Shown here one piece after another: positions 1-64,000 of a stretch of 64,000 nt of DNA. How positions within the stretch are numbered: position 1 is the stretch's first letter; the number at the start of each line of letters is the position of its first letter. Source of the stretch: an uncultured virus (IMG/VR IMGVR_UViG_3300048028_000412) (lineage: Duplodnaviria; Heunggongvirae; Uroviricota; Caudoviricetes); IMG/VR virus record IMGVR_UViG_3300048028_000412, one strand, 5' to 3'. The translations under genes were made by a program, and so were the position numbers. The notes below the pieces were generated by a model that was not told where the DNA came from, ran no database searches, and worked only from the letters and a program-made list of their open reading frames with translations.

Positions 1-93
1 AGCTCCAGCTGATATAGCTCCAGATATGTCTAAAACATCATTAGCAACAGCTTGACCTATTCTACGTGCTATCTTTCTATTTCTAGATACCAT
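1..93 (-). CDS. 5' end of a further fibre/adhesin gene (runs off window edge)
   Basis: Manual translation MVSRNRKIARRIGQAVANDVLDISGAISAGA from ATG at 91-93; N-terminus resembles MSNNRKLGELANVLD and MTANAKNLSKLANVLD of other adhesins. Confidence 0.7.
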   Translation of the reverse strand, partial: MVSRNRKIARRIGQAVANDVLDISGAISAGA

Positions 94-97
94 TCTA

Positions 98-2650
98 TTA
101 ACCTTCTAATGAAGCTGTTGGTGGTGTAAAGTTTGCGGTGTAGCGAGCTAGGCCTTTAGTGACTCTCAAATCTTGGATATACCCGTGATGTAAATAAGAA
201 GTACTATAGTAACCACCAATAACCATATATGTGCTAGTATAATCATGCGAATCTGATATAGAAATTTCTTCTGTGCCGTCGATATATAGTTTTGTGGTGC
301 CGCTGTTTCTAACCACGGCGGTATGATACCAAGTATTAGTTGATAATGAAAAACTAGGGCCATTTATTCCAGCAGATCCACCACCCGCATAAATTTGCCA
401 AAGACCTGTTTGAAAACCTAATGCTAATGTTTGACCATAATTTGTTGACTGTAATCCACCCGCAGTTGATGATATTTGCCAAATTCCTTTGTGGTTTGCG
501 ATAGACTTATTTACCCAGCATTCTACCGTAAAATTACCAGTTCCCATTCTTAATAAATCACTACTCAGTGTGCTCAAATAATCACCAGTGCCATCAAAAG
601 CCATTGACTTAGTATTGCTAAACTTAACCTGAGTAGTTGAGCCAGTAGTATTGCCAACCAGCTTTAAGTTAGCACTTTGGGATTTATCTATGATCGAAGC
701 GTCTGTACCTTTGAGGTGTAACTCTGCACCAGTTGAAGATAGAGGTGCAGTTGGTGGGGTAAACTCTGCTGTATATCGTGCGCTTTTAGAAACTCTAAAA
801 TCAGAGATATAACCATTAAATTGTGACCCTGTTGCGGAAGGCCAGGCACTTGCAATAGCCCAATCATTTGAACTGGTGTTCATACTTCCTGATTGAGATG
901 TATTGCCCACATCTTTTCCGTTTGAATAAACCGTAAAAGCATTACCGTTTCGGACAAAAGCGATATGGTTCCAAGCGTTTCGCTTAAATGTGCCTTGGGC
1001 AGGGTTAATACCATATTTCGTTGAGCCAACCCTAAACTCAACTTGTACCCAAGCATTTGCGCCATTGAATTCTTTTAACTCTGCGATAACTGTACAATTA
1101 TCACCTAATCCAGAAGTGCTAGAATCTCCCCAAAGCATCCCATCCCTGTCTGCGTAAAACCAACACTCAATGGTAAAATTACTGCTTCCATAAGTTTTCC
1201 AAGATCCGTTTGGAACAGTCAAATAATCGTCAGAAGTATCAAAATACACAGACCCACCGTTATCGGCTGCATCGTATTCTTCGTAGTCTAACGGGCCATA
1301 TGCTTTAATTTGTGGCGGGCCATAGTAGTTATTTATTTGAGGTGCATTTCCAGAGTAGTCAGAAAAATTAGGGCCATTTAAAAGCAATTTAGTATTTGTT
1401 ACAGATGTTAGTGCTTCTGTTGGACCTCCTAATGAAGGTACTATCGCAGTGCCGTTGACTACCCTAAGATTAGATATATCGCCAGGAAAATCTTGGCCTC
1501 CTATGCCACCAACTCCAGTATTACTATTTGAATTTAATATCCCTACAGTTGAAGGAACGCTTAAAGACTGGCCTAAAGTTCCGTTGTGATACAGTTTTAA
1601 CTTGTTATCAGAAGTATCTCTTAACAAACATATGTGTGACCAAGTATCTGCTGTAAAAACATTATCTATTCTTAACTCATAATTTAGTCCATCATCTCCA
1701 CGATAGTCGGCTCGTAAATTTGCAGCTTGTATATATAACTTACCCTTGCCGTTCCCAGAGCCGCTAAAACGATTGTGATAAATCTGGCCTTCACTGCCTG
1801 ATACAGTAGTAGGTCGTACCCAAGCTTCAATAGTAAATGCATTTGTCCCCATATTAAAATTAGAAGTGGATCCTTCAGCGTATTTTAAATAGCTGGAATT
1901 AAAATACATTGAATAACCGCCACTTCGATAGGGGCTAAAAGTACCAGCATGGGCATCGCCATTTACTGTAACGTTTTGCGAATTTCCCGACCCATCAATG
2001 TAAGTGATGTTATTGTTGTCTGACGTACCCGTAGCGGTCGCTAATAAGGTAGTATATTTACTATTAGTAATTGTTGTAATAAAATTTAATGTAAAGCTAT
2101 TAGCGCTTGTAGCTGTATTAATACCGTCGCTAGCTGTGAATGTTAGACTAAATGTGCCAGCATAAGCTTCAGTTGTAGAAGGAGTAACAGTGAATACATT
2201 ATCGCTCTGAGCAACAGTAGCGGTTGTGCCACCTCCATTAGTTAAGCTTCCAGCCGTTACGCTATATCCATATGTTAATGGCACGTCTTCAGGGTCATTT
2301 GCTGTAATTGTAATTACAGTAGCAGTTCCATCTGTTGTTAAAGTAAACGGAGTTGTTCCTGCTGAAGCATCTTGTACAGAAGTAATATTAGGGTTAGTAT
2401 TTACTAATGATATAGAATACCAACCAGAACCATTATTAATATAAAATCTGTTTGTACCAGTAACATAAGCCATAGCACCGGCATCATTACCTGACAGCGG
2501 TAAAAGCTCAGCGGAATCATAAACAGAAGCTCCAGCAGCTACATCTGCAAATACTATTCCTCCAGATCCAGTACTTTGAAGGAACTGCCCATTGCTGCCA
2601 CTATCTAGCACATTAGCTAGCTTGCTTAAATTCTTTGCATTCGCTGTCAT
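98..2650 (-). CDS. Virion adhesin with Ig/cadherin-like module and three LamG/concanavalin-A-like domains
   Basis: Repeated FTIE.W...W.H.A.VR.....LY.NG...GYI.DLRV motifs; paralogue of 23977-26493 and 28893-31514. Confidence 0.8.
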   Translation of the reverse strand: MTANAKNLSKLANVLDSGSNGQFLQSTGSGGIVFADVAAGASVYDSAELLPLSGNDAGAMAYVTGTNRFYINNGSGWYSISLVNTNPNITSVQDASAGTTPFTLTTDGTATVITITANDPEDVPLTYGYSVTAGSLTNGGGTTATVAQSDNVFTVTPSTTEAYAGTFSLTFTASDGINTATSANSFTLNFITTITNSKYTTLLATATGTSDNNNITYIDGSGNSQNVTVNGDAHAGTFSPYRSGGYSMYFNSSYLKYAEGSTSNFNMGTNAFTIEAWVRPTTVSGSEGQIYHNRFSGSGNGKGKLYIQAANLRADYRGDDGLNYELRIDNVFTADTWSHICLLRDTSDNKLKLYHNGTLGQSLSVPSTVGILNSNSNTGVGGIGGQDFPGDISNLRVVNGTAIVPSLGGPTEALTSVTNTKLLLNGPNFSDYSGNAPQINNYYGPPQIKAYGPLDYEEYDAADNGGSVYFDTSDDYLTVPNGSWKTYGSSNFTIECWFYADRDGMLWGDSSTSGLGDNCTVIAELKEFNGANAWVQVEFRVGSTKYGINPAQGTFKRNAWNHIAFVRNGNAFTVYSNGKDVGNTSQSGSMNTSSNDWAIASAWPSATGSQFNGYISDFRVSKSARYTAEFTPPTAPLSSTGAELHLKGTDASIIDKSQSANLKLVGNTTGSTTQVKFSNTKSMAFDGTGDYLSTLSSDLLRMGTGNFTVECWVNKSIANHKGIWQISSTAGGLQSTNYGQTLALGFQTGLWQIYAGGGSAGINGPSFSLSTNTWYHTAVVRNSGTTKLYIDGTEEISISDSHDYTSTYMVIGGYYSTSYLHHGYIQDLRVTKGLARYTANFTPPTASLEG

Positions 2651-2660
2651 GGTTTAGCCT

Positions 2661-5600
2661 TTATACTACTTTTACTTTAAAATTGGCAGATATAATAGAA
2701 GTAAATTCAACTGTACTTGTTCCAGCAAAATTTGCTCTATAATCAGTTTCAGGCACCGCTTGTCTATATTTAGATTCTGCATCATAATTTATAGTAACAC
2801 CATCTGATATCGGAGAAGTTCCAGATGCAGCATAAGGCGCAATCATCAAGTCAAGAGTATTAGCACTATCTTGACTAAAGTGATATCCGTCAGCTACTGC
2901 ATCCAACTGAGCTTTATTCATTCTGTTGAATGACTGAGCGCCAAGAGCTTCTTGGAGAGTCGCATGTTCATTATTATTTGTACCGTTTACCCAAGTTTCA
3001 GATGTGCTGTAATTTACCGCAGTGGTTGTATATTGATCGATAGTCCAGTCATTAGCCGCGGCAACAAATAGTTTTGATCCGTTATTATTAAAAACAATCT
3101 GTCTTGGATTAGTATTTTCTGATTGTGTACTTAATGACAGTGAAGCGTATGAAGCTGTTGATATATCATAGGCGGTTGATAAATTATATTGATATACGCC
3201 GTAACCAGTATCGTTATCTACAACAAATAGTTTAGTGCCATCACTGTTAAATGCTATACCAGCAGCACTAGTGCCGCTTTGCAAATTAAATACTGTTCCA
3301 GATCCCGCTGTGCTTACATCATATGCAGTTGAAAGAGAGTGTTCTGTAATAGTAGCATTTGTTCTTGCAAGATATATCTTTGTTCCATTGTTATTAAAAG
3401 TAAATCCATATAAGACTGATGAGCTACTTAATGATTTTGAATCGTAGCTTGCAGTACTTACGTCATATGCACTACTTAGTGAATATTGAAAAACTTTATG
3501 GTTAGACGCGCCGCTCATGTATAGCTTAGTACCATCATTATTAAATTGAATACCACTTGGCGCGCCGTCTTGAGAACTAAAACTAAAAGTTTTATTTTCA
3601 TAAGTTGGGTTGCTTATATCATAAGCACTTGATAAACTATATTGCCATATCGCTGCAGACGCAACATATAACTTTGTACCATCACTGTTAAATGCTATAC
3701 CTCTGGGGTCTAGTGTTTGAGAAGTAGGTGAAAAATAAACATTTGCATACGATGCGCTAGCTATATCATAACCTACCGCACTTCCGCCATTATTGTTATA
3801 CTGCCAAGTACCGCTATTATTCTTTGCAATCTTTCTAACACCATCAGAGCCTTTAGCTACATCCCAGCTTGTCCTATTATCGGTTGAAACTGCATAAAAG
3901 ATGTCTCCATTGTTTTTGGTTTCGTCTGCTGTCATGGAGTTGATATCTAACCAGCTTGATGAATTGATTTGACCAGAAGAAGAATTAGTAAGAGCTGGAG
4001 AGTAGGTAGAGTATGGATGAACTGCTGAAGTTCCGCCCGTAATTTCATATATCGGGTTAGCACCACCATTATTATTATATATAACCCACATTCTTTTCCC
4101 GTCACTAGACATTGATAAACCGCCATAAGTAATATTATTGCTGCTATTACCAGTAAGAGTTGACAAACTCATTGCCCCTGATGTTTTCGTTAAACTATTA
4201 CCAGAATTGCCTACACTAAATGCGCTAGGTAATGAATATACTTCAATACCACCATCGCCTAGACCGCTACCGTGCATCATAAGTTTAAGACCATCTGGCG
4301 ATATTGCTATTGCCTCTGGATCTGAATTTCCATCGAAGTTTGCAAAAGATGTATATGACATAGTAGACATATCCCATCCAGTCGAAAGTGCAAATTCAAC
4401 AATTGAGTGGTATGGATTATTATCCCACATTATTGTTATCATTTTTGTTCCATCAGAATTAAATTGAAAACTGAAGGGATTAAAATTCGTTGTAGACGGA
4501 ACTCCATCAGCACCACTAAAACTATTCCAGTTTCCGCCATTATTAAAATAATAATAGCCATCATAACTTTGCGTACTTGGAGACCAAGGTGTGCTCAGTG
4601 TAAATTGCTTTATTAAATCACTACCATGATCAGACACCCAAATTCTAGTACCGTCTGGTTTTACAACTATACCGAATTGATTGGAGTTAAGTTGAGCTGT
4701 AAAATTATCACTCGAAGCTTCAGTCATAGTAGATAAATCAAATGCTGTAGATAAATTAAATCTTAAAACTTTTCCGGCTTTTAAAACAAGCGCTATGGTT
4801 CCTTCACTATTAAAAACAACAGAACGAAGATTATCAAAAACGCTTGAGGTAGGTGAAACATTATTATTGTAAACCATTGAAGCGCCAGAACCACTTGCTC
4901 CTGTGGGAAATACGATATCTGATTGTGTTGAATAACCACTCAATTGAATACCACTACCATCAGCCTTACCTTGTGAAGATGTGAGTGTCCAAGAAGAAAT
5001 TGCAGAAGTATCTGCAAAAGCAGTAACTGACTGATATGCGCCAGAAGTTGCTGTAATAATAGCAGATCCAGAGTTACCGACAACTTTTTTACCTACGTCT
5101 GCAGTGTTAAACGCAAAAGCAGGTAAAGGTATGATATCTAAGTAGTTAGGGGCCCCCGCGCCATTGAATAAAATTATTGCAGATCCATTTTGTGTCCAAC
5201 TCACCTTAGAGTAATTTCCTGTTATGAGAACATAGTCATCTCCGGCGGCAGTAAGCCAGTTGTTCCCATCACCAAGTCCCCCTTGGTTTCCAGTAGTTAC
5301 AGTGCCTGTTTTCATAACCCATGCTGAAGGTAATTCTTTTGTAAGTGTTTTACCATTTGTATTATCTATTGCATAGAATTTTAAACCATCTTGTGATATT
5401 TTCCATCCTTTTTGATAAATATTTGCACTGGAAATTGAATAATATGGATTGTTCGCATCAAAACTTGTAGTTGTTCCAACCGGCAAATTTGCCATAGTTG
5501 TAATATCATACGAAGTATTTAAATCAAATACTCTAACTCTTGTTGAGTTGCCGCCACTAGTCCAGGCTTCAGTTGTTATGAGTTTAGTACCATCTCCTGA

Positions 5601-6401
5601 CCAATCAATGTATAGTGGATCTCTTTGTAAGTCAATCCTCCAGTTGGACTCTGTTCCAGAACCCATTGTAGATAAGTCGTATGCAGTAGATAAATCGAAC
5701 TGATAAAAATTACTACCATTGGCACAAACTATCTTAGTACCATTATTATTAAATAACATGGTAGAAATATTAGTCATTTCAGTTATTACTTTTACAGCAG
5801 CAGAACCAACAGCAGCTGCGGTATCTACGCGAAATGGAGTTGAAAGAGTCCATGCATAAATATGAGCTTCATCTGAATTACTACCTTCATAATTTCTAAC
5901 CATCCAGAATTTTGTGCCATCGTCACTTAATAGCGCACTACCCCAATAGTAATTATTAAGTGAAAATTGACCTCCACTAAATCCAGCGCCATATGTGGTA
6001 TATGTAGTTGCCGCAGTTGATGCCGGGATATGTCTATGCGAGATTGGATTACTACTAACGAATGTACCGTCACCTGTTGCGCTTGGTGTTAAATTAACAG
6101 AAGAATAAGAAATAGGTTTTTCATCATAAAAGTCATAGTTAGTTGCATTAGCATTAACGTCCCACTGACCTTTACTACTTATCCCAATTTGAGGCACCTC
6201 TTTATATGCTTGAAGAATAGGAACAGGAGTAGAAGCTTTTGATAGTGTTATATTAGTTGTTTGATTTGAATCCATAGAAGCTGTAAGAGATCCAATTGTT
6301 TCTCCACCAGCGCTTACTTCACTTGTAAATGCAATTGACCCATCATCTTCAATATTAATATTTCTAGCTAGTTTTGCAAGATTAAAATTCTTAGTTGCCA
6401 T
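2661..6401 (-). CDS. Large virion adhesin with three beta-propeller-type repeat blocks
   Basis: F..DGTKLY...QY.LS.AYD.STASY repeats; likely start MATKNF at 6401 after GAGG, overlapping the portal stop; paralogue of 16230-19769. Confidence 0.75.
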   Translation of the reverse strand: MATKNFNLAKLARNINIEDDGSIAFTSEVSAGGETIGSLTASMDSNQTTNITLSKASTPVPILQAYKEVPQIGISSKGQWDVNANATNYDFYDEKPISYSSVNLTPSATGDGTFVSSNPISHRHIPASTAATTYTTYGAGFSGGQFSLNNYYWGSALLSDDGTKFWMVRNYEGSNSDEAHIYAWTLSTPFRVDTAAAVGSAAVKVITEMTNISTMLFNNNGTKIVCANGSNFYQFDLSTAYDLSTMGSGTESNWRIDLQRDPLYIDWSGDGTKLITTEAWTSGGNSTRVRVFDLNTSYDITTMANLPVGTTTSFDANNPYYSISSANIYQKGWKISQDGLKFYAIDNTNGKTLTKELPSAWVMKTGTVTTGNQGGLGDGNNWLTAAGDDYVLITGNYSKVSWTQNGSAIILFNGAGAPNYLDIIPLPAFAFNTADVGKKVVGNSGSAIITATSGAYQSVTAFADTSAISSWTLTSSQGKADGSGIQLSGYSTQSDIVFPTGASGSGASMVYNNNVSPTSSVFDNLRSVVFNSEGTIALVLKAGKVLRFNLSTAFDLSTMTEASSDNFTAQLNSNQFGIVVKPDGTRIWVSDHGSDLIKQFTLSTPWSPSTQSYDGYYYFNNGGNWNSFSGADGVPSTTNFNPFSFQFNSDGTKMITIMWDNNPYHSIVEFALSTGWDMSTMSYTSFANFDGNSDPEAIAISPDGLKLMMHGSGLGDGGIEVYSLPSAFSVGNSGNSLTKTSGAMSLSTLTGNSSNNITYGGLSMSSDGKRMWVIYNNNGGANPIYEITGGTSAVHPYSTYSPALTNSSSGQINSSSWLDINSMTADETKNNGDIFYAVSTDNRTSWDVAKGSDGVRKIAKNNSGTWQYNNNGGSAVGYDIASASYANVYFSPTSQTLDPRGIAFNSDGTKLYVASAAIWQYSLSSAYDISNPTYENKTFSFSSQDGAPSGIQFNNDGTKLYMSGASNHKVFQYSLSSAYDVSTASYDSKSLSSSSVLYGFTFNNNGTKIYLARTNATITEHSLSTAYDVSTAGSGTVFNLQSGTSAAGIAFNSDGTKLFVVDNDTGYGVYQYNLSTAYDISTASYASLSLSTQSENTNPRQIVFNNNGSKLFVAAANDWTIDQYTTTAVNYSTSETWVNGTNNNEHATLQEALGAQSFNRMNKAQLDAVADGYHFSQDSANTLDLMIAPYAASGTSPISDGVTINYDAESKYRQAVPETDYRANFAGTSTVEFTSIISANFKVKVV

Positions 6402-7914
6402 CTGCATCCTCTTCATTATCATCTGGAATTTCACCTGATGACTTTTCTTGTGCTATCTGATCTTTCATCTCTTTCATCGCATCATCATCTAGTAAGAGAA
6501 CGTTTTTCATTACATATTCTTTAGAGAAGAATTCACCAACATACTGCTGCATTGTATCTAGAGTCTGTAATTTTTCTCTAAGTAACTCTGCATCTCTTAA
6601 TTCAGAGAAATGATTATCTCTAATATAATCAACTACAATGTCGTTCTTCCAATTATCCCAATCTTCTTCGGTAATGACACCTTTAAGCATTAACTGCTTC
6701 TTAAGAACGCCTAAGAATAAGCTTGAAAACTTATTACGCAATCTATCAATAAACTTCTGAAACTTAAGCTCATCTCTATTTATCTCAGAAGCTCTACCTA
6801 GTAATCCAGCTGCTTGATCTTGTTCTAGGCGAGAAACAGGAACATTAAGAGCTTTATACATCTTCTTCTGGAAGTATAAGATATCATCAATCTGGCCTAG
6901 ATTCTCACCACCTGGTAAAGTAGTAATCTCTGTGCCTCTACCACCTTCCCTGCGCGGCAACCAGAAGTCTTCGAGCATGGACATATGCTTTCGATCATCT
7001 CTGATCTTACCTGTATCAGCGTCGTACACAAGTTTATTACGATAGCGAGACATAATATCTTTCATATATGTTTCAGCTTTGCCTCTTGGCAAGTTGCCTA
7101 CATCAATATAAAAGATTCTACGTTCAGGTGCTCTAGCTAGTCTGTAAATAACTAACGAGTCTTCCATCATCCGCAATTGGTTAATCGGCTTTAAAGCTTT
7201 ATGAAGATGCGATACAATTCTCTTACGATCGATATCGAGCAAGCCAGAAGTAACATAAGACACAGCATCATTTGATAGCTTTACGCCTTGATTCGTTCCA
7301 CCAGCCTTTTCTTGGTAGATATAAAATTCATTTACGCTCTCTACTAATGAAGCGCCAGTAACTTCGTCTTTTTTCTTTTTTACTTCTTTTACCTTACGAA
7401 TCTTAGCAGCATCAATTGGTCTTATTTCTTGAATGCCTGCTTTAGGTTGAGATTCATTAATAACAAGGTGGTGATATACTCTACCATCAATATACCATCT
7501 TCTAAATATATCATGACCTAACTCTTTGAAGTTAAGCATAGAACAAACATCTTCAAACTCTGTAGTAATTACTTTCTTAAGTTGATCACTAAGACCCTCA
7601 ACATGATCTAAGATGAGAGTAACTGGTAGTTCATTCTCACCTGATACGATAGATTCGTTTACAATATCATCAATAGCAGCATCTACTTCAGGATGATAAG
7701 ATACAGCCCGGTATTGTCTAATATTCTGAATATTATCTTTTGCGTGTTCGCCGCCATCTACGTTGACATAAGTGCCATAATGCGAACCGGCTGCTGTAAC
7801 ATATCCAGCTCCGTCCTCATCTACAGGGGGAACAATAGAACGAAGTTTATCATCGGACTTATCTTTTGTCCGCTTAATTTCAAATCCAAAAAGTCTTATA
7901 CTATCATCAGCCAT
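6391..7914 (-). CDS. gp20: Portal vertex protein
   Basis: NQLRMMEDSLVIYRLARAPERRIFYIDVGNLP, EDFWLPRREGGRGTEITTLPGG. Confidence 0.98.
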   Translation of the reverse strand: MADDSIRLFGFEIKRTKDKSDDKLRSIVPPVDEDGAGYVTAAGSHYGTYVNVDGGEHAKDNIQNIRQYRAVSYHPEVDAAIDDIVNESIVSGENELPVTLILDHVEGLSDQLKKVITTEFEDVCSMLNFKELGHDIFRRWYIDGRVYHHLVINESQPKAGIQEIRPIDAAKIRKVKEVKKKKDEVTGASLVESVNEFYIYQEKAGGTNQGVKLSNDAVSYVTSGLLDIDRKRIVSHLHKALKPINQLRMMEDSLVIYRLARAPERRIFYIDVGNLPRGKAETYMKDIMSRYRNKLVYDADTGKIRDDRKHMSMLEDFWLPRREGGRGTEITTLPGGENLGQIDDILYFQKKMYKALNVPVSRLEQDQAAGLLGRASEINRDELKFQKFIDRLRNKFSSLFLGVLKKQLMLKGVITEEDWDNWKNDIVVDYIRDNHFSELRDAELLREKLQTLDTMQQYVGEFFSKEYVMKNVLLLDDDAMKEMKDQIAQEKSSGEIPDDNEEDADGN

Positions 7915-7934
7915 GTTCGTTCCTAAAATTAGTT

Positions 7935-7961
7935 ATAGAGGGGCCTTTAAAGCCCCTCTAT
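7935..7961 (-). terminator. Stem-loop after tail tube gene (terminator or 3' protective hairpin)
   Basis: ATAGAGGGGC / GCCCCTCTAT perfect 10-bp inverted repeat; U-tract weak. Confidence 0.55.
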
Positions 7962-7962
7962 C

Positions 7963-7970
7963 TATTTATA
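7963..7970 (-). promoter_or_regulatory. T4-type late promoter (gp55 sigma)
   Basis: TATAAATA upstream of portal. Confidence 0.8.
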
Positions 7971-7975
7971 GTGCT

Positions 7976-8503
7976 TTAAGAAGTAGTCGCTGCTTCCCAA
8001 TATTGCACTTGGAATTCAACTGTAAATCTTTCAATTTCATTCTCTGAAGCATAGCTCAGATCAATTGGAGATAACCCTGTAGGGAAACATCCTCTGAAAT
8101 TATAAGTTTTAGCGGTTGTGCCGTCTTTGTTAAGCTGTTCAACAATCAGGTCTGCCTCATAGTCAACAGGATTAGTAAGACCTGTATTTGCACTATGGGC
8201 ATTCATTCCGTTCATCCAACGTTCCATCGCATCGCGGACATTAAAATCTGTGTCGTTAATAATAGTTGGAGTCCACACATCAAATGTACGATCCCCAGCC
8301 ATTTTTAATTGACGACCACGGAAAGGAACAATAATTGTACCTACTGTTGATGCAGGCAACTGAGCTGCCTCACATAAGAACGATGTAAGTTCTACATCGC
8401 CGCCAGCATAACCTGGAAAGTTAATAGTGGCTTTAAAGAGATTAGGTCTCGCTCCACCACCACGTAACTTGGCTTTAAAATCATCTACGCCTAGTACTGC
8501 CAT
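7976..8503 (-). CDS. gp19: Tail tube protein
   Basis: GGARPNLF, FRGRQLKMAGDRTFDVW, IERFTVEFQVQYWE. Confidence 0.97.
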   Translation of the reverse strand: MAVLGVDDFKAKLRGGGARPNLFKATINFPGYAGGDVELTSFLCEAAQLPASTVGTIIVPFRGRQLKMAGDRTFDVWTPTIINDTDFNVRDAMERWMNGMNAHSANTGLTNPVDYEADLIVEQLNKDGTTAKTYNFRGCFPTGLSPIDLSYASENEIERFTVEFQVQYWEAATTS

Positions 8504-8514
8504 TTTTTATCTCC

Positions 8515-10113
8515 TTATACCTGCAATCCGGCTACTTCTTCGAAGTCGACACCGGTTCTAACAGCTACAAAGTTTAGTGTAATGTAGTTAATAGAGCGGG
8601 CAGGCTTAATGAAGATATTCGCAATGAATTCATTTCTATCTACCACAGTGGCAGTGTTGTTTGTTTCATCACACACAACTCTGAAATCTGTGATACCTCT
8701 TCTTCCTTTGACTTCTCTTAGGAATGGCTCTACAATGTTTACAAACTCGGCTCTTGTGAACTCATCATTGAATTCAAAGATCGTGTTTCTTGCCGCAAGT
8801 GCAATTGCGCGCTCAACAGTGTTAAACAATCTACGCACATTAATTCTGTCAAATGCAGAAGGCCGTGACATATTTGTTTTATCACCATATAGCAACACAC
8901 CTTGACCCGGAAGGTTTGCAATCGGATTAACATTTGCTTTGTATAGAGCATCTCTTTCAGCTTTCGAAGGGCTGTATGAAAGAGCAGTAATACCTAAATA
9001 AGCACCTCTACGTGACCCTGCTGGTGAGTACCATGGGCCGGCATCTCTATCAGAAGCTGCCATAATACCTGCAGTAGAAGATGCTGCTGGAATTTGGATA
9101 TATTTATCATTGTACTTGTCATACACTTTAAGATAATTATTATCGATAAACAGGTATGAAGTATCAGAGAAAGTAGCAGCAGTAGTTAGTGCATTAGCAT
9201 TAGGTGTAGATGAGTTAACAATATCTGCTCTTGCTGGAGATGTTACGACAACGCAATCTTTACGTAGTGTACCAGCTGTAGATACTAAATCATTTACTAC
9301 AGTAGTTTGATCTGATCTAGTGGCCATACCTGGCGCGATAAGAAAGTCTACTTCGATATTATCTTTATCTTCAAATAGATCAAATCCTAAAGCAACTTCT
9401 GCTGTACCTAATGCAGCGCTGTTAACACCGTTAGCTAAAGACAAATTGTCTGCTGAATCTGTTACGGTATTCATCCAGATATATTCTGAAGACCGGTTGA
9501 TAACATTTTTTATATAGTTAGTTGAACCATCATCATTCACGGCATTTGCATTTTCAGATACAAATGGGAATGTCTCTAGTACAGTATTTACCGATCCGGA
9601 GATATCTCCATCCTCATCAACAACTACTACATGCTGTTCATTAGCAGTCGGCGCAGCATCAAATTTAGCAGCATATGCCCAACCATCCCAGGTTAGCGGT
9701 CCAGCCACTGATACTTTTAATGAATTACCAAGGGCCCCAGCATATTTTGCAAAGACTTTACCAGTCCATGTGCCAGCTTCCCATGTATCATGATTTTTAA
9801 TCAGCGCGGCGGTGCCGCTTGCGTCGGTTGCATTCCTTGCAGCAGAGGTTACTGCCCTTACTACCTGCAAAGAGCTAGAATATTTTAGAAAATGTGCAGC
9901 AGAATGAAAATCTACTGAATGTGTATCGTCTGGGTTTCCAAACTGTTCAGCCAGCCCCGCTTCGTTAGATATAAGCGTGACGCTTTCAGCTGGTCCCCAG
10001 CGAAAGTTACCTACAACCGCGCCAGTAGTAGATTGAACATTAGGCACACCGCCTGTAAGATCAACCTCTTTGACTACGATTGCCGGCGACTCCGAGGGAG
10101 TAAATAATGCCAT
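8515..10113 (-). CDS. gp18: Contractile tail sheath protein
   Basis: F.WGP, PWYSPAG.RRG, SAFDRINVRRLF, FIKPARSINYITLNFVA. Confidence 0.98.
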   Translation of the reverse strand: MALFTPSESPAIVVKEVDLTGGVPNVQSTTGAVVGNFRWGPAESVTLISNEAGLAEQFGNPDDTHSVDFHSAAHFLKYSSSLQVVRAVTSAARNATDASGTAALIKNHDTWEAGTWTGKVFAKYAGALGNSLKVSVAGPLTWDGWAYAAKFDAAPTANEQHVVVVDEDGDISGSVNTVLETFPFVSENANAVNDDGSTNYIKNVINRSSEYIWMNTVTDSADNLSLANGVNSAALGTAEVALGFDLFEDKDNIEVDFLIAPGMATRSDQTTVVNDLVSTAGTLRKDCVVVTSPARADIVNSSTPNANALTTAATFSDTSYLFIDNNYLKVYDKYNDKYIQIPAASSTAGIMAASDRDAGPWYSPAGSRRGAYLGITALSYSPSKAERDALYKANVNPIANLPGQGVLLYGDKTNMSRPSAFDRINVRRLFNTVERAIALAARNTIFEFNDEFTRAEFVNIVEPFLREVKGRRGITDFRVVCDETNNTATVVDRNEFIANIFIKPARSINYITLNFVAVRTGVDFEEVAGLQV

Positions 10114-10175
10114 TGTTCGTTCCTTTTCCAGTAATCGAATTATAAGTTTTACATAATACGGAATTCAATTACTGT

Positions 10176-10183
10176 TATTTATA
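10176..10183 (-). promoter_or_regulatory. T4-type late promoter
   Basis: TATAAATA upstream of sheath gene. Confidence 0.8.
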
Positions 10184-10194
10184 ATTTATTTTAT

Positions 10195-11790
10195 TTAGTA
10201 AAAGTTATCGTTAAAATTGTGTTCAATTGCCCATGGCTCTCTAGGATCTACGGTTCTTTCTACTTCTTCTAGTCCGTCATCAACGAATCCAAACGGAACC
10301 ATGTCATTATCAATTTCTTGCATTCTATTTTTATACATCATTTCTTTTAGATTAATATCAGTAATTTCGCCAAACTGGCTTGAAAGAGAAAAATATCCAA
10401 ACATTACAAGATTCATCATTAGATCGTCATGATTACCATCAGATGCTTCATATGATTGCCCTTTAGCAATAAATGTCGATATTTCTAAAATAGTATTTTC
10501 GTCTACTATATCCAGTTTTTGTGTTTCTAATATGTCCTTTATAGTAGAGCATCCTAGTCTTTTAACTTTTCTATTCATTTCAATACCCAGAGCATTTGCC
10601 TTAATAGCAGACTCTACGTGCATATTTTCATATTCAAAATCATAATATAATCCATTACAGACTACTGCCCCTTGATCATTAGCCTCAATAACGACATAAG
10701 CATCATTGTAGACTTTAGCATATTTATAAATAATGTTTGGGAAGAGAATAGGTGAAATAGTATTATTGCGATAAACAGCAACCTGTTTAAAAGGTCTTGT
10801 GCTAATATCGATCACATTAAATGTAGAATAATCCTGTCCTCTTCCCTTCGATACATCAACAGTCATAATATAATCATGATCTTTTTGTGTTTCTTCATAT
10901 ATGTAAACACTATTACCTTCTAGCATCGACTTGGGCGGATTAGCTCTTAGAGCCATTAATGTTTCTGCATTAATTAGAGTATCACCTGTACCAAAAAATG
11001 TATTACCGAACTCCTGATCAAATTGCAGCTGCGAAGTGTTAGAAATGGTTTGCAGTTTCCACTCGTCATCTCGACCTGGTACATCCCACCAATCTACTCT
11101 GAATGGCGTATATTCATTTACACCTTGAATAGCTCCTGTCCATATCTTTTCAAATATATTGCCGATACCATTAGCAGTAGAAGTAATAATAACCTTTGTA
11201 TCTTTACCAGAAGAAATAACAGGATATGTTGATGTATAAAACTCTGCTGCTCTTTCAACAAATGCAAACTCGTCAAGGTACAATAAGTTAACTGACATAC
11301 CACGAATAGACGATCCGGACGTAGCTGCTGCAATAATTCTACTATTATTTGAAAACTCTATAGATCTTTTATTAAGAGCTCTACAACCAGGTTGTAAAAA
11401 GAAAGGAAGATTCTCTAGCATAAGAGTAATACGTGCTAACATCTCACCGGCAGTCGCGCCTTTATTTGCAAGAATCGCAACAGTTTTTTCTGGATTAAAT
11501 AGTACATACCATAAGAGATATGCGACTGAAGATATAGATTTACCTGATTGTCTACAAGCCAATACTATATTAAATCTATTGTCATTAAATTTCTTAAACA
11601 TCTTTTCTTGATATGGATAAAGTTCAAACGGAACTAATCCTTTATCAAGTGATATAATTTTACAGTAGGTTGAAGCAAAGTAACCAGGGTCTTTCATACA
11701 CTTAGCATATTCAGCTACTTCAGCGGTGGTCCAATTATGGGTAATACCATCTCTTTTTACATTGATATTACCATTGTAAGAATCAGTCAT
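10195..11790 (-). CDS. gp17: Terminase large subunit
   Basis: Walker A RQSGKS, Walker B LLYLDEFAF, ITSTANG, nuclease DVSKG..DYS, HDDL; likely start MTDSYNGN at 11790. Confidence 0.98.
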   Translation of the reverse strand: MTDSYNGNINVKRDGITHNWTTAEVAEYAKCMKDPGYFASTYCKIISLDKGLVPFELYPYQEKMFKKFNDNRFNIVLACRQSGKSISSVAYLLWYVLFNPEKTVAILANKGATAGEMLARITLMLENLPFFLQPGCRALNKRSIEFSNNSRIIAAATSGSSIRGMSVNLLYLDEFAFVERAAEFYTSTYPVISSGKDTKVIITSTANGIGNIFEKIWTGAIQGVNEYTPFRVDWWDVPGRDDEWKLQTISNTSQLQFDQEFGNTFFGTGDTLINAETLMALRANPPKSMLEGNSVYIYEETQKDHDYIMTVDVSKGRGQDYSTFNVIDISTRPFKQVAVYRNNTISPILFPNIIYKYAKVYNDAYVVIEANDQGAVVCNGLYYDFEYENMHVESAIKANALGIEMNRKVKRLGCSTIKDILETQKLDIVDENTILEISTFIAKGQSYEASDGNHDDLMMNLVMFGYFSLSSQFGEITDINLKEMMYKNRMQEIDNDMVPFGFVDDGLEEVERTVDPREPWAIEHNFNDNFY

Positions 11791-12142
11791 CCTTCTTGTA
11801 ATCACTAATGTCAACTATATTTTCCTCATCATCTTGTTGCCGCAACATTCGTTGCAGTTCACTTGTAGAACCAATAAAGACATTATTGGTAGTTTGACCA
11901 GGTAATTCTTTTACCTCATCGGTTTTATCGAAGTCTTTTTTCTTTTTATGAAGATCCATCAGCGAACCATTAATGTCGCCAACATTTTTCATCATATTAG
12001 AAAGAACCTCAAAGGCTCTAGGATGTTCAGTAGCTCTAGCTACTTCCATCATATCATCTAAAGCTTCAGAGCCTTTGTTTAAAAGATCGTGGTATATTCT
12101 TCTTGAGTATTCAAAGTCATTTTCTGCATTATCTTGAGTCAT
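11783..12142 (-). CDS. gp16: Terminase small subunit
   Basis: HPRAFEV, NNVFIGSTSELQ; adjacent to gp17. Confidence 0.93.
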   Translation of the reverse strand: MTQDNAENDFEYSRRIYHDLLNKGSEALDDMMEVARATEHPRAFEVLSNMMKNVGDINGSLMDLHKKKKDFDKTDEVKELPGQTTNNVFIGSTSELQRMLRQQDDEENIVDISDYKKDD

Positions 12143-12146
12143 ATCA

Positions 12147-13157
12147 TTACACTATATTAATAATCCCGGCCATTGAATCATGGGATGTACATTGGTATCT
12201 TAATCTTAACGGAGCAGACATTGAAGGCACTATCGTAACGTTTCCTGTTGCATTACTATCTCTATTATTTGTTACTCCTGTATCATAGGAATTACCATCG
12301 CTATCCTGTATCTCTAGCGGATGAGCTCCTGTATTATTAATAAATATGTATGCATCACCTCTTCTTAAATATAAAGTGGGGTTATTTTCAGATGTTGGAA
12401 AAAATCTGTTTCTTGTATCAGTAAATATATACGCTGAAGTACCTGAAGCTCCTAGATTAAACGCATGCACATTAGCGAATCCATTCATATTCAAATCTCC
12501 CCCTAGAGCTGGAGAGGAATCTTCTACAATGTTAGCTAAACTTAAAGATAATACCACCGCTGAATCAACTTGATCTGCGCCGATCTGCCTTGCTTGTATA
12601 TAAGCTGAATCGATTAATCCCGTGACCGAAGCCGAATCTAAAGACTGTCTAAGTTGAACATAGTTTGAATCAATTAAAGCAATCGTATCAGCCTGAAAAT
12701 CACCTGCAAACGTATATTTCCTTTGTTTTAAAATTACATAATCTGAATCTACAGTGCCTTTTACTTCATCTTCATAATACGTTGTATAGTCCGGAGCTCT
12801 TAACGCAACATAAGCAGAATCAACCCGCGTAGATAAAAATGTATTTCCTACGTGCGAATCTATAATACCTACAGCGTCGGTAGAATCAAACTTGGTATAA
12901 CCTTCTCCTGCGATTAAAGAGGAAACCGCCGCAGGGTTTGTTGCGTATGTATTGATATAACTGCTGTCAATTAAATTAATAATTTCTGATGAATCTAATA
13001 GTAATTGAAATGCTTCTGCGGAATCAAGAGCTACAGTTCTAGCAATAGTGGCTATACCGGCCGAATCAACAATTCTGCTGTCTAGCTCGCTGAAGTTAGT
13101 ATCCATCTCTGTGTGAGTAAGAGCTGAACCCTTTGTGCTTCTTAATGTAATTGCCAT
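12147..13157 (-). CDS. Asp-Ser-repeat fibre-like protein with C-terminal cupredoxin-like domain
   Basis: N-terminal LRSTKGSALTHTEMDTNF; 17 DS dipeptides; C-terminal NPTLYL.RG..HPL..YQCTSH.SM. Confidence 0.65.
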   Translation of the reverse strand: MAITLRSTKGSALTHTEMDTNFSELDSRIVDSAGIATIARTVALDSAEAFQLLLDSSEIINLIDSSYINTYATNPAAVSSLIAGEGYTKFDSTDAVGIIDSHVGNTFLSTRVDSAYVALRAPDYTTYYEDEVKGTVDSDYVILKQRKYTFAGDFQADTIALIDSNYVQLRQSLDSASVTGLIDSAYIQARQIGADQVDSAVVLSLSLANIVEDSSPALGGDLNMNGFANVHAFNLGASGTSAYIFTDTRNRFFPTSENNPTLYLRRGDAYIFINNTGAHPLEIQDSDGNSYDTGVTNNRDSNATGNVTIVPSMSAPLRLRYQCTSHDSMAGIINIV

Positions 13158-13158
13158 G

Positions 13159-13992
13159 TTATCCCTCGATGCTAAAATAATCGGTTATTACATAACCGTT
13201 AAGTACATAAGATCTATTATCTTTTTCTTCTATGACTTCAGTGAATCCGAAGTCGCTATCTGCTAAACCTATAGCTGTTAATGGGTCCGGAGTAACCGTA
13301 ACTCTTCCTGAGAAATCTTCTCCTGACACACCAGCATTCATATCATATATGTTATTTATAGACTTCCTAATAACGTTCTTAGGTAGTATGGGTCCATAAA
13401 AATTTATCCTCATATCAAATGTAAGAGTATATAAAATAGTTCTTCTTTGCTCTAAAGCCCCCTCATAGTCATCAGAAAAATCAACACCATTTAAAGCAAT
13501 AGGAACGTCTTCTTTAATATCAGGGTAATCAGTAAATGGCTTTAGTGTTAGTGTATATTGAGGATTAAAATATGGTAAAACTTGCTCAACTACTTGCAAT
13601 GCATCATCTTGTGTTTTGGCGTATATATTTAATTGAAACCCTAAATTATATGGCACATATGAATAAAACTTATTTCTAAGAGCATTAGAAGTGCCGGCCT
13701 GCTGAAAATTATTAGTTTTCTGTAGCTGCCTACCTTGATCGTATGCAATAGAAACAATCTCAAAAGACATCCGAGGTAACTTCATTGCTACTTGAGTATT
13801 AGCATCTAAGTCTGGGTTTTCTCTAATTCGTTCTAAGAACTTGTTTTTAGGCGCATAAGATAACGGAACTTTAACCTGAGAAATAACTTGATTAGAAGAA
13901 TTTTTACGAATGACATAAATATTATTAAACAGCGCACCGAATACTGCAACGCTTTTTCTTAACCGCTCATGATAGAAATGATTACCAAGCAT
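13159..13992 (-). CDS. gp15: Tail sheath stabiliser / tail terminator
   Basis: KVPLSYAPK.KF, LPRMSFE, QVVEQVLPYFNP, DDYEG. Confidence 0.95.
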   Translation of the reverse strand: MLGNHFYHERLRKSVAVFGALFNNIYVIRKNSSNQVISQVKVPLSYAPKNKFLERIRENPDLDANTQVAMKLPRMSFEIVSIAYDQGRQLQKTNNFQQAGTSNALRNKFYSYVPYNLGFQLNIYAKTQDDALQVVEQVLPYFNPQYTLTLKPFTDYPDIKEDVPIALNGVDFSDDYEGALEQRRTILYTLTFDMRINFYGPILPKNVIRKSINNIYDMNAGVSGEDFSGRVTVTPDPLTAIGLADSDFGFTEVIEEKDNRSYVLNGYVITDYFSIEG

Positions 13993-13994
13993 AA

Positions 13995-14225
13995 TTAACC
14001 CTTGTATATCTTCTGTAGAACGTCTTCGAACTCTTCTACTTTGGTTAAACGATTAGGCCAGAGAATATAATCTTTCTCTGGATTCTTTTTTAAATTATTC
14101 AAAAGCGGAACAATAGCGTTATATAGATTATTTAGTCGCTCTTCATAACCAGAAGCTTCTGAACTTACTTTTTGTACTGCTTCTATTCGATCTTCATCGA
14201 CCGCAGTAAATCCGAAATCAAACAT
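13995..14225 (-). CDS. Small conserved hypothetical protein of T4-like phages
   Basis: MFDFGFTAVDE...PLLNNLKKNPEKDYILWPNR; likely start 14225. Confidence 0.7.
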   Translation of the reverse strand: MFDFGFTAVDEDRIEAVQKVSSEASGYEERLNNLYNAIVPLLNNLKKNPEKDYILWPNRLTKVEEFEDVLQKIYKG

Positions 14226-14226
14226 A

Positions 14227-15102
14227 TCAGCCACTCGGATCACCAAATGGATTTGATTCTGTAAAGTCTAAAAAGCTATCTCCAATAGTATTAAAGTCGT
14301 CATTTTGTTCATTCGCAGATATTTGATTATCTTCAGTAACAGCTGTTACAGTTGCAACTGAGGTAAGACTTGATATCTGTAATGCAGTAGTAAACTCGTG
14401 ATATAAACCATCACTGGCTCCTACATGGATTAGGCCAAGAACGTTATCTGAATCAGACCATTTAGAGATCTCCCCTTGCATGGTCACGCCGGTAGAAAAG
14501 GTCTGAGTAGCTGTCTCACCAATAATAAATCCATTGCTGGCAGAATCTAAAGTGAGCAGATACTCATATGCATGCGCTCTTTCAATAACATCAATTGCAT
14601 CGATACCGGTATCAAGATCTTCATCGTTATACTCGAACAATTCTGTTCTTAACTTATATGTGGGTAGATTGCTTAACTGATAGAATGGTTGTTCATGCTC
14701 AACTTGCATAATCTGAAATAGTTTATTAGACAGTGGAAGATAAATTAAATCACCCTCTAGAGGTCTTACGCTACTAAGCTCATTATCGTACCTTGCGACC
14801 GAATTAGCCCAGCGCTTTCGCGATACAATAAACGTTGCTTGGTCTCTTATCTCTACTCCAAACTTAGTGAATAAGTCTCCCTCACCATCAAAACCTTCTA
14901 CGTTCTCTATGTACATTTCAATCTTATATGAAGAATTAAATCTAGAAGGTACGTCATCGCCTAAGATTTTATCTTCATTAACAATATCTCTTGGGAGATA
15001 ATAAACATCTTGACCATAGATTTTTAAAGATTCTATTATAATATCTTCATATAAATCTTGTTCAGATCTTACTTTTTGACTGAAATAGTGATTAGTTGCC
15101 AT
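14227..15102 (-). CDS. gp14: Neck protein
   Basis: YGQDVYYLPR, KFG.EIRD, EGDLIY.P, PFYQL, DFTESNPFG. Confidence 0.95.
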   Translation of the reverse strand: MATNHYFSQKVRSEQDLYEDIIIESLKIYGQDVYYLPRDIVNEDKILGDDVPSRFNSSYKIEMYIENVEGFDGEGDLFTKFGVEIRDQATFIVSRKRWANSVARYDNELSSVRPLEGDLIYLPLSNKLFQIMQVEHEQPFYQLSNLPTYKLRTELFEYNDEDLDTGIDAIDVIERAHAYEYLLTLDSASNGFIIGETATQTFSTGVTMQGEISKWSDSDNVLGLIHVGASDGLYHEFTTALQISSLTSVATVTAVTEDNQISANEQNDDFNTIGDSFLDFTESNPFGDPSG

Positions 15103-15105
15103 TAA

Positions 15106-15858
15106 CTACCCCATAAAGAAATCAGCCGGCAATTCATGCTCTAGTCTGATTTTCTCTCTTAATTGAGCTATCTCTTGAGTAGCATCTTCAAATATCTGTC
15201 TACCATTTAGCTGCACTCCGCCCGGAAGTACCATACCTTCAAATTTAATAAGGTTAGATCCCCATTGCTGTTTAATGAGTGCTGTAGTATATTCCTTTAA
15301 CCACATGTCATTATAAATCGCAGCATGACTAGAGCCACTTATGATCTGATAACATTCGGCAATCAAATAATCATCTTCTTTAATATCACCATCAGAAAAG
15401 TCGCCGTGAATATATAAGCGGTTCTGGTTACGCACATAGCTGACCTGAGGGTTACCGGTTAACTTCATGTCAAGGACTGACAAATACTGTTGCATTTGTT
15501 CATAGTAACCTAAATCGCCAATAAAACTGTGAAGATCAGCAATATCATTAAGATGCATCTGATATTTTATATCAAAGAAATTTCTACCGGCACTACCTGA
15601 TGGAATTCTAAATAATCTTTGTACTTGAATAATATCTGATGATATATTAATATATTCATTAGTCACATCATCAGCTGTGACTTGATGTTTAAAAAAAGTC
15701 CTAAACGTGCCTTCAGAGTGAAATTCTCTAAAGTATTGCAGCGCCTCATCAAGGCGATCCTCTAATTGATCTGGGTCAACGTTAATTTCAATTACTGGTT
15801 CACCCAGCCGGCGAAGACAATATTCAATAAGAGTTGCTCTTGAAGTAGGGACAGCCAT
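15106..15858 (-). CDS. gp13: Neck protein
   Basis: YCLRRLGEPVIEINV, WLKEY..ALIKQQWG.NL.KF.G..LPGG. Confidence 0.95.
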   Translation of the reverse strand: MAVPTSRATLIEYCLRRLGEPVIEINVDPDQLEDRLDEALQYFREFHSEGTFRTFFKHQVTADDVTNEYINISSDIIQVQRLFRIPSGSAGRNFFDIKYQMHLNDIADLHSFIGDLGYYEQMQQYLSVLDMKLTGNPQVSYVRNQNRLYIHGDFSDGDIKEDDYLIAECYQIISGSSHAAIYNDMWLKEYTTALIKQQWGSNLIKFEGMVLPGGVQLNGRQIFEDATQEIAQLREKIRLEHELPADFFMG

Positions 15859-15883
15859 ATGATATTCCTAAATTACTTGATAC

Positions 15884-15909
15884 TATTTATAATATTAGCA
15901 CTATTTATA
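15884..15909 (-). promoter_or_regulatory. Two tandem T4-type late promoters
   Basis: TATAAATA at 15884-15891 and 15902-15909. Confidence 0.8.
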
Positions 15910-15911
15910 AT

Positions 15912-15940
15912 AAAAAAAATGGCAGCCAAAGCCGCCATTT
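15912..15940 (-). terminator. Rho-independent terminator closing the fibre island
   Basis: Minus strand ATGGCGGC-TTTG-GCTGCCAT hairpin followed by a T-run. Confidence 0.85.
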
Positions 15941-15959
15941 AAAATAGTGTAAGACAGTT

Positions 15960-16181
15960 TTACTCTCCTGATTCTTCTTCTGGCTTTAGTGACTCTGTAA
16001 GAGCAGCGCTAAAGACTCGTTGAGCGGCCTTTAATTGTTCAGTTTGAAACGAAAGATCGTTAAGTTTATTTGAAATATCTCTTAATTGAGAGATCGCATA
16101 TTTCTGTTCATTGTTAAGACTATCAATTTCATATTCCTTATCGTTTACCACGACTGTAGGAACTTTATTCTCTTCTGTCAT
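15960..16181 (-). CDS. Small coiled-coil hypothetical protein
   Basis: 73 aa ORF with AGGAG ribosome-binding site. Confidence 0.75.
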   Translation of the reverse strand: MTEENKVPTVVVNDKEYEIDSLNNEQKYAISQLRDISNKLNDLSFQTEQLKAAQRVFSAALTESLKPEEESGE

Positions 16182-16229
16182 TATTATCTCCTAGGACATT
16201 ATATAGTTAATATGGTATATATTATTATT

Positions 16230-19200
16230 TTATAGCACTCTTGCTTTTAAATTTGCTGATATCTTTGATGTTAAATCCACTGAGTTTGTAGTAGTAAACT
16301 CTACATCGTACTCAGTACCATGTATCGCCTGTTTGTACTTTGATGCCGCATCATAGTTAATCGTAACACCATCTGATATCGGAGAAGTCCCAGAAGCAGC
16401 ATATGGAGCTATCATAAGATCAAGAGTATCTGCACTATCTTGACTGAAATGATATCCATCAGCTACTGCATCAAGTTGAGCTTTATCCATTCTATTAAAA
16501 GCCTGAGATGTTAAAGCTTGTTGGAGAGTAGCATGTTCATTATTATTTGTACCATTGACCCAAGTCTCGCCAGTTCCATATCCTAATCCGGTTGTTGTAG
16601 TAGAAAACTGTTTTACAGTATTTCCATTGGTTTCTAAAATGAATAACTTAGTACCATCATTGGAAAATGCTATACTATACATACCACCAGAAATTACTGA
16701 AACAACATGATATTCTGCATCAGCAGTAGTTCCTTGTGATGAAGATAATGTGTAAGGTGATGCTAAATTATATTGATATACTTTTCGATCACTCACTCCA
16801 GATAAAAAGATTTTAGTCCCGTCTGAATTAAAATCAACGCCTCTTACGTTTGCTTTTGCATGATATAGGTAATTACTTGTTGTAGATGCAGAGGATATTA
16901 CATAAGGAGTGCTTAATGAATATTCACGTATTCTTTTATCAGAAGATCCGTCATCAGACATAAATAATTTAGTACCATCTGAATTAAAATTTAAACTATG
17001 AATATCGCTTGATCCCATATCAGATGGAGTATAGGAAACACTGTCGTATGATGCAGTAGTTACATCCCAAGCAGTACTTAATGTATATTGATACATATTT
17101 GTACCATCGGCTGCATACATCTTAGTACCATCAGGTTTAAAACTAAGTGCTAAAGTATCATTATGTTCGTCTATGTTATAATTGCCTGTACTGCTTGCTG
17201 TGCTAATATCGTTAGGTGTTGATAATGTAAATTGATAAACATGACCAGTATATGCACCAATGTATAATTCAGTACCATCAGGTTTTAGATACATACCTCT
17301 TGGGTTAGAGTGAGAAACGCTATATGATTTATTATCATAACTTGGGCTTGCTAAACTAAAACCAACAGCAGTTGAACTACCAGTATTATTATTATACTGC
17401 CAAGTTCCAGAATTATTCTTAACAATCTTTCTGACACCATCTGATGCCTTTGCTACACCCCAACTTGCTCTATTATCTGTTGAAACTGCATAGAAGATGT
17501 CCCCATCATTTTTAGTTTCATCTGCAGTCATGGAGTTAATATCTAACCAGCTTGATGAATTGATTTGACCAGTAGAAGAATTTGTAAGTGCTGGCATATA
17601 TTGTGAATATGGTGCTGAATTTGATGCTGCAGCATAATATTGAAGCACAGGGTCACCAGACACATTTGGAATAGTAACATAGAAATTTTCGCCTGCTGTG
17701 TCAATACCTAGACCATAGCAACTACCGCTAGAACCTACAGCTTTTAATGAATCATATGTTGCAGTACTTAGGTCCCAAGCTGTTGATAAATTATATTTCA
17801 GTAAATTACGTTGTTCACTTATAACTAGTAAAACTGTTCCACTAGAATTAAATTCCATCCCCATTGGTAAATTGCTACTGTTATAATATACATCCAAAAG
17901 TACATTATTATAAGTTGCAGTATCTGCCCTAAATGCAGTTGAACAATCCCATTCTGTTACTCTCCTATTTGTAAAATCTAATACATACATTTTAGTGCCG
18001 TCTGTACTAAAATGCACATCCCTTGCACTACCAACAGTTGAGCCTAGAGATTTGGCATGAGATCCAGAATAATTTGTCCATGTACTAGTTATATCCCAAG
18101 CAGAGCTTAAATAATGCGGATATATTGCGGAACCGGTTGTTAACCAAAGTATGGTGCCGTCAGGTTTAAAATATATACCGTTACCGCCCCCGTTTAATGA
18201 TCCAGTGCCTTTCGAGTAATGATGTGAAGCAGTACTTAAATCCCAAGGAGTGGATAAGTTAACGGAATGAATTTGCGCGTTGGCATCATCAAATATAGCT
18301 CTAGTTCCATCTGGTTTAAATGCTATATTTTTAAGTGTCGAAGAGAAGCTTGAAGTATTCCATGTGTATAAAAGTGTCGAAGAAGAAATATTGAATGATG
18401 ATTGGTGTCCACTTAATGTTATACCAGTTCCATCAGCCTTACCTTCAGCACCAAATAGCTGCCAAGAAGAAATTGCAGACGTGTCTGCAAATGCTGTGAC
18501 TGACTTATATGTTCCTGAAGTACCAGTAATTACAGCTGATCCAGAGTTACCTACGACTTTCTTACCCACGTCTGAAGAATTAAATGCCAGTGACGCCGTT
18601 GAAGAAAACTGATAAGCGTGCATATCATTATTCCCAAATATATAAAATTTTGCACCATTATTAGCAAAGGACATGCCACCAATATTTTTACTTCCAACAG
18701 TAGTATTTCTTACATCATATGTTGCAATATACGATGCGTTGCTTACGTTTCCATCGCTTGGCAAACTATATTCACCAATATAATAGTCACCTGCTCCAAT
18801 AAATAATTTTGATGCATCAGAATTTAATTCAAGTGCGGAGTGGGAATAGTTAAAATTATTAGTTGTAGCAAAACTATTGTTTGAATAGGAACCTGTACTT
18901 AAATCCCAAGCTGTAGATAAATTATATTGAAAGACTGTTTTATTGCTATGACCAGCAACATAAACTTTATCACCGTTAGGGCTTAATACTAATCCTGCAG
19001 GATTGTTCGACTGAGACTGAACACTTAATGATTTATTTGCATAAGAAGCAGTACTTACATCCCATGCTGTAGATAAAGTATATTGGTAAACGGAATCAGG
19101 GGCAGTGCTTGCAATGACATACATTATTGTTCCGTCTGGTTTAAACCGAACATCTCTTGGAACACCATCTTGAGAAGCTACAGAAAAACTTTTATTAGAA

Positions 19201-19769
19201 TATGATGCTGTACTTATATCATATGCTGTTGATAATGTGTACTGCCAAACTTTATCATTTGAAAATCCAATTAGATACATTGCAGTACCATCTGATTTAA
19301 ACGCAATTCCTTCTGCATTTCCTAATTGAGTTGAAGCATCAAAAGATTTACTATCATATGAAAGGTTACTTAAAATGTAAGGTGTGACTATAGCTGAACT
19401 GTTAGTAAAAGTGCCATCGCCTGTTGCACTAGGAGTTAATGTTGAACTAGCATAGGTTGAATAGGGTTTCTCATCATAAAAGTCATAATTAGCTCCGTTT
19501 GAATTAACATCCCAGGAAGATTTACTGCTAATTCCTATCTGAGGTACTTCTTTGAATACTGATACAAAAGGAACCGTGTTGGCTGCAGAGGATAATGATA
19601 TCGAAGATGTTTGATTTGAGTCAAACGATTGAGTTAGTGTACCTAAAGTACCTTCTGTGGATATCGTACTAGCCGCTATTTTTCCACTAGCGTTAAATGA
19701 TAATACCTGACCTTCTGTGCCGTCATCTAAGACGTTTGCTAATTCACCTAATTTTCTATTGTTGCTCAT
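16230..19769 (-). CDS. Large virion adhesin with three beta-propeller-type repeat blocks
   Basis: FKPDGT.MY...QYTLSTAWD.STASY repeats; paralogue of 2661-6401. Confidence 0.75.
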   Translation of the reverse strand: MSNNRKLGELANVLDDGTEGQVLSFNASGKIAASTISTEGTLGTLTQSFDSNQTSSISLSSAANTVPFVSVFKEVPQIGISSKSSWDVNSNGANYDFYDEKPYSTYASSTLTPSATGDGTFTNSSAIVTPYILSNLSYDSKSFDASTQLGNAEGIAFKSDGTAMYLIGFSNDKVWQYTLSTAYDISTASYSNKSFSVASQDGVPRDVRFKPDGTIMYVIASTAPDSVYQYTLSTAWDVSTASYANKSLSVQSQSNNPAGLVLSPNGDKVYVAGHSNKTVFQYNLSTAWDLSTGSYSNNSFATTNNFNYSHSALELNSDASKLFIGAGDYYIGEYSLPSDGNVSNASYIATYDVRNTTVGSKNIGGMSFANNGAKFYIFGNNDMHAYQFSSTASLAFNSSDVGKKVVGNSGSAVITGTSGTYKSVTAFADTSAISSWQLFGAEGKADGTGITLSGHQSSFNISSSTLLYTWNTSSFSSTLKNIAFKPDGTRAIFDDANAQIHSVNLSTPWDLSTASHHYSKGTGSLNGGGNGIYFKPDGTILWLTTGSAIYPHYLSSAWDITSTWTNYSGSHAKSLGSTVGSARDVHFSTDGTKMYVLDFTNRRVTEWDCSTAFRADTATYNNVLLDVYYNSSNLPMGMEFNSSGTVLLVISEQRNLLKYNLSTAWDLSTATYDSLKAVGSSGSCYGLGIDTAGENFYVTIPNVSGDPVLQYYAAASNSAPYSQYMPALTNSSTGQINSSSWLDINSMTADETKNDGDIFYAVSTDNRASWGVAKASDGVRKIVKNNSGTWQYNNNTGSSTAVGFSLASPSYDNKSYSVSHSNPRGMYLKPDGTELYIGAYTGHVYQFTLSTPNDISTASSTGNYNIDEHNDTLALSFKPDGTKMYAADGTNMYQYTLSTAWDVTTASYDSVSYTPSDMGSSDIHSLNFNSDGTKLFMSDDGSSDKRIREYSLSTPYVISSASTTSNYLYHAKANVRGVDFNSDGTKIFLSGVSDRKVYQYNLASPYTLSSSQGTTADAEYHVVSVISGGMYSIAFSNDGTKLFILETNGNTVKQFSTTTTGLGYGTGETWVNGTNNNEHATLQQALTSQAFNRMDKAQLDAVADGYHFSQDSADTLDLMIAPYAASGTSPISDGVTINYDAASKYKQAIHGTEYDVEFTTTNSVDLTSKISANLKARVL

Positions 19770-20125
19770 TCAATTAAACTCCAAGCCTGATTTACCTCAT
19801 CCCACTCATACTCATTGCCATCTGAGGGGTATGCTACTGGCGGTTGCCACTGACAGGTTTCTTCATCCAACGTCCAAGAAACAAACGGCCGAGGCGCTAG
19901 AAAAGCATTTCGAGCAGCGTCATACGAAAACCCAACGCCAGCAAAGTTTTTTCTAAAGTTGCTATTGTAGCTTGTTTGCTGCCAAGAGCCGCCAAATAGT
20001 TGCTCACAAAAGCTAACGCCTAAAGCTTCTTGCTCAACACCGTTCTCATCAAGCAAAACATCGTTTGCTACTACGATTACTCGCTCTACGATGTTGTAAG
20101 AATTTATTTTTGCAAAATGTGCCAT
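19766..20125 (-). CDS. Putative tail fibre assembly/chaperone-like protein
   Basis: MAHFAKI..W.QTSYN.NFRKN.AG..WDE..W; follows a Gly-rich fibre tip gene. Confidence 0.55.
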   Translation of the reverse strand: MAHFAKINSYNIVERVIVVANDVLLDENGVEQEALGVSFCEQLFGGSWQQTSYNSNFRKNFAGVGFSYDAARNAFLAPRPFVSWTLDEETCQWQPPVAYPSDGNEYEWDEVNQAWSLIE

Positions 20126-21096
20126 CAGAAAGCAATGCTCCCTGATCCAGTAAATTTATAAATATTGTAAGAACCATCTGTGGTTACAGTAGGTGATCCA
20201 GTAGTCGATGTGGCAGTATTTGTTGTCCGTAAAATAACTACACCAGAGCCTCCGCTGCCGCCATTTCTACCAGACGCACCACCACCACCACCGCCAGTGT
20301 TTGCAGTACCAGATTGAGGATTAGTTACATTAGTTCCATAAGTTCCTGCACCGCCACCGCCTTGACCGCTAGGGCCTCTGTTAGAAGCGCCTCGACCACC
20401 GCCACCCCCAGCGTAGTAAGTAGAAGTGCCAGTTATGCTGCTAGTTAAACCATCGCCACCAGCACCACCTGTTTTTGTGTTACTAGGTGCAGCACCCCCT
20501 GCTTGACCAGCGCCACCACCGCCGCCGCCTGCATATCCACCAGAGCCGCCATTACCTTGACCGCCATCATTACCTTGTCCAGATGTACCAGATCCACCAA
20601 CCCTGTTATCGTGTCCACCACCGCCGCCAGAGCCACCGTCAATACCAACAGAGCCACTTCCACCACTATTTGTGCCAGCGCCACCACCACCGCCAATCGC
20701 AGTAGTAAAAGATGAACCGCCGCCAGTTATGGATGAATTTCCGCCATTTGCTCCTTCACCCTTACTTGTAGGGCCAGAATTTGAAGTTCCTCCAGAACCG
20801 CCAGAACCTACAGTAATTGTGTAAGTAGACCCTAAAGCTAAAGCTTGATTAGTGTAAGAAACAAATCCACCAGCACCACCGCCACCAGCGCCTCGACCAT
20901 CTTCGTCACCAGTGTAGTCATTTCGACCTCCACCGCCGCCGCCAGCTACAATTAGAAGATCTGCAATTGCAGCTAAAGAAGGCCAATTACTTTCTCTTGT
21001 TTCATCAGAAATATTATTAGCAGAAAAAATGCCAGAAGCAGATGTACTACTTAGCGAAGATTTTTTGCCAATAACTGATGAATTATAACGCTGCAC
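20125..21096 (-). CDS. Glycine-rich adhesin/fibre tip protein
   Basis: LIVAGGGGGG, GGGGAGG, GGSGVVILR, YKFTGSGSI; likely GTG start at 21096 after GAGGAG. Confidence 0.75.
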   Translation of the reverse strand: MQRYNSSVIGKKSSLSSTSASGIFSANNISDETRESNWPSLAAIADLLIVAGGGGGGRNDYTGDEDGRGAGGGGAGGFVSYTNQALALGSTYTITVGSGGSGGTSNSGPTSKGEGANGGNSSITGGGSSFTTAIGGGGGAGTNSGGSGSVGIDGGSGGGGGHDNRVGGSGTSGQGNDGGQGNGGSGGYAGGGGGGAGQAGGAAPSNTKTGGAGGDGLTSSITGTSTYYAGGGGGRGASNRGPSGQGGGGAGTYGTNVTNPQSGTANTGGGGGGASGRNGGSGGSGVVILRTTNTATSTTGSPTVTTDGSYNIYKFTGSGSIAF

Positions 21097-21449
21097 TAGC
21101 TGATCTCCTCGTAAGAACATACAGCTTCAAGATCAGAGGCGGCGTTGGCAGTTAGTCTAAGCGCATCGCCTTCTTCTAAATAAATAGCTTTAGATAAAAC
21201 GTCTAAAGTTGCATCGGCGGGAACTACTACAGTTTTAGCAACGTGATAAGCAGTGCTAGACCTATATAAATCTACTGTAATTTCTGCGTTGTTAGTGCCA
21301 TCAACATTGCTCACATACAGCGCATTTACTTTTAACACCTTGCCAGAAGAAGCTGAGTTTGTAACTATTGCTGCCGCAGAAGTGCCAACTGCTTGCACCG
21401 CCGTTTTACCCGTGATCGTAGCGACATTTACTATGTTAGGTGCGGTCAT
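21096..21449 (-). CDS. Small virion adaptor protein
   Basis: MTAPNIVNV...SNVDG...YLEEGD.L...SYEEIS, a type typically found between fibre and Gly-rich tip genes. Confidence 0.6.
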   Translation of the reverse strand: MTAPNIVNVATITGKTAVQAVGTSAAAIVTNSASSGKVLKVNALYVSNVDGTNNAEITVDLYRSSTAYHVAKTVVVPADATLDVLSKAIYLEEGDALRLTANAASDLEAVCSYEEIS

Positions 21450-21450
21450 A

Positions 21451-23931
21451 TTATCCTCCGAATACGATAGCCATTGCTATTGCCTTACCTGTTGTTGCAC
21501 CTTGCTGTGCTTCTGTTACAATTCCGTGATCGACAACTTCAATTCTATCGCTGTCTACGATGTTATTTATAAACGTAATTGAGCTACCACTATCAACGGT
21601 TGTATAATCATCACCACTTAATAATTTAATGCCGTTAAGATATACTGCTTCTTTACCTGGAGTATATGTTAAACTAGATACAATATTACCAGATACATTA
21701 CCACTTACACCTTTTGTATAGTTAGTAGCGCTGTAAGGAGTAGCGAATGCTACACCATGCTCAATAACTTCTACAACATCATTAAGAGTCGCTCCTGTTG
21801 TTAAGACTACTGATGTGCCATTAGTTGCAGTATAATCATCAGCTGATAGTTTAGCGCCATTCAAGAATACTGTAATATGACCGGCTGTATAATTAAGAGG
21901 AAATGCGGTCTGGCCAGCGGTTGCTGTAAATTTAGTTTCAGTAAGAGGATCTTGAGCTGATCTCAAAGGTCCACCAAAGTTAATAATCTCAACATGATCA
22001 TTTAAAGCTAGTGCATTTGTCATTACTACTGATGTACCATCAGTCGCTGTAAAATCTGTACGTTTTACGCCGTTAACAAACACACCAATCTTACCTGCTG
22101 TATATGCAGGAAGTGCAGGAGAACTAGAAGCATTAAATGTTGTTAACCCAGCTGTTGCAGTGTAGATAGTAGTTGAATAATCTTCTACATAAGAAGCAGC
22201 AACATTAACACCACCACCTCCTCCAGTAATATTAATAGTTTTAGTAGCACCAGTACCGGAAGCTGTTACAGCAGATCCAGTAAAGTTAAGAGTAGTAGCT
22301 GCTGTTGAGAGGGATGAGCCTTCATCTTGAATCGTAAGAGCACTACCTCCACCTCCACCTCCGCCAGAATTAGCTTCTCTCAAAGCAACATAAGCAGAAT
22401 CAACTGTTGAAGTAATAAGAGCAATAGTAGAAGCAGAATCTGTACCAGCAGTGGTTCTGGCTTGAACATAAGCAGAATCAACTAGAGTAGTAACTCTTGC
22501 GTTCGTATAGTAAAGGTTAGAAGAGTCTTCGCTTAAATCACTTGTAGTAAAACCAGTTAAGTTTCTAGCATTAGTCTGCACAGAGCTGCCCATATTAGCA
22601 TGCGCAGAACATTGATAATGTAGTACCAAAGGAGTAGCATCTGTAATAGTAATATCCGTATAAGCGCCGGCGTTACCAGCAGTACCTGATGCTGTTACAT
22701 TAGTAGTATATGCGGTATTCTTACCTACGTCATAATAGAACCTTAAAGGATGACCACTGTTTGTGGCACTAGCTTGGTCAAATCTGTATGTACGACCAGG
22801 AGTAAGAGTTAAGAATGGCGCTTCTACTCCATCTATAACAAAACCATTACTAGACCCCGTTCCGTTATATCTATGAGCTGCAGTCTTAGACGCTACAGTA
22901 ACAGTAAATACTTTTGTAGTGGTAGAGTGGGGGGAATTAAGATGACTAAATCCTTTTACTGCTCCTAATGCAGCAGAGTCTGCAGTGAGTGTAGTAGCAG
23001 TCAAATTACCTTCAAGCATACCGGCAACAAATGTCTCAGATCCAACTGTCCATTTATCAGTAGTTTCGTTCCAGACAAGAGTTTTATTAGCTGATGTTCC
23101 TCTTTCAATCTCAATGCCAGCATCTTGAGAAGGGGTGCCAGACTCGTCATGATTAAGAGTGATAATGTTATCGCCAATATGAACTGTATTAGAATTTACT
23201 GTAGTTGTAGTTCCTGATACTGTAAGGTTCCCACTGACAATCATATTGTTAAATGTAACGTTATCGCTTGTAGCTACTGACTGACCTATAGATATTTGAC
23301 CAGAAGATACTGTTATCCCAGTACCAGCAGTAAAATGAGCTCTTACTTCTGCAGCACTAGGTCCTGTATAAGTTAAGATACCATTACTATTGTTGTAGGC
23401 TAAAGATCCATCACCACCCGCATCAGTAACAGATATTAATCCTCTCGCCGCAGCAGAGTCAACAAAGTCAGTCCCTAGTGTTGGAAGAGTTGGAGTGTTG
23501 GTAAAGTTAGAGTAATTAAGATAATATGAACCAGCGTTGCTGCCTAGTGTATCTGCATCGATAGTTAGTGCATTAATAAAGGCTGCATCAACATCTGCCG
23601 TAATAACAGATGATACATTTGTGGAGTCAAGTATATTAGGTTTATTGCCGAGGTTGTTATAGTTAAGATAGTAAGCGCTATTCTGTCCCCCAAGAGTGTC
23701 TGCATCGATAGTTAGTGCATTAATAAAGGCTGCATCAACATCTGAAGTGATAATAGCAGAAACTGCGGCAGAATCTGTTCCAGTGGCTGGAGCATTAGCA
23801 AGGTTGTTATAGTCTAAATAATAGCTACTATCTTTACCGCCCAGCTTAATTGCATCTACACCTGAGTCGGTTAGATCACCGGATGCTAGTACCTTAGCTA
23901 AAAATCCTGATAAATTACGTGCCTGACTCAT
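21451..23931 (-). CDS. Tail fibre / branching protein
   Basis: DADTLGG..YYL.Y.N repeats, AGIEIERG, three NG..L..DYTA..G.S domains, C-terminal TGKAIAMAIVFGG. Confidence 0.75.
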   Translation of the reverse strand: MSQARNLSGFLAKVLASGDLTDSGVDAIKLGGKDSSYYLDYNNLANAPATGTDSAAVSAIITSDVDAAFINALTIDADTLGGQNSAYYLNYNNLGNKPNILDSTNVSSVITADVDAAFINALTIDADTLGSNAGSYYLNYSNFTNTPTLPTLGTDFVDSAAARGLISVTDAGGDGSLAYNNSNGILTYTGPSAAEVRAHFTAGTGITVSSGQISIGQSVATSDNVTFNNMIVSGNLTVSGTTTTVNSNTVHIGDNIITLNHDESGTPSQDAGIEIERGTSANKTLVWNETTDKWTVGSETFVAGMLEGNLTATTLTADSAALGAVKGFSHLNSPHSTTTKVFTVTVASKTAAHRYNGTGSSNGFVIDGVEAPFLTLTPGRTYRFDQASATNSGHPLRFYYDVGKNTAYTTNVTASGTAGNAGAYTDITITDATPLVLHYQCSAHANMGSSVQTNARNLTGFTTSDLSEDSSNLYYTNARVTTLVDSAYVQARTTAGTDSASTIALITSTVDSAYVALREANSGGGGGGGSALTIQDEGSSLSTAATTLNFTGSAVTASGTGATKTINITGGGGGVNVAASYVEDYSTTIYTATAGLTTFNASSSPALPAYTAGKIGVFVNGVKRTDFTATDGTSVVMTNALALNDHVEIINFGGPLRSAQDPLTETKFTATAGQTAFPLNYTAGHITVFLNGAKLSADDYTATNGTSVVLTTGATLNDVVEVIEHGVAFATPYSATNYTKGVSGNVSGNIVSSLTYTPGKEAVYLNGIKLLSGDDYTTVDSGSSITFINNIVDSDRIEVVDHGIVTEAQQGATTGKAIAMAIVFGG
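23552..23744. repeat. Perfect 46-bp direct repeat, 147-bp period
   Basis: tctgcatcgatagttagtgcattaataaaggctgcatcaacatctg at 23552-23597 and 23699-23744. Confidence 0.95.
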
Positions 23932-23960
23932 CTTGAACTTTCTTTAGTTTTAATTTATAG

Positions 23961-23968
23961 TATTTATA
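23961..23968 (-). promoter_or_regulatory. T4-type late promoter
   Basis: TATAAATA in intergenic gap. Confidence 0.8.
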
Positions 23969-23976
23969 AGAGAAGA

Positions 23977-26493
23977 TTAACCTTCTAATGAAGCTGTTGG
24001 TGGTGTGAAGTTTGCGGTGTATCTTGCTAGACCTTTGGTAACTCTTAGGTCTTGGATATAGCCATTAAATCCATAGTTTCCTGATGCTGTAGCTCCAATA
24101 GTATTATCAGTAGCTGTACCCCATTCCGTATTGTCAGTTTCCTGGTTACCTTGCGAACCATTGATATAACACTTACATTGGTTACTATATATACCTGTTC
24201 TTACAAAAGCAACGTGTACCCAATTTCCTGCTGTAGGCATATTAGCATAACACGTGCTACCCATAGTGTTAGTGTCTCCATCACTATTACCAGAGTCAAT
24301 TTGTCCTCCGCCCAACTTAACAGCGTATTTATTCCCTGCACTGGTGCTAGACCCAAAAATATGATACCTGCTTGAATATGAAGGGTAGCTTGCTGTATAT
24401 ATCCAAAACTCTACAGTGTACGGATCGTAACCAAACGCAAATAAATCATCTGGTAAATTAGTAATATAATCACCCGTTCCATCAAAATACATTGACTTAG
24501 TATTACTAAACTTGGCCTGAGTAGTTGAACCAGTAGTATTACCAACAAGCTTTAGGTTAGCGCTCTGAGATTTATCGATGATCGAAGCATCTGCGCCTTT
24601 AATGTGAACTAGCGCGCCTGTTGATGACGTTGGCGCTGACGGAACAGTTGTTCCTTCTAAACTGGATGTAGATATTTTAAAGTCTGAAATATACCCATGG
24701 CCACCATAATTGCCTGAAGTATCCCGCCCAACTTCCAAATTTGTTGCAGATAGATTAATCGTATTATTTGATTGCGTCCATTTTTGCACCCCATCTAGAT
24801 GCAATGTCGCAGTTCCTGAAATTCGTCTTACACAAAAGTGTTGCCATCTATTAGCTATACTTCCACCAGATCCATTAAAAGATGTTACATTGCCTGGAAA
24901 GTCTAAACGAATTTCTCCGCCTGCTTTAAGTAATAAACCAAGCCCGTTAACATTATTGTTTCCACCTATAGTCCAAATTCTTTTATTCCCTGATGAGTGT
25001 ATTTCGGGAGGATAGAACCAACCAGAAATACTAAAATCGCCAGTTCCAATTGCAGAACCTAAAGTGCAACTTACAGAGTCAGTTGAGGAAGATAAATTAT
25101 CAACAAAAATAGAGCCGCCGTTATCTGTTGCTGAGTATTCATCATAGTCGTAGGGTGAGAATGGTTTTAAAAAAGGTGTACCGTCTACAGATATACTTCC
25201 AGTTGCGCTTGGTGTTTCATAAATAATATAGGGTTTATGACAAGTTATAAACAAGGTGTTTGAATCAGCCGTAAGAGGTTCAGTAGGCACGGCTTTAGAC
25301 CTTGCAGAAGTAGATATTCTAAAATCTCTAATGTACCCATCTACATAATAACTAGATCTACCCCCAATTAAAAAATCATTTGTTACAGATAAGTTTGTTG
25401 AGTTGCTTGTGCTAGGATCAATGCTTTGATTATTGTCATCGATGTAAATTTTTATCGTGTTAGATTCTCGTACAACTTGAACAAAATGCCATTCGTTTTT
25501 AGAAATAACCGTGCCAGTTGATAATGTGTCATAATTAGTATTTCCAATGCGCATTCTAAGCGTTTGGTTGTTACCGTTTTTATACAACTCAAATCCATTG
25601 TTTGAAGACCCTAATCTTTCGCACAGAACCATCCAATCATCTGAGGTTGAATATACCCAAAATTCGATAGAAAAATCACCGCTTCCGATTGCTGATAAAC
25701 CAGAAAGTTCAAACCTTTGACTGGAAGCTCGTACAAACTCAGTAGAATACCCACCACTGCGATACGGGCTAAACGTACCAGCGTGAGCATCACCATTTAC
25801 AGTAATAGTATGATTATTTGAAGATGCATCCGTAATGTTATTGTTATCAGAAGTTCCATCTGCGGTAGCTAATAGAGTAGTGTAATTACTATTAGCAATT
25901 ATAGTAGTAAAATTTAATGTAAAGCTATTAGCACTGTTACCTTGGTTAATACCATCGCTAGCTGTAAAGGTTAGCTCAAAGGTTCCTGCATACGCTTCTG
26001 TGGATGATGGAGTAATAGTAAATTTATTTACATCAGAATCAGTACCTTGTGCTACAGTCGCGGTTGTGCCACCACCATTAGTCAAGCTTCCGCTCGTTAC
26101 GCTATACCCATATGTTAATGGAATACCTTCTGGATCTGCAGCTGTAACAGTAATAACAGTTCCTGTTCCGTCTGTAGCTAAGGTAAATGGAGTCGTACCT
26201 CCAGCAGAATCTTGTACGGATGTGATATTAGGATTAGTGTTTACAAGGCTTACCGAATACCAACCTGTACCGTTACTAATATACATTCTGTTTGACCCGG
26301 TAACAAATGCTTGATCTCCTGCAGATACTCCTGATAATGGAAGATCTGTGGTAGAGTCATAGGTAGTAATAGAACTACCTCCAGCTGAAGAAGCTCTAGC
26401 CCAAGCACCAGATGTACTATTATAAGTCCAAGTATTACCGCCTAGAGTAGCACTCTGACCGTTTGTTGGACTGTCTGGAAAATTTATTGCCAT
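23977..26493 (-). CDS. Virion adhesin with three LamG-like domains
   Basis: MAINFPDSP N-terminus; same scaffold and C-terminus (RYTANFTPPTASLEG) as 98-2650. Confidence 0.8.
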   Translation of the reverse strand: MAINFPDSPTNGQSATLGGNTWTYNSTSGAWARASSAGGSSITTYDSTTDLPLSGVSAGDQAFVTGSNRMYISNGTGWYSVSLVNTNPNITSVQDSAGGTTPFTLATDGTGTVITVTAADPEGIPLTYGYSVTSGSLTNGGGTTATVAQGTDSDVNKFTITPSSTEAYAGTFELTFTASDGINQGNSANSFTLNFTTIIANSNYTTLLATADGTSDNNNITDASSNNHTITVNGDAHAGTFSPYRSGGYSTEFVRASSQRFELSGLSAIGSGDFSIEFWVYSTSDDWMVLCERLGSSNNGFELYKNGNNQTLRMRIGNTNYDTLSTGTVISKNEWHFVQVVRESNTIKIYIDDNNQSIDPSTSNSTNLSVTNDFLIGGRSSYYVDGYIRDFRISTSARSKAVPTEPLTADSNTLFITCHKPYIIYETPSATGSISVDGTPFLKPFSPYDYDEYSATDNGGSIFVDNLSSSTDSVSCTLGSAIGTGDFSISGWFYPPEIHSSGNKRIWTIGGNNNVNGLGLLLKAGGEIRLDFPGNVTSFNGSGGSIANRWQHFCVRRISGTATLHLDGVQKWTQSNNTINLSATNLEVGRDTSGNYGGHGYISDFKISTSSLEGTTVPSAPTSSTGALVHIKGADASIIDKSQSANLKLVGNTTGSTTQAKFSNTKSMYFDGTGDYITNLPDDLFAFGYDPYTVEFWIYTASYPSYSSRYHIFGSSTSAGNKYAVKLGGGQIDSGNSDGDTNTMGSTCYANMPTAGNWVHVAFVRTGIYSNQCKCYINGSQGNQETDNTEWGTATDNTIGATASGNYGFNGYIQDLRVTKGLARYTANFTPPTASLEG

Positions 26494-26537
26494 TTGTTAT
26501 GCCTTAATTTAATTTTAAAAGGTGTGTCGCTCATAAA

Positions 26538-27335
26538 TTAATCCTTAATACCCATATACTTAGTATTAACACAGTCAGCTTTACCAAATATACGTTCGGC
26601 AGTTTTATCTGCATTTTTACAATACTTGTCTGCCATCTGATCAACGAACTCTTCGTAATCATTGCTGTGTGGTAAATGGCCTTCGCTAATACGATTTGCC
26701 GTATGCTGAACGTACCCGCTTACCTCTGTTAGGGCGACTTGAGGATGAACTCCGTATTGCGTCAAATACTCAATAGTAGCTGTTGAGGCTCTACCACCAT
26801 CTAACAAATTTCTATACATTAGTTCAAAACCACGCCTAACGTGGTGACGCTTTTCTTCTGCTTCAAAAGCCTCTTCGCTAAACTCTTCAATTTTATGAGT
26901 TTCTTTAATGCTTTCGTAGCTGTCTATCAGCGTGGCAATATCTTTAATACTACCGTTAATTTTGTTTTCAATTGATATAAGAGAGTGACGCTTATGTCTA
27001 AGCTTGGCCTCTGCAACTATATCATTTAGTCCTTCTAGCTCTAAAATTTCCACTCTTAATTCAGCGTGTGTAACTTGCGCTTCAGAAAGCGCCATCTTAC
27101 GTTTCTCAACTTCAGCCGTGATCTGGCGCAGCATTCGCATTGGGGAGTGACCGTTCAGCATTGTGAGAGTCATCATATTAATAGTGGTCTGGCTGTTCTG
27201 ACGATCAAAAGCTCTTGTCGCCTGATCTATCATAGGTAGCTTTTCCGCTACTCGTGCAGCGGCTACCTGATTAATGTTTTCAGAAGCCTCAACAGGGAGA
27301 CTAAACGTAATTGGCTTTGTTATAACTTGGCTCAT
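26538..27335 (-). CDS. Helical/coiled-coil hypothetical protein
   Basis: Charged helical composition; likely start MSQVIT at 27335 through TAATG overlap. Confidence 0.7.
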   Translation of the reverse strand: MSQVITKPITFSLPVEASENINQVAAARVAEKLPMIDQATRAFDRQNSQTTINMMTLTMLNGHSPMRMLRQITAEVEKRKMALSEAQVTHAELRVEILELEGLNDIVAEAKLRHKRHSLISIENKINGSIKDIATLIDSYESIKETHKIEEFSEEAFEAEEKRHHVRRGFELMYRNLLDGGRASTATIEYLTQYGVHPQVALTEVSGYVQHTANRISEGHLPHSNDYEEFVDQMADKYCKNADKTAERIFGKADCVNTKYMGIKD

Positions 27336-28888
27336 TATGCTGCTGCCCCTGATGTGGCACATCCATTATCACTATTTGCAGTTAAATCGCCAAAGTCAGT
27401 TGCGTTGCCCGTTGTTTGTATGCTGACCCGATCCATTGTGTTGTTAGCACCTCCACCAGAAATAACGGCATAGGTATGGTCACTACACACCCCACAGTTG
27501 CCTCTAGCAACCGTTGCATCTCCAAAGTCTACTGCATTAGCAGAGCTTGAAATGGTGCTGTATTGTATTTCGTTTGAGCTATTGCCCATTTTCCAAATGG
27601 CTCTTGTGCTATCGGCGGCACCTGCAACGTAACTTGTATTTGACCCTAATAAATCCCCGTGATCAGAGGCGTTAGAGGTTGTTGCCATTGTAATTTTGTT
27701 AATAACTGTTGTACTAAGCCCACCCGCAATAAGACCGTGAGTAGTATTAGCCGCACCGCCACATCTAGCTTTGGCTTCAGTAAGATCTCCAAAATCAGAA
27801 GAATTACCTTCTGTGGCTATAGTGACATACTCGATATTATTTACGCCGCTTACAGACCCAAGTCTACCGCCAGCCATAAGGCCGTATGTGCCATTTGATA
27901 CTGATGCGTGTTGACCTAAAGTGTTGCTAAGGTATCCGAATGCTGTTGCATTCCCAAGAGTAGCAACAGTGATGTAATCTATAGTATTTATCCACCCTCC
28001 ACCATTTCTAAGCGCACGAGTACCATTGCTACAAGCATTTGATAAACCAACGCTTGCGCTTTGATCGCCAAAGTCTGCTGCGTTTGAAGGAGTTGCTATA
28101 GTAAAGTAGTCTATTGCGGTTGAGTACGCAATAAAATGAATGCCCCTCGCACCGTGATTAACGGGAAACACAAGGCTCAGTGTAACAATTCGTGTCGTAG
28201 TAGAAATCCCATCAGATGCAGATAACCTTACCTTCACATCACCAGCGTGACTGGTATTTGTCGTCGGATCAAAAGTAAATACGCCAGTAGTTTGGTTTAT
28301 ACTAGTAGCATTTGCTAACTGATTGGGAAGAGCGTTAGAAGCATTAGGATAGGCTATGCCATAAGTTATTCCAAATCCTTCTGGATCGTAAGCTACCATA
28401 GTGACAGTAGATGTTGAGCCATCGCCATTTAAACCTAGAGTAGTCACTGGCTCAGTAGTGACAACAGGGCTTTCATCAGCGCCGGCGCTTACCCGCTTCC
28501 AAGCAGATCCCGCCCGAATGTATAAAACGTTCTTATCTTCATCAAATGCAAGATCACCTTCTGATGGAGAGGACACAGCGTCTATCGCGGTCTTGTTAGC
28601 ATAGGATGTTACGCCACCGGCTTCACCACTATTACCAGCTGGACCACTAATACCTACCCATTGAGAAGATGATCCGTCATTATAATAAACATACAAGGAA
28701 CCATCTGTGCTATTAAACCACTGATCACCAGCTACAGCACCTGAAGGAGCAGTATCTGATACTGTAACATTTGTTGTATTGTCACCACTAACATCCCACT
28801 TACTTGTAGTAGAATTGTATGTATATACAGCGCCGTTAATAGTTTGTGTCGCGCCGTTACTTGGACTGTCTGGAAAATTAATTGCCAT
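27335..28888 (-). CDS. Virion adhesin with Ig-like module and IDY.TIAT.GNA.DFGDL repeats
   Basis: About six repeats of ~43 aa (propeller-like); MAINFPDSP N-terminus. Confidence 0.7.
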   Translation of the reverse strand: MAINFPDSPSNGATQTINGAVYTYNSTTSKWDVSGDNTTNVTVSDTAPSGAVAGDQWFNSTDGSLYVYYNDGSSSQWVGISGPAGNSGEAGGVTSYANKTAIDAVSSPSEGDLAFDEDKNVLYIRAGSAWKRVSAGADESPVVTTEPVTTLGLNGDGSTSTVTMVAYDPEGFGITYGIAYPNASNALPNQLANATSINQTTGVFTFDPTTNTSHAGDVKVRLSASDGISTTTRIVTLSLVFPVNHGARGIHFIAYSTAIDYFTIATPSNAADFGDQSASVGLSNACSNGTRALRNGGGWINTIDYITVATLGNATAFGYLSNTLGQHASVSNGTYGLMAGGRLGSVSGVNNIEYVTIATEGNSSDFGDLTEAKARCGGAANTTHGLIAGGLSTTVINKITMATTSNASDHGDLLGSNTSYVAGAADSTRAIWKMGNSSNEIQYSTISSSANAVDFGDATVARGNCGVCSDHTYAVISGGGANNTMDRVSIQTTGNATDFGDLTANSDNGCATSGAAA

Positions 28889-28892
28889 TCTA

Positions 28893-31514
28893 TTAACCTT
28901 CTAATGAAGCTGTTGGTGGTGTGAAGTTTGCGGTATATCTACCTAAACCTTCAGTAAATCTTACATCTTGCATATATCCAGTTACTTCATTGTAGCCATT
29001 GCCTAGATTATTAGGTGATGGAGAACCTATAATCCACTCATTAAAACCGTCTATTGCAGGCGATTGTTGATAATTAGTTGCGGTTTGATCTAAATTCCCA
29101 TTTACAAAAAATCTAGTGGTTGAATATGGTGAACCTGTTACTCTTGATATTGCTAAATGATACCATTGACCTGTACTAAGCACTTGGCTACCACTCTGAA
29201 TAACTGAACCCCCAACCATCGCCGCTAACTTAGAGTTTCTTAATTCAAATGCTATTCTATTGGTTACATCAGCCGAAGATAACATATGAATAACACCGCT
29301 AACACTATTAAAATAACACCAAGCTTCAAAAGTATATTCCCCATTGCCAGGAATATCAACATCTCTTGCAGCATAAGCAATTACTTTATCGTGTAAACTA
29401 CCAGCAAAATACATTGACTTCGCACCAGTAAATTTAGTCGTGGTTGATCCAGTAGTAGTACCAAATAGCTTTAAGTTAGCGCCCTGAGACTTATCTATGA
29501 TCGAAGCGTCTGTACCTTTAATGTATAGTGCTGCGCCAGATGAGGATAGAGGAGAAGTAGGAACTGTAGATGACCCAGAAGGAGTACCAGAAACTACCTT
29601 TAAATCGGAGACATATCCATTGAGTGGGTATGCGGTACTCCAAGCAGAACCTAAGTCGCCTATGTAAAATGCACTGTTAGTTGGTGAATTAGAATTACTA
29701 ACACTTCCCAATAAAGTTCCATCAACAAAAAACTTTAACGTAGATCCATCCCATTGCAAATCTGTGTAGTACCATCTACCAGCGGAAACAGAAGTCGATG
29801 TGCCAAGATTAGCGCTTCCGATCTGAGCAAACCAATTGTTATTATCAATCGTTACACCAGTTCTTCCCGAATGCCCCGCTGTACCCTGACCCCATACAGC
29901 GCCATCGGTTGTATCATTCAAATAAACCCACGCCGTTACAGTAAAACTGGTTGATGGAATAATTTGAGTTGCAGTTGTGTTTAAACTATCCCCATCAAAA
30001 TACACAGATCCACCGTTATCTGTTGTTGAGTATTCATTGTAGTTGTATGGTGAGTATGGTTTCGTGGAGGTATTGCCGTTTATTGTGATAGAATGATCGT
30101 TAGTCGATCCATCGGCAATGTATGGCAAGTGGCAGGTAAGCAGCACAGTTCCACTAACAGCTGTCAAAGGTTCTGAAGGTGGCGTGAAATTATTATTTGA
30201 ATACTCGACATTTGTTGTAATTCTAAAGTCTCTAATATGACCATTCATTAAATATGAGGTATTAACATAGCCACCAATACTTATTGCGCTATTAATTGTT
30301 CTTGCTGTAGTATCACTAGCAAATTCAACCCCATCCAGATATGCTTTAAAGGTGTTGCCACTTCTTGTAATTGCAACGTGATACCACTTATTAGCTTCTA
30401 CTGCCGACGAAGCACCTAACTCTCCACCAGAGCTTGAATATAATCGAAACTGTCCTGATGTATGATTATAGAGTTCTAAAATAGTATTTGCAGAAGTTAA
30501 AGTTCCAAAGCTAAATATTCCAACATCTGTAGCTATTGCATTTAAGTTTACAAAAAATTGAATAGTAAAATCGCCTGATAAATTAATTGTAGGGGTTCTT
30601 AAATAATCCCCAGTACCATCAAAGTAAGTAGAATACCCTCCACTACGATACGGGCTAAACGTACCAGCATAAGCATCTCCAGTTACTGTAATGCTATGGT
30701 TATTTGAAGACGTATCAGCTATGTTATTGTTATCAGAAGTTCCAGTTGCTGTCGCTAACAAAGTTGTATACTTACTATTAGTAACTATAGTAATAAAATT
30801 CAATGTAAAGCTATTAGCGCTCGTTGCAGTATTAATTCCATCTGAAGCTGTAAATGTCAAACTAAATGTACCAGCATAAGCTTCGGTAGTAGAGGGCGTA
30901 ACTGTAAACTTGTTAGTATTAGACCCTGTACCTTGTACAACAGTTGCAGTTGTACCTCCACCATTGCTTAGAGAACCGCTAGTAACAGAATAGGTATAAG
31001 TTAATGGTACATCTTCTGGATCAGTTGCAGTAATTGTTATAACACTAGCTGATCCATCAGTTGATAAGGTAAATGGTGTAGTATTAGAACTAGCATCTGC
31101 TACACTTGTAATATTAGGGTTAGTATTTACTAACGATATAGAATACCAGCCTGTTCCATTAAAAATATAAAACCGATTTACTGCAGTCACATAAGCTTGA
31201 TCTCCAGCTGTATTTCCAGTCAATGGTAGATTATCAATTGTAGCATATATTGATACAGAAGACCCATCACTGCCGGCAGCACCGGTAGGGCCTTTTAGGC
31301 CAACTGGATTACTCAATACCCATTGAGAAGATGATCCGTCATTATAATAAACATATGTTCTAAGAACCGTTGAATCAAACCACAAATCACCCGCACTGGG
31401 CCCAGACGGCGCTGTATCTGATACAGTGATAGAGCCACCTCCCCCAGTAGCTCCTGCCGCTAAACCCTTGGTGACTCTTTTTGCTTTTACTTGAGAATAT
31501 CTATTGTTTGCCAT
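28893..31514 (-). CDS. Virion adhesin with three LamG-like domains
   Basis: Same scaffold as 98-2650 and 23977-26493; DTAPS..GDLWFDS module. Confidence 0.8.
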   Translation of the reverse strand: MANNRYSQVKAKRVTKGLAAGATGGGGSITVSDTAPSGPSAGDLWFDSTVLRTYVYYNDGSSSQWVLSNPVGLKGPTGAAGSDGSSVSIYATIDNLPLTGNTAGDQAYVTAVNRFYIFNGTGWYSISLVNTNPNITSVADASSNTTPFTLSTDGSASVITITATDPEDVPLTYTYSVTSGSLSNGGGTTATVVQGTGSNTNKFTVTPSTTEAYAGTFSLTFTASDGINTATSANSFTLNFITIVTNSKYTTLLATATGTSDNNNIADTSSNNHSITVTGDAYAGTFSPYRSGGYSTYFDGTGDYLRTPTINLSGDFTIQFFVNLNAIATDVGIFSFGTLTSANTILELYNHTSGQFRLYSSSGGELGASSAVEANKWYHVAITRSGNTFKAYLDGVEFASDTTARTINSAISIGGYVNTSYLMNGHIRDFRITTNVEYSNNNFTPPSEPLTAVSGTVLLTCHLPYIADGSTNDHSITINGNTSTKPYSPYNYNEYSTTDNGGSVYFDGDSLNTTATQIIPSTSFTVTAWVYLNDTTDGAVWGQGTAGHSGRTGVTIDNNNWFAQIGSANLGTSTSVSAGRWYYTDLQWDGSTLKFFVDGTLLGSVSNSNSPTNSAFYIGDLGSAWSTAYPLNGYVSDLKVVSGTPSGSSTVPTSPLSSSGAALYIKGTDASIIDKSQGANLKLFGTTTGSTTTKFTGAKSMYFAGSLHDKVIAYAARDVDIPGNGEYTFEAWCYFNSVSGVIHMLSSADVTNRIAFELRNSKLAAMVGGSVIQSGSQVLSTGQWYHLAISRVTGSPYSTTRFFVNGNLDQTATNYQQSPAIDGFNEWIIGSPSPNNLGNGYNEVTGYMQDVRFTEGLGRYTANFTPPTASLEG

Positions 31515-31515
31515 A

Positions 31516-34005
31516 TTAGTTCTCTATCAATACCCATCCGTTAGTTGCATTATAATAAACAAACCCTATTCCTGCTCTATCAAAGTCAATAATAAAGTCA
31601 GAATCACCTGCTTGTATTTTACTGCCATTCCTTGCTACAGTAATATTATTTGTACCAGCGTTACCTTCACCGTCAATAATTCTTATTTCATCTCCCATTG
31701 ATGGTCCAGCTGGTAACGTTACTTGAACGGTGCCAGTTGAAACGTCGATGAATAATTTATCACCAGCCGATGCATTAACATTTGTACTCGAAGCATTCCA
31801 CACACTAGATTGTAGCATATGATATGAAGCAACATTAATATAATCTGCAGAATCAGCTGCAGATGCCAATACAATAGAGCTACCATTCGTTGCTGTATAA
31901 TCCGCATCATCTAATAAGATACCGTTTAAAAATACCTGAGTATTACCAGCGCTATAATCTAAATTTGTTCCATTTTCATCAGACCCAGTAAAAGTGGTTT
32001 GACCTGAGTCAGCAATGAAGCTAAACGTATTTATACCACCTGCAGAAACCTTACCTCCACTAAAGGACGTAACCGCAAGTTCGTTTCCTGAATCTGCGCC
32101 TGTATTAAGAACTACACTAGTGCCATTTGAAGCTGTATAGTCAACTGTTTCTTTTAGCATAAAGCCGTTAAGATGTATTAATACATTACCAGGAGAATAG
32201 CTTAATGTGGTCCCGTTGACGTCAGCGCCAGTAAATGTAGTCTGTCCTGCGGTCGCAGTGTAGTTAAATTTATTAATATTAAGAGCCGCAGTAAACGCAG
32301 TTCTTGCAGATACATAATCACTGTCGACAGTATTAGCAATGAGAGAAATAGTTTGAGCAGAATCGACTGTACCAGATCCTCCTCCACCGCCAGAGTTAGC
32401 TTCTCTTAATGCGACATATGCAGAATCAACCGTAGTTGTAATAAGAGCAATAGTTGCAGCAGAATCTACACCACCTGCCGTAATATCAGATGTAAGCGCT
32501 AATGTGCCAGAAGTAGTTGGAAGAGTAATATCAACATTGCCTGAGTAAGCTGAATGAGCGGCTGACTTAAGTCTAGTTCTATGCGCATTAGAGGTTTCAC
32601 AGTAGAAATCTGCATAGGCTACACTTCCCGTGCCGGAGCGAATAGTTATGCCGCCGTCAGCTATGGTTACACCGCCTGTTGATCCATTTCCATCAATAGT
32701 AAGAGCTGAATCATCTAAAATTCCAGCTAGGAAGCTATGATTAACTTTTACTGTAACATCTGAATCAGATCTAGGCGTTGTATAATAAAGATTAGTAGAA
32801 CCTTCTGAAAGGGCGTCTGTTGTATGATTTGAAATACTAGAAACCGTACCAGTTACATTTCCAGTAACATTGCCGGTCAATGTTCCAACATTAAGATTTG
32901 CAAGAGTAAATCCTGTACCTGATCTATTTACAACGTTAGGAGGTAAAGAAGAATCAAAGGCCGAATCAATTAGCCCATTAAAAATATAAAATTCACTATT
33001 CGTGGCATCTCTAAAGAAACCGGTATGTTCCCTGGTGGCGCCATTATCAGGTGAATAATGGCCTATAAATCCAATATCTACTACATCAGATTGCTCATTA
33101 CTATCTGCAAGATGTAATAGCGGATCAACTACTGTATATACTACAGAGTTAACACTAGTAGTTGTGCCATTAACAGTTAAATTGTTAGCAGTAACATTAG
33201 AGAATGTAACGGAATCAGTGGTACCAACGGCTTGACCAATAGCTATCTCGCCAGAAGCAATAGTAACTCCGGTTCCAGCCGTAAAATGTGCCCTTGCTTC
33301 CGCCGCGCTGGGGCCTGTATACGTTAAAACTCCTGTAGAGTTATTATAAGCTAGTGATCCATCTCCACCAGCATCAGTTACAGAAATAAGTTTTCGTGCT
33401 TCTGCCGAATCTACAAAATCGGTGCCGAGGGTAGGTAGTGTAGGCGTGTTAGTAAAGTTATTATAGTCTAGATGATAGGCGCTGTTATTACCACCTAGCG
33501 TATCTGCATCAATAGTTAAAGCATTAATATATGCCGCATTGACTGTAGATGTAATTTGTCCTTGAACTGCTGTAGAGTCATGTGTGTCTGCAGCAGCAAT
33601 AAGTAGATTAACTTGAGCCGAATCAACAAAATCTGTTCCTAGTGTAGGAATAGTAGGAGTGTTCGTAAAGTTAGCGTAGTTTAAAAGATATCCCGTGGTC
33701 AATCCACCAACGGTATCGGCGTCAATGGTTAAAGCATTAATGAATGCAGCATCAACGTCGGTAGAGATAACGTTAGAAATAAATGCAGAATCTCTGAAGA
33801 TATCAGCTTGTCTTGCCTGAATGTAAGCTGAATCAATTAGACCGACAATTGAGGCTGAATCAGTTCCAGTAACCTCTATACCACCTACAGTAGATCCGTC
33901 ACCTACATATAGCTTGTTTGTATCGCTGGTAAAGACTGGTTCTCCGACCACTGGTGTGATCGTGAGTCTATCTGAATCAGTACCTCTTCTAAACTGTAAT
34001 GGCAT
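31516..34005 (-). CDS. Tail fibre / branching protein with Mtd_N-like N-terminus
   Basis: LQFRRGT..GEP..DT.KLYVGDG.T.GG; about 21 DS dipeptides; C-terminal NNITVARNGSKI..NGWV. Confidence 0.75.
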   Translation of the reverse strand: MPLQFRRGTDSDRLTITPVVGEPVFTSDTNKLYVGDGSTVGGIEVTGTDSASIVGLIDSAYIQARQADIFRDSAFISNVISTDVDAAFINALTIDADTVGGLTTGYLLNYANFTNTPTIPTLGTDFVDSAQVNLLIAAADTHDSTAVQGQITSTVNAAYINALTIDADTLGGNNSAYHLDYNNFTNTPTLPTLGTDFVDSAEARKLISVTDAGGDGSLAYNNSTGVLTYTGPSAAEARAHFTAGTGVTIASGEIAIGQAVGTTDSVTFSNVTANNLTVNGTTTSVNSVVYTVVDPLLHLADSNEQSDVVDIGFIGHYSPDNGATREHTGFFRDATNSEFYIFNGLIDSAFDSSLPPNVVNRSGTGFTLANLNVGTLTGNVTGNVTGTVSSISNHTTDALSEGSTNLYYTTPRSDSDVTVKVNHSFLAGILDDSALTIDGNGSTGGVTIADGGITIRSGTGSVAYADFYCETSNAHRTRLKSAAHSAYSGNVDITLPTTSGTLALTSDITAGGVDSAATIALITTTVDSAYVALREANSGGGGGSGTVDSAQTISLIANTVDSDYVSARTAFTAALNINKFNYTATAGQTTFTGADVNGTTLSYSPGNVLIHLNGFMLKETVDYTASNGTSVVLNTGADSGNELAVTSFSGGKVSAGGINTFSFIADSGQTTFTGSDENGTNLDYSAGNTQVFLNGILLDDADYTATNGSSIVLASAADSADYINVASYHMLQSSVWNASSTNVNASAGDKLFIDVSTGTVQVTLPAGPSMGDEIRIIDGEGNAGTNNITVARNGSKIQAGDSDFIIDFDRAGIGFVYYNATNGWVLIEN

Positions 34006-34030
34006 TTATTACCTCAATAAATTCTGCTTA

Positions 34031-34038
34031 TATTTATA
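34031..34038 (-). promoter_or_regulatory. T4-type late promoter
   Basis: TATAAATA in intergenic gap. Confidence 0.8.
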
Positions 34039-34041
34039 AGT

Positions 34042-34869
34042 CTATATGGCGCCCATATCTAATGTAAATCCTACAGGACTCAATATTGTCCCAAAATCAA
34101 AAACTTGATTAGCTGTAGAAGCAATCGTTACTCTCTTATTATTAACATCTGTTGTGATATCAATTCCTGTACCGCCAGCAAATGTAACTGTATCACCACC
34201 TGTGGTAGCATCTACTGATAAGTCACCAACTACTGCTACTGTACCGAAGTTATTAACAAAGTCTCCTGATCTAATTGCAACGTAAGCCGAGTCAACAATA
34301 GTAGCAACATAATTTTCTTTAATTAAATTTTGTACAAAGGCGCTATCAACAATTCCCGCTACTTCATTTGAATCAACTGGGCCTACTGTATTAGCAGCAA
34401 TTCCACCAATAAATGCTGAGTCAGGAATAATAGGAGCGTTAGTAAAGTTATTATAGTTAAGATAATATGTACCATCTTGCCCATCTAATGTTCCGGCATT
34501 AACATCTAATAAATTTACAAATGATTGATCGACATGGCTATCAATTATACTATTAATAGCGGCAGAATCTAATCCCACCGAGCCCCTATTTACAAATGTA
34601 AGGGTGCCAGAACCATTAGTAGTTAAAACCTGGTTAGCGGCGCCATCTGTAGCGGGAAGTGAATAGTTGCCGACAGTGAGATTATCTGTCGTAAGGGTAT
34701 TAAAATGAGCTGAATCATTACTCTGAAAATGCTGTACCGTATTACCAGATGTCTTATAGTACAAGCGGCCATCAGCATAGTTGATAGCTACTTCGCCGTA
34801 CTCGAGGTCCGTATTAAGAGGTATGCGTCCAGCAACACTGGACTTTTTCAGTTTAATGTTAGTCGACAT
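34042..34869 (-). CDS. Short fibre/connector protein
   Basis: IKLKKSS..GEVAINYADGRLYYK; LP.TDG.ANQVLTTNGSG. Confidence 0.7.
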   Translation of the reverse strand: MSTNIKLKKSSVAGRIPLNTDLEYGEVAINYADGRLYYKTSGNTVQHFQSNDSAHFNTLTTDNLTVGNYSLPATDGAANQVLTTNGSGTLTFVNRGSVGLDSAAINSIIDSHVDQSFVNLLDVNAGTLDGQDGTYYLNYNNFTNAPIIPDSAFIGGIAANTVGPVDSNEVAGIVDSAFVQNLIKENYVATIVDSAYVAIRSGDFVNNFGTVAVVGDLSVDATTGGDTVTFAGGTGIDITTDVNNKRVTIASTANQVFDFGTILSPVGFTLDMGAI

Positions 34870-34897
34870 TTTAATCCCTAAAAAGGAGTTTATTTAA

Positions 34898-34925
34898 AGT
34901 CGGACAACTAAAAAGCTATCCGACT
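34898..34925 (-). terminator. Stem-loop, probable terminator
   Basis: Minus strand AGTCGGATAGCT-TTTT-AGTTGTCCGACT then TTAAAT. Confidence 0.6.
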
Positions 34926-34942
34926 ATATTAATATTATATAT

Positions 34943-37900
34943 CTAGTAAGTACCACCATCAATTGTAGAAAGTGCTACGTCACCATTAGTAAGTGTAAAC
35001 TGTCTTGTACCTTCACCTGCACTATCAGCGTATGCACCAAAGCTTGCTACACCTTTAGATGTTCTTGTAGCATTTCTACCAGTAACAGTAATAGTAGAAC
35101 CCGAACCCGAGGTACTAATACCTTGAGGCCAGTCACCTACAATATTAAGTGTTTCACCTAGTGTTTGTTGTAAACTGGTACCTGCACCAGGAGCTCCTGT
35201 ACCCGTGCTACCAGTTCCGAAAGTAATATCATTTGAAGTTACTACACCAGTATTAACTGTAAAGTTAGTAGAATTAAAGCTAGCTGCACCCTTTTGGCTG
35301 GCAGATGCTATAGCAGCGCTAATAGTTAATGCAGTACCGGTCGCCGCAGTAGTAATAGTGTTATGAGTGGTTTCCCCTTGGATAGTAAACGTTTCGCCAA
35401 GAGTTGCAGCCGCTGTACCGGTTTGCCCGGAAAGCGTAATATCATCTGCACTAATAATACCAGAAGAAGAACTAAAATGTGTGGCATTAAAGGTTGCAAT
35501 ACCTTTTGTAGAACCATCAGCAGCAGCGTCCGTGCCGGCAACTGTAATAATACCACTGCCTGGAGTGATACTAATACCAGTACCAGCTGTTAAGATATCT
35601 TCCATGTCTGAATCGACACGAGCAGTTGTATAATAAAGGTTAGAGAGACCTTCGCTTAAGCTATCAGTAGTTCTTTGAGCAAACTGAGTATTAAAGTTAT
35701 CACTCGGACCAACAATGGTATCAGCTGTGATAGTGCCTACTCTAAGATCTGCAAATTGATATGAAGCAGCTGATACGTTAATTTCTGTATCAGGGTCTGT
35801 AGAATCTAAGCCTGGTTGATCTAAATTATCAAAGAGCTGATAAGTTCCGCTAGTGGCGTCTCTTACAAGACCAGTGTGTCTTTTTGTGCTACCGCCATCA
35901 TCTGAATAATGACCTAAGAAACCAATATCAATTGTGTCTGATGTCTCGTTGCCATTAGCAAGTTGGATCATAGCATCGCTAACAGCTAATGTAGTTGTAT
36001 TGATTACCGTGTTAGTACCATGTACTGTTAAGTCACCATCAATAATAACATTACTGGTAAAGTTAGCACCTGAGAATGTTACAGAGTCAGTAGTACCTAC
36101 TGCTTGTCCAATTGCAAAGGTACCAGTACCTGATGTATATGTTACACCAGTTCCAGCGGCAAAATGAGCTCTTACTTCAGCCGGGCTAGGTCCCGTGTAG
36201 GTAATAGCGCCAGTTGAGTTGTTATAAGCTAAAGATCCATCACCACCTGCATCAGTAACAGAAATAGCTTGTCTGGCCGGAGATGTAACTCTTGCATTTG
36301 TAAAGTAAAGATTAGTCGAGCCTTCAGCTACGCTGTCGGTATCGAAATCAATACTTCCGCCTAGTGATATTGTATTGCCTAAAATCTCAATAGTTGAGTT
36401 AGCTAATTCAGCATTACTAATTTCGTTATTAGCAAATGTAACAGAATGGCCAGTAAGATCTAATGTAGTAGCAAGTTCACTATCGGAAATACCACCAGTC
36501 TTAACTGCGACATGACCAGATGCGACTTCAAAGTTATCAGTACTAAATGATGCCGTACCAAGATTAGAACTTGTTGCCTCTTCAGTAGCAATTGTAACAG
36601 TACCAGAAGTTACAGAAGTTGTAATACCTTCTCCACCGGCAATGTCAATTGTTCCACCAAGCGATATAGGCGTTGTATTAGCATCATCACCAGTAAATGT
36701 TGTAGTTGAATTTACAAGCTTGCTGTTTACAATTGCCCCTGCTAACTGAGTATTTGAAACACCGCCGGCGGCAATAGTAACTGCGCCTGAAGATACCGCA
36801 AAATCAGCTGCAGCAAAACTAGCAATACCTTTTGCACTGGTGCTAGCATCTGTTCCAGATATTGTAATAGTATTATTTGAAACTGCTGTAGCAATACCTG
36901 TACCACCAGTAAAAGTGAGTTCAGAATCTAGTAGGTTAACATTATCATCGGTACCAGTATCAGCTTTAATTGTAAGATCAGTAGAAATAGAAGCTGTTGT
37001 AGCATTAGTAACTCTACCTTGAGCATCAATAGTAAGTACGGGAATTAACGCTGCAGTACCATATGTACCAGCTGTCACAGCGGTATTGTCTAGGTCAAAT
37101 GTTACCTCGTCAGTGCCTACTGTAGAGGTTAGCCCAGTTCCGCCTGTAAATGTTAATGTGTCTGATAACAAGTCCACGGCATTGTTGTTAGTACCATCAG
37201 TGATATCTAACGTAGTAGCAATATTAACTGTACTTGCTGCTGTTAAGCGGCCGAAAGTATCTACTGTGAATGTAGGAATTGCCGTAGTTGAACCATATGA
37301 TCCAGCTGATACCGCAGTTGCATCTAAGGCATAAGATACTGTATTATTACTAATAGTAGCTGTTACATGACCTGCAGCGCCTGTAAAGTTTAGAGCAGAG
37401 TCAAGAAGATTTACTGTATCACTGTCAGCAGTATCGCCACGAATAGTGAGATCAGTTGAAATATTAAGTGTACCAGCAGCAGTTAAGCGACCTTGTTGAT
37501 CTACAGTAAACGTTGGAATAGCAGAAGCAGAGCCATAAGAACCTGGAGTTACTGCTGTGTTAGATAGAGTTACAATTAATTCATCAGCAGCATGAGAGGT
37601 TTCGATACCTGTGCCACCAGATAAGGTAAGAGTGTCTCCTAAGTCAACTGCCGTACCAGTACCTGCATCAGAAGCAATACCAATAGTACTATTATCAAGT
37701 TGACTGTTGCCAATTGAGTTAATAGTAACTTCACCAGTACCTGATACGTCAAAGTCAGCTGATGCAAACGATGCAACACCAACCGCTGAAGTTGTAGCTA
37801 AGTCACCGCTAATAGTTACTGTATTGTTAGTAACAGTAGTTGAAATACCGCTTGTACCCAAGAAGCTAAGATCAGAATCAGCGATATTAACTACATCAGT

Positions 37901-38383
37901 ACCAGTATCACCCGCAATGTCAATAGTCTTGGCACCAGCAATAAAGTCAACATATTCTTTTGTGGTAAGAGAGTTTGTGCCAAAGCCTGATCTATCTTTA
38001 TATCCAGCTGGAACGTTAACTGCGCCTGTACCGTTGGGGGTTAGGGTAAGAGCAGTGTCAGCAGCTGTAATGGAGATAGTTGATCCGTCAATGTCAATAT
38101 TATCAACTTTTAAGTTATCTATTTTACTGTTAGCGTCAACTAAAAGTGCACTCGAGGCTGTAAGTACACCTAAAGCATGATCTAGTTTATCAGTAAAATA
38201 TGAACCGCCAATAACTTCAATATTGGCTGCTACACCTGCCGTTTCAGTTCCTGTGCCGATATATAGTCTATCACCACCGGATACAACTGAATGGTCAGCA
38301 TAGCTGTATGCCATTTCTCCGTTTCGTAAAGCCGATGGGGCGCCACTAGTACCCGATCTTTTTATCTTAATTATAGATGCCAT
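34943..38383 (-). CDS. Long tail fibre
   Basis: IKIKRSG..GEMAYSY N-terminus; V..GSYG....IP.FTVD..GR.T and GVASF...DF.V repeats; ends IDGGTY. Confidence 0.8.
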   Translation of the reverse strand: MASIIKIKRSGTSGAPSALRNGEMAYSYADHSVVSGGDRLYIGTGTETAGVAANIEVIGGSYFTDKLDHALGVLTASSALLVDANSKIDNLKVDNIDIDGSTISITAADTALTLTPNGTGAVNVPAGYKDRSGFGTNSLTTKEYVDFIAGAKTIDIAGDTGTDVVNIADSDLSFLGTSGISTTVTNNTVTISGDLATTSAVGVASFASADFDVSGTGEVTINSIGNSQLDNSTIGIASDAGTGTAVDLGDTLTLSGGTGIETSHAADELIVTLSNTAVTPGSYGSASAIPTFTVDQQGRLTAAGTLNISTDLTIRGDTADSDTVNLLDSALNFTGAAGHVTATISNNTVSYALDATAVSAGSYGSTTAIPTFTVDTFGRLTAASTVNIATTLDITDGTNNNAVDLLSDTLTFTGGTGLTSTVGTDEVTFDLDNTAVTAGTYGTAALIPVLTIDAQGRVTNATTASISTDLTIKADTGTDDNVNLLDSELTFTGGTGIATAVSNNTITISGTDASTSAKGIASFAAADFAVSSGAVTIAAGGVSNTQLAGAIVNSKLVNSTTTFTGDDANTTPISLGGTIDIAGGEGITTSVTSGTVTIATEEATSSNLGTASFSTDNFEVASGHVAVKTGGISDSELATTLDLTGHSVTFANNEISNAELANSTIEILGNTISLGGSIDFDTDSVAEGSTNLYFTNARVTSPARQAISVTDAGGDGSLAYNNSTGAITYTGPSPAEVRAHFAAGTGVTYTSGTGTFAIGQAVGTTDSVTFSGANFTSNVIIDGDLTVHGTNTVINTTTLAVSDAMIQLANGNETSDTIDIGFLGHYSDDGGSTKRHTGLVRDATSGTYQLFDNLDQPGLDSTDPDTEINVSAASYQFADLRVGTITADTIVGPSDNFNTQFAQRTTDSLSEGLSNLYYTTARVDSDMEDILTAGTGISITPGSGIITVAGTDAAADGSTKGIATFNATHFSSSSGIISADDITLSGQTGTAAATLGETFTIQGETTHNTITTAATGTALTISAAIASASQKGAASFNSTNFTVNTGVVTSNDITFGTGSTGTGAPGAGTSLQQTLGETLNIVGDWPQGISTSGSGSTITVTGRNATRTSKGVASFGAYADSAGEGTRQFTLTNGDVALSTIDGGTY

Positions 38384-38691
38384 TAATAAAAGCCCCCGTC
38401 TTGACTTATTTCTACATTACCCAGTTCATTTCCTGCTGCCCATTTGTCACTCGCCGAATCATAGATAATTAATGAACCATCTGCTAAACTTGTAAAGTCT
38501 ACATTTAAATTTTCAAACCTAACCTTACCAAAGGATAGGTTCCCTGCGCCATCTGTTATCATTACAGATCCCGCTGAGTCTGCGTCTACAGTCGGATAAC
38601 TTAACTCTCCAACTTGCAGCGAACCGCGAAATACTGCAGAGTCCGTGACATCTAAACCGGTTTTTATGACAAACTTTTGTTTAATCGCCAT
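38383..38691 (-). CDS. Small fibre connector protein
   Basis: YP..D...G.V.ITDG.GNLSF; ends DGGFY. Confidence 0.6.
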   Translation of the reverse strand: MAIKQKFVIKTGLDVTDSAVFRGSLQVGELSYPTVDADSAGSVMITDGAGNLSFGKVRFENLNVDFTSLADGSLIIYDSASDKWAAGNELGNVEISQDGGFY

Positions 38692-38728
38692 ATGCTTAGA
38701 GACTCCTATTCATGACAAATATTACCTT

Positions 38729-38736
38729 TATTTATA
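38729..38736 (-). promoter_or_regulatory. T4-type late promoter
   Basis: TATAAATA in intergenic gap. Confidence 0.8.
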
Positions 38737-38747
38737 TGTTTTTTCTT

Positions 38748-39665
38748 TTATGCTTCAATGTTTATTCTTTTTGCCTTGACTATTGTATTAACGTAATACG
38801 GTGTAACAATTAACTCAAATTGCTCATCTTGTATCCGCGCATCAATTATTCCTAAATCAGAGTCAGTTTGCAGCACGCCATATTCAGTCATATAAACATT
38901 AGTATTATCATGTGTAAATAAAACTTCAGAAGAATAATACTTATTGTTATCAGTTTCATGAAGCGATATTAAATATTTAAGTGACCTATATTGGTCTGCA
39001 GAAAAAGTATCAACTACATAGTCAGCAGTAGTTAATCCTGGTTCTGGCATATCTGCATCTAATTCAAATAAAGACGCTCCTTTAGCCCTCTCCAAAACAT
39101 ATGCCGAATCAAAAAAGTTTTCTAATCCTGGCGCCGTCTGAGTAGAATCATAAATATAATTATCACCTCGAATCCAGTCATTAATTGTGTCAATAGTTCT
39201 GGCTGAATCAAATTTAGATAAAGGAACTAATTGGCTTGAATCCACTGGCTGGCCAGGAACAGGTGCGGGCCCTACAGAAAGTGTTCCACCGCCTCCATCT
39301 GCTAGGACGGTTCCTCCTAAGAAGATTGTCTCACCAGCTAGAAATAATTCTTTAAATCTTTTTGTAGGAGAACCTAAATTGTAAGCAATGTCAGTATCAG
39401 GTACCATATTACCGGTAACAATAGTACCACCAGAATCTACATTATCAGTGATTCCTGACAAAACAATATTTGTAGGCTTATTAGTGAGGTTTTCATAGTT
39501 TCGATAAAACCCCGGAGAATCTCCACCTAAGGTAGCCGCGTCATAAAAAACCTGATCAACAGATTTTATAGGAGTACCAACCATCACCTTTTTTACAATG
39601 GTAGTGCTTTCAGATACTCTTATCTCGGGGTTTTGATTTACCTTTACTACATATTTGTCAGACAT
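38748..39665 (-). CDS. Virion structural/fibre-associated protein
   Basis: YNLGSPTKRFKELFL; C-terminal YRSLKY..SE..HD...YMTEYG domain. Confidence 0.6.
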   Translation of the reverse strand: MSDKYVVKVNQNPEIRVSESTTIVKKVMVGTPIKSVDQVFYDAATLGGDSPGFYRNYENLTNKPTNIVLSGITDNVDSGGTIVTGNMVPDTDIAYNLGSPTKRFKELFLAGETIFLGGTVLADGGGGTLSVGPAPVPGQPVDSSQLVPLSKFDSARTIDTINDWIRGDNYIYDSTQTAPGLENFFDSAYVLERAKGASLFELDADMPEPGLTTADYVVDTFSADQYRSLKYLISLHETDNNKYYSSEVLFTHDNTNVYMTEYGVLQTDSDLGIIDARIQDEQFELIVTPYYVNTIVKAKRINIEA

Positions 39666-39669
39666 TCAC

Positions 39670-40023
39670 TCACCTAGTTACAGAAGGAGTCACTTGGGCT
39701 CTTCCTTCTAATATCCGCTCGATAATTGTATTATTGTCTGAATCCTGATATTGTAGCTCCACATCATAAACATAGCGACCGGCTTTCAATGCATCTGTTT
39801 GAGTGTTTGAAAGACTTAAAGTAATTTTGCCATCAGTAGCAGGGGTAGCTACAATACCTGTAAAGTCTACCGTGTCTGCACTATCACTGTTATAGGATTT
39901 TTTGAGTTTAGCGGATACTGTATGATTAGTCAGGTCCTTTGTCGAACCATCTAATGCAACTAGATGTACTTCTATTGCTACATCGGCCCCTTGGTCGATG
40001 GTAAATTCTTCATACTGGGCCAT
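39670..40023 (-). CDS. Conserved Ig-like virion adaptor (BppU-like)
   Basis: IDQGAD..ITLSL...T..LKAGRYVYDVE..RILEG...VTPSVT. Confidence 0.65.
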   Translation of the reverse strand: MAQYEEFTIDQGADVAIEVHLVALDGSTKDLTNHTVSAKLKKSYNSDSADTVDFTGIVATPATDGKITLSLSNTQTDALKAGRYVYDVELQYQDSDNNTIIERILEGRAQVTPSVTR

Positions 40024-40081
40024 AGAATTCCTCGCTGATTCATTTGTCGGTACACTATCGCACCCTGCCGCTATTTGATGT

Positions 40082-40089
40082 TATTTATA
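40082..40089 (-). promoter_or_regulatory. T4-type late promoter
   Basis: TATAAATA in intergenic gap. Confidence 0.8.
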
Positions 40090-40093
40090 CTTT

Positions 40094-40558
40094 TTAAATG
40101 TTGAAGGGTCTAACTATTTTAAAATGAGTACCTAACGTTTCTAAGGTTAACTCAGTGCCACAATATCTTAACCAATATGCTAAAAATGTTCTGTTATCGA
40201 AAAAAGGTACAGCTGCTTCTATATTAGAGCATTTAGTCTGCCAAACATTATTTACAAAAATAGAAACCATTATGTCATCTTTTTTAGTAAACAAAACATC
40301 GTAATTTTGAGCTGCATTTATCGAATATTCAATACTAGTATATCCATACTGCTCTTCTACAGTAGCGCCTCTGATAAAAGATTGCATGACATCTCTAAAT
40401 CCATCGACTGTGGTAGCACCCGATCTTTCAAATTCCTTTTTCATATTTTGTGTATTATTAAACCTCTCCTCAAGCCTTATAAAAAAATCAATCATAGTAT
40501 GATCAAAATTTGTACTTGGGGTATTTAAAAAATTATTAACGTCATTCTCTAAAGACAT
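40094..40558 (-). CDS. Hypothetical protein
   Basis: 154 aa ORF in operon context; no motif recognised. Confidence 0.65.
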   Translation of the reverse strand: MSLENDVNNFLNTPSTNFDHTMIDFFIRLEERFNNTQNMKKEFERSGATTVDGFRDVMQSFIRGATVEEQYGYTSIEYSINAAQNYDVLFTKKDDIMVSIFVNNVWQTKCSNIEAAVPFFDNRTFLAYWLRYCGTELTLETLGTHFKIVRPFNI

Positions 40559-40568
40559 TATCTACCTA

Positions 40569-42320
40569 CTATGCTTGGTTAAAAGAAAACTCTACTGTAA
40601 CATCTTGTCCTGTGTCTCCACTAGCAAATCTATCCCCAGTATAAGTAACTGGACCTGATACACTTGAGGAAGAGGATGTTGCAGCATCTCTAAAGATATA
40701 CGTATGAACTTCCGGAGACCATACGTAACTTTGTAGTGTATAAGAATCACTAGTATGAGAGCTTAAAGGAAAAGTAAAAATCCCTTCTTTATTAGACCAC
40801 TTAAGTTTAAAAACAATGTTACCTAAAGCGTTGGGTTTAAGTGTCGGTTGTGATTGCCGGCCTCCAATCATTTCTCCAGAAGATGTGTACCCTCCATTAG
40901 AATTTTCATTGTAAAGGTTTATAAAAAAATAAAAACTCGCGCCGGTGACCCAGGTGGTAGGGTTTGTTCCGGAAGGTACGCTGGTACTTTGAGATAAATT
41001 TACTCTATTAGTAATTGCAAATAAGTTTATTTCCGGTCTCCACCCCTCATATATTCCTGCTCCTGATCCTAATCTAGGCAACTGAGATTGATAGTTTTCT
41101 CTATACGGTATAATAGTTTTAACTGCAAGTACATCAGTTGTAGAGGTATCAAATCTAATAGTGCGAGATCCATTATATTTCATGGAATATATGTCTGATG
41201 ATGTTGTATTAGTAATTTTCATAGGAGTTTGTCCTAAGAATCCCCAAGGATCAGGATTATCAGCTGGATAGAATGTATACGGGTAATTACCTACTGGAAT
41301 GCCTCCAGAAGCTGCTCCATAAAACTCAGAAAAACTAGATTGCGCTTCAGAGGCTTTATTTATTAATGCTCTTACATCTTCATCATTTATAGTTACTGTA
41401 GTTTCGCCGACACCTTCATCTAAATACGCTATTATGACTGCTCCTGAGTGCCCCGAACCGCTATAGTTTGTACCACCTTCAGCGGCAACTCCCCCTCCAC
41501 CGGCACCATAAGCTAGCCCAGGCGAAGCTGACCCGGCCTGTCCGCTACTATGTTGAACGCCGCGACCTCCTTGGAAAGTATTAGATACTGCTACTTGGCC
41601 ATTTTTTAAAGTAAATTCATTAGGAAAAGCTGGTGCAGATGAGTATTGACCAAAGTGCGGACCTCCAGCCCCTCCGATCTCTATACCATTTAATCCAGAC
41701 ACAGATTGACCAACTAAGTTTGCAGAACCTCCACCTTTTGCGCCTGATCCATCACCACCTCTAGTTAAAAGAGTGGATCCTCCACCAGTATAATTATCCA
41801 TACCGCCTGATCCAACTCCTCCGTTACTCTCATGAGCATAACCCCAACCATTTACATAAACATCGCTGTTGTCACCGTTAGCTGGATCTGTAGCAGATCC
41901 ATAACCACGCTCTCCTCCAGATGCGCTAATAGTTGTTCCAACATTAGGATCAAAAGTTGTAGTACCACCAGACCGGCCTGATCTTCTACCTCCACCACCG
42001 GCGGCAGATACACTAGCACCTCCAGAACCAATAGTAGCAGAAAAACTTGATATACCAGAAGATCTATAATAAGTTCTTACTGCAGTACCTCCAGCACCGC
42101 CTCCTGTAGCAACCTTTTCTCTACCGGCATCTGTACTAGCTGCCCCACCACTACCGCCACCTCCAATAGCAAAGACTTTAATGGACGTCCAATCATTATT
42201 AGTTCTTAAGTTATAAGAGCCGCTACCAGAGAATATTCCAACCGCTACCGCACCAGTAAATCCTGCTGCTTCTTGATGTATGTTATTAAGAGAGATAGGT
42301 CCAGATTCTTGTAAAGCCAT
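40569..42320 (-). CDS. Fibre-tip adhesin with glycine-rich domain
   Basis: MALQESGPISL N-terminus, AIGGGGSGG, GGGAGG, GAVIIAY. Confidence 0.7.
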   Translation of the reverse strand: MALQESGPISLNNIHQEAAGFTGAVAVGIFSGSGSYNLRTNNDWTSIKVFAIGGGGSGGAASTDAGREKVATGGGAGGTAVRTYYRSSGISSFSATIGSGGASVSAAGGGGRRSGRSGGTTTFDPNVGTTISASGGERGYGSATDPANGDNSDVYVNGWGYAHESNGGVGSGGMDNYTGGGSTLLTRGGDGSGAKGGGSANLVGQSVSGLNGIEIGGAGGPHFGQYSSAPAFPNEFTLKNGQVAVSNTFQGGRGVQHSSGQAGSASPGLAYGAGGGGVAAEGGTNYSGSGHSGAVIIAYLDEGVGETTVTINDEDVRALINKASEAQSSFSEFYGAASGGIPVGNYPYTFYPADNPDPWGFLGQTPMKITNTTSSDIYSMKYNGSRTIRFDTSTTDVLAVKTIIPYRENYQSQLPRLGSGAGIYEGWRPEINLFAITNRVNLSQSTSVPSGTNPTTWVTGASFYFFINLYNENSNGGYTSSGEMIGGRQSQPTLKPNALGNIVFKLKWSNKEGIFTFPLSSHTSDSYTLQSYVWSPEVHTYIFRDAATSSSSSVSGPVTYTGDRFASGDTGQDVTVEFSFNQA

Positions 42321-42664
42321 TACACATACCTCATATATTCTTCATCTGAATCCCAAACTCTACTCAACGCCCAAGAAGTAGACGAACTATCCCAGATATA
42401 ATCTTCTGTTGCTGTTCCCGGATAAGCAACAGGAGCAATATACTCATAAGTAGATGAATCTAATATATAGCCCCCTACCGGAGAGGTTGCCCAATATACA
42501 GCTTGTAAGTTAGTATCATAATACTTACCTATTTCAGCTGATCCTTGTACATCAGAGTCTAAGACTGCCCAATCTATAAAAGATGCAACAGATCCTAAAG
42601 AATCTACAGCAATAATATTTTCAATAATATTAGTATGAGTGTTAATAACTAAAGCGGTTTTCAC
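42320..42664 (-). CDS. Putative tail fibre assembly protein
   Basis: IENII.V..IG.YYD..PVAYP...Y.WD....W; resembles 19766-20125; 5 DS in 114 aa. Confidence 0.55.
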   Translation of the reverse strand: MKTALVINTHTNIIENIIAVDSLGSVASFIDWAVLDSDVQGSAEIGKYYDTNLQAVYWATSPVGGYILDSSTYEYIAPVAYPGTATEDYIWDSSSTSWALSRVWDSDEEYMRYV

Positions 42665-42665
42665 G

Positions 42666-45600
42666 TTATCTACCTTGCAATTCTTTTTTTAGTTTATCTA
42701 TCTGAACTTGTTGATCTTTAATAGCTTCAATTAGTAAAGGAACTATTCTTTCATATCTAACCGTCAGGTAATCTTCACCTGACTTAGAGTTACCATCTTC
42801 ATCTGTATCAAATGGAGCTGAAGTTACAGCATCCGGAATTACTTTTTGGATTTCTTGAGCAATAACACCATGTTCATCTTTTGATTCCGGAGTAAAGCCT
42901 ACAGCTGTTGCAGCTTCCTCGTTCCAGGTATAACTATAACCACCAATGCTTTTTAATTTTCTAATAGGATCAGAAATAACTGCTATATTTTCTTTTAATC
43001 TCTCATCTGAAGAATAAGCTGTAATATTACCTGTAGCAGAGAAAGAACCGGTATATGAGCCGGACATTTTTACTTCATCGGCTGCTACAGTAATACCATT
43101 TCCTGCTCCTACATTAATAGTTCTATTAATGTTTAGTGTGCCTCCGCCGGTTAATCCATTACCGGCAGTAACTCCTGTATTAGTCGTAAACGTTAAATCA
43201 AACGGATCTGTATTAGAACCTGGATTAGTGTCCGTCCAGATAATCCTAACTCCGCCGCCTTCTTTAAATTTCCACTCTTTATCGTGTGAAATAGTAACTT
43301 CAGTACCATCATGATCTTCAACTTGAAATGTAGTTAATTTGTTTGTGTCCGTTACAGTTTCTGCGGCAGTACTAATACTAGTAACATGTCCATATGTATC
43401 TAACATAATATCTTGAATATATGTTCTACCACTATTATTCGAAGATCCTTGGCTGGATGTATCTGTGTGACTGATAGTCATTCTGTCACTAGCAGCATCA
43501 GAAGCAAGAGTAATACCTCCTCCTGCTCTAATATAGAAAACATCATCATTAACACCCGCTGTAATAACGTCTAGATCATCACCGTTAGCTGCTTCCGGTA
43601 TAATTCTTTTAAATATACTCTGAAGAGAACCTCTATCTGCATTAGTAAAAGTAAGCTGATCATCAGCTGTCTTTTCTATTTGCATCCCCGTCCCTTGCTC
43701 AAAATGCAAGGTGTCACCAGAAGTTATAGTACCTGTTTCGGTTCCATTACCTTCTAAAAACGTCCATGAAACATAGTTATCAAAAGTGCCTAGTGCAGGA
43801 ATCGTAACTGTTTTTGTATTAACACCTGTAACATGCCCTCTTGCGTTTGAAGTAAGACTGTCAATAGCCGTAAACGTACCTCCAAATGCAGGAGCACTTG
43901 CATTAGTTGTATTAGTTCTTGTTATATTATCATGGTCGATAGTTAATGTTTGATTAGTACTCTGATTAGTTGTAAATGTCCTATCTGTTTCATCAAAGTG
44001 AAGGTCACTGCCAGCTGCTAATGTAATAGTAGCATCACCTACAGTCACTGAACCCGAAACTATATCAGTAATGTGACCGTATGTGTCTAAAGAGATATCT
44101 TGAATAAAGCTGTTGCCTGTATTATTAACTGATCCTTGAGAAGAAGTGTCGGTATGAGCAAATTCACCTGTAGAGCTATTATATGATAATCCCCCGCCCG
44201 CATTTAACCAACCAGCGGTTGCTACTCTTGTATAAACAGGGTCGTTACCTTCACCAACCTGCCAGTAATCATTAGCTTCATTCCACCTTAATTGTACGTT
44301 GGTACTATTACCTCTTTCAATCTCAATACCACCGTTCTGTGTTGGAGTATTAGCTGCATTAGAGTTAAGCAAAATAATATTGTCAGCAATAGCTACAGTC
44401 TCAGTGTTAACTGTAGTAGTGGTGCCAGATATTGTTAGATTTCCATCAATAACCGCATTACCAGTAACATCTAAGTTACGGCCTACAAATACATCTTGAC
44501 CTGTGGTAAGGTCTGTAGTTACAGTAACACTGCTTGGTAAACCCACGGTGGCAGAAGATCCTTCACCTGGTGTGTGACTTACTTCTATTTCATTGGCAGT
44601 ACCTGAGATACCAGACATATAATTACCGGTAGTTTCAGTACCTAGAATTACACCATTATCTTTAATGGTAACAACTCCGTTAGATACAGAGAAGTTATCA
44701 GTACTAAATGAAGCTACACCTTTATTAGTGCTTGTCGCAAGCTCTGCTGATATAGTTACTTTATTATTAGTTACTGCAGCGTTAATACCTTCACCTTCAG
44801 AAAACCTAAGTTTGTCATTTAAAAGATCAACTGCATCAGAATCTAAACTATCATCGCTTATAGTAAGTGTAGTAGCAATACTTACCGGAGTTACGTTAGT
44901 AAGTCTACCTTTACCATCTACAGTAAATGATGGAATAGAAGTTGTAGATCCATATGAACCAGCTGTTACTGTTGTATCATCTAATACAAAATCAAGAGTG
45001 CCATCTCCGTCTTGATATGTGACTGTAATATCTGTTTCAGTATTACCGGTAACCATGGCGCCAACCATGTCCTGAATAGCTTCATCGCTAATAGTGATAG
45101 TAGCTCCAGTGGTAAAATCAGTAGTGTCTAGATTAGCGTATGCAACTAATCGGCTTGGAGTTGCAGCGTTGTTATAAGACGCTTCCCAATAATCGCTAGT
45201 TTCATTCCATTGGATTACGGCGCTATCTTGTGTACCTCTATCAATGGAAATACCAGCATTGGCCGAAGGAGCTCCAGTTGTACCATCTAAAAGTTCAACA
45301 AAAGCTGAAGCCAATTTTTGCGCGCCAGTTATAATAAAATCACCGCCGACTGTAAAGTTTCCACCTATTCCAAGATCATTAGTTATAGTAACATTATTAG
45401 GTAAACCTACGGTCACTGTCCCGTTAGTTCTAGAAACCTCTACTTCATTAGTTGTTCCGTCTATTCCTAAAACCGCGCCGGTTGTAAGGTTAGCCAGGGT
45501 TACATTGCCATTAGATACAGCAAAATCTCCGTTATCAAACTTGGCAACACCTATATTAGTATCAGACGCAAGTTCTCCGGCAATAGTAATAGTATTATTT

Positions 45601-46694
45601 GCTACAGTAGTATTAATACCTTCACCTGCAGCCAGGGTAAGTGTTTCTCCTAAATTAACGGCATTAGTAGTACCGGCTTCTGATGCTATGTTAATAAAAC
45701 TATTATCAATTTGGTTATTGCCAATTGAATTAATAGTAACAACACCAGTATTAACGTCAAAGTCGCTTGAAGAAAATGATGCAATACCTATATTGCTATT
45801 GGTAGCATGTTCCCCGGCTATAGTAATTTGGTTATTTGATACGGTTGTATTAATACCTTCTCCAGCAGAGAAAGTAATAGTATTACCTAGTGATATTTCG
45901 TCAGTTGTCCCGCTCTCAGCCGCAATTTTTAATGCCCATCCAGTTGATGTTGCATTACCAGTGATATCTAAGTCTCCACCAATATCAAAATTGCCTGTAA
46001 TATAGGCACTATCTTCTACTGTAAGGGCATCAGTCATTAAGGTGGGAGCATTAACGGTCAGCTGGCCGTCAATAGTAGTTACATCTAATGTAGTAACACC
46101 ATCTACGTCTAGGTTACCTACGACAGCAGCATTATTTGCAATTGTAGCAGAATCCGCTAATAGATTATCAGTATTTAATGTGCCATCAAAATAACCGTGT
46201 CTCCACTGCTGCGTGGAGCTACCTAAATCAAATGCATTAGTTGTGTTCGGAATAACATTCGAGTTAATATCTGCATCAAATACAACGTTATCGGTATTAT
46301 CATCACCTAATGTAACAGTACCAGATGAGCCAGCTTTCATATTCACTACGCCGTCAACGGTAAGAGTGCCATCTATTTGAAGGTTACCTCCAATGTCAAC
46401 ATTACTTTGCATGTAAACATCACCGGCAAATATATTATCATACGTGCTATCAAATGCTCTAATACGTGGAGTAACTACTTCAATAATATCAGCAGAATCG
46501 AGTCTTGCTTCATGCTCCTTCAAAGCTTCAGCTACTGTAGGATAAGTTCCAGTAAATGTGCTTCTTCCGGCTGTCTGATTTACATTAGTAAGACTGACAC
46601 TTCCTACTGAGTCGATAAGTTGGTTAAACCTAAGACGCTGCGTGTTAATAGTATCTGTGGCTAGATTAACTTTTCCTATTTTAGCATTAGGCAT
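42666..46694 (-). CDS. Long tail fibre with C-terminal S74 intramolecular chaperone
   Basis: YSSDERLKENI..GVIAQE..VRYERIVPLLIEAIK; fibre repeats shared with 34943-38383. Confidence 0.88.
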   Translation of the reverse strand: MPNAKIGKVNLATDTINTQRLRFNQLIDSVGSVSLTNVNQTAGRSTFTGTYPTVAEALKEHEARLDSADIIEVVTPRIRAFDSTYDNIFAGDVYMQSNVDIGGNLQIDGTLTVDGVVNMKAGSSGTVTLGDDNTDNVVFDADINSNVIPNTTNAFDLGSSTQQWRHGYFDGTLNTDNLLADSATIANNAAVVGNLDVDGVTTLDVTTIDGQLTVNAPTLMTDALTVEDSAYITGNFDIGGDLDITGNATSTGWALKIAAESGTTDEISLGNTITFSAGEGINTTVSNNQITIAGEHATNSNIGIASFSSSDFDVNTGVVTINSIGNNQIDNSFINIASEAGTTNAVNLGETLTLAAGEGINTTVANNTITIAGELASDTNIGVAKFDNGDFAVSNGNVTLANLTTGAVLGIDGTTNEVEVSRTNGTVTVGLPNNVTITNDLGIGGNFTVGGDFIITGAQKLASAFVELLDGTTGAPSANAGISIDRGTQDSAVIQWNETSDYWEASYNNAATPSRLVAYANLDTTDFTTGATITISDEAIQDMVGAMVTGNTETDITVTYQDGDGTLDFVLDDTTVTAGSYGSTTSIPSFTVDGKGRLTNVTPVSIATTLTISDDSLDSDAVDLLNDKLRFSEGEGINAAVTNNKVTISAELATSTNKGVASFSTDNFSVSNGVVTIKDNGVILGTETTGNYMSGISGTANEIEVSHTPGEGSSATVGLPSSVTVTTDLTTGQDVFVGRNLDVTGNAVIDGNLTISGTTTTVNTETVAIADNIILLNSNAANTPTQNGGIEIERGNSTNVQLRWNEANDYWQVGEGNDPVYTRVATAGWLNAGGGLSYNSSTGEFAHTDTSSQGSVNNTGNSFIQDISLDTYGHITDIVSGSVTVGDATITLAAGSDLHFDETDRTFTTNQSTNQTLTIDHDNITRTNTTNASAPAFGGTFTAIDSLTSNARGHVTGVNTKTVTIPALGTFDNYVSWTFLEGNGTETGTITSGDTLHFEQGTGMQIEKTADDQLTFTNADRGSLQSIFKRIIPEAANGDDLDVITAGVNDDVFYIRAGGGITLASDAASDRMTISHTDTSSQGSSNNSGRTYIQDIMLDTYGHVTSISTAAETVTDTNKLTTFQVEDHDGTEVTISHDKEWKFKEGGGVRIIWTDTNPGSNTDPFDLTFTTNTGVTAGNGLTGGGTLNINRTINVGAGNGITVAADEVKMSGSYTGSFSATGNITAYSSDERLKENIAVISDPIRKLKSIGGYSYTWNEEAATAVGFTPESKDEHGVIAQEIQKVIPDAVTSAPFDTDEDGNSKSGEDYLTVRYERIVPLLIEAIKDQQVQIDKLKKELQGR

Positions 46695-46902
46695 TTGCGA
46701 AACTTTCTGTTAATTTTTGTAGCATCATCTTTATATCCTGTACGTCTGATTTTAGAGCTTCAATCTCTTGGCGCTGCTGTAATTCACGATCTCTTTTTTC
46801 AATAAACGCATTAGTATTATCTTTATTTATATTCAAAATCATACCAGTACTTTTATCTCTTGCAAGATCTGGATAACCATCTACAGAAATATAACCACTC
46901 AT
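46687..46902 (-). CDS. Small conserved coiled-coil protein following the VrlC-like locus
   Basis: VDGYPDLARD..TG.ILN..EIEALK..V.DIK. Confidence 0.7.
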   Translation of the reverse strand: MSGYISVDGYPDLARDKSTGMILNINKDNTNAFIEKRDRELQQRQEIEALKSDVQDIKMMLQKLTESFANA

Positions 46903-48560
46903 TATACAGTTGCAATAGTTCTAAGATTTTTAAATAGCGGAATATGAGTAGATTTACTACTGTTCATTGTAATTTTAATCTGATATTTGCTAAATAAAGG
47001 TAAATCATACTTATTAAACTCATAGGTTCTTGGTATATTGTCTCTTGGCTGGTCTGCATAATTAGACACATCCGGAGTATTAATAGTCTTACTAAACTCT
47101 ACCCAATTATTAGCTTCAATATTGGTATCATCTCCACTTGTTCTATACCAAACAGAAAAATCACTGAATTGCGGCCTAATAGCATCTATTAGCACTCGCA
47201 ATGATGTTGCTGCAAGCTCAAGACTATAAACAATAGAAAGATGTTTTGCCGCCGTAGTTCCGCCGTTTGGTTCCGTTTCAAGAGTAAATGGTACAGTAGA
47301 GATAAGGTTTCTATTGGGAGTAGTTGTAGCAGCTTGGTAGTCAATAAAATTACTAGTAATACGCATTGCTGCAGCGTGCTCATTAATATAAGGAGACGTG
47401 TATTTATGTTGAGTAGTAAAGCCAACTCTAATTTTAGTAGAGGGATTACCTGAATTATGATCTGTTTCAGATTGCGCGCTAGCAATCACTGCCGGGTTTT
47501 TAAATCCTTGAACATAATTCTTTTTAATTCTAACATCTGCAATATTAGAATATGCGGTTTCATTACCACCGAAAGATTTAGATGCTAAAAAATCACCTAC
47601 TGCAAACATGTTTGTTTTAGGAGGAGTAACTGCAGGTAAAATTGTTTGAAACTGATCGACAACATATTGCTCAGTTGCTAGTACTCCAGCTCCGCCGGCT
47701 CTAATGGACGCAGTAGCATTAGCAGATCCACCACAATTAAATGTGTAACCATAAGGATCAGCCGCAGTAATAGTTTTAGTGCCATACAAATTAGATCCGG
47801 TTATGCCATTAATAGTATCACTGCTGTCAAATCCATTTGACCCTTTAGATAAGACTACTTTATCACCAACTTGAAATCCATGAGCAGGATGAACTACATC
47901 TACTAATTTACTTCCTGCCGTAAAAATAAAAGGGTCTGCCGGATATTTAGTGTTATCATCAATTAGTGTCTGTTCAGTTAATCTTTTTGCTGGTGGAGCG
48001 TCTGCGTGAAAAACGGCAAAACTATTTTGCTGAGTAAATTCAGCTCTGTAAACTTTATATGCTAAATCTTTCTCATTGTCTGGCCGCCAAGAAGTACCGT
48101 TTGATGACTCGTAAAATGCGCCGCGTTCAATGGTAGACGAAAAGAATTCTGTTGTCGAGTTAGTAAGATGTTCGCCGTTTTTACCTACCCAAATTTTATA
48201 CTGATCTGCAGAAGCGCCGGTACTAATAACAAGCGCAAGTAATGTATTACCTGCTATATAGACAGGCTCTCTAAAACTAAATTTAACTTCAGCAGCAGAG
48301 GCAAAGTTTGTATTAGCAGCCGCAGCAACAGTTGAGGCTGCAACCGTTACCTTTGTACCTTGAATAAATTTCTTAGCACTTGGCGCTCCTGATTCGGCAC
48401 AAGGTCTCAATTCAATAGAAACTGGCTGAGCAGAAGAGCCTGTTGGAGCTTGAGCAAAGAAAAGACCTACTCCAGTAAGAACTGATCCGACAGGCTCATC
48501 AACCACAAACGTCTGTGCTGATGGGTTGAGCTGTTCACTTAATTGTAATTTACCTGACAT
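46902..48560 (-). CDS. VrlC/DUF4815-like structural protein, C-terminal part
   Basis: AQTF.V, LTGV.LFF, F.F.EPVY, DL.YK.YRAEF, ends P.FKNLRTIATV. Confidence 0.75.
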   Translation of the reverse strand: MSGKLQLSEQLNPSAQTFVVDEPVGSVLTGVGLFFAQAPTGSSAQPVSIELRPCAESGAPSAKKFIQGTKVTVAASTVAAAANTNFASAAEVKFSFREPVYIAGNTLLALVISTGASADQYKIWVGKNGEHLTNSTTEFFSSTIERGAFYESSNGTSWRPDNEKDLAYKVYRAEFTQQNSFAVFHADAPPAKRLTEQTLIDDNTKYPADPFIFTAGSKLVDVVHPAHGFQVGDKVVLSKGSNGFDSSDTINGITGSNLYGTKTITAADPYGYTFNCGGSANATASIRAGGAGVLATEQYVVDQFQTILPAVTPPKTNMFAVGDFLASKSFGGNETAYSNIADVRIKKNYVQGFKNPAVIASAQSETDHNSGNPSTKIRVGFTTQHKYTSPYINEHAAAMRITSNFIDYQAATTTPNRNLISTVPFTLETEPNGGTTAAKHLSIVYSLELAATSLRVLIDAIRPQFSDFSVWYRTSGDDTNIEANNWVEFSKTINTPDVSNYADQPRDNIPRTYEFNKYDLPLFSKYQIKITMNSSKSTHIPLFKNLRTIATV

Positions 48561-48584
48561 TTAAATTTCTTTCTATATAGTAAG

Positions 48585-49403
48585 TTAGAACCAACTATTG
48601 GTATCCATCCAACTGCTAGTAGTAGTAGTAGTAGTAGTAGTTGGTCTAGCACTAGGTCTAGCGGATGAGGTCCAAGTGTCTCCAAAAAAACCACCGGCGC
48701 CGGCATCCGAAATGCTTGGACCTGTATCAGTAGAACCAAAAAAATACTCATAATCCGTGCTTATACTCGGACCTGTATCATTATCATTACCTGAAGTAAT
48801 TGTTGGGCCTGGCGCTGGGGGCGGATCATCTTCCCACACTTCATATTCTACTTCTACGTCAACACTATAAGTTTCCATTGAATAATTAATAAACTGGCCA
48901 ATCGAAGAGTATTCTGCCGTAGCATGAGATAGGGCCGCCGCTTTATCAGTTGTAGAAATATTAATAGCTAAAAGAGGAATACTGTTATCACCCCCATTGT
49001 AGCTATAATTTGTTGATCCTGTACCGCATCTCCAGCTGTAAGTTGAATTACTTTGTAAAAAAAGCACTCCTTCCAATTCACCTGAAGCAGTAGTAGTAAG
49101 AGGAGTGCCAGAAGGTCCTCCGAGATCTGAAGGAAACTGCGTCTCAAACAAATATTTATCGCCTGGATTTCTAAACACAGAACTACGAGCTGAAGCATTA
49201 AAATCATTAATACTAAAACTTGTATTAGCAAATGCTGTCACGTCTCTATTTTGTAAAAATAACCAATGATTATCATTAGGTCTTAAACCTGAAAACTTAA
49301 AGTAAATAAAACGAGATCTAAATGCAGGATTAAAATCATATCCGTTATCTAATTCTCTTACTCTTGATTCTTGTTCTATTTTTGTTGCTGTTACCCAGGG
49401 CAT
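48585..49403 (-). CDS. VrlC/DUF4815-like structural protein, middle part, with low-complexity tail
   Basis: RSR.I.F...GLRPN, LTT..SG.L.G; Thr/Ser/Pro-rich C-terminus. Confidence 0.65.
   Translation of the reverse strand: MPWVTATKIEQESRVRELDNGYDFNPAFRSRFIYFKFSGLRPNDNHWLFLQNRDVTAFANTSFSINDFNASARSSVFRNPGDKYLFETQFPSDLGGPSGTPLTTTASGELEGVLFLQSNSTYSWRCGTGSTNYSYNGGDNSIPLLAINISTTDKAAALSHATAEYSSIGQFINYSMETYSVDVEVEYEVWEDDPPPAPGPTITSGNDNDTGPSISTDYEYFFGSTDTGPSISDAGAGGFFGDTWTSSARPSARPTTTTTTTTSSWMDTNSWF
48617..48640. repeat. Trinucleotide microsatellite (TAG)8 within a poly-Thr codon run
   Basis: tagtagtagtagtagtagtagtag. Confidence 0.95.
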
Positions 49404-52336
49404 TATGCTTCCTCGTTCTGATTACCTTGAGAAAGAACAACCGTATCACCTTGTGTAGTGAGCGATTCATTATGCTCTCCTACATGGTTAACGTCAACTT
49501 CTCTTCTCATTTCATATGTATCAACTGCCGGCTCAACGAATCCTGAACCAATAAACTTAACAAGTTCAAATCTATTTACACTTTGATATCCAGTTGCCTT
49601 GTCCTGATTGACCATAACAGTTTCAGTAAAGTTTGGCCAAATAGTACTACCATGCAGAGCCACTCCGCTTGATGCAGCAGAATCATATTTAAGGCCAATA
49701 TCTCTCCAGTATCTCATTGGCGCTAGGACGCCAGATTTCTTACGAATAGCAGCCTTGTAATCATTATCTGTTACTTTAGATTGAATGTTATTAGTAAACG
49801 TGTCTCCTGTCATTCCTTGTTTCACACGATCAGGTATAACTGTCCGTTCTAGTTCAATTTCAGCAAGTGAAAGCGAAGTTAACTCTTCTACATTTTCCAC
49901 ACGTCTTTCAATCTTGCGGATATCTGACATTTTATAACCACGGTTATCATACTTAGACTGCATAAGGTCGCGCTCATTAAGATGATAAGGAGCCAACATA
50001 ATTCTATGTAATCTCATAGACGAAGAAGGAACTCCTTCAGGATCACTGGGAGATAAGCTTGTTACTCCCGTATGCACTTCAAGATTACCATTATTATTAA
50101 TAGCTACTATATCTACTCTAGGCTCCCATATAGACACCTCACCAATATCAATCGTATCAGTATTTCTTGGAACATATTGAATTACTGCTCCTGTACCAGC
50201 AAAATCGTCACCGGTATTATCTTTTACAGATCTTAGATCCATAACGTCTGATAGCCTTACAGTAGCACCTGTTTCAGTATTATAATATGGAATCTTATCG
50301 TATTCTAAATCTGGATAAGATGCGCCGCCAGCAAAATAATCTCCGGTAGTATGATCAAAGCTATCAAAGGTAACGACTACATTACCTGAAGGGGCAGCGG
50401 CACCACCTTTAAGTTTACCAGATCCTACAGTATAGAAATTATCGCGCTGGCCGTTATCGAAAATAAATCTATGAGTAATGTCCTCACTTGTCGTGCTATC
50501 TACGACGCTTTTAAATTTATAAACGTCATGATGAGAAAGTGTAAATTTACCCCCCGAAAGCGCTAGCGTTTGAGTCCGGTCAACAACAAGAGTTTTAGTT
50601 TTTCTTACTGCAGTTTTTCTTTCATATCCAAACAATCTAACTGATCCATTAGTAAGGCCAGTAATAGTTGCTGAAGACGTAGGAGTACCTGATACTGTAG
50701 GAGGAGAAATAAGATTATTATTATTTGCCACTTCTTCTACAATCCATTGCTCTTGATCAGCAAATGTATTTCCGCCTGTAGAGAACGTAGCTGAATTATT
50801 GGACGCAGTGGCTGTATATACTTTACCTATATTTAAAGTTACAGATCCATCTTTAACTGTATTAATTCTTCCGGGTAAAGGAAATAATAGATTATTTTCT
50901 AACTTATCAATAATATCATAGTTGCTATTAATAGCCACAATGTTACCATAGCTATTAGCACTAGTACCTACGCTACGAGCATTTCTTAGTGAGTTAGAGC
51001 CGTACATTTCAACATCAAAAACGTGTAATCTAAAATCATTATCGAACTCATCAATATTTCTAATTCTAGCTCTACCTATAGAACTACCGCTTGTTGCAGT
51101 GCCGCTATAGATTCCTACAGAATCATATCCGTTAATTACATCAAGAAGACCTTTAGTATTAGCACCATCAGTTAAAAAGTAATTACCATATCTCGCTGAA
51201 ATAAATTCATTATTTTTAGTTGTTATGTCGTCTACAAGATTTCTTGGTTTAGCTACTTTAATAGGAGCTAAGTTTTGCTTGTCATATCTCTTTCCGTTAA
51301 CAAAGGCTGTACCATCTGAAACTTGGTACCAAAGATAATCTGAACTATCTGGCTTAGTTGAGATAGTAAGGTCAAGGGAACCAAGCCTTTCATCCACAAT
51401 AAAGTTGCCATTAGTATCATTAGCTCTGTTGTATATAATACCACCTAGAGTTGATAACACATTATCCGCGGTTTGTACATTGGTGACATAACCTTGATTA
51501 AGTTTCATAAGCGGATAAAATGTTTTACCGGCAGTTTTATCTGCTTCTTTTTTTAGCGTAAGGGTAATTCTTAGTCTATCAGCTCCCGGAGAAGTTAAGT
51601 TAGGAGTAGCGCCGGAGTTGTCATATAATGCAACATTATCAGATGTGTTGTAAATTTCTTGTGTAACTTCAAAACCCACAGTACCATTAAACTGAGGGTT
51701 AAACTTGTCTAGTACCAGTGACTGTTTTTCTACGAACAAAATATGTCCGGCGGCAAAGGTATTAAATTCAGGAACTTCTAAGAATGAGGCATTACCAATA
51801 GCATCTTGCACCTGTTCATCCGTAGATACACTCAGCTCGTAAGAAGTGGATCTAATGGTAGCTGTTAATGTATCAGCTGGATTAAATTTAACAGAAACTG
51901 TAGTATCTTCAGAGGTAGTAGAATTAGCGTCGATATATTTTACTAGTAAAGTATTATAAACATCTGTACCAACAGAGCTATTTACAGAAGTAGAAGGAAT
52001 AACAGCTTTTATTATAGCCTTTACGCCATTTTGATTAGAGAATGTTTCCCCGACAAATACATCATAGCCCACTGGAAGTGTAGATACCCGTACGAAACCA
52101 ATAGGATCGTTTGCACTGTTTGATGTGCCGTAAGAAGTATTAAATAACCCACCAGGAGTAAAAATAAATTTAGCAATACGCTCAATTTCTTTTTGAATAA
52201 TCGTCTGAGATTGAGTTAATTCTCTTGCCTGCAGAGCTCTTCCGTTATTAAAAAGAATTCTATGATAGTGATCGCTATCACGATAATCATCGTTGTAGGA
52301 GCCAAGAAATGTATTTTCGTTTACCGTAGTTGCCAT
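49403..52336 (-). CDS. VrlC/DUF4815-like structural protein, N-terminal part
   Basis: YHRILF..GRALQARELTQ.Q, PGADR, Y.M.DI.KIERRV.N.E..TSLSL.E. Confidence 0.8.
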   Translation of the reverse strand: MATTVNENTFLGSYNDDYRDSDHYHRILFNNGRALQARELTQSQTIIQKEIERIAKFIFTPGGLFNTSYGTSNSANDPIGFVRVSTLPVGYDVFVGETFSNQNGVKAIIKAVIPSTSVNSSVGTDVYNTLLVKYIDANSTTSEDTTVSVKFNPADTLTATIRSTSYELSVSTDEQVQDAIGNASFLEVPEFNTFAAGHILFVEKQSLVLDKFNPQFNGTVGFEVTQEIYNTSDNVALYDNSGATPNLTSPGADRLRITLTLKKEADKTAGKTFYPLMKLNQGYVTNVQTADNVLSTLGGIIYNRANDTNGNFIVDERLGSLDLTISTKPDSSDYLWYQVSDGTAFVNGKRYDKQNLAPIKVAKPRNLVDDITTKNNEFISARYGNYFLTDGANTKGLLDVINGYDSVGIYSGTATSGSSIGRARIRNIDEFDNDFRLHVFDVEMYGSNSLRNARSVGTSANSYGNIVAINSNYDIIDKLENNLLFPLPGRINTVKDGSVTLNIGKVYTATASNNSATFSTGGNTFADQEQWIVEEVANNNNLISPPTVSGTPTSSATITGLTNGSVRLFGYERKTAVRKTKTLVVDRTQTLALSGGKFTLSHHDVYKFKSVVDSTTSEDITHRFIFDNGQRDNFYTVGSGKLKGGAAAPSGNVVVTFDSFDHTTGDYFAGGASYPDLEYDKIPYYNTETGATVRLSDVMDLRSVKDNTGDDFAGTGAVIQYVPRNTDTIDIGEVSIWEPRVDIVAINNNGNLEVHTGVTSLSPSDPEGVPSSSMRLHRIMLAPYHLNERDLMQSKYDNRGYKMSDIRKIERRVENVEELTSLSLAEIELERTVIPDRVKQGMTGDTFTNNIQSKVTDNDYKAAIRKKSGVLAPMRYWRDIGLKYDSAASSGVALHGSTIWPNFTETVMVNQDKATGYQSVNRFELVKFIGSGFVEPAVDTYEMRREVDVNHVGEHNESLTTQGDTVVLSQGNQNEEA

Positions 52337-52345
52337 GATTTATCC

Positions 52346-53845
52346 TTATAGTCTTACTACAACTTTAATATCTTCTGTTTGCTGAGGATCCCGGGCAGTA
52401 GCTGATTGATTGCTAACAAACAAAACTTCACCAGAAAATCTATCAACATCTGGAGCAATGTTAGCGGAATCAATAGTTAAACTACCTGATATTTTGCCAG
52501 GAACAGTAACAGCTTCACCATCTACAAACGCGGTAAATCCAGTTTCTTCTGTCTGATGATACCAAATAGTAGCGCTGTCGTCGTTCCATGCCATGTAACC
52601 TTGGGCGTTACTATCTGTACCAAATATAATAGGATCATCATCAAATTCTAACTGATATTCGCCTGACGCCTGTAGATAATCTCCATCACCAAACGCCAAG
52701 TTAGCTCTCATTTTCTTAAGAGCTGTTCCTGCTTCTGCAGTAAATAATGTGCCATTAGCACTGTCTTTAATATTCTTGATTAATCCGATTTGCCTATAGT
52801 CCTGATCAACCGGCCATGTGGGGCTGTTATTAACATTAACGCCACCAACAGGCTTAATATTGAACATCAGAGATGTTGACCTGAGATCTTTTCTTGCATC
52901 AGCTCCAGTTCCTGCTATGGGGCCAAAAACAGGAGCAATAACAGCATCGGTACCACCAGCTTGTAGATTAGTAGCACTTACGTTTATATTAGCATAATCA
53001 TAACCAGATCCCTGATCTGCTGCAAAGGAAATAGCTCCAGCATCTGGGCTATCACCAACTTCTACGGCTGCAATTGAATTATTAATTGGATTTAAAATAG
53101 CATAAGCTTTTGCGTTAACACCATTTCCCACGACAGTAAGAGCCGGGCCTACCTTTTGCCCGGAAGAATGAACAGTGCCCGTGTAAGGTCCGCCCGGAGT
53201 GATTACTCGATATCCTATAATTTGTCCAGGTACTGCAGCATTTTGAACTGAAAGCTGAGAGAATCTAGGGTCTGTTAATTCAGCTGAATCTACGAACTCT
53301 ACAGGCATAAAATTAGTTGTTAAAAAATTATTAGCAGCTGCAGTCGTAATAGTATACATGTATTTCCATACATAACCATCTGTTTCAGGTGCAAGAGTTA
53401 TATTAGTATGATCCGGTTTTACTGTAGAAGTTTTAGGAGTACCGTCACTGTTTTTACCTTTGCGCAAACAAATGTAAACTTTATTTTCATCTGTTCTTAT
53501 ATAGTAAGTATTTTGAGGCTGGCCTGATATAGCATCGCTGTACTGATAATATTCTTTATTGGGCGACCAGTCATAGTCTGGCCCACCTGGAATTACGAAT
53601 GAAAGATTTTCTGCAGCTTTGACTGATTGTAAATTATATCTAAATAATCTTTCTTCTCTGTCGTGGTTGTCAGCAGCTGTAGTATTAGGTACTACATCGG
53701 TTTGAGCCTCTGCTTGCCATTGTTGCGATCTACCTACTCCAATATAATAGTAATTATTGGAGTCACCAATATTAGCTGTGTTAAACTCGTCAAAAATAGT
53801 TTGAGCTAATTGTAATTTAATTTTATCTGTAATTATCGCTGCCAT
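52346..53845 (-). CDS. gp8: Baseplate wedge subunit
   Basis: VYICL, DGYVWKYMYTI, YRQIGLIKN, SGEVLFV.N, EDIKVV. Confidence 0.9.
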   Translation of the reverse strand: MAAIITDKIKLQLAQTIFDEFNTANIGDSNNYYYIGVGRSQQWQAEAQTDVVPNTTAADNHDREERLFRYNLQSVKAAENLSFVIPGGPDYDWSPNKEYYQYSDAISGQPQNTYYIRTDENKVYICLRKGKNSDGTPKTSTVKPDHTNITLAPETDGYVWKYMYTITTAAANNFLTTNFMPVEFVDSAELTDPRFSQLSVQNAAVPGQIIGYRVITPGGPYTGTVHSSGQKVGPALTVVGNGVNAKAYAILNPINNSIAAVEVGDSPDAGAISFAADQGSGYDYANINVSATNLQAGGTDAVIAPVFGPIAGTGADARKDLRSTSLMFNIKPVGGVNVNNSPTWPVDQDYRQIGLIKNIKDSANGTLFTAEAGTALKKMRANLAFGDGDYLQASGEYQLEFDDDPIIFGTDSNAQGYMAWNDDSATIWYHQTEETGFTAFVDGEAVTVPGKISGSLTIDSANIAPDVDRFSGEVLFVSNQSATARDPQQTEDIKVVVRL

Positions 53846-53857
53846 TGTTATACCCTA

Positions 53858-54817
53858 TTAAGAAATTGTATAGCCTTCACCACCAATAACGCTCCACTGA
53901 GAGCCATTCCAAATAATCATAACCGTATCATTTGGTGATAGTGCAATACTAGTTCCTTGAGAAAAATTAGTTGGAGTAACCGTTGTGGTATTAGCTCCGT
54001 CATGGGTAAATACCTTTACTTCACCCGTTGTTAATCCATTATCTACTGTAGCAACAATATTAGCTGTTGCTGTACTTTGAATATAACTTATATTTTGAGC
54101 TACAGTGCTTGTTGAGCTAATAGTACCTGAAGAATAAGCAAGTTTACTAACTCTTACTGAACCAGCTCCTTTGGGATTAAGCTCTAAATTAATATTAGTG
54201 TCTGCAGATCCCTCTGTAGAAATAATAGGAGAATCAGGAGAAGCTTTGCTCTCAATCCTTAATCTATTTCTAGCATTTACTGTATCAGTAAACGATATGA
54301 CTGGATGCCCATTCGAATCTGCTAACCATTCATGAACGTTAGCTCTTTTTAGCGTAGGTAGATTTAAAGTTTTATTTGTAAGAGACTGTGTATCAGTAGT
54401 ACCGACAACTACCCCGGCTGGAATAGTTTTACGACTGGCTGCCCCATCAATAATTCCTGAAGCATTAGATAGAATAAAACTAGAAGTAGCAAGTCCAGAT
54501 AATGTATTATCATCAGCGCTAATGGTTTTGTTCGTAAGTGTTTGAGTGGCCGTATCAACTACTACGTTACCAGCTGAATCAGGAAAATCAATATTAATTG
54601 TCGAAGCCGGATCAGCAGCTCCTACCTGCGTAATAAAGCTGCTTCCTACGATAGAAATACCGCTGTCCGTAAGTCGTGTAACATTACCTAAAGTTGCACC
54701 ACCAAACTGGTTGTACAACTCTGTAAAATTATTATTAATTTTATTGCCAGCAGCTCTAAGGGTATCGCCTGTACCATCATTAGCCGCCGAGCCAACATTA
54801 ATTGCTTCTTGAACCAT
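53858..54817 (-). CDS. Baseplate tail-fibre connector (gp9/gp10-type N-terminus)
   Basis: INVG..ANDGTGDTLR.AG.KIN.NF.ELY; QTLTNKT repeats. Confidence 0.75.
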   Translation of the reverse strand: MVQEAINVGSAANDGTGDTLRAAGNKINNNFTELYNQFGGATLGNVTRLTDSGISIVGSSFITQVGAADPASTINIDFPDSAGNVVVDTATQTLTNKTISADDNTLSGLATSSFILSNASGIIDGAASRKTIPAGVVVGTTDTQSLTNKTLNLPTLKRANVHEWLADSNGHPVISFTDTVNARNRLRIESKASPDSPIISTEGSADTNINLELNPKGAGSVRVSKLAYSSGTISSTSTVAQNISYIQSTATANIVATVDNGLTTGEVKVFTHDGANTTTVTPTNFSQGTSIALSPNDTVMIIWNGSQWSVIGGEGYTIS

Positions 54818-54841
54818 ATCTGTGCCTTAATTGATTAACAT

Positions 54842-54849
54842 TATTTATA
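54842..54849 (-). promoter_or_regulatory. T4-type late promoter
   Basis: TATAAATA in intergenic gap. Confidence 0.8.
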
Positions 54850-54861
54850 TAGGTAATTAGT

Positions 54862-55896
54862 CTAATTCGCTGAATCATATTGAGTATCGTATATACCTTT
54901 ATCAAATGTTTGTGTATATGTTTTAAGTTTAGTAGCACTTGAATCCTCGTCAAAGCTAACAAGAGTAACGACATCAGAGTCATCCATAGTAAGTGAGTTA
55001 GGTGACAACAATTCAGCAAACGTATAATTATCAATATCGCCTAGTACCACATCTTTTGCAATGGATACAAATGTATCAACATCTTGGCGATGTACGGTGA
55101 ATGTTGCATCACCATGATTAAGTAGAGTAATATCTTTATCAGCTCTAATATCAAACGATGCTACAACCTGAATAGAAATAAATTCTGCTGGTTTTTCACC
55201 GACATCATCTTGTAATACTGGCAGAGGATTTATATTAGCCGCTTCTATTACTAATTCTGAGCCAATAAAAAATCCAGCAGGGTGTACAAATAATTTATAT
55301 GTATCTATCCACTTACCTACAGGAATTGTGCTGCGAAGAAGTATTGAAAGAGTTTGATATAATTTATCATTTGTTATATAGCGTAAAGATTCCGGGCCAA
55401 GATTTGAAGCCCTCTCTTTAACTTGTTCCCCCGCAGTGTTAACGCTGTCTTTCTCGAGGTCAATGGCCGGGCCAACTCTAAAAACATTTTCTTTAGGATA
55501 AATTACTTCTGGATCTACGCCAAAAAAACCTCTAAAAAATTGCTCGATACTATACTTAGTGCCTTTAGACCTATATAGTGTATTAGAAAACTTTACTGCT
55601 TCTCTTTTATTAATAAATCCACCAAAATATGCTTCCCCTAAGAGCAGTTCATCTTCAAGAAAAGGAAGTTGCATCTTAGGAATAGAAGTAGCATCTCGAG
55701 TAGAATAAATTCTATTTAAAATACCATTAGGATTTGAATCTTTTTCCATCCATTCATAGTAAGATTCAAACAATTCTATAAGATTAGGATTGTCCTGAAC
55801 TATATGGTCAGGTAATACTTTTTTAACCTCAGCCCTATGAAAAGGAAGAGCCTTGCGATTATTGTCAAGTAATGTAAGATCTCTTTTATGTGACAT
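54862..55896 (-). CDS. Short gp7-like baseplate wedge protein
   Basis: YYEWME, YRSKGT..SI..FFR, VHPAGF; position after gp6. Confidence 0.7.
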   Translation of the reverse strand: MSHKRDLTLLDNNRKALPFHRAEVKKVLPDHIVQDNPNLIELFESYYEWMEKDSNPNGILNRIYSTRDATSIPKMQLPFLEDELLLGEAYFGGFINKREAVKFSNTLYRSKGTKYSIEQFFRGFFGVDPEVIYPKENVFRVGPAIDLEKDSVNTAGEQVKERASNLGPESLRYITNDKLYQTLSILLRSTIPVGKWIDTYKLFVHPAGFFIGSELVIEAANINPLPVLQDDVGEKPAEFISIQVVASFDIRADKDITLLNHGDATFTVHRQDVDTFVSIAKDVVLGDIDNYTFAELLSPNSLTMDDSDVVTLVSFDEDSSATKLKTYTQTFDKGIYDTQYDSAN

Positions 55897-57905
55897 TAGT
55901 TAAGAGCATTCGTTGATACGGCTTTAGATGTTGATGCATCAGCATCATATACTAAAAGGTCGTTTCTGGTTGGAGTAATAGCACTTTGATTTGCAGGAAC
56001 GGCTGCTAGTTTTACATACTCAAATCCTCCGATAATAGCTTGAGGATTAAAATAATTTACTGTTACTGTACCTAATACTGAATCAAACGACCCAATGTTA
56101 TCGACAATAACTTCTGTACCAGATGCTTGTACAATTTCTAAATTATTGGTAGATAATTTGTTGCGAATAATACAAGTTTTATTATTGTATATAAAAGCGC
56201 TACTTGTAATAATATATTCATCGTCATCCTTAGTGGCAATAGAAACTGGAAATTTCATTGTCTGTGATGTTGATATAGAAGCACTTAGGAGCTCTGATCT
56301 TACAGTATTAAAATTAGAAGAAGTAGCATATTCATTATTAATAAGAAATGTAGTGGCCTTATCATATTGGCCAGAAGTTACTAATTTTACTATATAATTT
56401 AATGTATTAGAATCATTAGAAATTCTGTTTGTTGTTATATTATTAATAACAGCTATAAGATTAGGAGAAGAAGGAATAAACCTTTGCTGCATTCGAACGT
56501 TAGCTCTACTTGATAGCACCGCTGTACTAACATCGTCTACTAATGTTAATAGGTTAGATCTTCTAAATGATTGCCCAAATCCTCCTACCGTATCAGCAAA
56601 ATAAGCGGCAATTGTAGAAGTAACATTAGAAGTTATAGAATTTAAAGTTTGTTCTGTAAGAGATGAGTTAAACTGGAAAAATGTATCAAGTTCAATAAAT
56701 GTAGTGACAGGATCAGCAAACCTAATATTAAACCCTGCGATCGCAAGTTGTTCTGCTAATGTTTCAATACTTATTTTAGTGTTAGCTTTTGTAGAAGCAT
56801 CAACATCATCTTCAAATAGTATAGAGGTAAACACTGCACCGAATTCAGGCTCAATAGCATCTTGGCCACCAAACGTGGTAATATCTTTAATAAGTGTAGA
56901 ATATTGTTTTAAAATTAACGAAGTATAATCAGATGCGGTAACCATTCTATTCTGGGTCGCATACTGAAAAGGCGCATTTTTTTTAATAGAAGAAATACTT
57001 TCTTTTGCGTCACCACCAGTTGAAGCTGTAAAGGTCGTGGTATTTAAAGTGGTGGTAATACCTCCAGCCGTAAGCTGAGACACGGGTGAAAACGTTGCCG
57101 CACCATTTGCTATTTTTCCATTTGTTGACACATACTGAATTTCAATTCTATTACCAGCCACTGGCGCAATACCAAATGTTTCTCCATCACCAAAAGAAAG
57201 CTCAAAGTTTCCATTAGGGGATTCTCTAAGAATGTAAATAGTAGTTCTAGCTGATATCGTTCTAGTATTAATAATATTTGTGTATGTAGAAAAATCATTA
57301 CCAGTGGTATCGGTATATACTTTTACGATAGCAGTATCAGCATCTAAATTAGCATCTGGAATAACGTAAACAGGATTATCAATTACTTCACCTACAAGGA
57401 AAGTTTTAGTTTTTATATCACCCTCATATATTGTAATTTGGTTGGACCCTGATGAAGTTTTAAACTCATAAAATCCAGTACCATCATCTTCAGCTTCTAT
57501 TGTTTCAATAGTTGAAAATGTATAGGTTACATTATCAACTTCGCTTGTAAACTTGGTATATGCCGGTAAATTAATCTTTTTGCTTCTTGTCGTTTCAGTA
57601 TTTGTAAAATAGATTCTTATTTTAGCTTGAGAAGATGTCTTAGTATCCGGAACATAACCAATACCTTCTGATAAAGACACGGCAGAGCTTCTAAGTTGTG
57701 CAGTACTTAAGTAAGATTCATTTAATGCAAAGTTAGCAATAAGTCCATTAATATGTGTATTATACGCTAACACGTCAAGAATATTAGATAGCGCAGCACC
57801 TTCAAAATTATAGTCACTGAATTCATCTTGATTCGCAAGATAAGATTTTAAATTATTTTTAATATTATTAAAATCTAATGCTGTTGATTTAATAGTTGTT
57901 GCCAT
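55896..57905 (-). CDS. gp6: Baseplate wedge subunit
   Basis: LDF..IK..L, DYNFEG..LS..LD.LAYNTH, FGDG..G, QNR.VT..DY. Confidence 0.95.
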   Translation of the reverse strand: MATTIKSTALDFNNIKNNLKSYLANQDEFSDYNFEGAALSNILDVLAYNTHINGLIANFALNESYLSTAQLRSSAVSLSEGIGYVPDTKTSSQAKIRIYFTNTETTRSKKINLPAYTKFTSEVDNVTYTFSTIETIEAEDDGTGFYEFKTSSGSNQITIYEGDIKTKTFLVGEVIDNPVYVIPDANLDADTAIVKVYTDTTGNDFSTYTNIINTRTISARTTIYILRESPNGNFELSFGDGETFGIAPVAGNRIEIQYVSTNGKIANGAATFSPVSQLTAGGITTTLNTTTFTASTGGDAKESISSIKKNAPFQYATQNRMVTASDYTSLILKQYSTLIKDITTFGGQDAIEPEFGAVFTSILFEDDVDASTKANTKISIETLAEQLAIAGFNIRFADPVTTFIELDTFFQFNSSLTEQTLNSITSNVTSTIAAYFADTVGGFGQSFRRSNLLTLVDDVSTAVLSSRANVRMQQRFIPSSPNLIAVINNITTNRISNDSNTLNYIVKLVTSGQYDKATTFLINNEYATSSNFNTVRSELLSASISTSQTMKFPVSIATKDDDEYIITSSAFIYNNKTCIIRNKLSTNNLEIVQASGTEVIVDNIGSFDSVLGTVTVNYFNPQAIIGGFEYVKLAAVPANQSAITPTRNDLLVYDADASTSKAVSTNALN

Positions 57906-58346
57906 TTATCTTAACCTTGAAAGTGTTGTAGATAGAGTAACTTGCTCTCTTGAATTTACTACTTGGAATACTATAGTAGTACTAACGCTATTTCGATCTG
58001 AATTAGATACAACTTTAATATCTAATATCAAAGCTCTAGGTTCATATGCTTCTATAGCTTCTTTTATTGTTCTTTTTATTGCTGATGTTGTTGTACCATC
58101 TGCCATTTCAAATAACATAGCCGAAACATTACCGCCAAAATATGGCTGAAATGGTTTTTCATAGTGATTAGTTAAAACAATATTCTTTACTGATTGTTTC
58201 ACCGCTGCCGCATCAATCTTTTTATATATCTCACCATTAGGTTTTGCGGTAAAGGAAATATCAATATCAGAAAACTTCTTTGATCTAGATACAATAATAC
58301 TTGCATCTAGATTTCTGTCTTCAACTGATAAAACTCTATTAGTCAT
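57906..58346 (-). CDS. gp25: Baseplate wedge / sheath initiator
   Basis: AVKQSVKNIVLT..YEKPF.P.FG, YEPR. Confidence 0.93.
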   Translation of the reverse strand: MTNRVLSVEDRNLDASIIVSRSKKFSDIDISFTAKPNGEIYKKIDAAAVKQSVKNIVLTNHYEKPFQPYFGGNVSAMLFEMADGTTTSAIKRTIKEAIEAYEPRALILDIKVVSNSDRNSVSTTIVFQVVNSREQVTLSTTLSRLR

Positions 58347-58364
58347 TTTAGCCCGTTTTTTCTT

Positions 58365-58372
58365 TATTTATA
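58365..58372 (-). promoter_or_regulatory. T4-type late promoter
   Basis: TATAAATA upstream of gp25. Confidence 0.8.
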
Positions 58373-58375
58373 CGT

Positions 58376-60886
58376 CTAAGGGGCGGCATTTGCTCGAACA
58401 TAATTAAACCAATAACCATCTTGCTGACGAATACTTCCAACCTCACGCCCCGCAAAATGGGTGTTATCGTAACTCCATACTCTTCTAGCACCAATATCAA
58501 CGTGTAGAATGGTATTACCGAATCCAAAGCCTTTAAATCCTGCTTTAGTTGCAGCTGCTACTAGCTTATCTTTTTGTGCATTACTCATTCCTGTAATACT
58601 AATATCTAATGCCTTTCCGAACCAGTGCTGATTATATCCATTATCTACTTTGGCAACTTTTCTTGAGGTGCTAGCTTTAGGCAACGCATCATTGATAATA
58701 AGCTTGCCGCCATAATATTGCTGCATAAGTGTGTATTGATTGGCAAGTAGTGCTGCCATATTATCTACCGCACCCGGCGATATACTTGGATGGGTTTTAT
58801 CGCCTTGCCTAGTTATATAAGGATTATTAGCCGGACTTAAATTAATACCATAATCGCCACCTTTCGAAAGAACTCCATCAAATTCTGATTTAAATCTGCT
58901 CTGAGATAAAACTTCTACCAGGTCTCCGGATGTAAGATCGTTATTATTAAATTCCGTTTTAACTTTGCGATTAAATGTGCCGATCCAGTTCTTATCAATT
59001 TCAGGGAGAGTTATAATAATTCTGCTAGACAATAACTCTTTACCTGAATCTGGATTAATATCAATGGTATCATATGACAATATAAGTTCATCATAAACCG
59101 CGTTGTCTTTTAAGAATACAGCAATATCAAACGTTCTTTGTATGCTTGATTTGCCACTATTATCGACCACATTATATACAACTGTACGGCCTTTGAGTTT
59201 AAGATCATTTAAAGAATCTGGAGTGATTGTTTCAGAAGGACCTGGCTTGTATATACTTTCTGCAACTTCTAAAGTTACATCTTTAAATTCACTATCATTA
59301 TCCCGTACTAATTTTATGATCCGCGCATGAATGTACAAATACTTTGCTATTTCTACTCTTACGGCTTGATCTCTAATAAAGTCAATGTTAGTAGGATCAT
59401 CTGTACCTAAAAATTTAGAAAGAGTAATACCTTCTGCTAATTTAGTAGAGGCACTAATAGATTTTTGTCTATAAGGATTATAAACTTCTTCAGGTAATAC
59501 ATGAGGATTAGCTCTCTTCGGAAGAAACGCTGACAATTTATTATTTGTCTGAGAACCAATTCTATCTAATTCAGAGTGAGATGAAACAGGGGTAGCATCG
59601 CTTGAAAGAATTCTTCCTGTACCCTTTGGAATAGGTGAGTTCCACTCACCGCATATTATTCCTTCTGCCAAAAGATATGATACAAATGAGCTATTAGACC
59701 TGTTGGCCGGATCTCTTAATCGCGATCTAGCCTTGTCAGCATTGATATTAGAATTAGATATGCCTCCAGTATCAACACTTCTATCTAGATAATTTTTAAT
59801 AAAGTCTCCTACATCAATCTTTACTCTGTTTATACCGCCCGCTGACTTAGTGAGATAATCGTCAATGATAGAGTCGCTAGGTTTAGTAATGGCAGGGGTT
59901 GCTGTATTCGTAATAGTTCCTGCTGACCCAACACCTCCTCCAGTACTTGGATCCGCATAGTTCTGAGACTGTGCTACTGTAGCTGTAGTAGCGGTGCCAT
60001 CTAAGTCTCCATGAAATGTTGGTGCTGTTACTCCTGCTTCAAACACAGCTCCTTTACCTGAGAATACCATGTTAGGATTACCAATAGTACCTGACTTAGC
60101 AGTAACTGCCATAGAGTTAGCAAACTGGTTCATATTGTTAGAAGATACAGTAAGCTTATCTTCTGCAGTAATTTTGGTATCATCGCTTGTAGAATATCTT
60201 GCAGAGCCTTCTACTCTGTTGATATATTCGCCTTTAATACTTTGCTTCTTACCAGCAAGAAAAGTATTAGTGACAGCTTGAGTAACTGCTTTTACATAAG
60301 AACCGCCAACAAGCTTTTCAATATTGCCTGCAATAGATTCTTTTATATGACCTAGAATCTTTTCTGTTTTATTACCTCTTACAGTAACATTATAGTTTAA
60401 ACAGTCAATATTATAGTCACCCGTAACTTTAAGATTAAGATTGCCCTTGTATATAATTTGTCCTTCACCTTCTACAATAGTAACTTGATCTCCGCCTGTT
60501 ACATTAATTTGGTTATCTAATGCCGATATCTTAATGCTACCATCTTTGGTGAGCTCTATACCTGCTCCAGTGTTATGTTTTATTAGCACCCGCTCAGCAC
60601 CTGGTGTATCATCAGTTTCAATGATATGCCCTGAAATAGTTTCTTGAATTTGGCATAAAGGATATTCGGAGGCAATTATTTCATCTGACTCGGATTCTAA
60701 TACAGCAGCAGCGGCTTTGCCTTTAAAAAACAATTCGTGTTTTCTAGAACCAGTCGCCCCATAGTTAACACTAGAGGAATTAAAATATTCGGCTTTAGGA
60801 TATTCACCACGAGGATCCTCATGCTGAACTTGAGAACGATCTTCTATTTCTTTTTCAATATCGCTTTCCGTATAAATCTCAGGCAT
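58376..60886 (-). CDS. gp5 C-terminal (beta-helix needle) part fused to M15-type Zn peptidase
   Basis: YP....ET.SGH..E.DDTPG.ER...H..G; C-terminal QH..GKALD...LHVD. Confidence 0.8.
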   Translation of the reverse strand: MPEIYTESDIEKEIEDRSQVQHEDPRGEYPKAEYFNSSSVNYGATGSRKHELFFKGKAAAAVLESESDEIIASEYPLCQIQETISGHIIETDDTPGAERVLIKHNTGAGIELTKDGSIKISALDNQINVTGGDQVTIVEGEGQIIYKGNLNLKVTGDYNIDCLNYNVTVRGNKTEKILGHIKESIAGNIEKLVGGSYVKAVTQAVTNTFLAGKKQSIKGEYINRVEGSARYSTSDDTKITAEDKLTVSSNNMNQFANSMAVTAKSGTIGNPNMVFSGKGAVFEAGVTAPTFHGDLDGTATTATVAQSQNYADPSTGGGVGSAGTITNTATPAITKPSDSIIDDYLTKSAGGINRVKIDVGDFIKNYLDRSVDTGGISNSNINADKARSRLRDPANRSNSSFVSYLLAEGIICGEWNSPIPKGTGRILSSDATPVSSHSELDRIGSQTNNKLSAFLPKRANPHVLPEEVYNPYRQKSISASTKLAEGITLSKFLGTDDPTNIDFIRDQAVRVEIAKYLYIHARIIKLVRDNDSEFKDVTLEVAESIYKPGPSETITPDSLNDLKLKGRTVVYNVVDNSGKSSIQRTFDIAVFLKDNAVYDELILSYDTIDINPDSGKELLSSRIIITLPEIDKNWIGTFNRKVKTEFNNNDLTSGDLVEVLSQSRFKSEFDGVLSKGGDYGINLSPANNPYITRQGDKTHPSISPGAVDNMAALLANQYTLMQQYYGGKLIINDALPKASTSRKVAKVDNGYNQHWFGKALDISITGMSNAQKDKLVAAATKAGFKGFGFGNTILHVDIGARRVWSYDNTHFAGREVGSIRQQDGYWFNYVRANAAP

Positions 60887-62448
60887 TATATTATATCTTT
60901 TCTTTCTAGGGGAGGATTAACACTAGGATCATAGTCTAGATTATTTTGTCTTTTAAACGAATTTTTAATAAAAGAATCTACATCAAAATGTGGACCAGGC
61001 TGATTAACGTTTATTTGACTTATACCAAATACTTGCACTCCAGGCTTTACGAGATATAAGCTTTTTAAGAATTTTTTAAGAGTTTTCATTTGTTGATCGG
61101 TGTAAGAATTTGAGCTATAATAATCTCTATAGTTTATTCCTCTACCAGCTTCTCTATCTATACCTCCGACTAAACCAATAACAATAGATCTCTTATGGTG
61201 ATCGTTGACTAGTAGCCTATTAGGTGGAGTTTCATTATCAGCAGGAAGACCTCTCTGTAAATCACCGGATCTTGTAAATACATAATGATATCCTATACCA
61301 TTTCTACCAGCATCGATTGCTTTTTGGTGTAAGCTATACGCATTTGCTAATACGTCGGTCGTAGTATTGGTGCTAATAATGATTACTTCAGTAATATCTC
61401 TATCAATATTACTTACTTCATTAAGTATCTCTCTTTCACTGAACATATTATTTTTAAAATAAGAATTCGGAGTATCTCTTCCTTTCCACTCATTTTTAAG
61501 TTTAGACAAGTCAATGCCAGGAACTGAACTAACAGGAATATTTTCTACTAGATTTTTACTTGCAGAAACGTCTATGATAATTAAAGCTTTATATATTTCA
61601 TCCGCGGTTTTATTACTCATCGATGATATTAGATCAACAGCTTTAATATAATTTTTATTGGCTATTAGGGATATAATTTTTACTTTGTTATTTTCGAAAG
61701 ATCTACTAAATTCCGGAGAGGTGAGCTGTAAAACAGCATTTTCAGTTATCTTAAGATTATCCTCTACTATGTTATCCATAATAGAATTATAGCCGGCAGT
61801 ATTCTTTGCAATAACTTTTCCTGCGGACGATAAAAACTCGGAAACTGCATTAGATTTTAATGCACTTAAAGAATTAGTAACAGAAAAAATATTATTAAAA
61901 GAAGAAGTAAGAAAGTTCTGTGCATAAATCTCATAATCATCCATAGGATTAAGAGATCCTGTAGAGCTAAGGGGGCTTGAGAGATCTATATTTCTTCCTA
62001 CTATTGCCTTTATTTGATCGCTAGTTGCTCCTACAGCAGTAGTAAGTGCCTGAGCCATCGCTTCAGGGGATCCTGATGAAACAACGTCATCTAATAGACT
62101 ACCTGTTGTTAAATCATTGCTTCCTGTTATTGTAGTAAGATCACTTTGGCTTCCTACTTCTTTGACTAAAGTCGAAGACAATTCAGAATTGTTAACCGAA
62201 GTAAGCTCTGTTAAAACTAGATTAGTAGTAACCTGAGTAGGAGTAGAGCCGGCAACATTACTAACAACATCATTAATACCAGTAAGAGAAGAGAATCCAT
62301 TAAAATTATCTCCAGGATTAACACCAGCCTTTGAGACTTTACTAATGGCTGCCTGTGTTTGTAGCTGATTAAGAATTGTGTTAGTATTCTCAATATTTTG
62401 AGCTCTTCTAAGATTTGAAAATATGCTATGAATAAATTCAGATGACAT
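60886..62448 (-). CDS. Baseplate-associated protein with C-terminal Amidase_2/PGRP-like domain
   Basis: GIGYHYV..R.G....G, SI.IGLVGG, YT..Q...L, P.FDV. Confidence 0.75.
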   Translation of the reverse strand: MSSEFIHSIFSNLRRAQNIENTNTILNQLQTQAAISKVSKAGVNPGDNFNGFSSLTGINDVVSNVAGSTPTQVTTNLVLTELTSVNNSELSSTLVKEVGSQSDLTTITGSNDLTTGSLLDDVVSSGSPEAMAQALTTAVGATSDQIKAIVGRNIDLSSPLSSTGSLNPMDDYEIYAQNFLTSSFNNIFSVTNSLSALKSNAVSEFLSSAGKVIAKNTAGYNSIMDNIVEDNLKITENAVLQLTSPEFSRSFENNKVKIISLIANKNYIKAVDLISSMSNKTADEIYKALIIIDVSASKNLVENIPVSSVPGIDLSKLKNEWKGRDTPNSYFKNNMFSEREILNEVSNIDRDITEVIIISTNTTTDVLANAYSLHQKAIDAGRNGIGYHYVFTRSGDLQRGLPADNETPPNRLLVNDHHKRSIVIGLVGGIDREAGRGINYRDYYSSNSYTDQQMKTLKKFLKSLYLVKPGVQVFGISQINVNQPGPHFDVDSFIKNSFKRQNNLDYDPSVNPPLERKDII

Positions 62449-62450
62449 TA

Positions 62451-63383
62451 TTATAATCCACTAATTGAATTGTTGAGCGCGTTATTATAGTCTTCATACG
62501 CAAGCCTGGCGAGCTCTTCTCGTTTTTTTAACTTCTTAGTTTTTTGTGCTGGATTCTCATACTTATCTAAAAACACCCACGTAGAATTTCTATTGCTAAT
62601 ACCGCCTTCAAAAGTAGTTGTATTAATAAGTTTTGAATAAGTACTAGCAAATGCTGCACCATTAGTTGCTGTGTCTTTTTGGCCTCTAAGCTCGTGTAAA
62701 ATAAACTCTAGTTGTAGAAAGAAGTCATCTGGCTGCTTGTGGCTTAACTCTGCAAAGGCTCTTAATTTATCCTGACGATAGCCTGCATTTGCTGAATTAT
62801 TCCATTGTGCAAGTCCCCATGAATTTTCACCTACTACGTCAGTAGGCCTTGAAGGATCAAGCGCGCTTTCAGCCTGCAGATTACCAACGATACCAGCTGC
62901 GGCTATAGGTGATAGCCGATTAGCCACAAAAAACTGAGTAATAATAACTCTTTTTTGTGCTATACTAGTATCGTCTCTATAGCTTTGTTTTAATTCAATA
63001 GGAATAAATACGCCATCTCTACCGACATTATTGTCAGCAAGACTCGCAGCATTACCTGATAGTCCTGCAAGCTTTTGTTGTATCTTTGATGGTCTTTCAA
63101 ATTTATTTAATGATCCGAGTATAATAGGTGACTGTGATAAAGCACCGTCAGCAAATATCCCAAAAACTGTACTTGATGGAAGTATCTGAGGTATTTTACC
63201 CATACCTGATATTGCGGCTTCAGTAGTAGGTAGCATGCAATCAGCCCATGGAAGATCTTCAAAAGCAACATTAGGACCATGGATACCATGTATTCTAATT
63301 TTAGCTTTGCCTACAGCGGCACGTTGAGAACTAACGCCAACGACTGTTCCTAGAAACCATCTTATATTATCGCCGTAATACAT
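62451..63383 (-). CDS. gp5: gp5 N-terminal OB-fold fused to phage tail lysozyme domain
   Basis: WF.G.V..KIRI.G.H..DLPWA..VFG.F.DG..Q.P.ILGS; AAGIVGNLQAES..GLAQW..QL.FI..EL. Confidence 0.85.
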   Translation of the reverse strand: MYYGDNIRWFLGTVVGVSSQRAAVGKAKIRIHGIHGPNVAFEDLPWADCMLPTTEAAISGMGKIPQILPSSTVFGIFADGALSQSPIILGSLNKFERPSKIQQKLAGLSGNAASLADNNVGRDGVFIPIELKQSYRDDTSIAQKRVIITQFFVANRLSPIAAAGIVGNLQAESALDPSRPTDVVGENSWGLAQWNNSANAGYRQDKLRAFAELSHKQPDDFFLQLEFILHELRGQKDTATNGAAFASTYSKLINTTTFEGGISNRNSTWVFLDKYENPAQKTKKLKKREELARLAYEDYNNALNNSISGL

Positions 63384-63385
63384 TT

Positions 63386-64000
63386 TTATCCTTTAATAAA
63401 ATTCGGTCTAGATATTCTGGCGCATTGAATAGAAATATTATGCGTCCTTTCTGGAATATCAAGAATATGTCTTTTTGCAAGCATTACGTGCCTACCCGAA
63501 TTAGTGGTGCTTTTCTTTACTATTGTATTTAGTGAAGATGGAGATTCGCCTAAAATAGTAACAGAAAGTTGATTACCTACACTTAGCAATACATTCTCAG
63601 ATGAATTAGTTTTAGGTAAAAACAAAAACCCTGGCATTTCTAGGTTATAGATATTTTTAGTAAGATATAATAAAAGCGCATTTCTAAATTCTGGTAGGAC
63701 TGCTTCAAAATAAGTTGACTCTTGGTTAAAGCTATTTACCGGAGTTAAAGGGTAGTTAGATGTAGAAATGGTTGAAATTATTTTTGAATTCATTTCTCCC
63801 AATGTTTTTTCTGTTGCCCCACTAGGATCTACAATAAAGTTTTCATCGATAAGTTTAGTAAATTCTTTTTCGTCAATAATATTATTATTCTCAAGCATAG
63901 TTATAACAGAGTTAACTATAGAATAATGTCTTGTGTCATCTTTTGATTCATCACCTAAAACTACATAGTTATGTAATATACCACCTGCTCCCTGTTCTAC
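63386..64000 (-). CDS. Probable baseplate hub protein (gp27-like), 3' part
   Basis: Frame stays open to the window edge (VEQGAGG...); C-terminal SG.H....KRH; position before gp5. Confidence 0.5.
   Translation of the reverse strand, partial: VEQGAGGILHNYVVLGDESKDDTRHYSIVNSVITMLENNNIIDEKEFTKLIDENFIVDPSGATEKTLGEMNSKIISTISTSNYPLTPVNSFNQESTYFEAVLPEFRNALLLYLTKNIYNLEMPGFLFLPKTNSSENVLLSVGNQLSVTILGESPSSLNTIVKKSTTNSGRHVMLAKRHILDIPERTHNISIQCARISRPNFIKG

Follow-up and report, generated by a model that had tools for sequence, protein, structure and literature searches.

The window analysed here, a stretch of 64,000 nt from an uncultured virus (IMG/VR record IMGVR_UViG_3300048028_000412), corresponds to the structural module of a marine T4-like myovirus, as judged from PHROG matches. 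Genes for the portal (1.9e-195), tail tube (2e-63), sheath (1e-114), terminase, neck and baseplate (wedge, 1.7e-117) were recognized, all of them on the minus strand, and these T4-type structural genes lie in synteny, as in a Straboviridae/Kyanoviridae-type structural module. The best match of the portal protein was that of phage C48C1 (Kyanoviridae), with 65.9% amino acid identity in tblastn, and approximately 52% identity was found with cyanophages and with the Methylophilales phage Melnitz; a megablast of positions 23977-31514 against 50,697 GenBank phage records returned zero matches. The nearest virus record, the sister record G001 (152 kb, 86% complete), contains an ORF of the RecA family (40.1 bits against a cut-off of 27) and gave no match for psbA. 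The three ORFs described in an earlier note on this DNA (genes A, B and C) were found in place on the minus strand, and the beginning of a fourth paralogue (gene D) was recognized at the edge of the window. The relevant features are as follows, with anchor motifs given as in gene C:

1-93, minus strand: gene D, fourth paralogue; first 31 codons (ATG at 93-91), the gene leaving the window at its start
98-2650, minus strand: gene A, 850 aa; variable N-terminus, conserved N-domain and three LamG slots (slot 1, 1307-1909; slot 2, 716-1249; slot 3, 185-601)
21451-23931: separate fibre-like gene
23977-26493, minus strand: gene B, 838 aa; architecture as in A (slot 1, 25168-25743; slot 2, 24604-25110; slot 3, 24064-24489)
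28893-31514, minus strand: gene C, 873 aa; architecture as in A, with a longer N-terminus that includes a short Gly-rich GxxG stretch (slot 1, 30063-30629; slot 2, 29523-30005; slot 3, 28980-29411)
29529-30634, minus strand: tract of C that is replaced in G001, comprising slot 1, anchor 2, slot 2 and anchor 3 (nucleotide junctions, boundaries from blastn)
31516-34005: separate fibre-like gene with an Mtd_N domain (E 2.5e-9), neighbour of C
42666-46694: separate fibre-like gene
30630-31229 in C, 1910-2503 in A and 25744-26343 in B, minus strand: anchor 1, the N-domain through FSPYRSGGYS
30006-30062 in C, 1250-1306 in A and 25111-25167 in B, minus strand: anchor 2, KPYSPYNYNEY..DNGGS
29412-29522 in C, 602-715 in A and 24490-24603 in B, minus strand: anchor 3, IKGTDASIIDKSQ..TTGSTT..KSM
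28896-28979 in C, 101-184 in A and 23980-24063 in B, minus strand: anchor 4, GYMQD..RYTANFTPPTASLEG, the C-terminus

Each protein consists of a variable N-terminus, which is probably the attachment end, a conserved N-domain of approximately 200 aa, which may be Ig-like, and three Laminin_G_3 domains. Indeed, PF13385 was detected in three stretches each of A, B and C, with E values of 1.9e-45, 6.2e-45 and 4.8e-41 and scores of 155.2, 153.5 and 140.8 bits, respectively, against a gathering cut-off of 27.6. An HMM built from the nine slots of the window recognized 703 modules in 168 out of 169 related proteins, and matches to LamG/LNS domains were obtained in PDB at the sequence level (4qvs_A, 2e-13; neurexin, 1e-11). 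The slots are probably LamG/concanavalin A-like lectin domains, and the LamG fold, the genomic position and the labels that PHROG gives to relatives (virion structural protein, baseplate wedge subunit, tail fiber) make the name adhesin a probable one. Scanning the N-domains (aa 1-235, 1-238 and 1-285) against Pfam up to E 1 gave nothing usable, a DUF5992 match (E 0.49) being disregarded. Structural look-alikes of the N-domain in the ESM Atlas, at the level of leads, were Ig-like, PKD and He_PIG domains (feature score 0.81, TM 0.42-0.51).

In the alignment of A, B and C (A1, 940 columns), where B and C are 48 and 46% identical to A, respectively, all the constant blocks listed in the earlier note are present: a first block running from GWYS.SLVNTNPNITSV through AGTFSPYRSGGYS, a second (Y.EY...DNGGS), a third (KG.DASIIDKSQ.ANLKL.G.TTGSTT) and a C-terminal fourth (RYTANFTPPTASLEG). 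The LamG cores between them are as divergent as had been described, with 6-45% amino acid identity, and the extreme N-termini do differ (12-75% amino acid identity per 20-column bin over columns 1-95). The blocks had been called near-identical, which holds for the protein (75-100%) and not for the DNA (58-90% per 20-codon bin). The long DNA identities reported among the three genes turned out to be modest. The example quoted, a 29-mer located in anchor 3, matches exactly at 684-712 and 29491-29519 (0.00 expected from 100 shuffles) and is the longest exact match noticed among A, B and C.

Synonymous divergence among the three genes (dS, Nei-Gojobori) was 1.18-1.45 in anchor 1, which is nearly saturated, 0.40-1.09 in anchor 2, 0.75-1.16 in anchor 3 and 0.32-0.70 in anchor 4, the lowest of the four, and ranged from 1.4 to infinity in the slots, where identical-codon use is at chance level. 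The saturation of anchors that had been proposed as a sign of purifying selection alone does not apply to anchors 2-4, which stay below the slots (0.3-1.2), and comes close to applying to anchor 1, whose dS overlaps the lowest slot values (1.42-1.46). Anchor 1 makes up approximately 200 of the roughly 290 anchor codons, and its identical-codon share is 0.51-0.56 versus 0.41-0.42 expected. With an anchor DNA identity of 58-90%, a longest noticed exact match of 29 nt and dS of 0.3-1.45, A, B and C show no sign of recent conversion, and the same modest identity and 29-nt maximum mean that the copies in the window offer only short homology for classical recombination. Concerted evolution, by which N-domains would be homogenised within a genome, is not supported, since the N-domains encoded by C and B resemble their counterparts in contigs L148 and L218 (86.7-88.6% nucleotide identity) more than each other (58-88% per 20-codon bin).

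The key evidence for exchange comes from the comparison with other genomes and not from the window alone. G001 is 99.7% identical to the window over 32,951 nt, 99.1% over 8,616 nt and 99.2% over 10,512 nt, and diverges in five tracts only: slots 1-2 of C, one Gly-rich gene, two propeller genes, and the part of A that runs from aa 208 up to the C-terminal anchor. Gene B is identical to its G001 counterpart in 838 out of 838 codons, and what is kept of gene A in G001 is limited to aa 1-207 and the last ~20 aa, that is, the C-terminal anchor. In gene C, codons 1-289 and 704-873 are 100% identical at the nucleotide level, whereas codons 290-703 encode a tract with approximately 30% amino acid identity and indels. 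The breaks fall at FSPYR and KSMYF, the left one coinciding with the 3' end of anchor 1, and the G001-type allele was found with identical breakpoints in three contigs (G001, L067 and L147). A search of viral contigs with the N-terminal 130 aa of C returned only two close C orthologues, both G001-type, and a metagenome search added L147 and L148. Both C alleles were found in the same seawater runs, and contigs of runs X14 and X16 branch off into the G001 allele at position 30646.

Exchange between paralogues, which the earlier note had suggested, is seen in gene D. The remainder of this gene was found on contig L011, which shares 5650 nt with the window at 100% identity, including the whole of gene A, and then extends 3.3 kb further; the D protein is longer than 1144 aa and has a beta-propeller-like insertion in the N-domain. 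Compared with G001, D is 96% identical at the nucleotide level in the N-domain region and 98% in slot 3, its slot 2 is unique, and its 765-nt slot 1 shares 97.3% identity with the slot 1 of gene A' in G001. The right junction of this shared cassette lies inside DHGGSVYFDG, where the sequences coincide for ~30 nt, and crossovers at DHGGSV(YFDG), in anchor 2, were observed in D and in other pairs. On the left side, ~150 nt of anchor 1 resemble neither of the candidate parents closely, which points to an older event or to a contribution by a third sequence.

Cassettes of A, B and C also recur elsewhere at 91-99% amino acid identity (68% in one case), with new partners and in other slot positions. 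P0002 carries slots 1 and 2 of C (93-94%) together with an unrelated N-domain and slot 3; P0009 combines C slot 2 (99%) in position 1 with A slot 2 (93%) in position 2; P0017 joins the N-domain of B (90%) to C slot 2 (94%); and P0011 has B slot 1 (94%) and a relative of C slot 1 (68%) in position 3. C slot 2 also has a counterpart in slot-1 position in L225 and L226, with 90.5% nucleotide identity over 475 nt, and the linker there is a hybrid (..SALHI|CHLPYIADGS). In a census that includes 120 database proteins, picked out of 8000 scored candidates by their similarity to C slots 1-2, and that is therefore biased towards sharing, 62 pairs of three-LamG proteins had at least 90% identity in a same-position module; 55 of these pairs contain another module with less than 60% identity, and 9 out of 61 cassette clusters (at least 90%) occupy more than one ordinal position. 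The proposed exchange of single slots was recovered in the same-position sharing patterns HLL (21), LHL (22) and LLH (4). The congruent slot histories and the lack of chimeras that would have spoken for selection alone were not what we found: similarities of the four modules are uncorrelated (Spearman rho -0.06 to 0.11; 1485 pairs of 55 proteins), and chimeras with breaks at the anchors are common. In eight close pairs, 16 out of 16 breakpoints are located at linker motifs; in distant pairs, switches between high and low identity merely mark conserved versus variable protein.

The recombination reading of the anchor/slot design is therefore supported by gene C of G001, by the cassette shared between D and A', and by the uncorrelated modules. 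Taken as a whole, the best explanation, which we consider likely, is that LamG cassettes are swapped at linkers by recombination within a family of host-binding paralogues. According to this model, A, B, C and D would be paralogous virion-associated proteins whose LamG domains are joined by short conserved linkers. Whole domains behave as cassettes, replaced singly or in pairs with junctions at FSPYR.GGYS(TYFDG), PFSPYDY.EY..DHGGSV(YFDG), (H)IKGTDASIIDKSQ..TTGSTT..KSMYFDG and GYIQD.R.TKGLARYTANFTPP. Exchange takes place among alleles of one gene in co-occurring phages, from one paralogue to another and from one slot position to another, so that the proteins of this phage group are assembled from a common set of cassettes. 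Mechanistically, homologous or short-homology recombination by the T4-type machinery of the phage itself is the most likely process, during co-infection or between paralogues, after which selection would retain only the junctions that preserve domain boundaries. The likely outcome would be a combinatorial change in glycan or receptor binding, and, as the LamG domains presumably bind host receptors, cassette swaps may alter host range.

A first alternative accepts the exchange and questions its consequence: the proteins could be decorative or accessory lectins, similar to Hoc or whiskers, that recognize environmental or general surface glycans, with swaps tuning adhesion rather than determining host range. 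Receptor binding by A-D is predicted from sequence and context, and LamG/concanavalin A-like folds bind many ligands, as reflected in the PDB sequence matches, which include an S-layer domain-containing protein, neurexin, arabinanase, laminin and pentraxins. Moreover, A and D lie downstream of the portal, away from the main fibre cluster, and the window has the three separate fibre-like genes listed above. However, the tracts that differ between these phages of ~99% identity consist of these proteins and of other fibre or propeller genes, a signature expected of host-interaction genes; relatives are labelled baseplate wedge or tail fibre by PHROG, and concanavalin A domains appear among the putative receptor-binding proteins of marine myophages in the descriptions given by Zaragoza-Solas et al. 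(2020, PMC7029224). We regard accessory lectins as unlikely, although they are the strongest competitor to host-binding paralogues.

The way in which crossovers are placed also deserves consideration. The position of the breakpoints alone is no proof of homology-guided crossover, because selection for intact domains after random recombination predicts the same 16 out of 16. Recombination could thus be real and the anchors not guide it, with illegitimate or microhomology-mediated breaks occurring anywhere, only domain-boundary products surviving, and the linkers being purely structural. The modest DNA identity between paralogue anchors, the scrambled codons at the end of anchor 1, where six Arg codons are used, and the left junction of D fit such unguided breaks. 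Nevertheless, the junction motifs show 1.43-1.83 times the synonymous identity expected from codon usage, versus 0.93-1.25 times in equally invariant motifs of the N-domain, in a set of sequences that are not phylogenetically independent. Anchors 3 and 4 keep rare codons, such as TCG for Ser in 12 out of 22 versions against a usage of 0.05, and those of anchor 3 persist across 22 distinct DNA versions. Ungapped identities in anchor 3 are lowered by an indel of one codon and served only for the recognition of anchor types. The right junction of D/A' within the ~30-nt shared stretch and the RecA-family recombinase encoded by G001 also argue against unguided breaks, which appear rather improbable, and the crossovers would be guided by homology and not only filtered by selection.

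The retained rare codons and the synonymous excess at the junction motifs further hint at signals at the DNA level. A more ambitious possibility, which we put forward only tentatively, is that the linkers serve as recombination signals in the DNA, their similarity being maintained by selection or by continual homogenisation, and that the paralogues, four or more in each genome, and co-infecting relatives form one self-organised combinatorial system operating without a dedicated enzyme. If this were the case, lectin cassettes of ~150 aa would be re-dealt among ~12 slots in each virion, with a rate per infection that can be measured, and an abundant marine phage group would gain a ready-made repertoire of receptor specificities.

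The mosaics might instead be chimeric metagenome assemblies arising from repeated anchors. Every sequence is a metagenome contig, the anchors are repeated across paralogues and strains, and short contigs terminate close to the anchors, leaving loose ends at 28885, 28892 and 30646. Against this, the window C allele is present at 90% or more of the sampled words in 20 runs from 15 studies, with both junctions, and single contigs from independent runs bridge the tract without differences (X18, 29413-30805; X16, 29692-30675; X17, 29815-30716). The three contigs with identical junctions in the G001 allele, the identity of 97.3% and not 100% of the D/A' cassette, which derives from different assemblies, and the maximum of 29 nt of exact identity between paralogue anchors in the window point in the same direction. 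The window C allele is real and not an assembly artefact, and a chimeric origin of the mosaics as a whole is highly improbable.

Purifying selection on the anchors with slots diverging rapidly in place would fit the conserved protein blocks and saturated slots of the window alone, but it can be practically dismissed given the 100% identical DNA flanks around the divergent, indel-containing tract of C, the cassettes of 91-99% identity in otherwise unrelated or reordered proteins, the uncorrelated module similarities and the nearly identical slot 1 of D and A'. Equally negligible is the action of a dedicated enzyme, either a diversity-generating retroelement (DGR) or a site-specific invertase (shufflon), to which the Mtd_N domain in the gene next to C, a name first given in a DGR target, might point: in agreement with the earlier note, no invertase or reverse transcriptase was found, as RVT_1 had no match in G001 (86% complete) and no integrase, invertase or reverse transcriptase family appeared among the PHROG matches of 42 window ORFs, the family genes are all on one strand, and the changes are whole-domain replacements with indels rather than point changes in a variable repeat. 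A direct-repeat scan of positions 1-35000 detected no near-identical TR/VR pair in A, B or C.

Several known systems of phage diversification resemble the one described here. DGRs act on Mtd-type tail fibre proteins, and the variation they cause is adenine-directed mutagenesis of the C-type-lectin tip. As in DGR-Mtd systems, a phage receptor-binding protein, here a predicted one, is diversified, and an Mtd_N domain lies next door; unlike in them, whole domains are replaced, and G001, at 86% completeness, yielded no reverse transcriptase. A closer parallel is the T-even distal tail-fibre locus gp37/gp38, for which passages of Trojet et al. (2011, PMC3157838), citing Tetart et al. 1996 and 1998, describe hypervariable segments between conserved glycine-rich motifs and exchanges in or near these motifs. 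In both cases, T4-type host-interaction proteins alternate conserved motifs with hyperplastic segments, and recombination within or beside the motifs generates chimeras with new combinations. The arrangement found here is of this GRM/HVS type, with motifs separating hypervariable segments and the junctions of the close pairs in or near the motifs. However, no gp38 or adhesin family was found among the Pfam or PHROG matches of A, B and C, and the units are whole LamG domains of ~150 aa instead of loops of one small domain. The system further differs in having three slots in each protein and four or more paralogues in the genome, and in that cassettes move between paralogues and slot positions.

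Mosaicism of receptor-binding proteins has been described in passages of Smug et al. (2023, PMC10684548) on closely related phages that share a near-identical N-terminal part and have non-homologous distal domains, and on fragments with at least 90% identity shared by otherwise unrelated proteins. Compared with these descriptions, homologous LamG units are here permuted inside a fixed three-slot scaffold with conserved linkers; the words "LamG" and "concanavalin" have 0 occurrences each in the main text of that paper. Finally, B and C are located between baseplate and neck genes, a position comparable to that of the host recognition cluster of pelagimyophages and cyanomyophages, which Zaragoza-Solas et al. 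(2020, PMC7029224) portray as a hypervariable island in the structural region of marine T4-like myophages, encoding proteins with concanavalin A, Mtd, collagen-repeat and similar domains. Their account of the cluster deals with gene-content variability of the island and not with cassette exchange within LamG proteins, and the word "recombination" has 0 occurrences in the main text.

Recombination at conserved motifs of phage adhesins is an established principle. What is new here is the architecture and the population-level evidence, not the mechanism, the system being a multi-slot marine form of tail-fibre domain shuffling. Attachment switching in uncultured marine phages is little understood because hosts and receptors are missing, and the LamG family provides a tractable system, with exchange units and junctions defined and two C alleles present side by side in the same seawater samples. 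Its cassettes seem to come from a common pool that is re-dealt across genes, slots and phage lineages almost without linkage. Provided that the LamG modules do bind receptors, the cassettes a phage carries could indicate its host or glycan specificity in metagenomic data, and the linkers would represent natural splice points for the construction of chimeric binding proteins in laboratory studies of phage-host interactions.

All large ORFs of the window lie on the minus strand, and PHROG profiles identified a T4-type structural module among them. The positions of its genes and of the LamG genes (A, B, C and a fourth paralogue, D, which runs off the window start) are as follows.

93-91, minus strand: ATG of paralogue D, remainder visible on related contig L011
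98-2650, minus strand: gene A, 850 aa
6391-7914, minus strand: portal (PHROG, E 1.9e-195)
7976-8503, minus strand: tail tube (PHROG)
8515-10113, minus strand: sheath (PHROG)
23977-26493, minus strand: gene B, 838 aa
28893-31514, minus strand: gene C, 873 aa
Within the window, minus strand: large and small terminase (PHROG)
Within the window, minus strand: neck and sheath-stabiliser genes (PHROG)
Among these structural genes, minus strand: several fibre-like genes (PHROG)
52-63 kb, minus strand: baseplate hub and wedge genes (PHROG)

The portal protein was 65.9% identical to that of phage C48C1 (Kyanoviridae) and ~52% identical to those of cyanophages and Methylophilales phage Melnitz. No megablast match to 23977-31514 was found among GenBank phages. 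The closest record available for comparison was a sister phage, G001, a 152,048-bp IMG/VR contig (86% complete) without a psbA match, which gives no indication of a cyanobacterial host.

The scaffold with variable slots described in the earlier note was confirmed. A, B and C each contain three Laminin_G_3 stretches (slots 1-3; E ~1e-41 to 1e-45) set among four conserved anchors, the first of which includes the N-domain. In a protein alignment of 940 columns, B and C were 48% and 46% identical to A; every conserved block quoted in that note was present, the N-termini differed as it stated, and its shared 29-mer was exact at 684-712 and 29491-29519 (0.00 expected from shuffles). The near-identity claimed for the anchors holds for protein and fails for DNA (58-90% identity per 20 codons). 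Nei-Gojobori estimates of dS among the three genes ranged from 1.4 to infinity in the slots, where identical-codon use equalled the codon-usage expectation. Saturated anchors, which had been named as evidence against exchange, were found only in part: anchor 1 (1.18-1.45) is close to saturation, its values reaching into the low end of the slot range, and anchors 2 (0.40-1.09), 3 (0.75-1.16) and 4 (0.32-0.70) lie below the slots. By these values, anchors 2-4, all short, are younger than the slots, and A, B and C have undergone no recent mutual conversion. Gene 27335-28888 and gene C also share, in their N-terminal parts, an exact 39-nt repeat (28655-28693 and 31317-31355) that encodes YVYYNDGSSSQWV and may represent a common attachment motif or a brief tract of conversion.

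G001 is collinear with the window (99.7% identity over 32,951 nt, 99.1% over 8,616 nt and 99.2% over 10,512 nt), and divergence is confined to five tracts, all of them in genes with a putative role in host interaction: gene A beyond codon 207, slots 1-2 of gene C, the Gly-rich gene at 20125-21120, and the two beta-propeller genes at 2661-6434 and 16230-19769. Gene B is identical at 838/838 codons. Gene C and its G001 version, C', share 100% DNA identity over codons 1-289 and 704-873, agreement ending at the FSPYR codons and resuming at the KSMYF codons, whereas codons 290-703 show ~30% protein identity, with indels. Divergence of the slots in place, without exchange, cannot produce such a core between flanks identical in DNA, so the tract has been replaced. 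Three contigs (G001, L067 and L147) carry the G001-type allele, each with its boundaries at window 30634 and 29529. The anchor-3 variant of window C matches that of A', the G001 version of gene A (85% nt), and that of C' matches window A (87% nt); anchor types also move together with cassettes, that is, whole LamG domains treated as exchange units.

The window allele of C is not an assembly artefact, since at least 90% of sampled words from 29300-30900 were present in 20 runs from 15 studies, and one X18 contig spanning 29413-30805 crosses both C junctions with zero differences. This contig comes from a comparison of four runs (X14, X16, X17 and X18) from four studies, unflagged as possible sources of the window. 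Contigs from X16 (29692-30675) and X17 (29815-30716) cross the left junction, and further contigs from X14 and X16 branch at 30646 into sequence that, reverse-complemented, equals G001 codons 290-300; thus, both C alleles coexist within the same samples. At 28885-28892, contigs matching the C-terminal anchor run downstream into two other sequences in all four runs; these probably reflect the surroundings of further paralogues, or populations in which the genes are arranged differently.

Exchange between paralogues, as proposed earlier, is borne out by D. Contig L011 matches the window without a mismatch for 5650 nt and reaches 3.3 kb past window position 1. Compared with G001, D matches its counterpart D' in the N-domain region (96% nt identity) and slot 3 (98%) and has a unique slot 2, and its slot 1 (765 nt) is 97.3% identical to slot 1 of another paralogue, A'. 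The right junction of this slot falls within DHGGSVYFDG, in a stretch of ~30 nt common to the sequences, whereas the left junction is preceded by no good match to either parent for ~150 nt of anchor 1. D (L011 5987-6796) and A' (G001 61673-62488) each have a beta-propeller-like domain of ~270 aa (SGL E 2.6e-6, WD40-type matches), inserted elsewhere in the N-domain region in D than in A'; the scaffold can therefore also take up an additional, optional module.

The loci retrieved yielded 49 unique family proteins; of their 1176 pairs, 122 combine at least 75 aa at >=90% identity with at least 90 aa below 70%. Two-state segmentation of 20 pairs placed switches at linker motifs; those of distant pairs mark conservation only, and in the eight pairs with whole slots >=94% identical all 16 breakpoints fell at linker motifs, the kind of chimeric allele sought in related sequences. 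Residues 295-660 of C were searched against 5.8 billion proteins (8000 candidates scored, 120 listed). Among the matches listed, P0002 carries both slot 1 and slot 2 of C (93-94%), but its N-domain and slot 3 are unrelated; P0009 has C slot 2 in position 1 (99%), then A slot 2 (93%); P0017 joins C slot 2 (94%) to the B N-domain (90%); and P0011 combines B slot 1 (94%) with a position-3 module related to C slot 1 (68%). C slot 2 shares 90.5% DNA identity over 475 nt with the slot-1-position cassette of contigs L225 and L226, where a hybrid linker joins ..SALHI to CHLPYIADGS. A census, biased because its database proteins had been selected for similarity to C, gave 703 LamG modules in 168/169 proteins; 61 clusters at >=90% span at least two proteins, and nine of these clusters occupy several ordinal positions. 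In the same census, a same-position module at >=90% was common to 62 pairs drawn from 66 three-LamG proteins, 55 of them with another module <60% (patterns LHL 22, HLL 21, HHH 7, HHL 5, LLH 4, three others 1 each). The incongruent slot histories expected under exchange were recovered in this census too, identities of the four modules being uncorrelated (Spearman rho -0.06 to 0.11; 1485 pairs, 55 proteins with N-domain and three slots).

Two other arrangements were observed. In a relative, the 74.8-kb metagenome contig L218 (compared with window 21700-36000), one LamG gene (5001-7424) stands in place of C, B and two small genes. The product of this gene begins with 29 C-type residues (97%), followed by a B-type N-domain (88%), and has a slot 2 with 94% identity to that of the C orthologue in L148; the arrangement looks like an unequal C/B crossover or a pre-duplication state. 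L149 and L150 (86-92% backbone identity) have ~1 kb at the gene C position versus 2.3 kb in the window (28894-31200), hence a much shorter gene.

Homology-guided exchange at linkers, which would swap cassettes, is the most likely mechanism. A UvsX-type recombinase belongs to the T4-like core, and G001 has a RecA-family ORF (40.1 bits). In line with the proposed independence from reverse transcriptase and invertase, no RVT_1 match was found in the G001 record (86% complete), nor integrase/invertase families among the PHROG hits. At the junction motifs, synonymous identity exceeded the codon-usage expectation by a factor of 1.43 in AGTFSPYR.GGYS, 1.63 in D.GGSVYFDG, 1.50 in KGTDASIIDKSQ, 1.83 in TTGSTT and 1.45 in RYTANFTPPTA, versus 0.93-1.25 in equally invariant N-domain motifs. 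The anchor-3 core keeps the rare Ser codon TCG in 12/22 DNA versions (usage 0.05) and ATC in 15/21 (usage 0.15). Both features fit homology-assisted crossover or repeated linker homogenisation. The sequences behind the synonymous excess are not independent, however, and the main rival, random breakage filtered by selection, would likewise leave junctions at linkers because intact domains are selected; the difference between junction and N-domain motifs speaks against this rival. Overall, we consider linker-based cassette exchange a probable account.

The two proteins with beta-propeller repeats, of 1257 and 1179 aa, are paralogues (39% identity) that have a block conserved at the N-terminus and are nearly the same over the last ~100 aa; identity to the otherwise ~99%-identical G001 is patchy (70-93%) or absent, which suggests mosaics like the LamG genes. 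The Gly-rich gene, with GGX repeats, encodes 331 aa in the window and 315 aa in the sister phage, and the two versions could not be aligned at high identity. Two paralogous fibre-like proteins (21451-23931 and 31516-34005; 826 and 829 aa), one with an Mtd_N domain (E 2.5e-9), share DSA..ITS.VDAAFINALTIDADTLG repeat units and a 229-aa block at 62% identity. Their genes lie, in gene order, directly upstream of B and C, respectively, so a "fibre + LamG" unit looks duplicated.

The LamG/ConA-like fold family, the PHROG labels of relatives, the location in the structural module and the fact that near-identical phages differ in these genes point to a putative adhesin role for A, B and C. The N-domain has no Pfam match; Atlas look-alikes offer, as a lead only, an Ig-like or PKD-type sandwich.

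The recombination principle behind the exchange is already known. Recent domain mosaicism of receptor-binding proteins is broadly documented (PMC10684548), and ConA and Mtd domains are known from the host-recognition islands of marine myophages (PMC7029224). A limited full-text literature search returned no account of LamG proteins with several slots whose cassettes pass from one paralogue, or one slot position, to another. The principle is established; what is new in the supported cassette-exchange interpretation would be this multi-slot LamG variant, whose cassettes move between paralogues and slot positions.

What the first reader, a model, noticed from the sequence alone, without database searches (positions are those of the whole stretch)
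31516..38691. Head-to-tail docking code: C-terminal DGGxY / DxGxI followed by an Mtd_N-like N-terminus, three times in a row
Seen: the 102-aa protein ends DGGFY and the next gene starts IKIKRS..GEMAY. That protein ends IDGGTY and the next starts IKLKKS..GEVAIN. That one ends DFGTI..LDMGAI and the next starts LQFRRGT..GEP. Inference: each C-terminal peptide plugs into the next protein's N-terminal domain, so gene order spells out a four-segment concatenated fibre.
Basis: inference. Interest (0 to 1): 0.7.

Follow-up and report, generated by a model that had tools for sequence, protein, structure and literature searches.

The report
Plug-and-socket joints chaining phage fibre proteins
Four neighbouring tail-fibre genes of an uncultured T4-like marine phage carry matching end motifs, a short peptide at the end of one protein and a small cap domain at the start of the next, and this is the same pairing found at the joint between gp36 and gp37 in the phage T4 long tail fibre, so the proteins most likely join end to end into one long fibre.

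Summary
On the minus strand, the 102-aa protein ends QDGGFY and the 1146-aa protein starts MASIIKIKRS..GEMAY. That protein ends IDGGTY and the 275-aa protein starts IKLKKS..GEVAIN. That one ends FDFGTI..LDMGAI and the 829-aa protein starts LQFRRGT.

The pairing is far from chance. In 160 related IMG/VR loci, 153 of 159 distinct junctions have such a C-terminal end directly upstream of such a start. Among other ORFs, 17 of 306 carry the end motif.

The same pair occurs in T4 (gp36 ..DFGYY, then gp37 ..IQFKRS..GELAIN). It also occurs in other T4-like phages, cyanophages, a Vibrio podovirus, and Bordetella phage BPP-1 (fibre ..ADLGGIA, then Mtd). In T4, trimeric gp36 is known to bind the N-terminal region of gp37 (PMC3004832).

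My reading is a gp36/gp37-type joint used three times in series. Physical docking is inferred: the complex predictor was unavailable. Only the 829-aa start is a Pfam Mtd_N domain. Sockets without an adjacent plug also exist (5 of 19 isolates).

This scan has made the same reading before on other DNA. Verdict: a new variant of a known kind, of moderate interest.

The parts
38748..39665 (-). 305-aa protein directly upstream of the chain. Its C-terminal part resembles the T4-type baseplate wedge / tail-fibre connector. Context: the likely attachment site of the chain (inferred).
   Evidence: phrog_967 'baseplate wedge tail fiber protein connector', E 6.3e-11, residues 216-288. No Pfam hit. phmmer found no PDB hit to gp9.
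38729..38736 (-). TATAAATA (T4-type late promoter consensus, recalled) 38 nt upstream of the 102-aa gene. It may start the 102-1146-275 transcription unit.
   Evidence: 15 of 17 matches in the window lie on the coding (minus) strand. The total count is not above chance (17 against 11.2 +/- 3.6).
38383..38691 (-). 102-aa adaptor protein. Its N-terminal ~60 aa are shared with the N-termini of longer fibre proteins. It has a conserved DGSLIIYDS..W stretch and ends in the plug QDGGFY.
   Evidence: QDGGFY invariant in 6 homologues of 63-95% identity; N-terminal matches to P0062, P0098, P0148, P0151, P0086, P0058, P0125.
38386..38400 (-). Plug 1: last five codons of the 102-aa protein (DGGFY). The stop codon overlaps the next start codon (TAATG).
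   Evidence: 62 of 62 distinct junctions before MASIIRIKRS-type starts end in x-x-G-x-[YFW].
34943..38383 (-). 1146-aa fibre protein (segment 2): N-terminal socket, a shaft of GxASF..F.V..G.V repeats, and a C-terminal plug.
   Evidence: (phrog_15769; phrog_697 structural protein).
38249..38383 (-). Socket 1 (type A): residues 1-45, MASIIKIKRSGTSGAPSALRNGEMAYS..GGDRLYIG.
   Evidence: Alignment A5. hhalign to type B: 96%, E 2.5e-9. The monomer model of residues 1-130 has pLDDT 80 with a small beta domain in residues 1-60.
34946..34960 (-). Plug 2: last five codons of the 1146-aa protein (DGGTY).
   Evidence: 96 of 103 distinct junctions before IxLKKS-type starts end in x-x-G-x-[YFW], and 6 more carry 1-2 extra residues.
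34870..34942 (-). 73-nt gap between the 1146-aa and 275-aa genes. It holds an inverted repeat GTCGGA..TCCGAC (about 34898-34925) and an AGGGA ribosome-binding site.
   Evidence: Read from the sequence. The terminator scan did not call it.
34042..34869 (-). 275-aa short fibre protein (segment 3): type B socket, short shaft, tandem D-x-G plug.
   Evidence: (phrog_17885 tail fiber; phrog_35830 long tail fiber distal subunit, residues 4-44).
34735..34869 (-). Socket 2 (type B, gp37-N type): residues 1-45, MSTNIKLKKSSVAGRIPLNTDLEYGEVAINYADGRLYYK.
   Evidence: tblastn hits the N-termini of annotated gp37 distal long-tail-fibre subunits; 186 phage records match. Alignment A8.
34045..34101 (-). Plug 3: last 19 residues, FDFGTILSPVGFTLDMGAI, a tandem D-x-G-x-aliphatic motif.
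   Evidence: The same tandem form stands before Mtd_N-type starts in L187, L193, L195 and L199-L202.
34031..34038 (-). TATAAATA 26 nt upstream of the 829-aa gene (late-promoter-like).
31516..34005 (-). 829-aa distal fibre protein (segment 4). It ends ..GWVLIEN without a plug.
33889..33996 (-). Socket 3 (type C): a true Pfam Mtd_N domain, residues 4-39.
   Evidence: PF18454, E 2.5e-9, 37.3 bits against a cut-off of 26.3. phmmer to Mtd 1YU0-1YU4 residues 5-50, E 0.006.
31525..31788 (-). C-terminal XD1-type beta-sandwich domain (residues 740-827), the likely distal tip of the chain.
   Evidence: phmmer to CBA120 TSP4-N (7REJ, 7RFO, 7RFV) residues 90-175, E 3.3e-7. XD1 is residues 80-178, is gp9-like, and shares its fold with glycan-binding domains (PMC8825819, passages read). 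phrog_972, phrog_31104.

Best explanation
The four genes encode homotrimeric segments of one long, T4-long-tail-fibre-like appendage. The segments are joined head to tail by the same kind of non-covalent joint that links gp36 to gp37 in T4.

Each joint has two parts. The 'plug' is the extreme C-terminus of the upstream trimer: x-x-G-x-aromatic with a free carboxylate, or a tandem D-x-G-x-aliphatic. The 'socket' is the first ~45 residues of the downstream trimer: hydrophobic-x-hydrophobic-[KR][KR]-[SG], then about 12 residues, then GE.A, then a turn and a strand. This is the layout of the Mtd N-terminal cap.

The proposed order is: a gp9-like connector (305 aa), then the 102-aa adaptor, then the 1146-aa shaft, then the 275-aa link, then the 829-aa distal segment. 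The distal segment ends in an XD1-type beta-sandwich and carries no plug.

Shown: the motifs, their conservation, their co-occurrence across phage groups, and their identity with the T4 gp36/gp37 and BPP-1 fibre/Mtd pairs. Established knowledge: gp36 binds the N-terminal region of gp37, and Mtd sits at the ends of fibres. Inferred: that the terminal peptide is itself the contact, that the conserved basic pair of the socket meets the acidic residue and carboxylate of the plug, and that the order of assembly equals the gene order.
For: Motifs are at the stated places.

Conservation in relatives:
- A relative at 58% identity (L011) and a more distant one (L012) keep plug and socket at each junction.
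- 153 of 159 distinct junctions carry the plug, against 17 of 306 control ORFs.
- By socket class, 62 of 62 type A and 96 of 103 type B sockets follow an aromatic-ended plug. Of 26 type C (Mtd_N) sockets, 12 follow D/E/N-x-G-x-aliphatic and only 1 follows an aromatic end.
- The last six residues are far better conserved than the 24 before them.
- Gly codons vary synonymously.

The same pair in other phages:
- T4, CC31, phiR1-RT, fHyAci03, PS49 and KMB43 at gp36 then gp37.
- DC31, Melnitz, P-HM2, S-B43, Motura and Vibrio podovirus 172P1.
- BPP-1 bbp9 then Mtd.
- In all, 14 of 19 isolates examined.

Donors are unrelated apart from the tail. PF03903 matches T4 gp36 residues 56-195 only, and matches none of the window's donors at E<=1.

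Socket classes are related: A to B 96%, B to C 75%, E 2.5e-5.

Only three sockets were found in the nearest 152-kb record G001, all in this cluster.

Literature: trimeric gp36 binds the N-terminal region of gp37 (PMC3004832). Mtd localises to the ends of tail fibres (PMC2408619).
Against: - No interface was seen: no solved structure of the joint and no complex model.
- The loci were fetched through socket homology, and many come from related phages with conserved gene order, so the counts are not independent events.
- Sockets occur without an adjacent plug in 5 of 19 isolates: S-CAM7, S-PRM1, DSL-LC02, S-SCSM1 and S-SRM01. They also do so in 8 of 18 bacterial-genome loci, with 2 more ambiguous.
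- A plug can precede a gene without a socket (Vibrio 172P1 147-aa protein; S-B43 590-aa protein).
- One Mtd_N socket follows DGGTY (L188), so the class rule is not strict.
- In P-HM2 a socket heads a protein annotated as a baseplate wedge subunit.
- Types A and B do not reach Pfam Mtd_N.
Confidence: 0.62

Rival explanations
1. The plugs and sockets are real joints, but the system is a kit and not a linear chain. The 102-aa adaptor, or another plug-bearing protein, can carry any of several socket-bearing fibres. The virion then bears alternative or branched fibres, and gene order does not give the assembly order.
For: Plugs 1 and 2 differ by one residue (DGGFY, DGGTY). Vibrio 172P1 has two paralogous plug proteins followed by two sockets. 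S-B43 has three plugs and two sockets in a row. Sockets without adjacent plugs exist. BPP-1 is reported to carry two Mtd trimers per fibre (PMC2408619).
Against: Position -5 and -2 of the plug are nearly fixed (D, T) before type B sockets but variable before type A sockets. Aliphatic tandem plugs go with Mtd_N sockets. This points to cognate pairs. In T4 the colinear reading is correct for gp36 then gp37.
Confidence: 0.2
2. The C-terminal motif is a folding or trimerisation cap of fibre proteins (or a chaperone tag) and does not touch the next protein. The adjacency only reflects conserved gene order in related phages.
For: C-terminal parts are known to nucleate folding of trimeric fibres (established knowledge, recalled). 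Many of the 160 loci are related. No interface has been seen.
Against: The motif is absent from the last protein of the chain (the 829-aa protein here; T4 gp37). It is present on donors of unrelated families, from 70-aa adaptors to 1300-aa shafts and gp36. It is rare on other ORFs (17 of 306). Its form tracks the class of the following socket.
Confidence: 0.1
3. The conserved GG codons are a nucleotide signal: a ribosome-binding site for translational coupling of the next gene.
For: At type A junctions the gap is short (median 12 nt), and 22 of 47 distinct tails hold GGAG or GAGG. Junction 1 reads GACGGGGGC..TAATG.
Against: All four Gly codons are used at both positions. Only 5 of 90 type B tails hold such a site, and their gap has a median of 62 nt with a maximum of 158 nt. 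T4-type plugs (DFGYY) have no GG.
Confidence: 0.03

Closest known systems
Phage T4 long tail fibre, distal half: the gp36-gp37 joint
   Same: The gp36 C-terminus ..VQDFGYY is followed by the gp37 N-terminus ..IQFKRSKIAGTRP..GELAINLKDR. The window's 275-aa start hits annotated gp37 N-termini. Trimer binds trimer, gene order equals fibre order, and gp36 binds the N-terminal region of gp37 (PMC3004832).
   Different: T4 uses the joint once; this window uses it three times in a row. The donors here are not gp36 family members: PF03903 does not match them. There is no gp35-type knee protein or gp34-type proximal shaft. A 102-aa adaptor stands first. The third joint uses a tandem aliphatic plug with a true Mtd_N socket.
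Bordetella phage BPP-1 tail fibre (bbp9) with the receptor-binding protein Mtd
   Same: bbp9 ends ..ADLGGIA and the next gene, mtd, starts MSTAVQFRGGT. The 829-aa start is a Pfam Mtd_N domain. Mtd sits at the ends of fibres (PMC2408619).
   Different: BPP-1 is a podovirus with a single joint. Mtd is a C-type-lectin tip diversified by a retroelement. The 829-aa protein is a long shaft that ends in an XD1-type domain, and no retroelement was seen here.
T4 gp10 / CBA120 TSP4 XD2-XD3 hubs (branched tailspike complexes)
   Same: Both are modular trimer-to-trimer attachment of receptor-binding proteins. The 829-aa protein carries an XD1-type domain (PMC8825819).
   Different: This is another joint type. 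XD2/XD3 jelly-rolls bind partner N-termini sideways and make branches. Here a terminal peptide and an N-terminal cap make an axial joint. XD1 itself is not known to bind trimeric partners (PMC8825819).

Membership tests
T4 gp36/gp37-type fibre joint | The acceptor N-terminus is homologous to the gp37 N-terminus | tested here: met
   tblastn with residues 1-50 of the 275-aa protein matched 186 phage records, among them annotated gp37 distal subunits of CC31, EcS1 and Acinetobacter phages. The T4 and CC31 gp37 starts show the same motif.
T4 gp36/gp37-type fibre joint | The donor ends in D-x-G-x-aromatic as gp36 does | tested here: met
   Ends seen: T4 DFGYY, CC31 and PS49 DFGTY, phiR1-RT DFGAY, fHyAci03 DYGTF, KMB43 DFGTF. 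The window has DGGFY and DGGTY. The third donor ends aliphatic (DMGAI).
T4 gp36/gp37-type fibre joint | The donor belongs to the gp36 family (Pfam PF03903) | tested here: not met
   PF03903 matches T4 gp36 at E 9.6e-53. It does not match the 102-aa protein, the last 200 aa of the 1146-aa protein, or the 275-aa protein at E<=1.
T4 gp36/gp37-type fibre joint | The donor trimer physically binds the acceptor N-terminal region | not testable with these tools
No solved structure holds a gp37 N-terminus.
Pfam Mtd_N (PF18454) | HMM match above the gathering score, 829-aa protein | tested here: met
   37.3 bits against a cut-off of 26.3, residues 4-39. phmmer to Mtd chains, E 0.006.
Pfam Mtd_N (PF18454) | HMM match, 1146-aa and 275-aa proteins | tested here: not met
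   No Pfam family for either protein at E<=0.01. 0 of 33 type B starts match Mtd_N at E<=1.
Pfam Mtd_N (PF18454) | Remote homology or shared fold of type A and B starts with Mtd_N | tested here: inconclusive
   hhalign of type B against an Mtd_N-type alignment gave 75%, E 2.5e-5 over 40 columns; with 3-sequence alignments it gave 1.7%. The model of type A residues 1-130 against 1YU0_A gave Z 2.6, rmsd 2.8, 43 aligned residues, which is within noise.
T4 gp9-type baseplate/fibre connector | Sequence match of the 305-aa protein | tested here: inconclusive
   phrog_967, E 6.3e-11, but over 73 residues only. No Pfam hit. phmmer found no PDB hit to gp9.
XD1 domain (T4 gp9/gp10, CBA120 TSP4) | Sequence match of the 829-aa C-terminus to a solved XD1 domain | tested here: met
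   phmmer to 7REJ_A residues 90-175, E 3.3e-7. XD1 is residues 80-178 (PMC8825819).

The most novel reading that the evidence does not exclude
The plug and socket form a general, class-coded connector used across myo-, sipho- and podoviruses. Aromatic-ended x-G-G-x-Y/F plugs fit K/R-K/R-S sockets (gp37-N type). Tandem D-x-G-x-aliphatic plugs fit R-R-G-T sockets (Mtd_N type). Small adaptors, such as the 102-aa protein, convert a baseplate anchor into a plug. If so, fibre architecture and assembly order could be read from genome sequence alone, and fibres evolve by swapping segments at these joints.
Probability: 0.35. Interest if true: 0.75.

Novelty: new variant of a known kind. Interest (0 to 1): 0.55.

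Why it matters
Tail fibres decide which bacteria a phage can infect, yet how multi-protein fibres are put together is known in detail for very few phages. If a five-residue tail plus a 45-residue cap marks each joint, the order and number of fibre segments could be read directly from uncultured phage genomes. The type A socket alone was found in more than 565 IMG/VR stretches. The unsolved gp36-gp37 junction of T4 would also gain a concrete, testable contact. I found no description of this sequence rule in the held paper library. The scan itself has reached the same reading on other DNA.

Tried and rejected
- The monomer fold of the 102-aa protein was poor, with mean pLDDT 43.
- The monomer fold of the type A socket region had pLDDT 80, but Foldseek found no PDB match below E 0.74. 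VIA-align found nothing above Z 3.5. Mtd 1YU0 appears at Z 2.6 and HylP1 2C3F at Z 2.4, both within noise.
- Profile searches of the PDB with type A and type B sockets found nothing credible. The T4 gp37 N-terminus has no solved relative.
- A search for natural fusions of a plug followed by a socket inside one reading frame found one doubtful case (L129) among all loci and proteins held. There is therefore no Rosetta-stone support.
- The likeness of the 102-aa start (MAIKQKF..GLD) to the T4 gp34 start (MAEIKREF..GLD) is not supported: hhalign gave 6% over 17 columns.
- The ribosome-binding-site explanation is rejected on codon usage.
- megablast of the region against 50,697 phage records found no match.
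- Papers on chain-like fibres of phage A1002 and on PhiXacm4-11 concern other architectures.
- An alignment of six Mtd_N-type starts was too diverse for the locus finder. A three-sequence subset was used instead.


Full report
WHAT IS THERE. The window is the structural module of an uncultured T4-like myovirus with about 38% G+C and nearly all genes on the minus strand. It includes baseplate, sheath, tube and portal-like genes (names by N-terminal likeness, recalled). megablast against 50,697 phage records found nothing. The nearest held record is a 152-kb IMG/VR contig, G001, estimated 86% complete.

The finding covers four consecutive genes:
- 102 aa (38383-38691), ending QDGGFY.
- 1146 aa (34943-38383), starting MASIIKIKRSGTSGAPSALRNGEMAYS and ending IDGGTY.
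- 275 aa (34042-34869), starting MSTNIKLKKSSVAGRIPLNTDLEYGEVAINYADGRLYYK and ending FDFGTILSPVGFTLDMGAI.
- 829 aa (31516-34005), starting MPLQFRRGTDSDRLTITPVVGEPVF and ending GWVLIEN.

Upstream lies a 305-aa protein whose C-terminal part matches the PHROG family 'baseplate wedge tail fiber protein connector' (E 6.3e-11). Downstream lies an 873-aa protein with concanavalin/LamG domains and a different start.

IS IT MORE THAN CHANCE. Within one genome the argument is weak. If four fibre genes are clustered anyway, 2 of 24 orders give three plug-to-socket adjacencies. The weight therefore comes from other genomes.

A relative with 58% identity in the 275-aa protein (L011) keeps all three junctions: DGGFY then MASIIKIKRS, DGGTY then IKLKKS, LDMGAI then LQFRRG. 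A more distant one (L012) keeps two. Homologues of the 102-aa protein at 63-95% identity keep QDGGFY invariant.

I then fetched loci through the N-terminal domains alone. For the IxLKKS type (type B), 393 matched, 250 were confirmed and 80 were kept.

In these 160 loci, 153 of 159 distinct junctions have x-x-G-x-hydrophobic at or within two residues of the upstream C-terminus. Among other same-strand ORFs of 80 aa or more the figure is 17 of 306, and most of those 17 are fibre ends (..DGGTY) whose next gene is cut off by the end of the locus. The six junctions without the motif were three with no upstream ORF and three Mtd_N-type starts preceded by ..EIYGFV..EIYGMV and ..ADFGSSLT.

In right-aligned tails, the last six residues before type B starts carry 3.1-4.3 bits each, against 0.9-2.2 bits for the 24 residues before them. 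These loci were selected by socket homology and many are related, so the counts are not independent events. They show conservation, not repeated invention.

INDEPENDENT LINEAGES. The N-terminal 50 residues of the 275-aa protein hit, by tblastn, 186 phage records. Among them are the N-termini of annotated gp37 distal long-tail-fibre subunits. I read 17 of these records, plus T4 and BPP-1.

A plug stands directly before the socket in 14 of these 19:
- T4 (gp36 ..VQDFGYY, then gp37 MATLKQIQFKRS..GELAIN).
- CC31 (DFGTY).
- phiR1-RT (DFGAY), fHyAci03 (DYGTF), Limnohabitans phage DC31 (ESGQY, DGGTY), Melnitz (NGGTF, DGGTYS) and P-HM2 (NGGSF; DGGTF with one small ORF between).
- Vibrio podovirus 172P1 (DGGAY, DGGSY) and siphovirus S-CBS2 (an ambiguous ..GGTFGSG).
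- PS49 (DFGTY), KMB43 (DFGTF), S-B43 (DGGSF, DGGTFE) and Motura (DRGTF).
- BPP-1 (bbp9 ..ADLGGIA, then mtd MSTAVQFRGGT).

Five cyanophages have a socket with no plug next to it: S-CAM7, S-PRM1, DSL-LC02, S-SCSM1 and S-SRM01.

For Mtd_N-type starts in bacterial and MAG genomes, 104 stretches matched and 18 were confirmed. Of these 18, 8 have D-x-G within the last seven upstream residues, 2 are ambiguous glycine-rich tails, and 8 have none.

The donors are unrelated apart from the tail. PF03903 covers T4 gp36 residues 56-195 and matches none of the window's donors, nor the Vibrio, Melnitz, P-HM2 or BPP-1 donors, at E<=1.

A PARTIAL CODE. Socket class and plug class go together:
- Type A: 62 of 62 distinct junctions are preceded by x-x-G-x-[YFW].
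- Type B: 96 of 103 are, and 6 more have 1-2 extra residues.
- Type C (LQxRRG, the true Mtd_N type): of 26, 12 are preceded by [DEN]-x-G-x-aliphatic, 1 by an aromatic end, 12 by other ends and 1 by nothing.

Before type B sockets the plug is almost always DGGTY. Before type A sockets, positions -5 and -2 vary. Plugs before Mtd_N sockets are often tandem (D-x-G.. then 7-10 residues then D-x-G..), as in this window and in L187, L193, L195 and L199-L202. Exceptions exist: DGGTY precedes an Mtd_N start in L188.

WHAT THE DOMAINS ARE. Only the 829-aa start reaches Pfam Mtd_N. It also matches the solved Mtd chains at residues 5-50 (E 0.006). Types A and B get no Pfam family (0 of 33 type B starts at E<=1).

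Profile comparison relates A to B (96%, E 2.5e-9). It relates B to the Mtd_N type moderately (75%, E 2.5e-5 over 40 columns; no signal with three-sequence profiles). A monomer model of the type A region is confident (pLDDT 80) and shows a small beta domain in residues 1-60. It has no significant structural match. Mtd appears in register but at Z 2.6.

The last ~90 residues of the 829-aa protein match the XD1 domain of CBA120 TSP4 (7REJ residues 90-175, E 3.3e-7). XD1 is a gp9-like beta-sandwich whose fold also occurs in glycan-binding domains (PMC8825819, passages read). That suits a distal tip.

The first ~60 residues of the 102-aa protein recur at the N-termini of longer fibre proteins of 207-1143 aa. 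They also recur as an internal repeat in giant fibres. This suggests, but does not show, that the small protein is an adaptor from an anchoring site to a plug.

RIVALS. A ribosome-binding-site origin of the GG codons is rejected. All four Gly codons are used, only 5 of 90 type B tails hold GGAG or GAGG, and the gaps reach 158 nt.

A pure folding-cap role does not explain three things: why the last protein of each chain lacks the motif, why unrelated donors share it, and why its form follows the next socket.

A kit or branched arrangement, as opposed to a strict linear chain, remains open.

MECHANISM. In T4, trimeric gp36 binds the N-terminal region of gp37 to start the distal half-fibre (PMC3004832, passages read). 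In BPP-1, Mtd trimers sit at the fibre ends (PMC2408619, passages read). A 2026 preprint models (gp36)3-(gp37)3 only at low resolution (10.64898/2026.03.06.709160, passages read). The PDB copy holds no gp37 N-terminus.

I therefore infer that the three C-terminal peptides of one trimer seat on the N-terminal cap of the next. I also infer that the conserved basic pair of the socket faces the acidic residue and free carboxylate of the plug. This contact is inference. The complex predictor was unavailable.

The chain totals 2352 residues per strand, against 2908 for T4 gp34-37 (sums).

NOVELTY. The joint itself is known at the level of 'gp36 binds gp37'. I found no description of the terminal sequence rule or of its serial use in six searches of the held library. 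Subscription journals are largely missing from that library.

The scan has reported the same plug-and-socket reading on other DNA (e1-6057632, e1-5742154, e1-6132751, e1-6036101). I formed my reading before seeing those notes, and they are not independent evidence.

Noticed in passing
window 21451-23931 (-), and proteins P0045, P0058, P0125; L176:5564-5779: A second recurrent C-terminal ending, ..A(I/L)A(I/L)(A/V)(L/F)G(G). It occurs on the 826-aa protein (..AMAIVFGG), on several relatives of the 102-aa protein's N-terminal module (..ALAIALG), and on a 72-aa Melnitz 'tail fiber' protein (..FAIALG). It may mark another kind of terminal joint or anchor.
   Followed up: no
window 28893-31514, 23977-26493, 98-2650 (all -): Three large LamG-type proteins (873, 838 and 850 aa) share the C-terminal ending ..RYTANFTPPTASLEG. 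The 838-aa and 517-aa (27335-28888) proteins share the start MAINFPDSP.NG. The 1179-aa and 850-aa proteins share a start of the type N.K(L/N)..LANVLD.G..GQ. So other sets of modular termini exist in this phage.
   Followed up: no
window, 15 sites on the - strand (e.g. 7963, 10176, 15884, 23961, 34031, 38729, 40082, 54842, 58365): TATAAATA, the T4 late-promoter consensus (recalled), lies mostly in short gaps just upstream of structural genes on the coding strand: 15 of 17 matches. The total count is not above chance (17 against 11.2 +/- 3.6; 6 of 100 shuffles reach it).
   Followed up: partly
window about 34898-34925 (-): Inverted repeat GTCGGA(14 nt)TCCGAC in the 73-nt gap between the 1146-aa and 275-aa genes. 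The terminator scan did not call it.
   Followed up: no
L015:3001 (IMG/VR contig that is also G001): In the nearest 152-kb record, the reading frame of the MASIIKIKRS fibre gene is open for only 306-317 aa, against 1146 aa in the window. This could be a frameshift, an assembly error or a real truncation.
   Followed up: no
L129:1-2900 (+): One reading frame holds a type A socket (..TPTIRIKRSSTSGDP..GELAYS) 283 residues inside an open frame, just after ..NGGNNLNVIFMTPPAYVNP. This is either a natural fusion of two fibre segments or an upstream frame that is open by chance.
   Followed up: partly
L185, L189, L190 (Alphaproteobacteria / Candidatus Enterousia MAGs): Here Mtd_N-type starts are preceded by a conserved 89-99-aa protein ending ..DIKEDLTLIKGAVIK and not by a D-x-G tail. 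This may be a different partner for the same socket.
   Followed up: no
window 39670-40023 (-): The 117-aa protein (phrog_1084 / phrog_3304, 'L-shaped tail fiber protein assembly') has homologues standing just before the small plug protein in Melnitz, P-HM2 and DC31. It is a conserved neighbour of the chain, and its role is unknown.
   Followed up: partly
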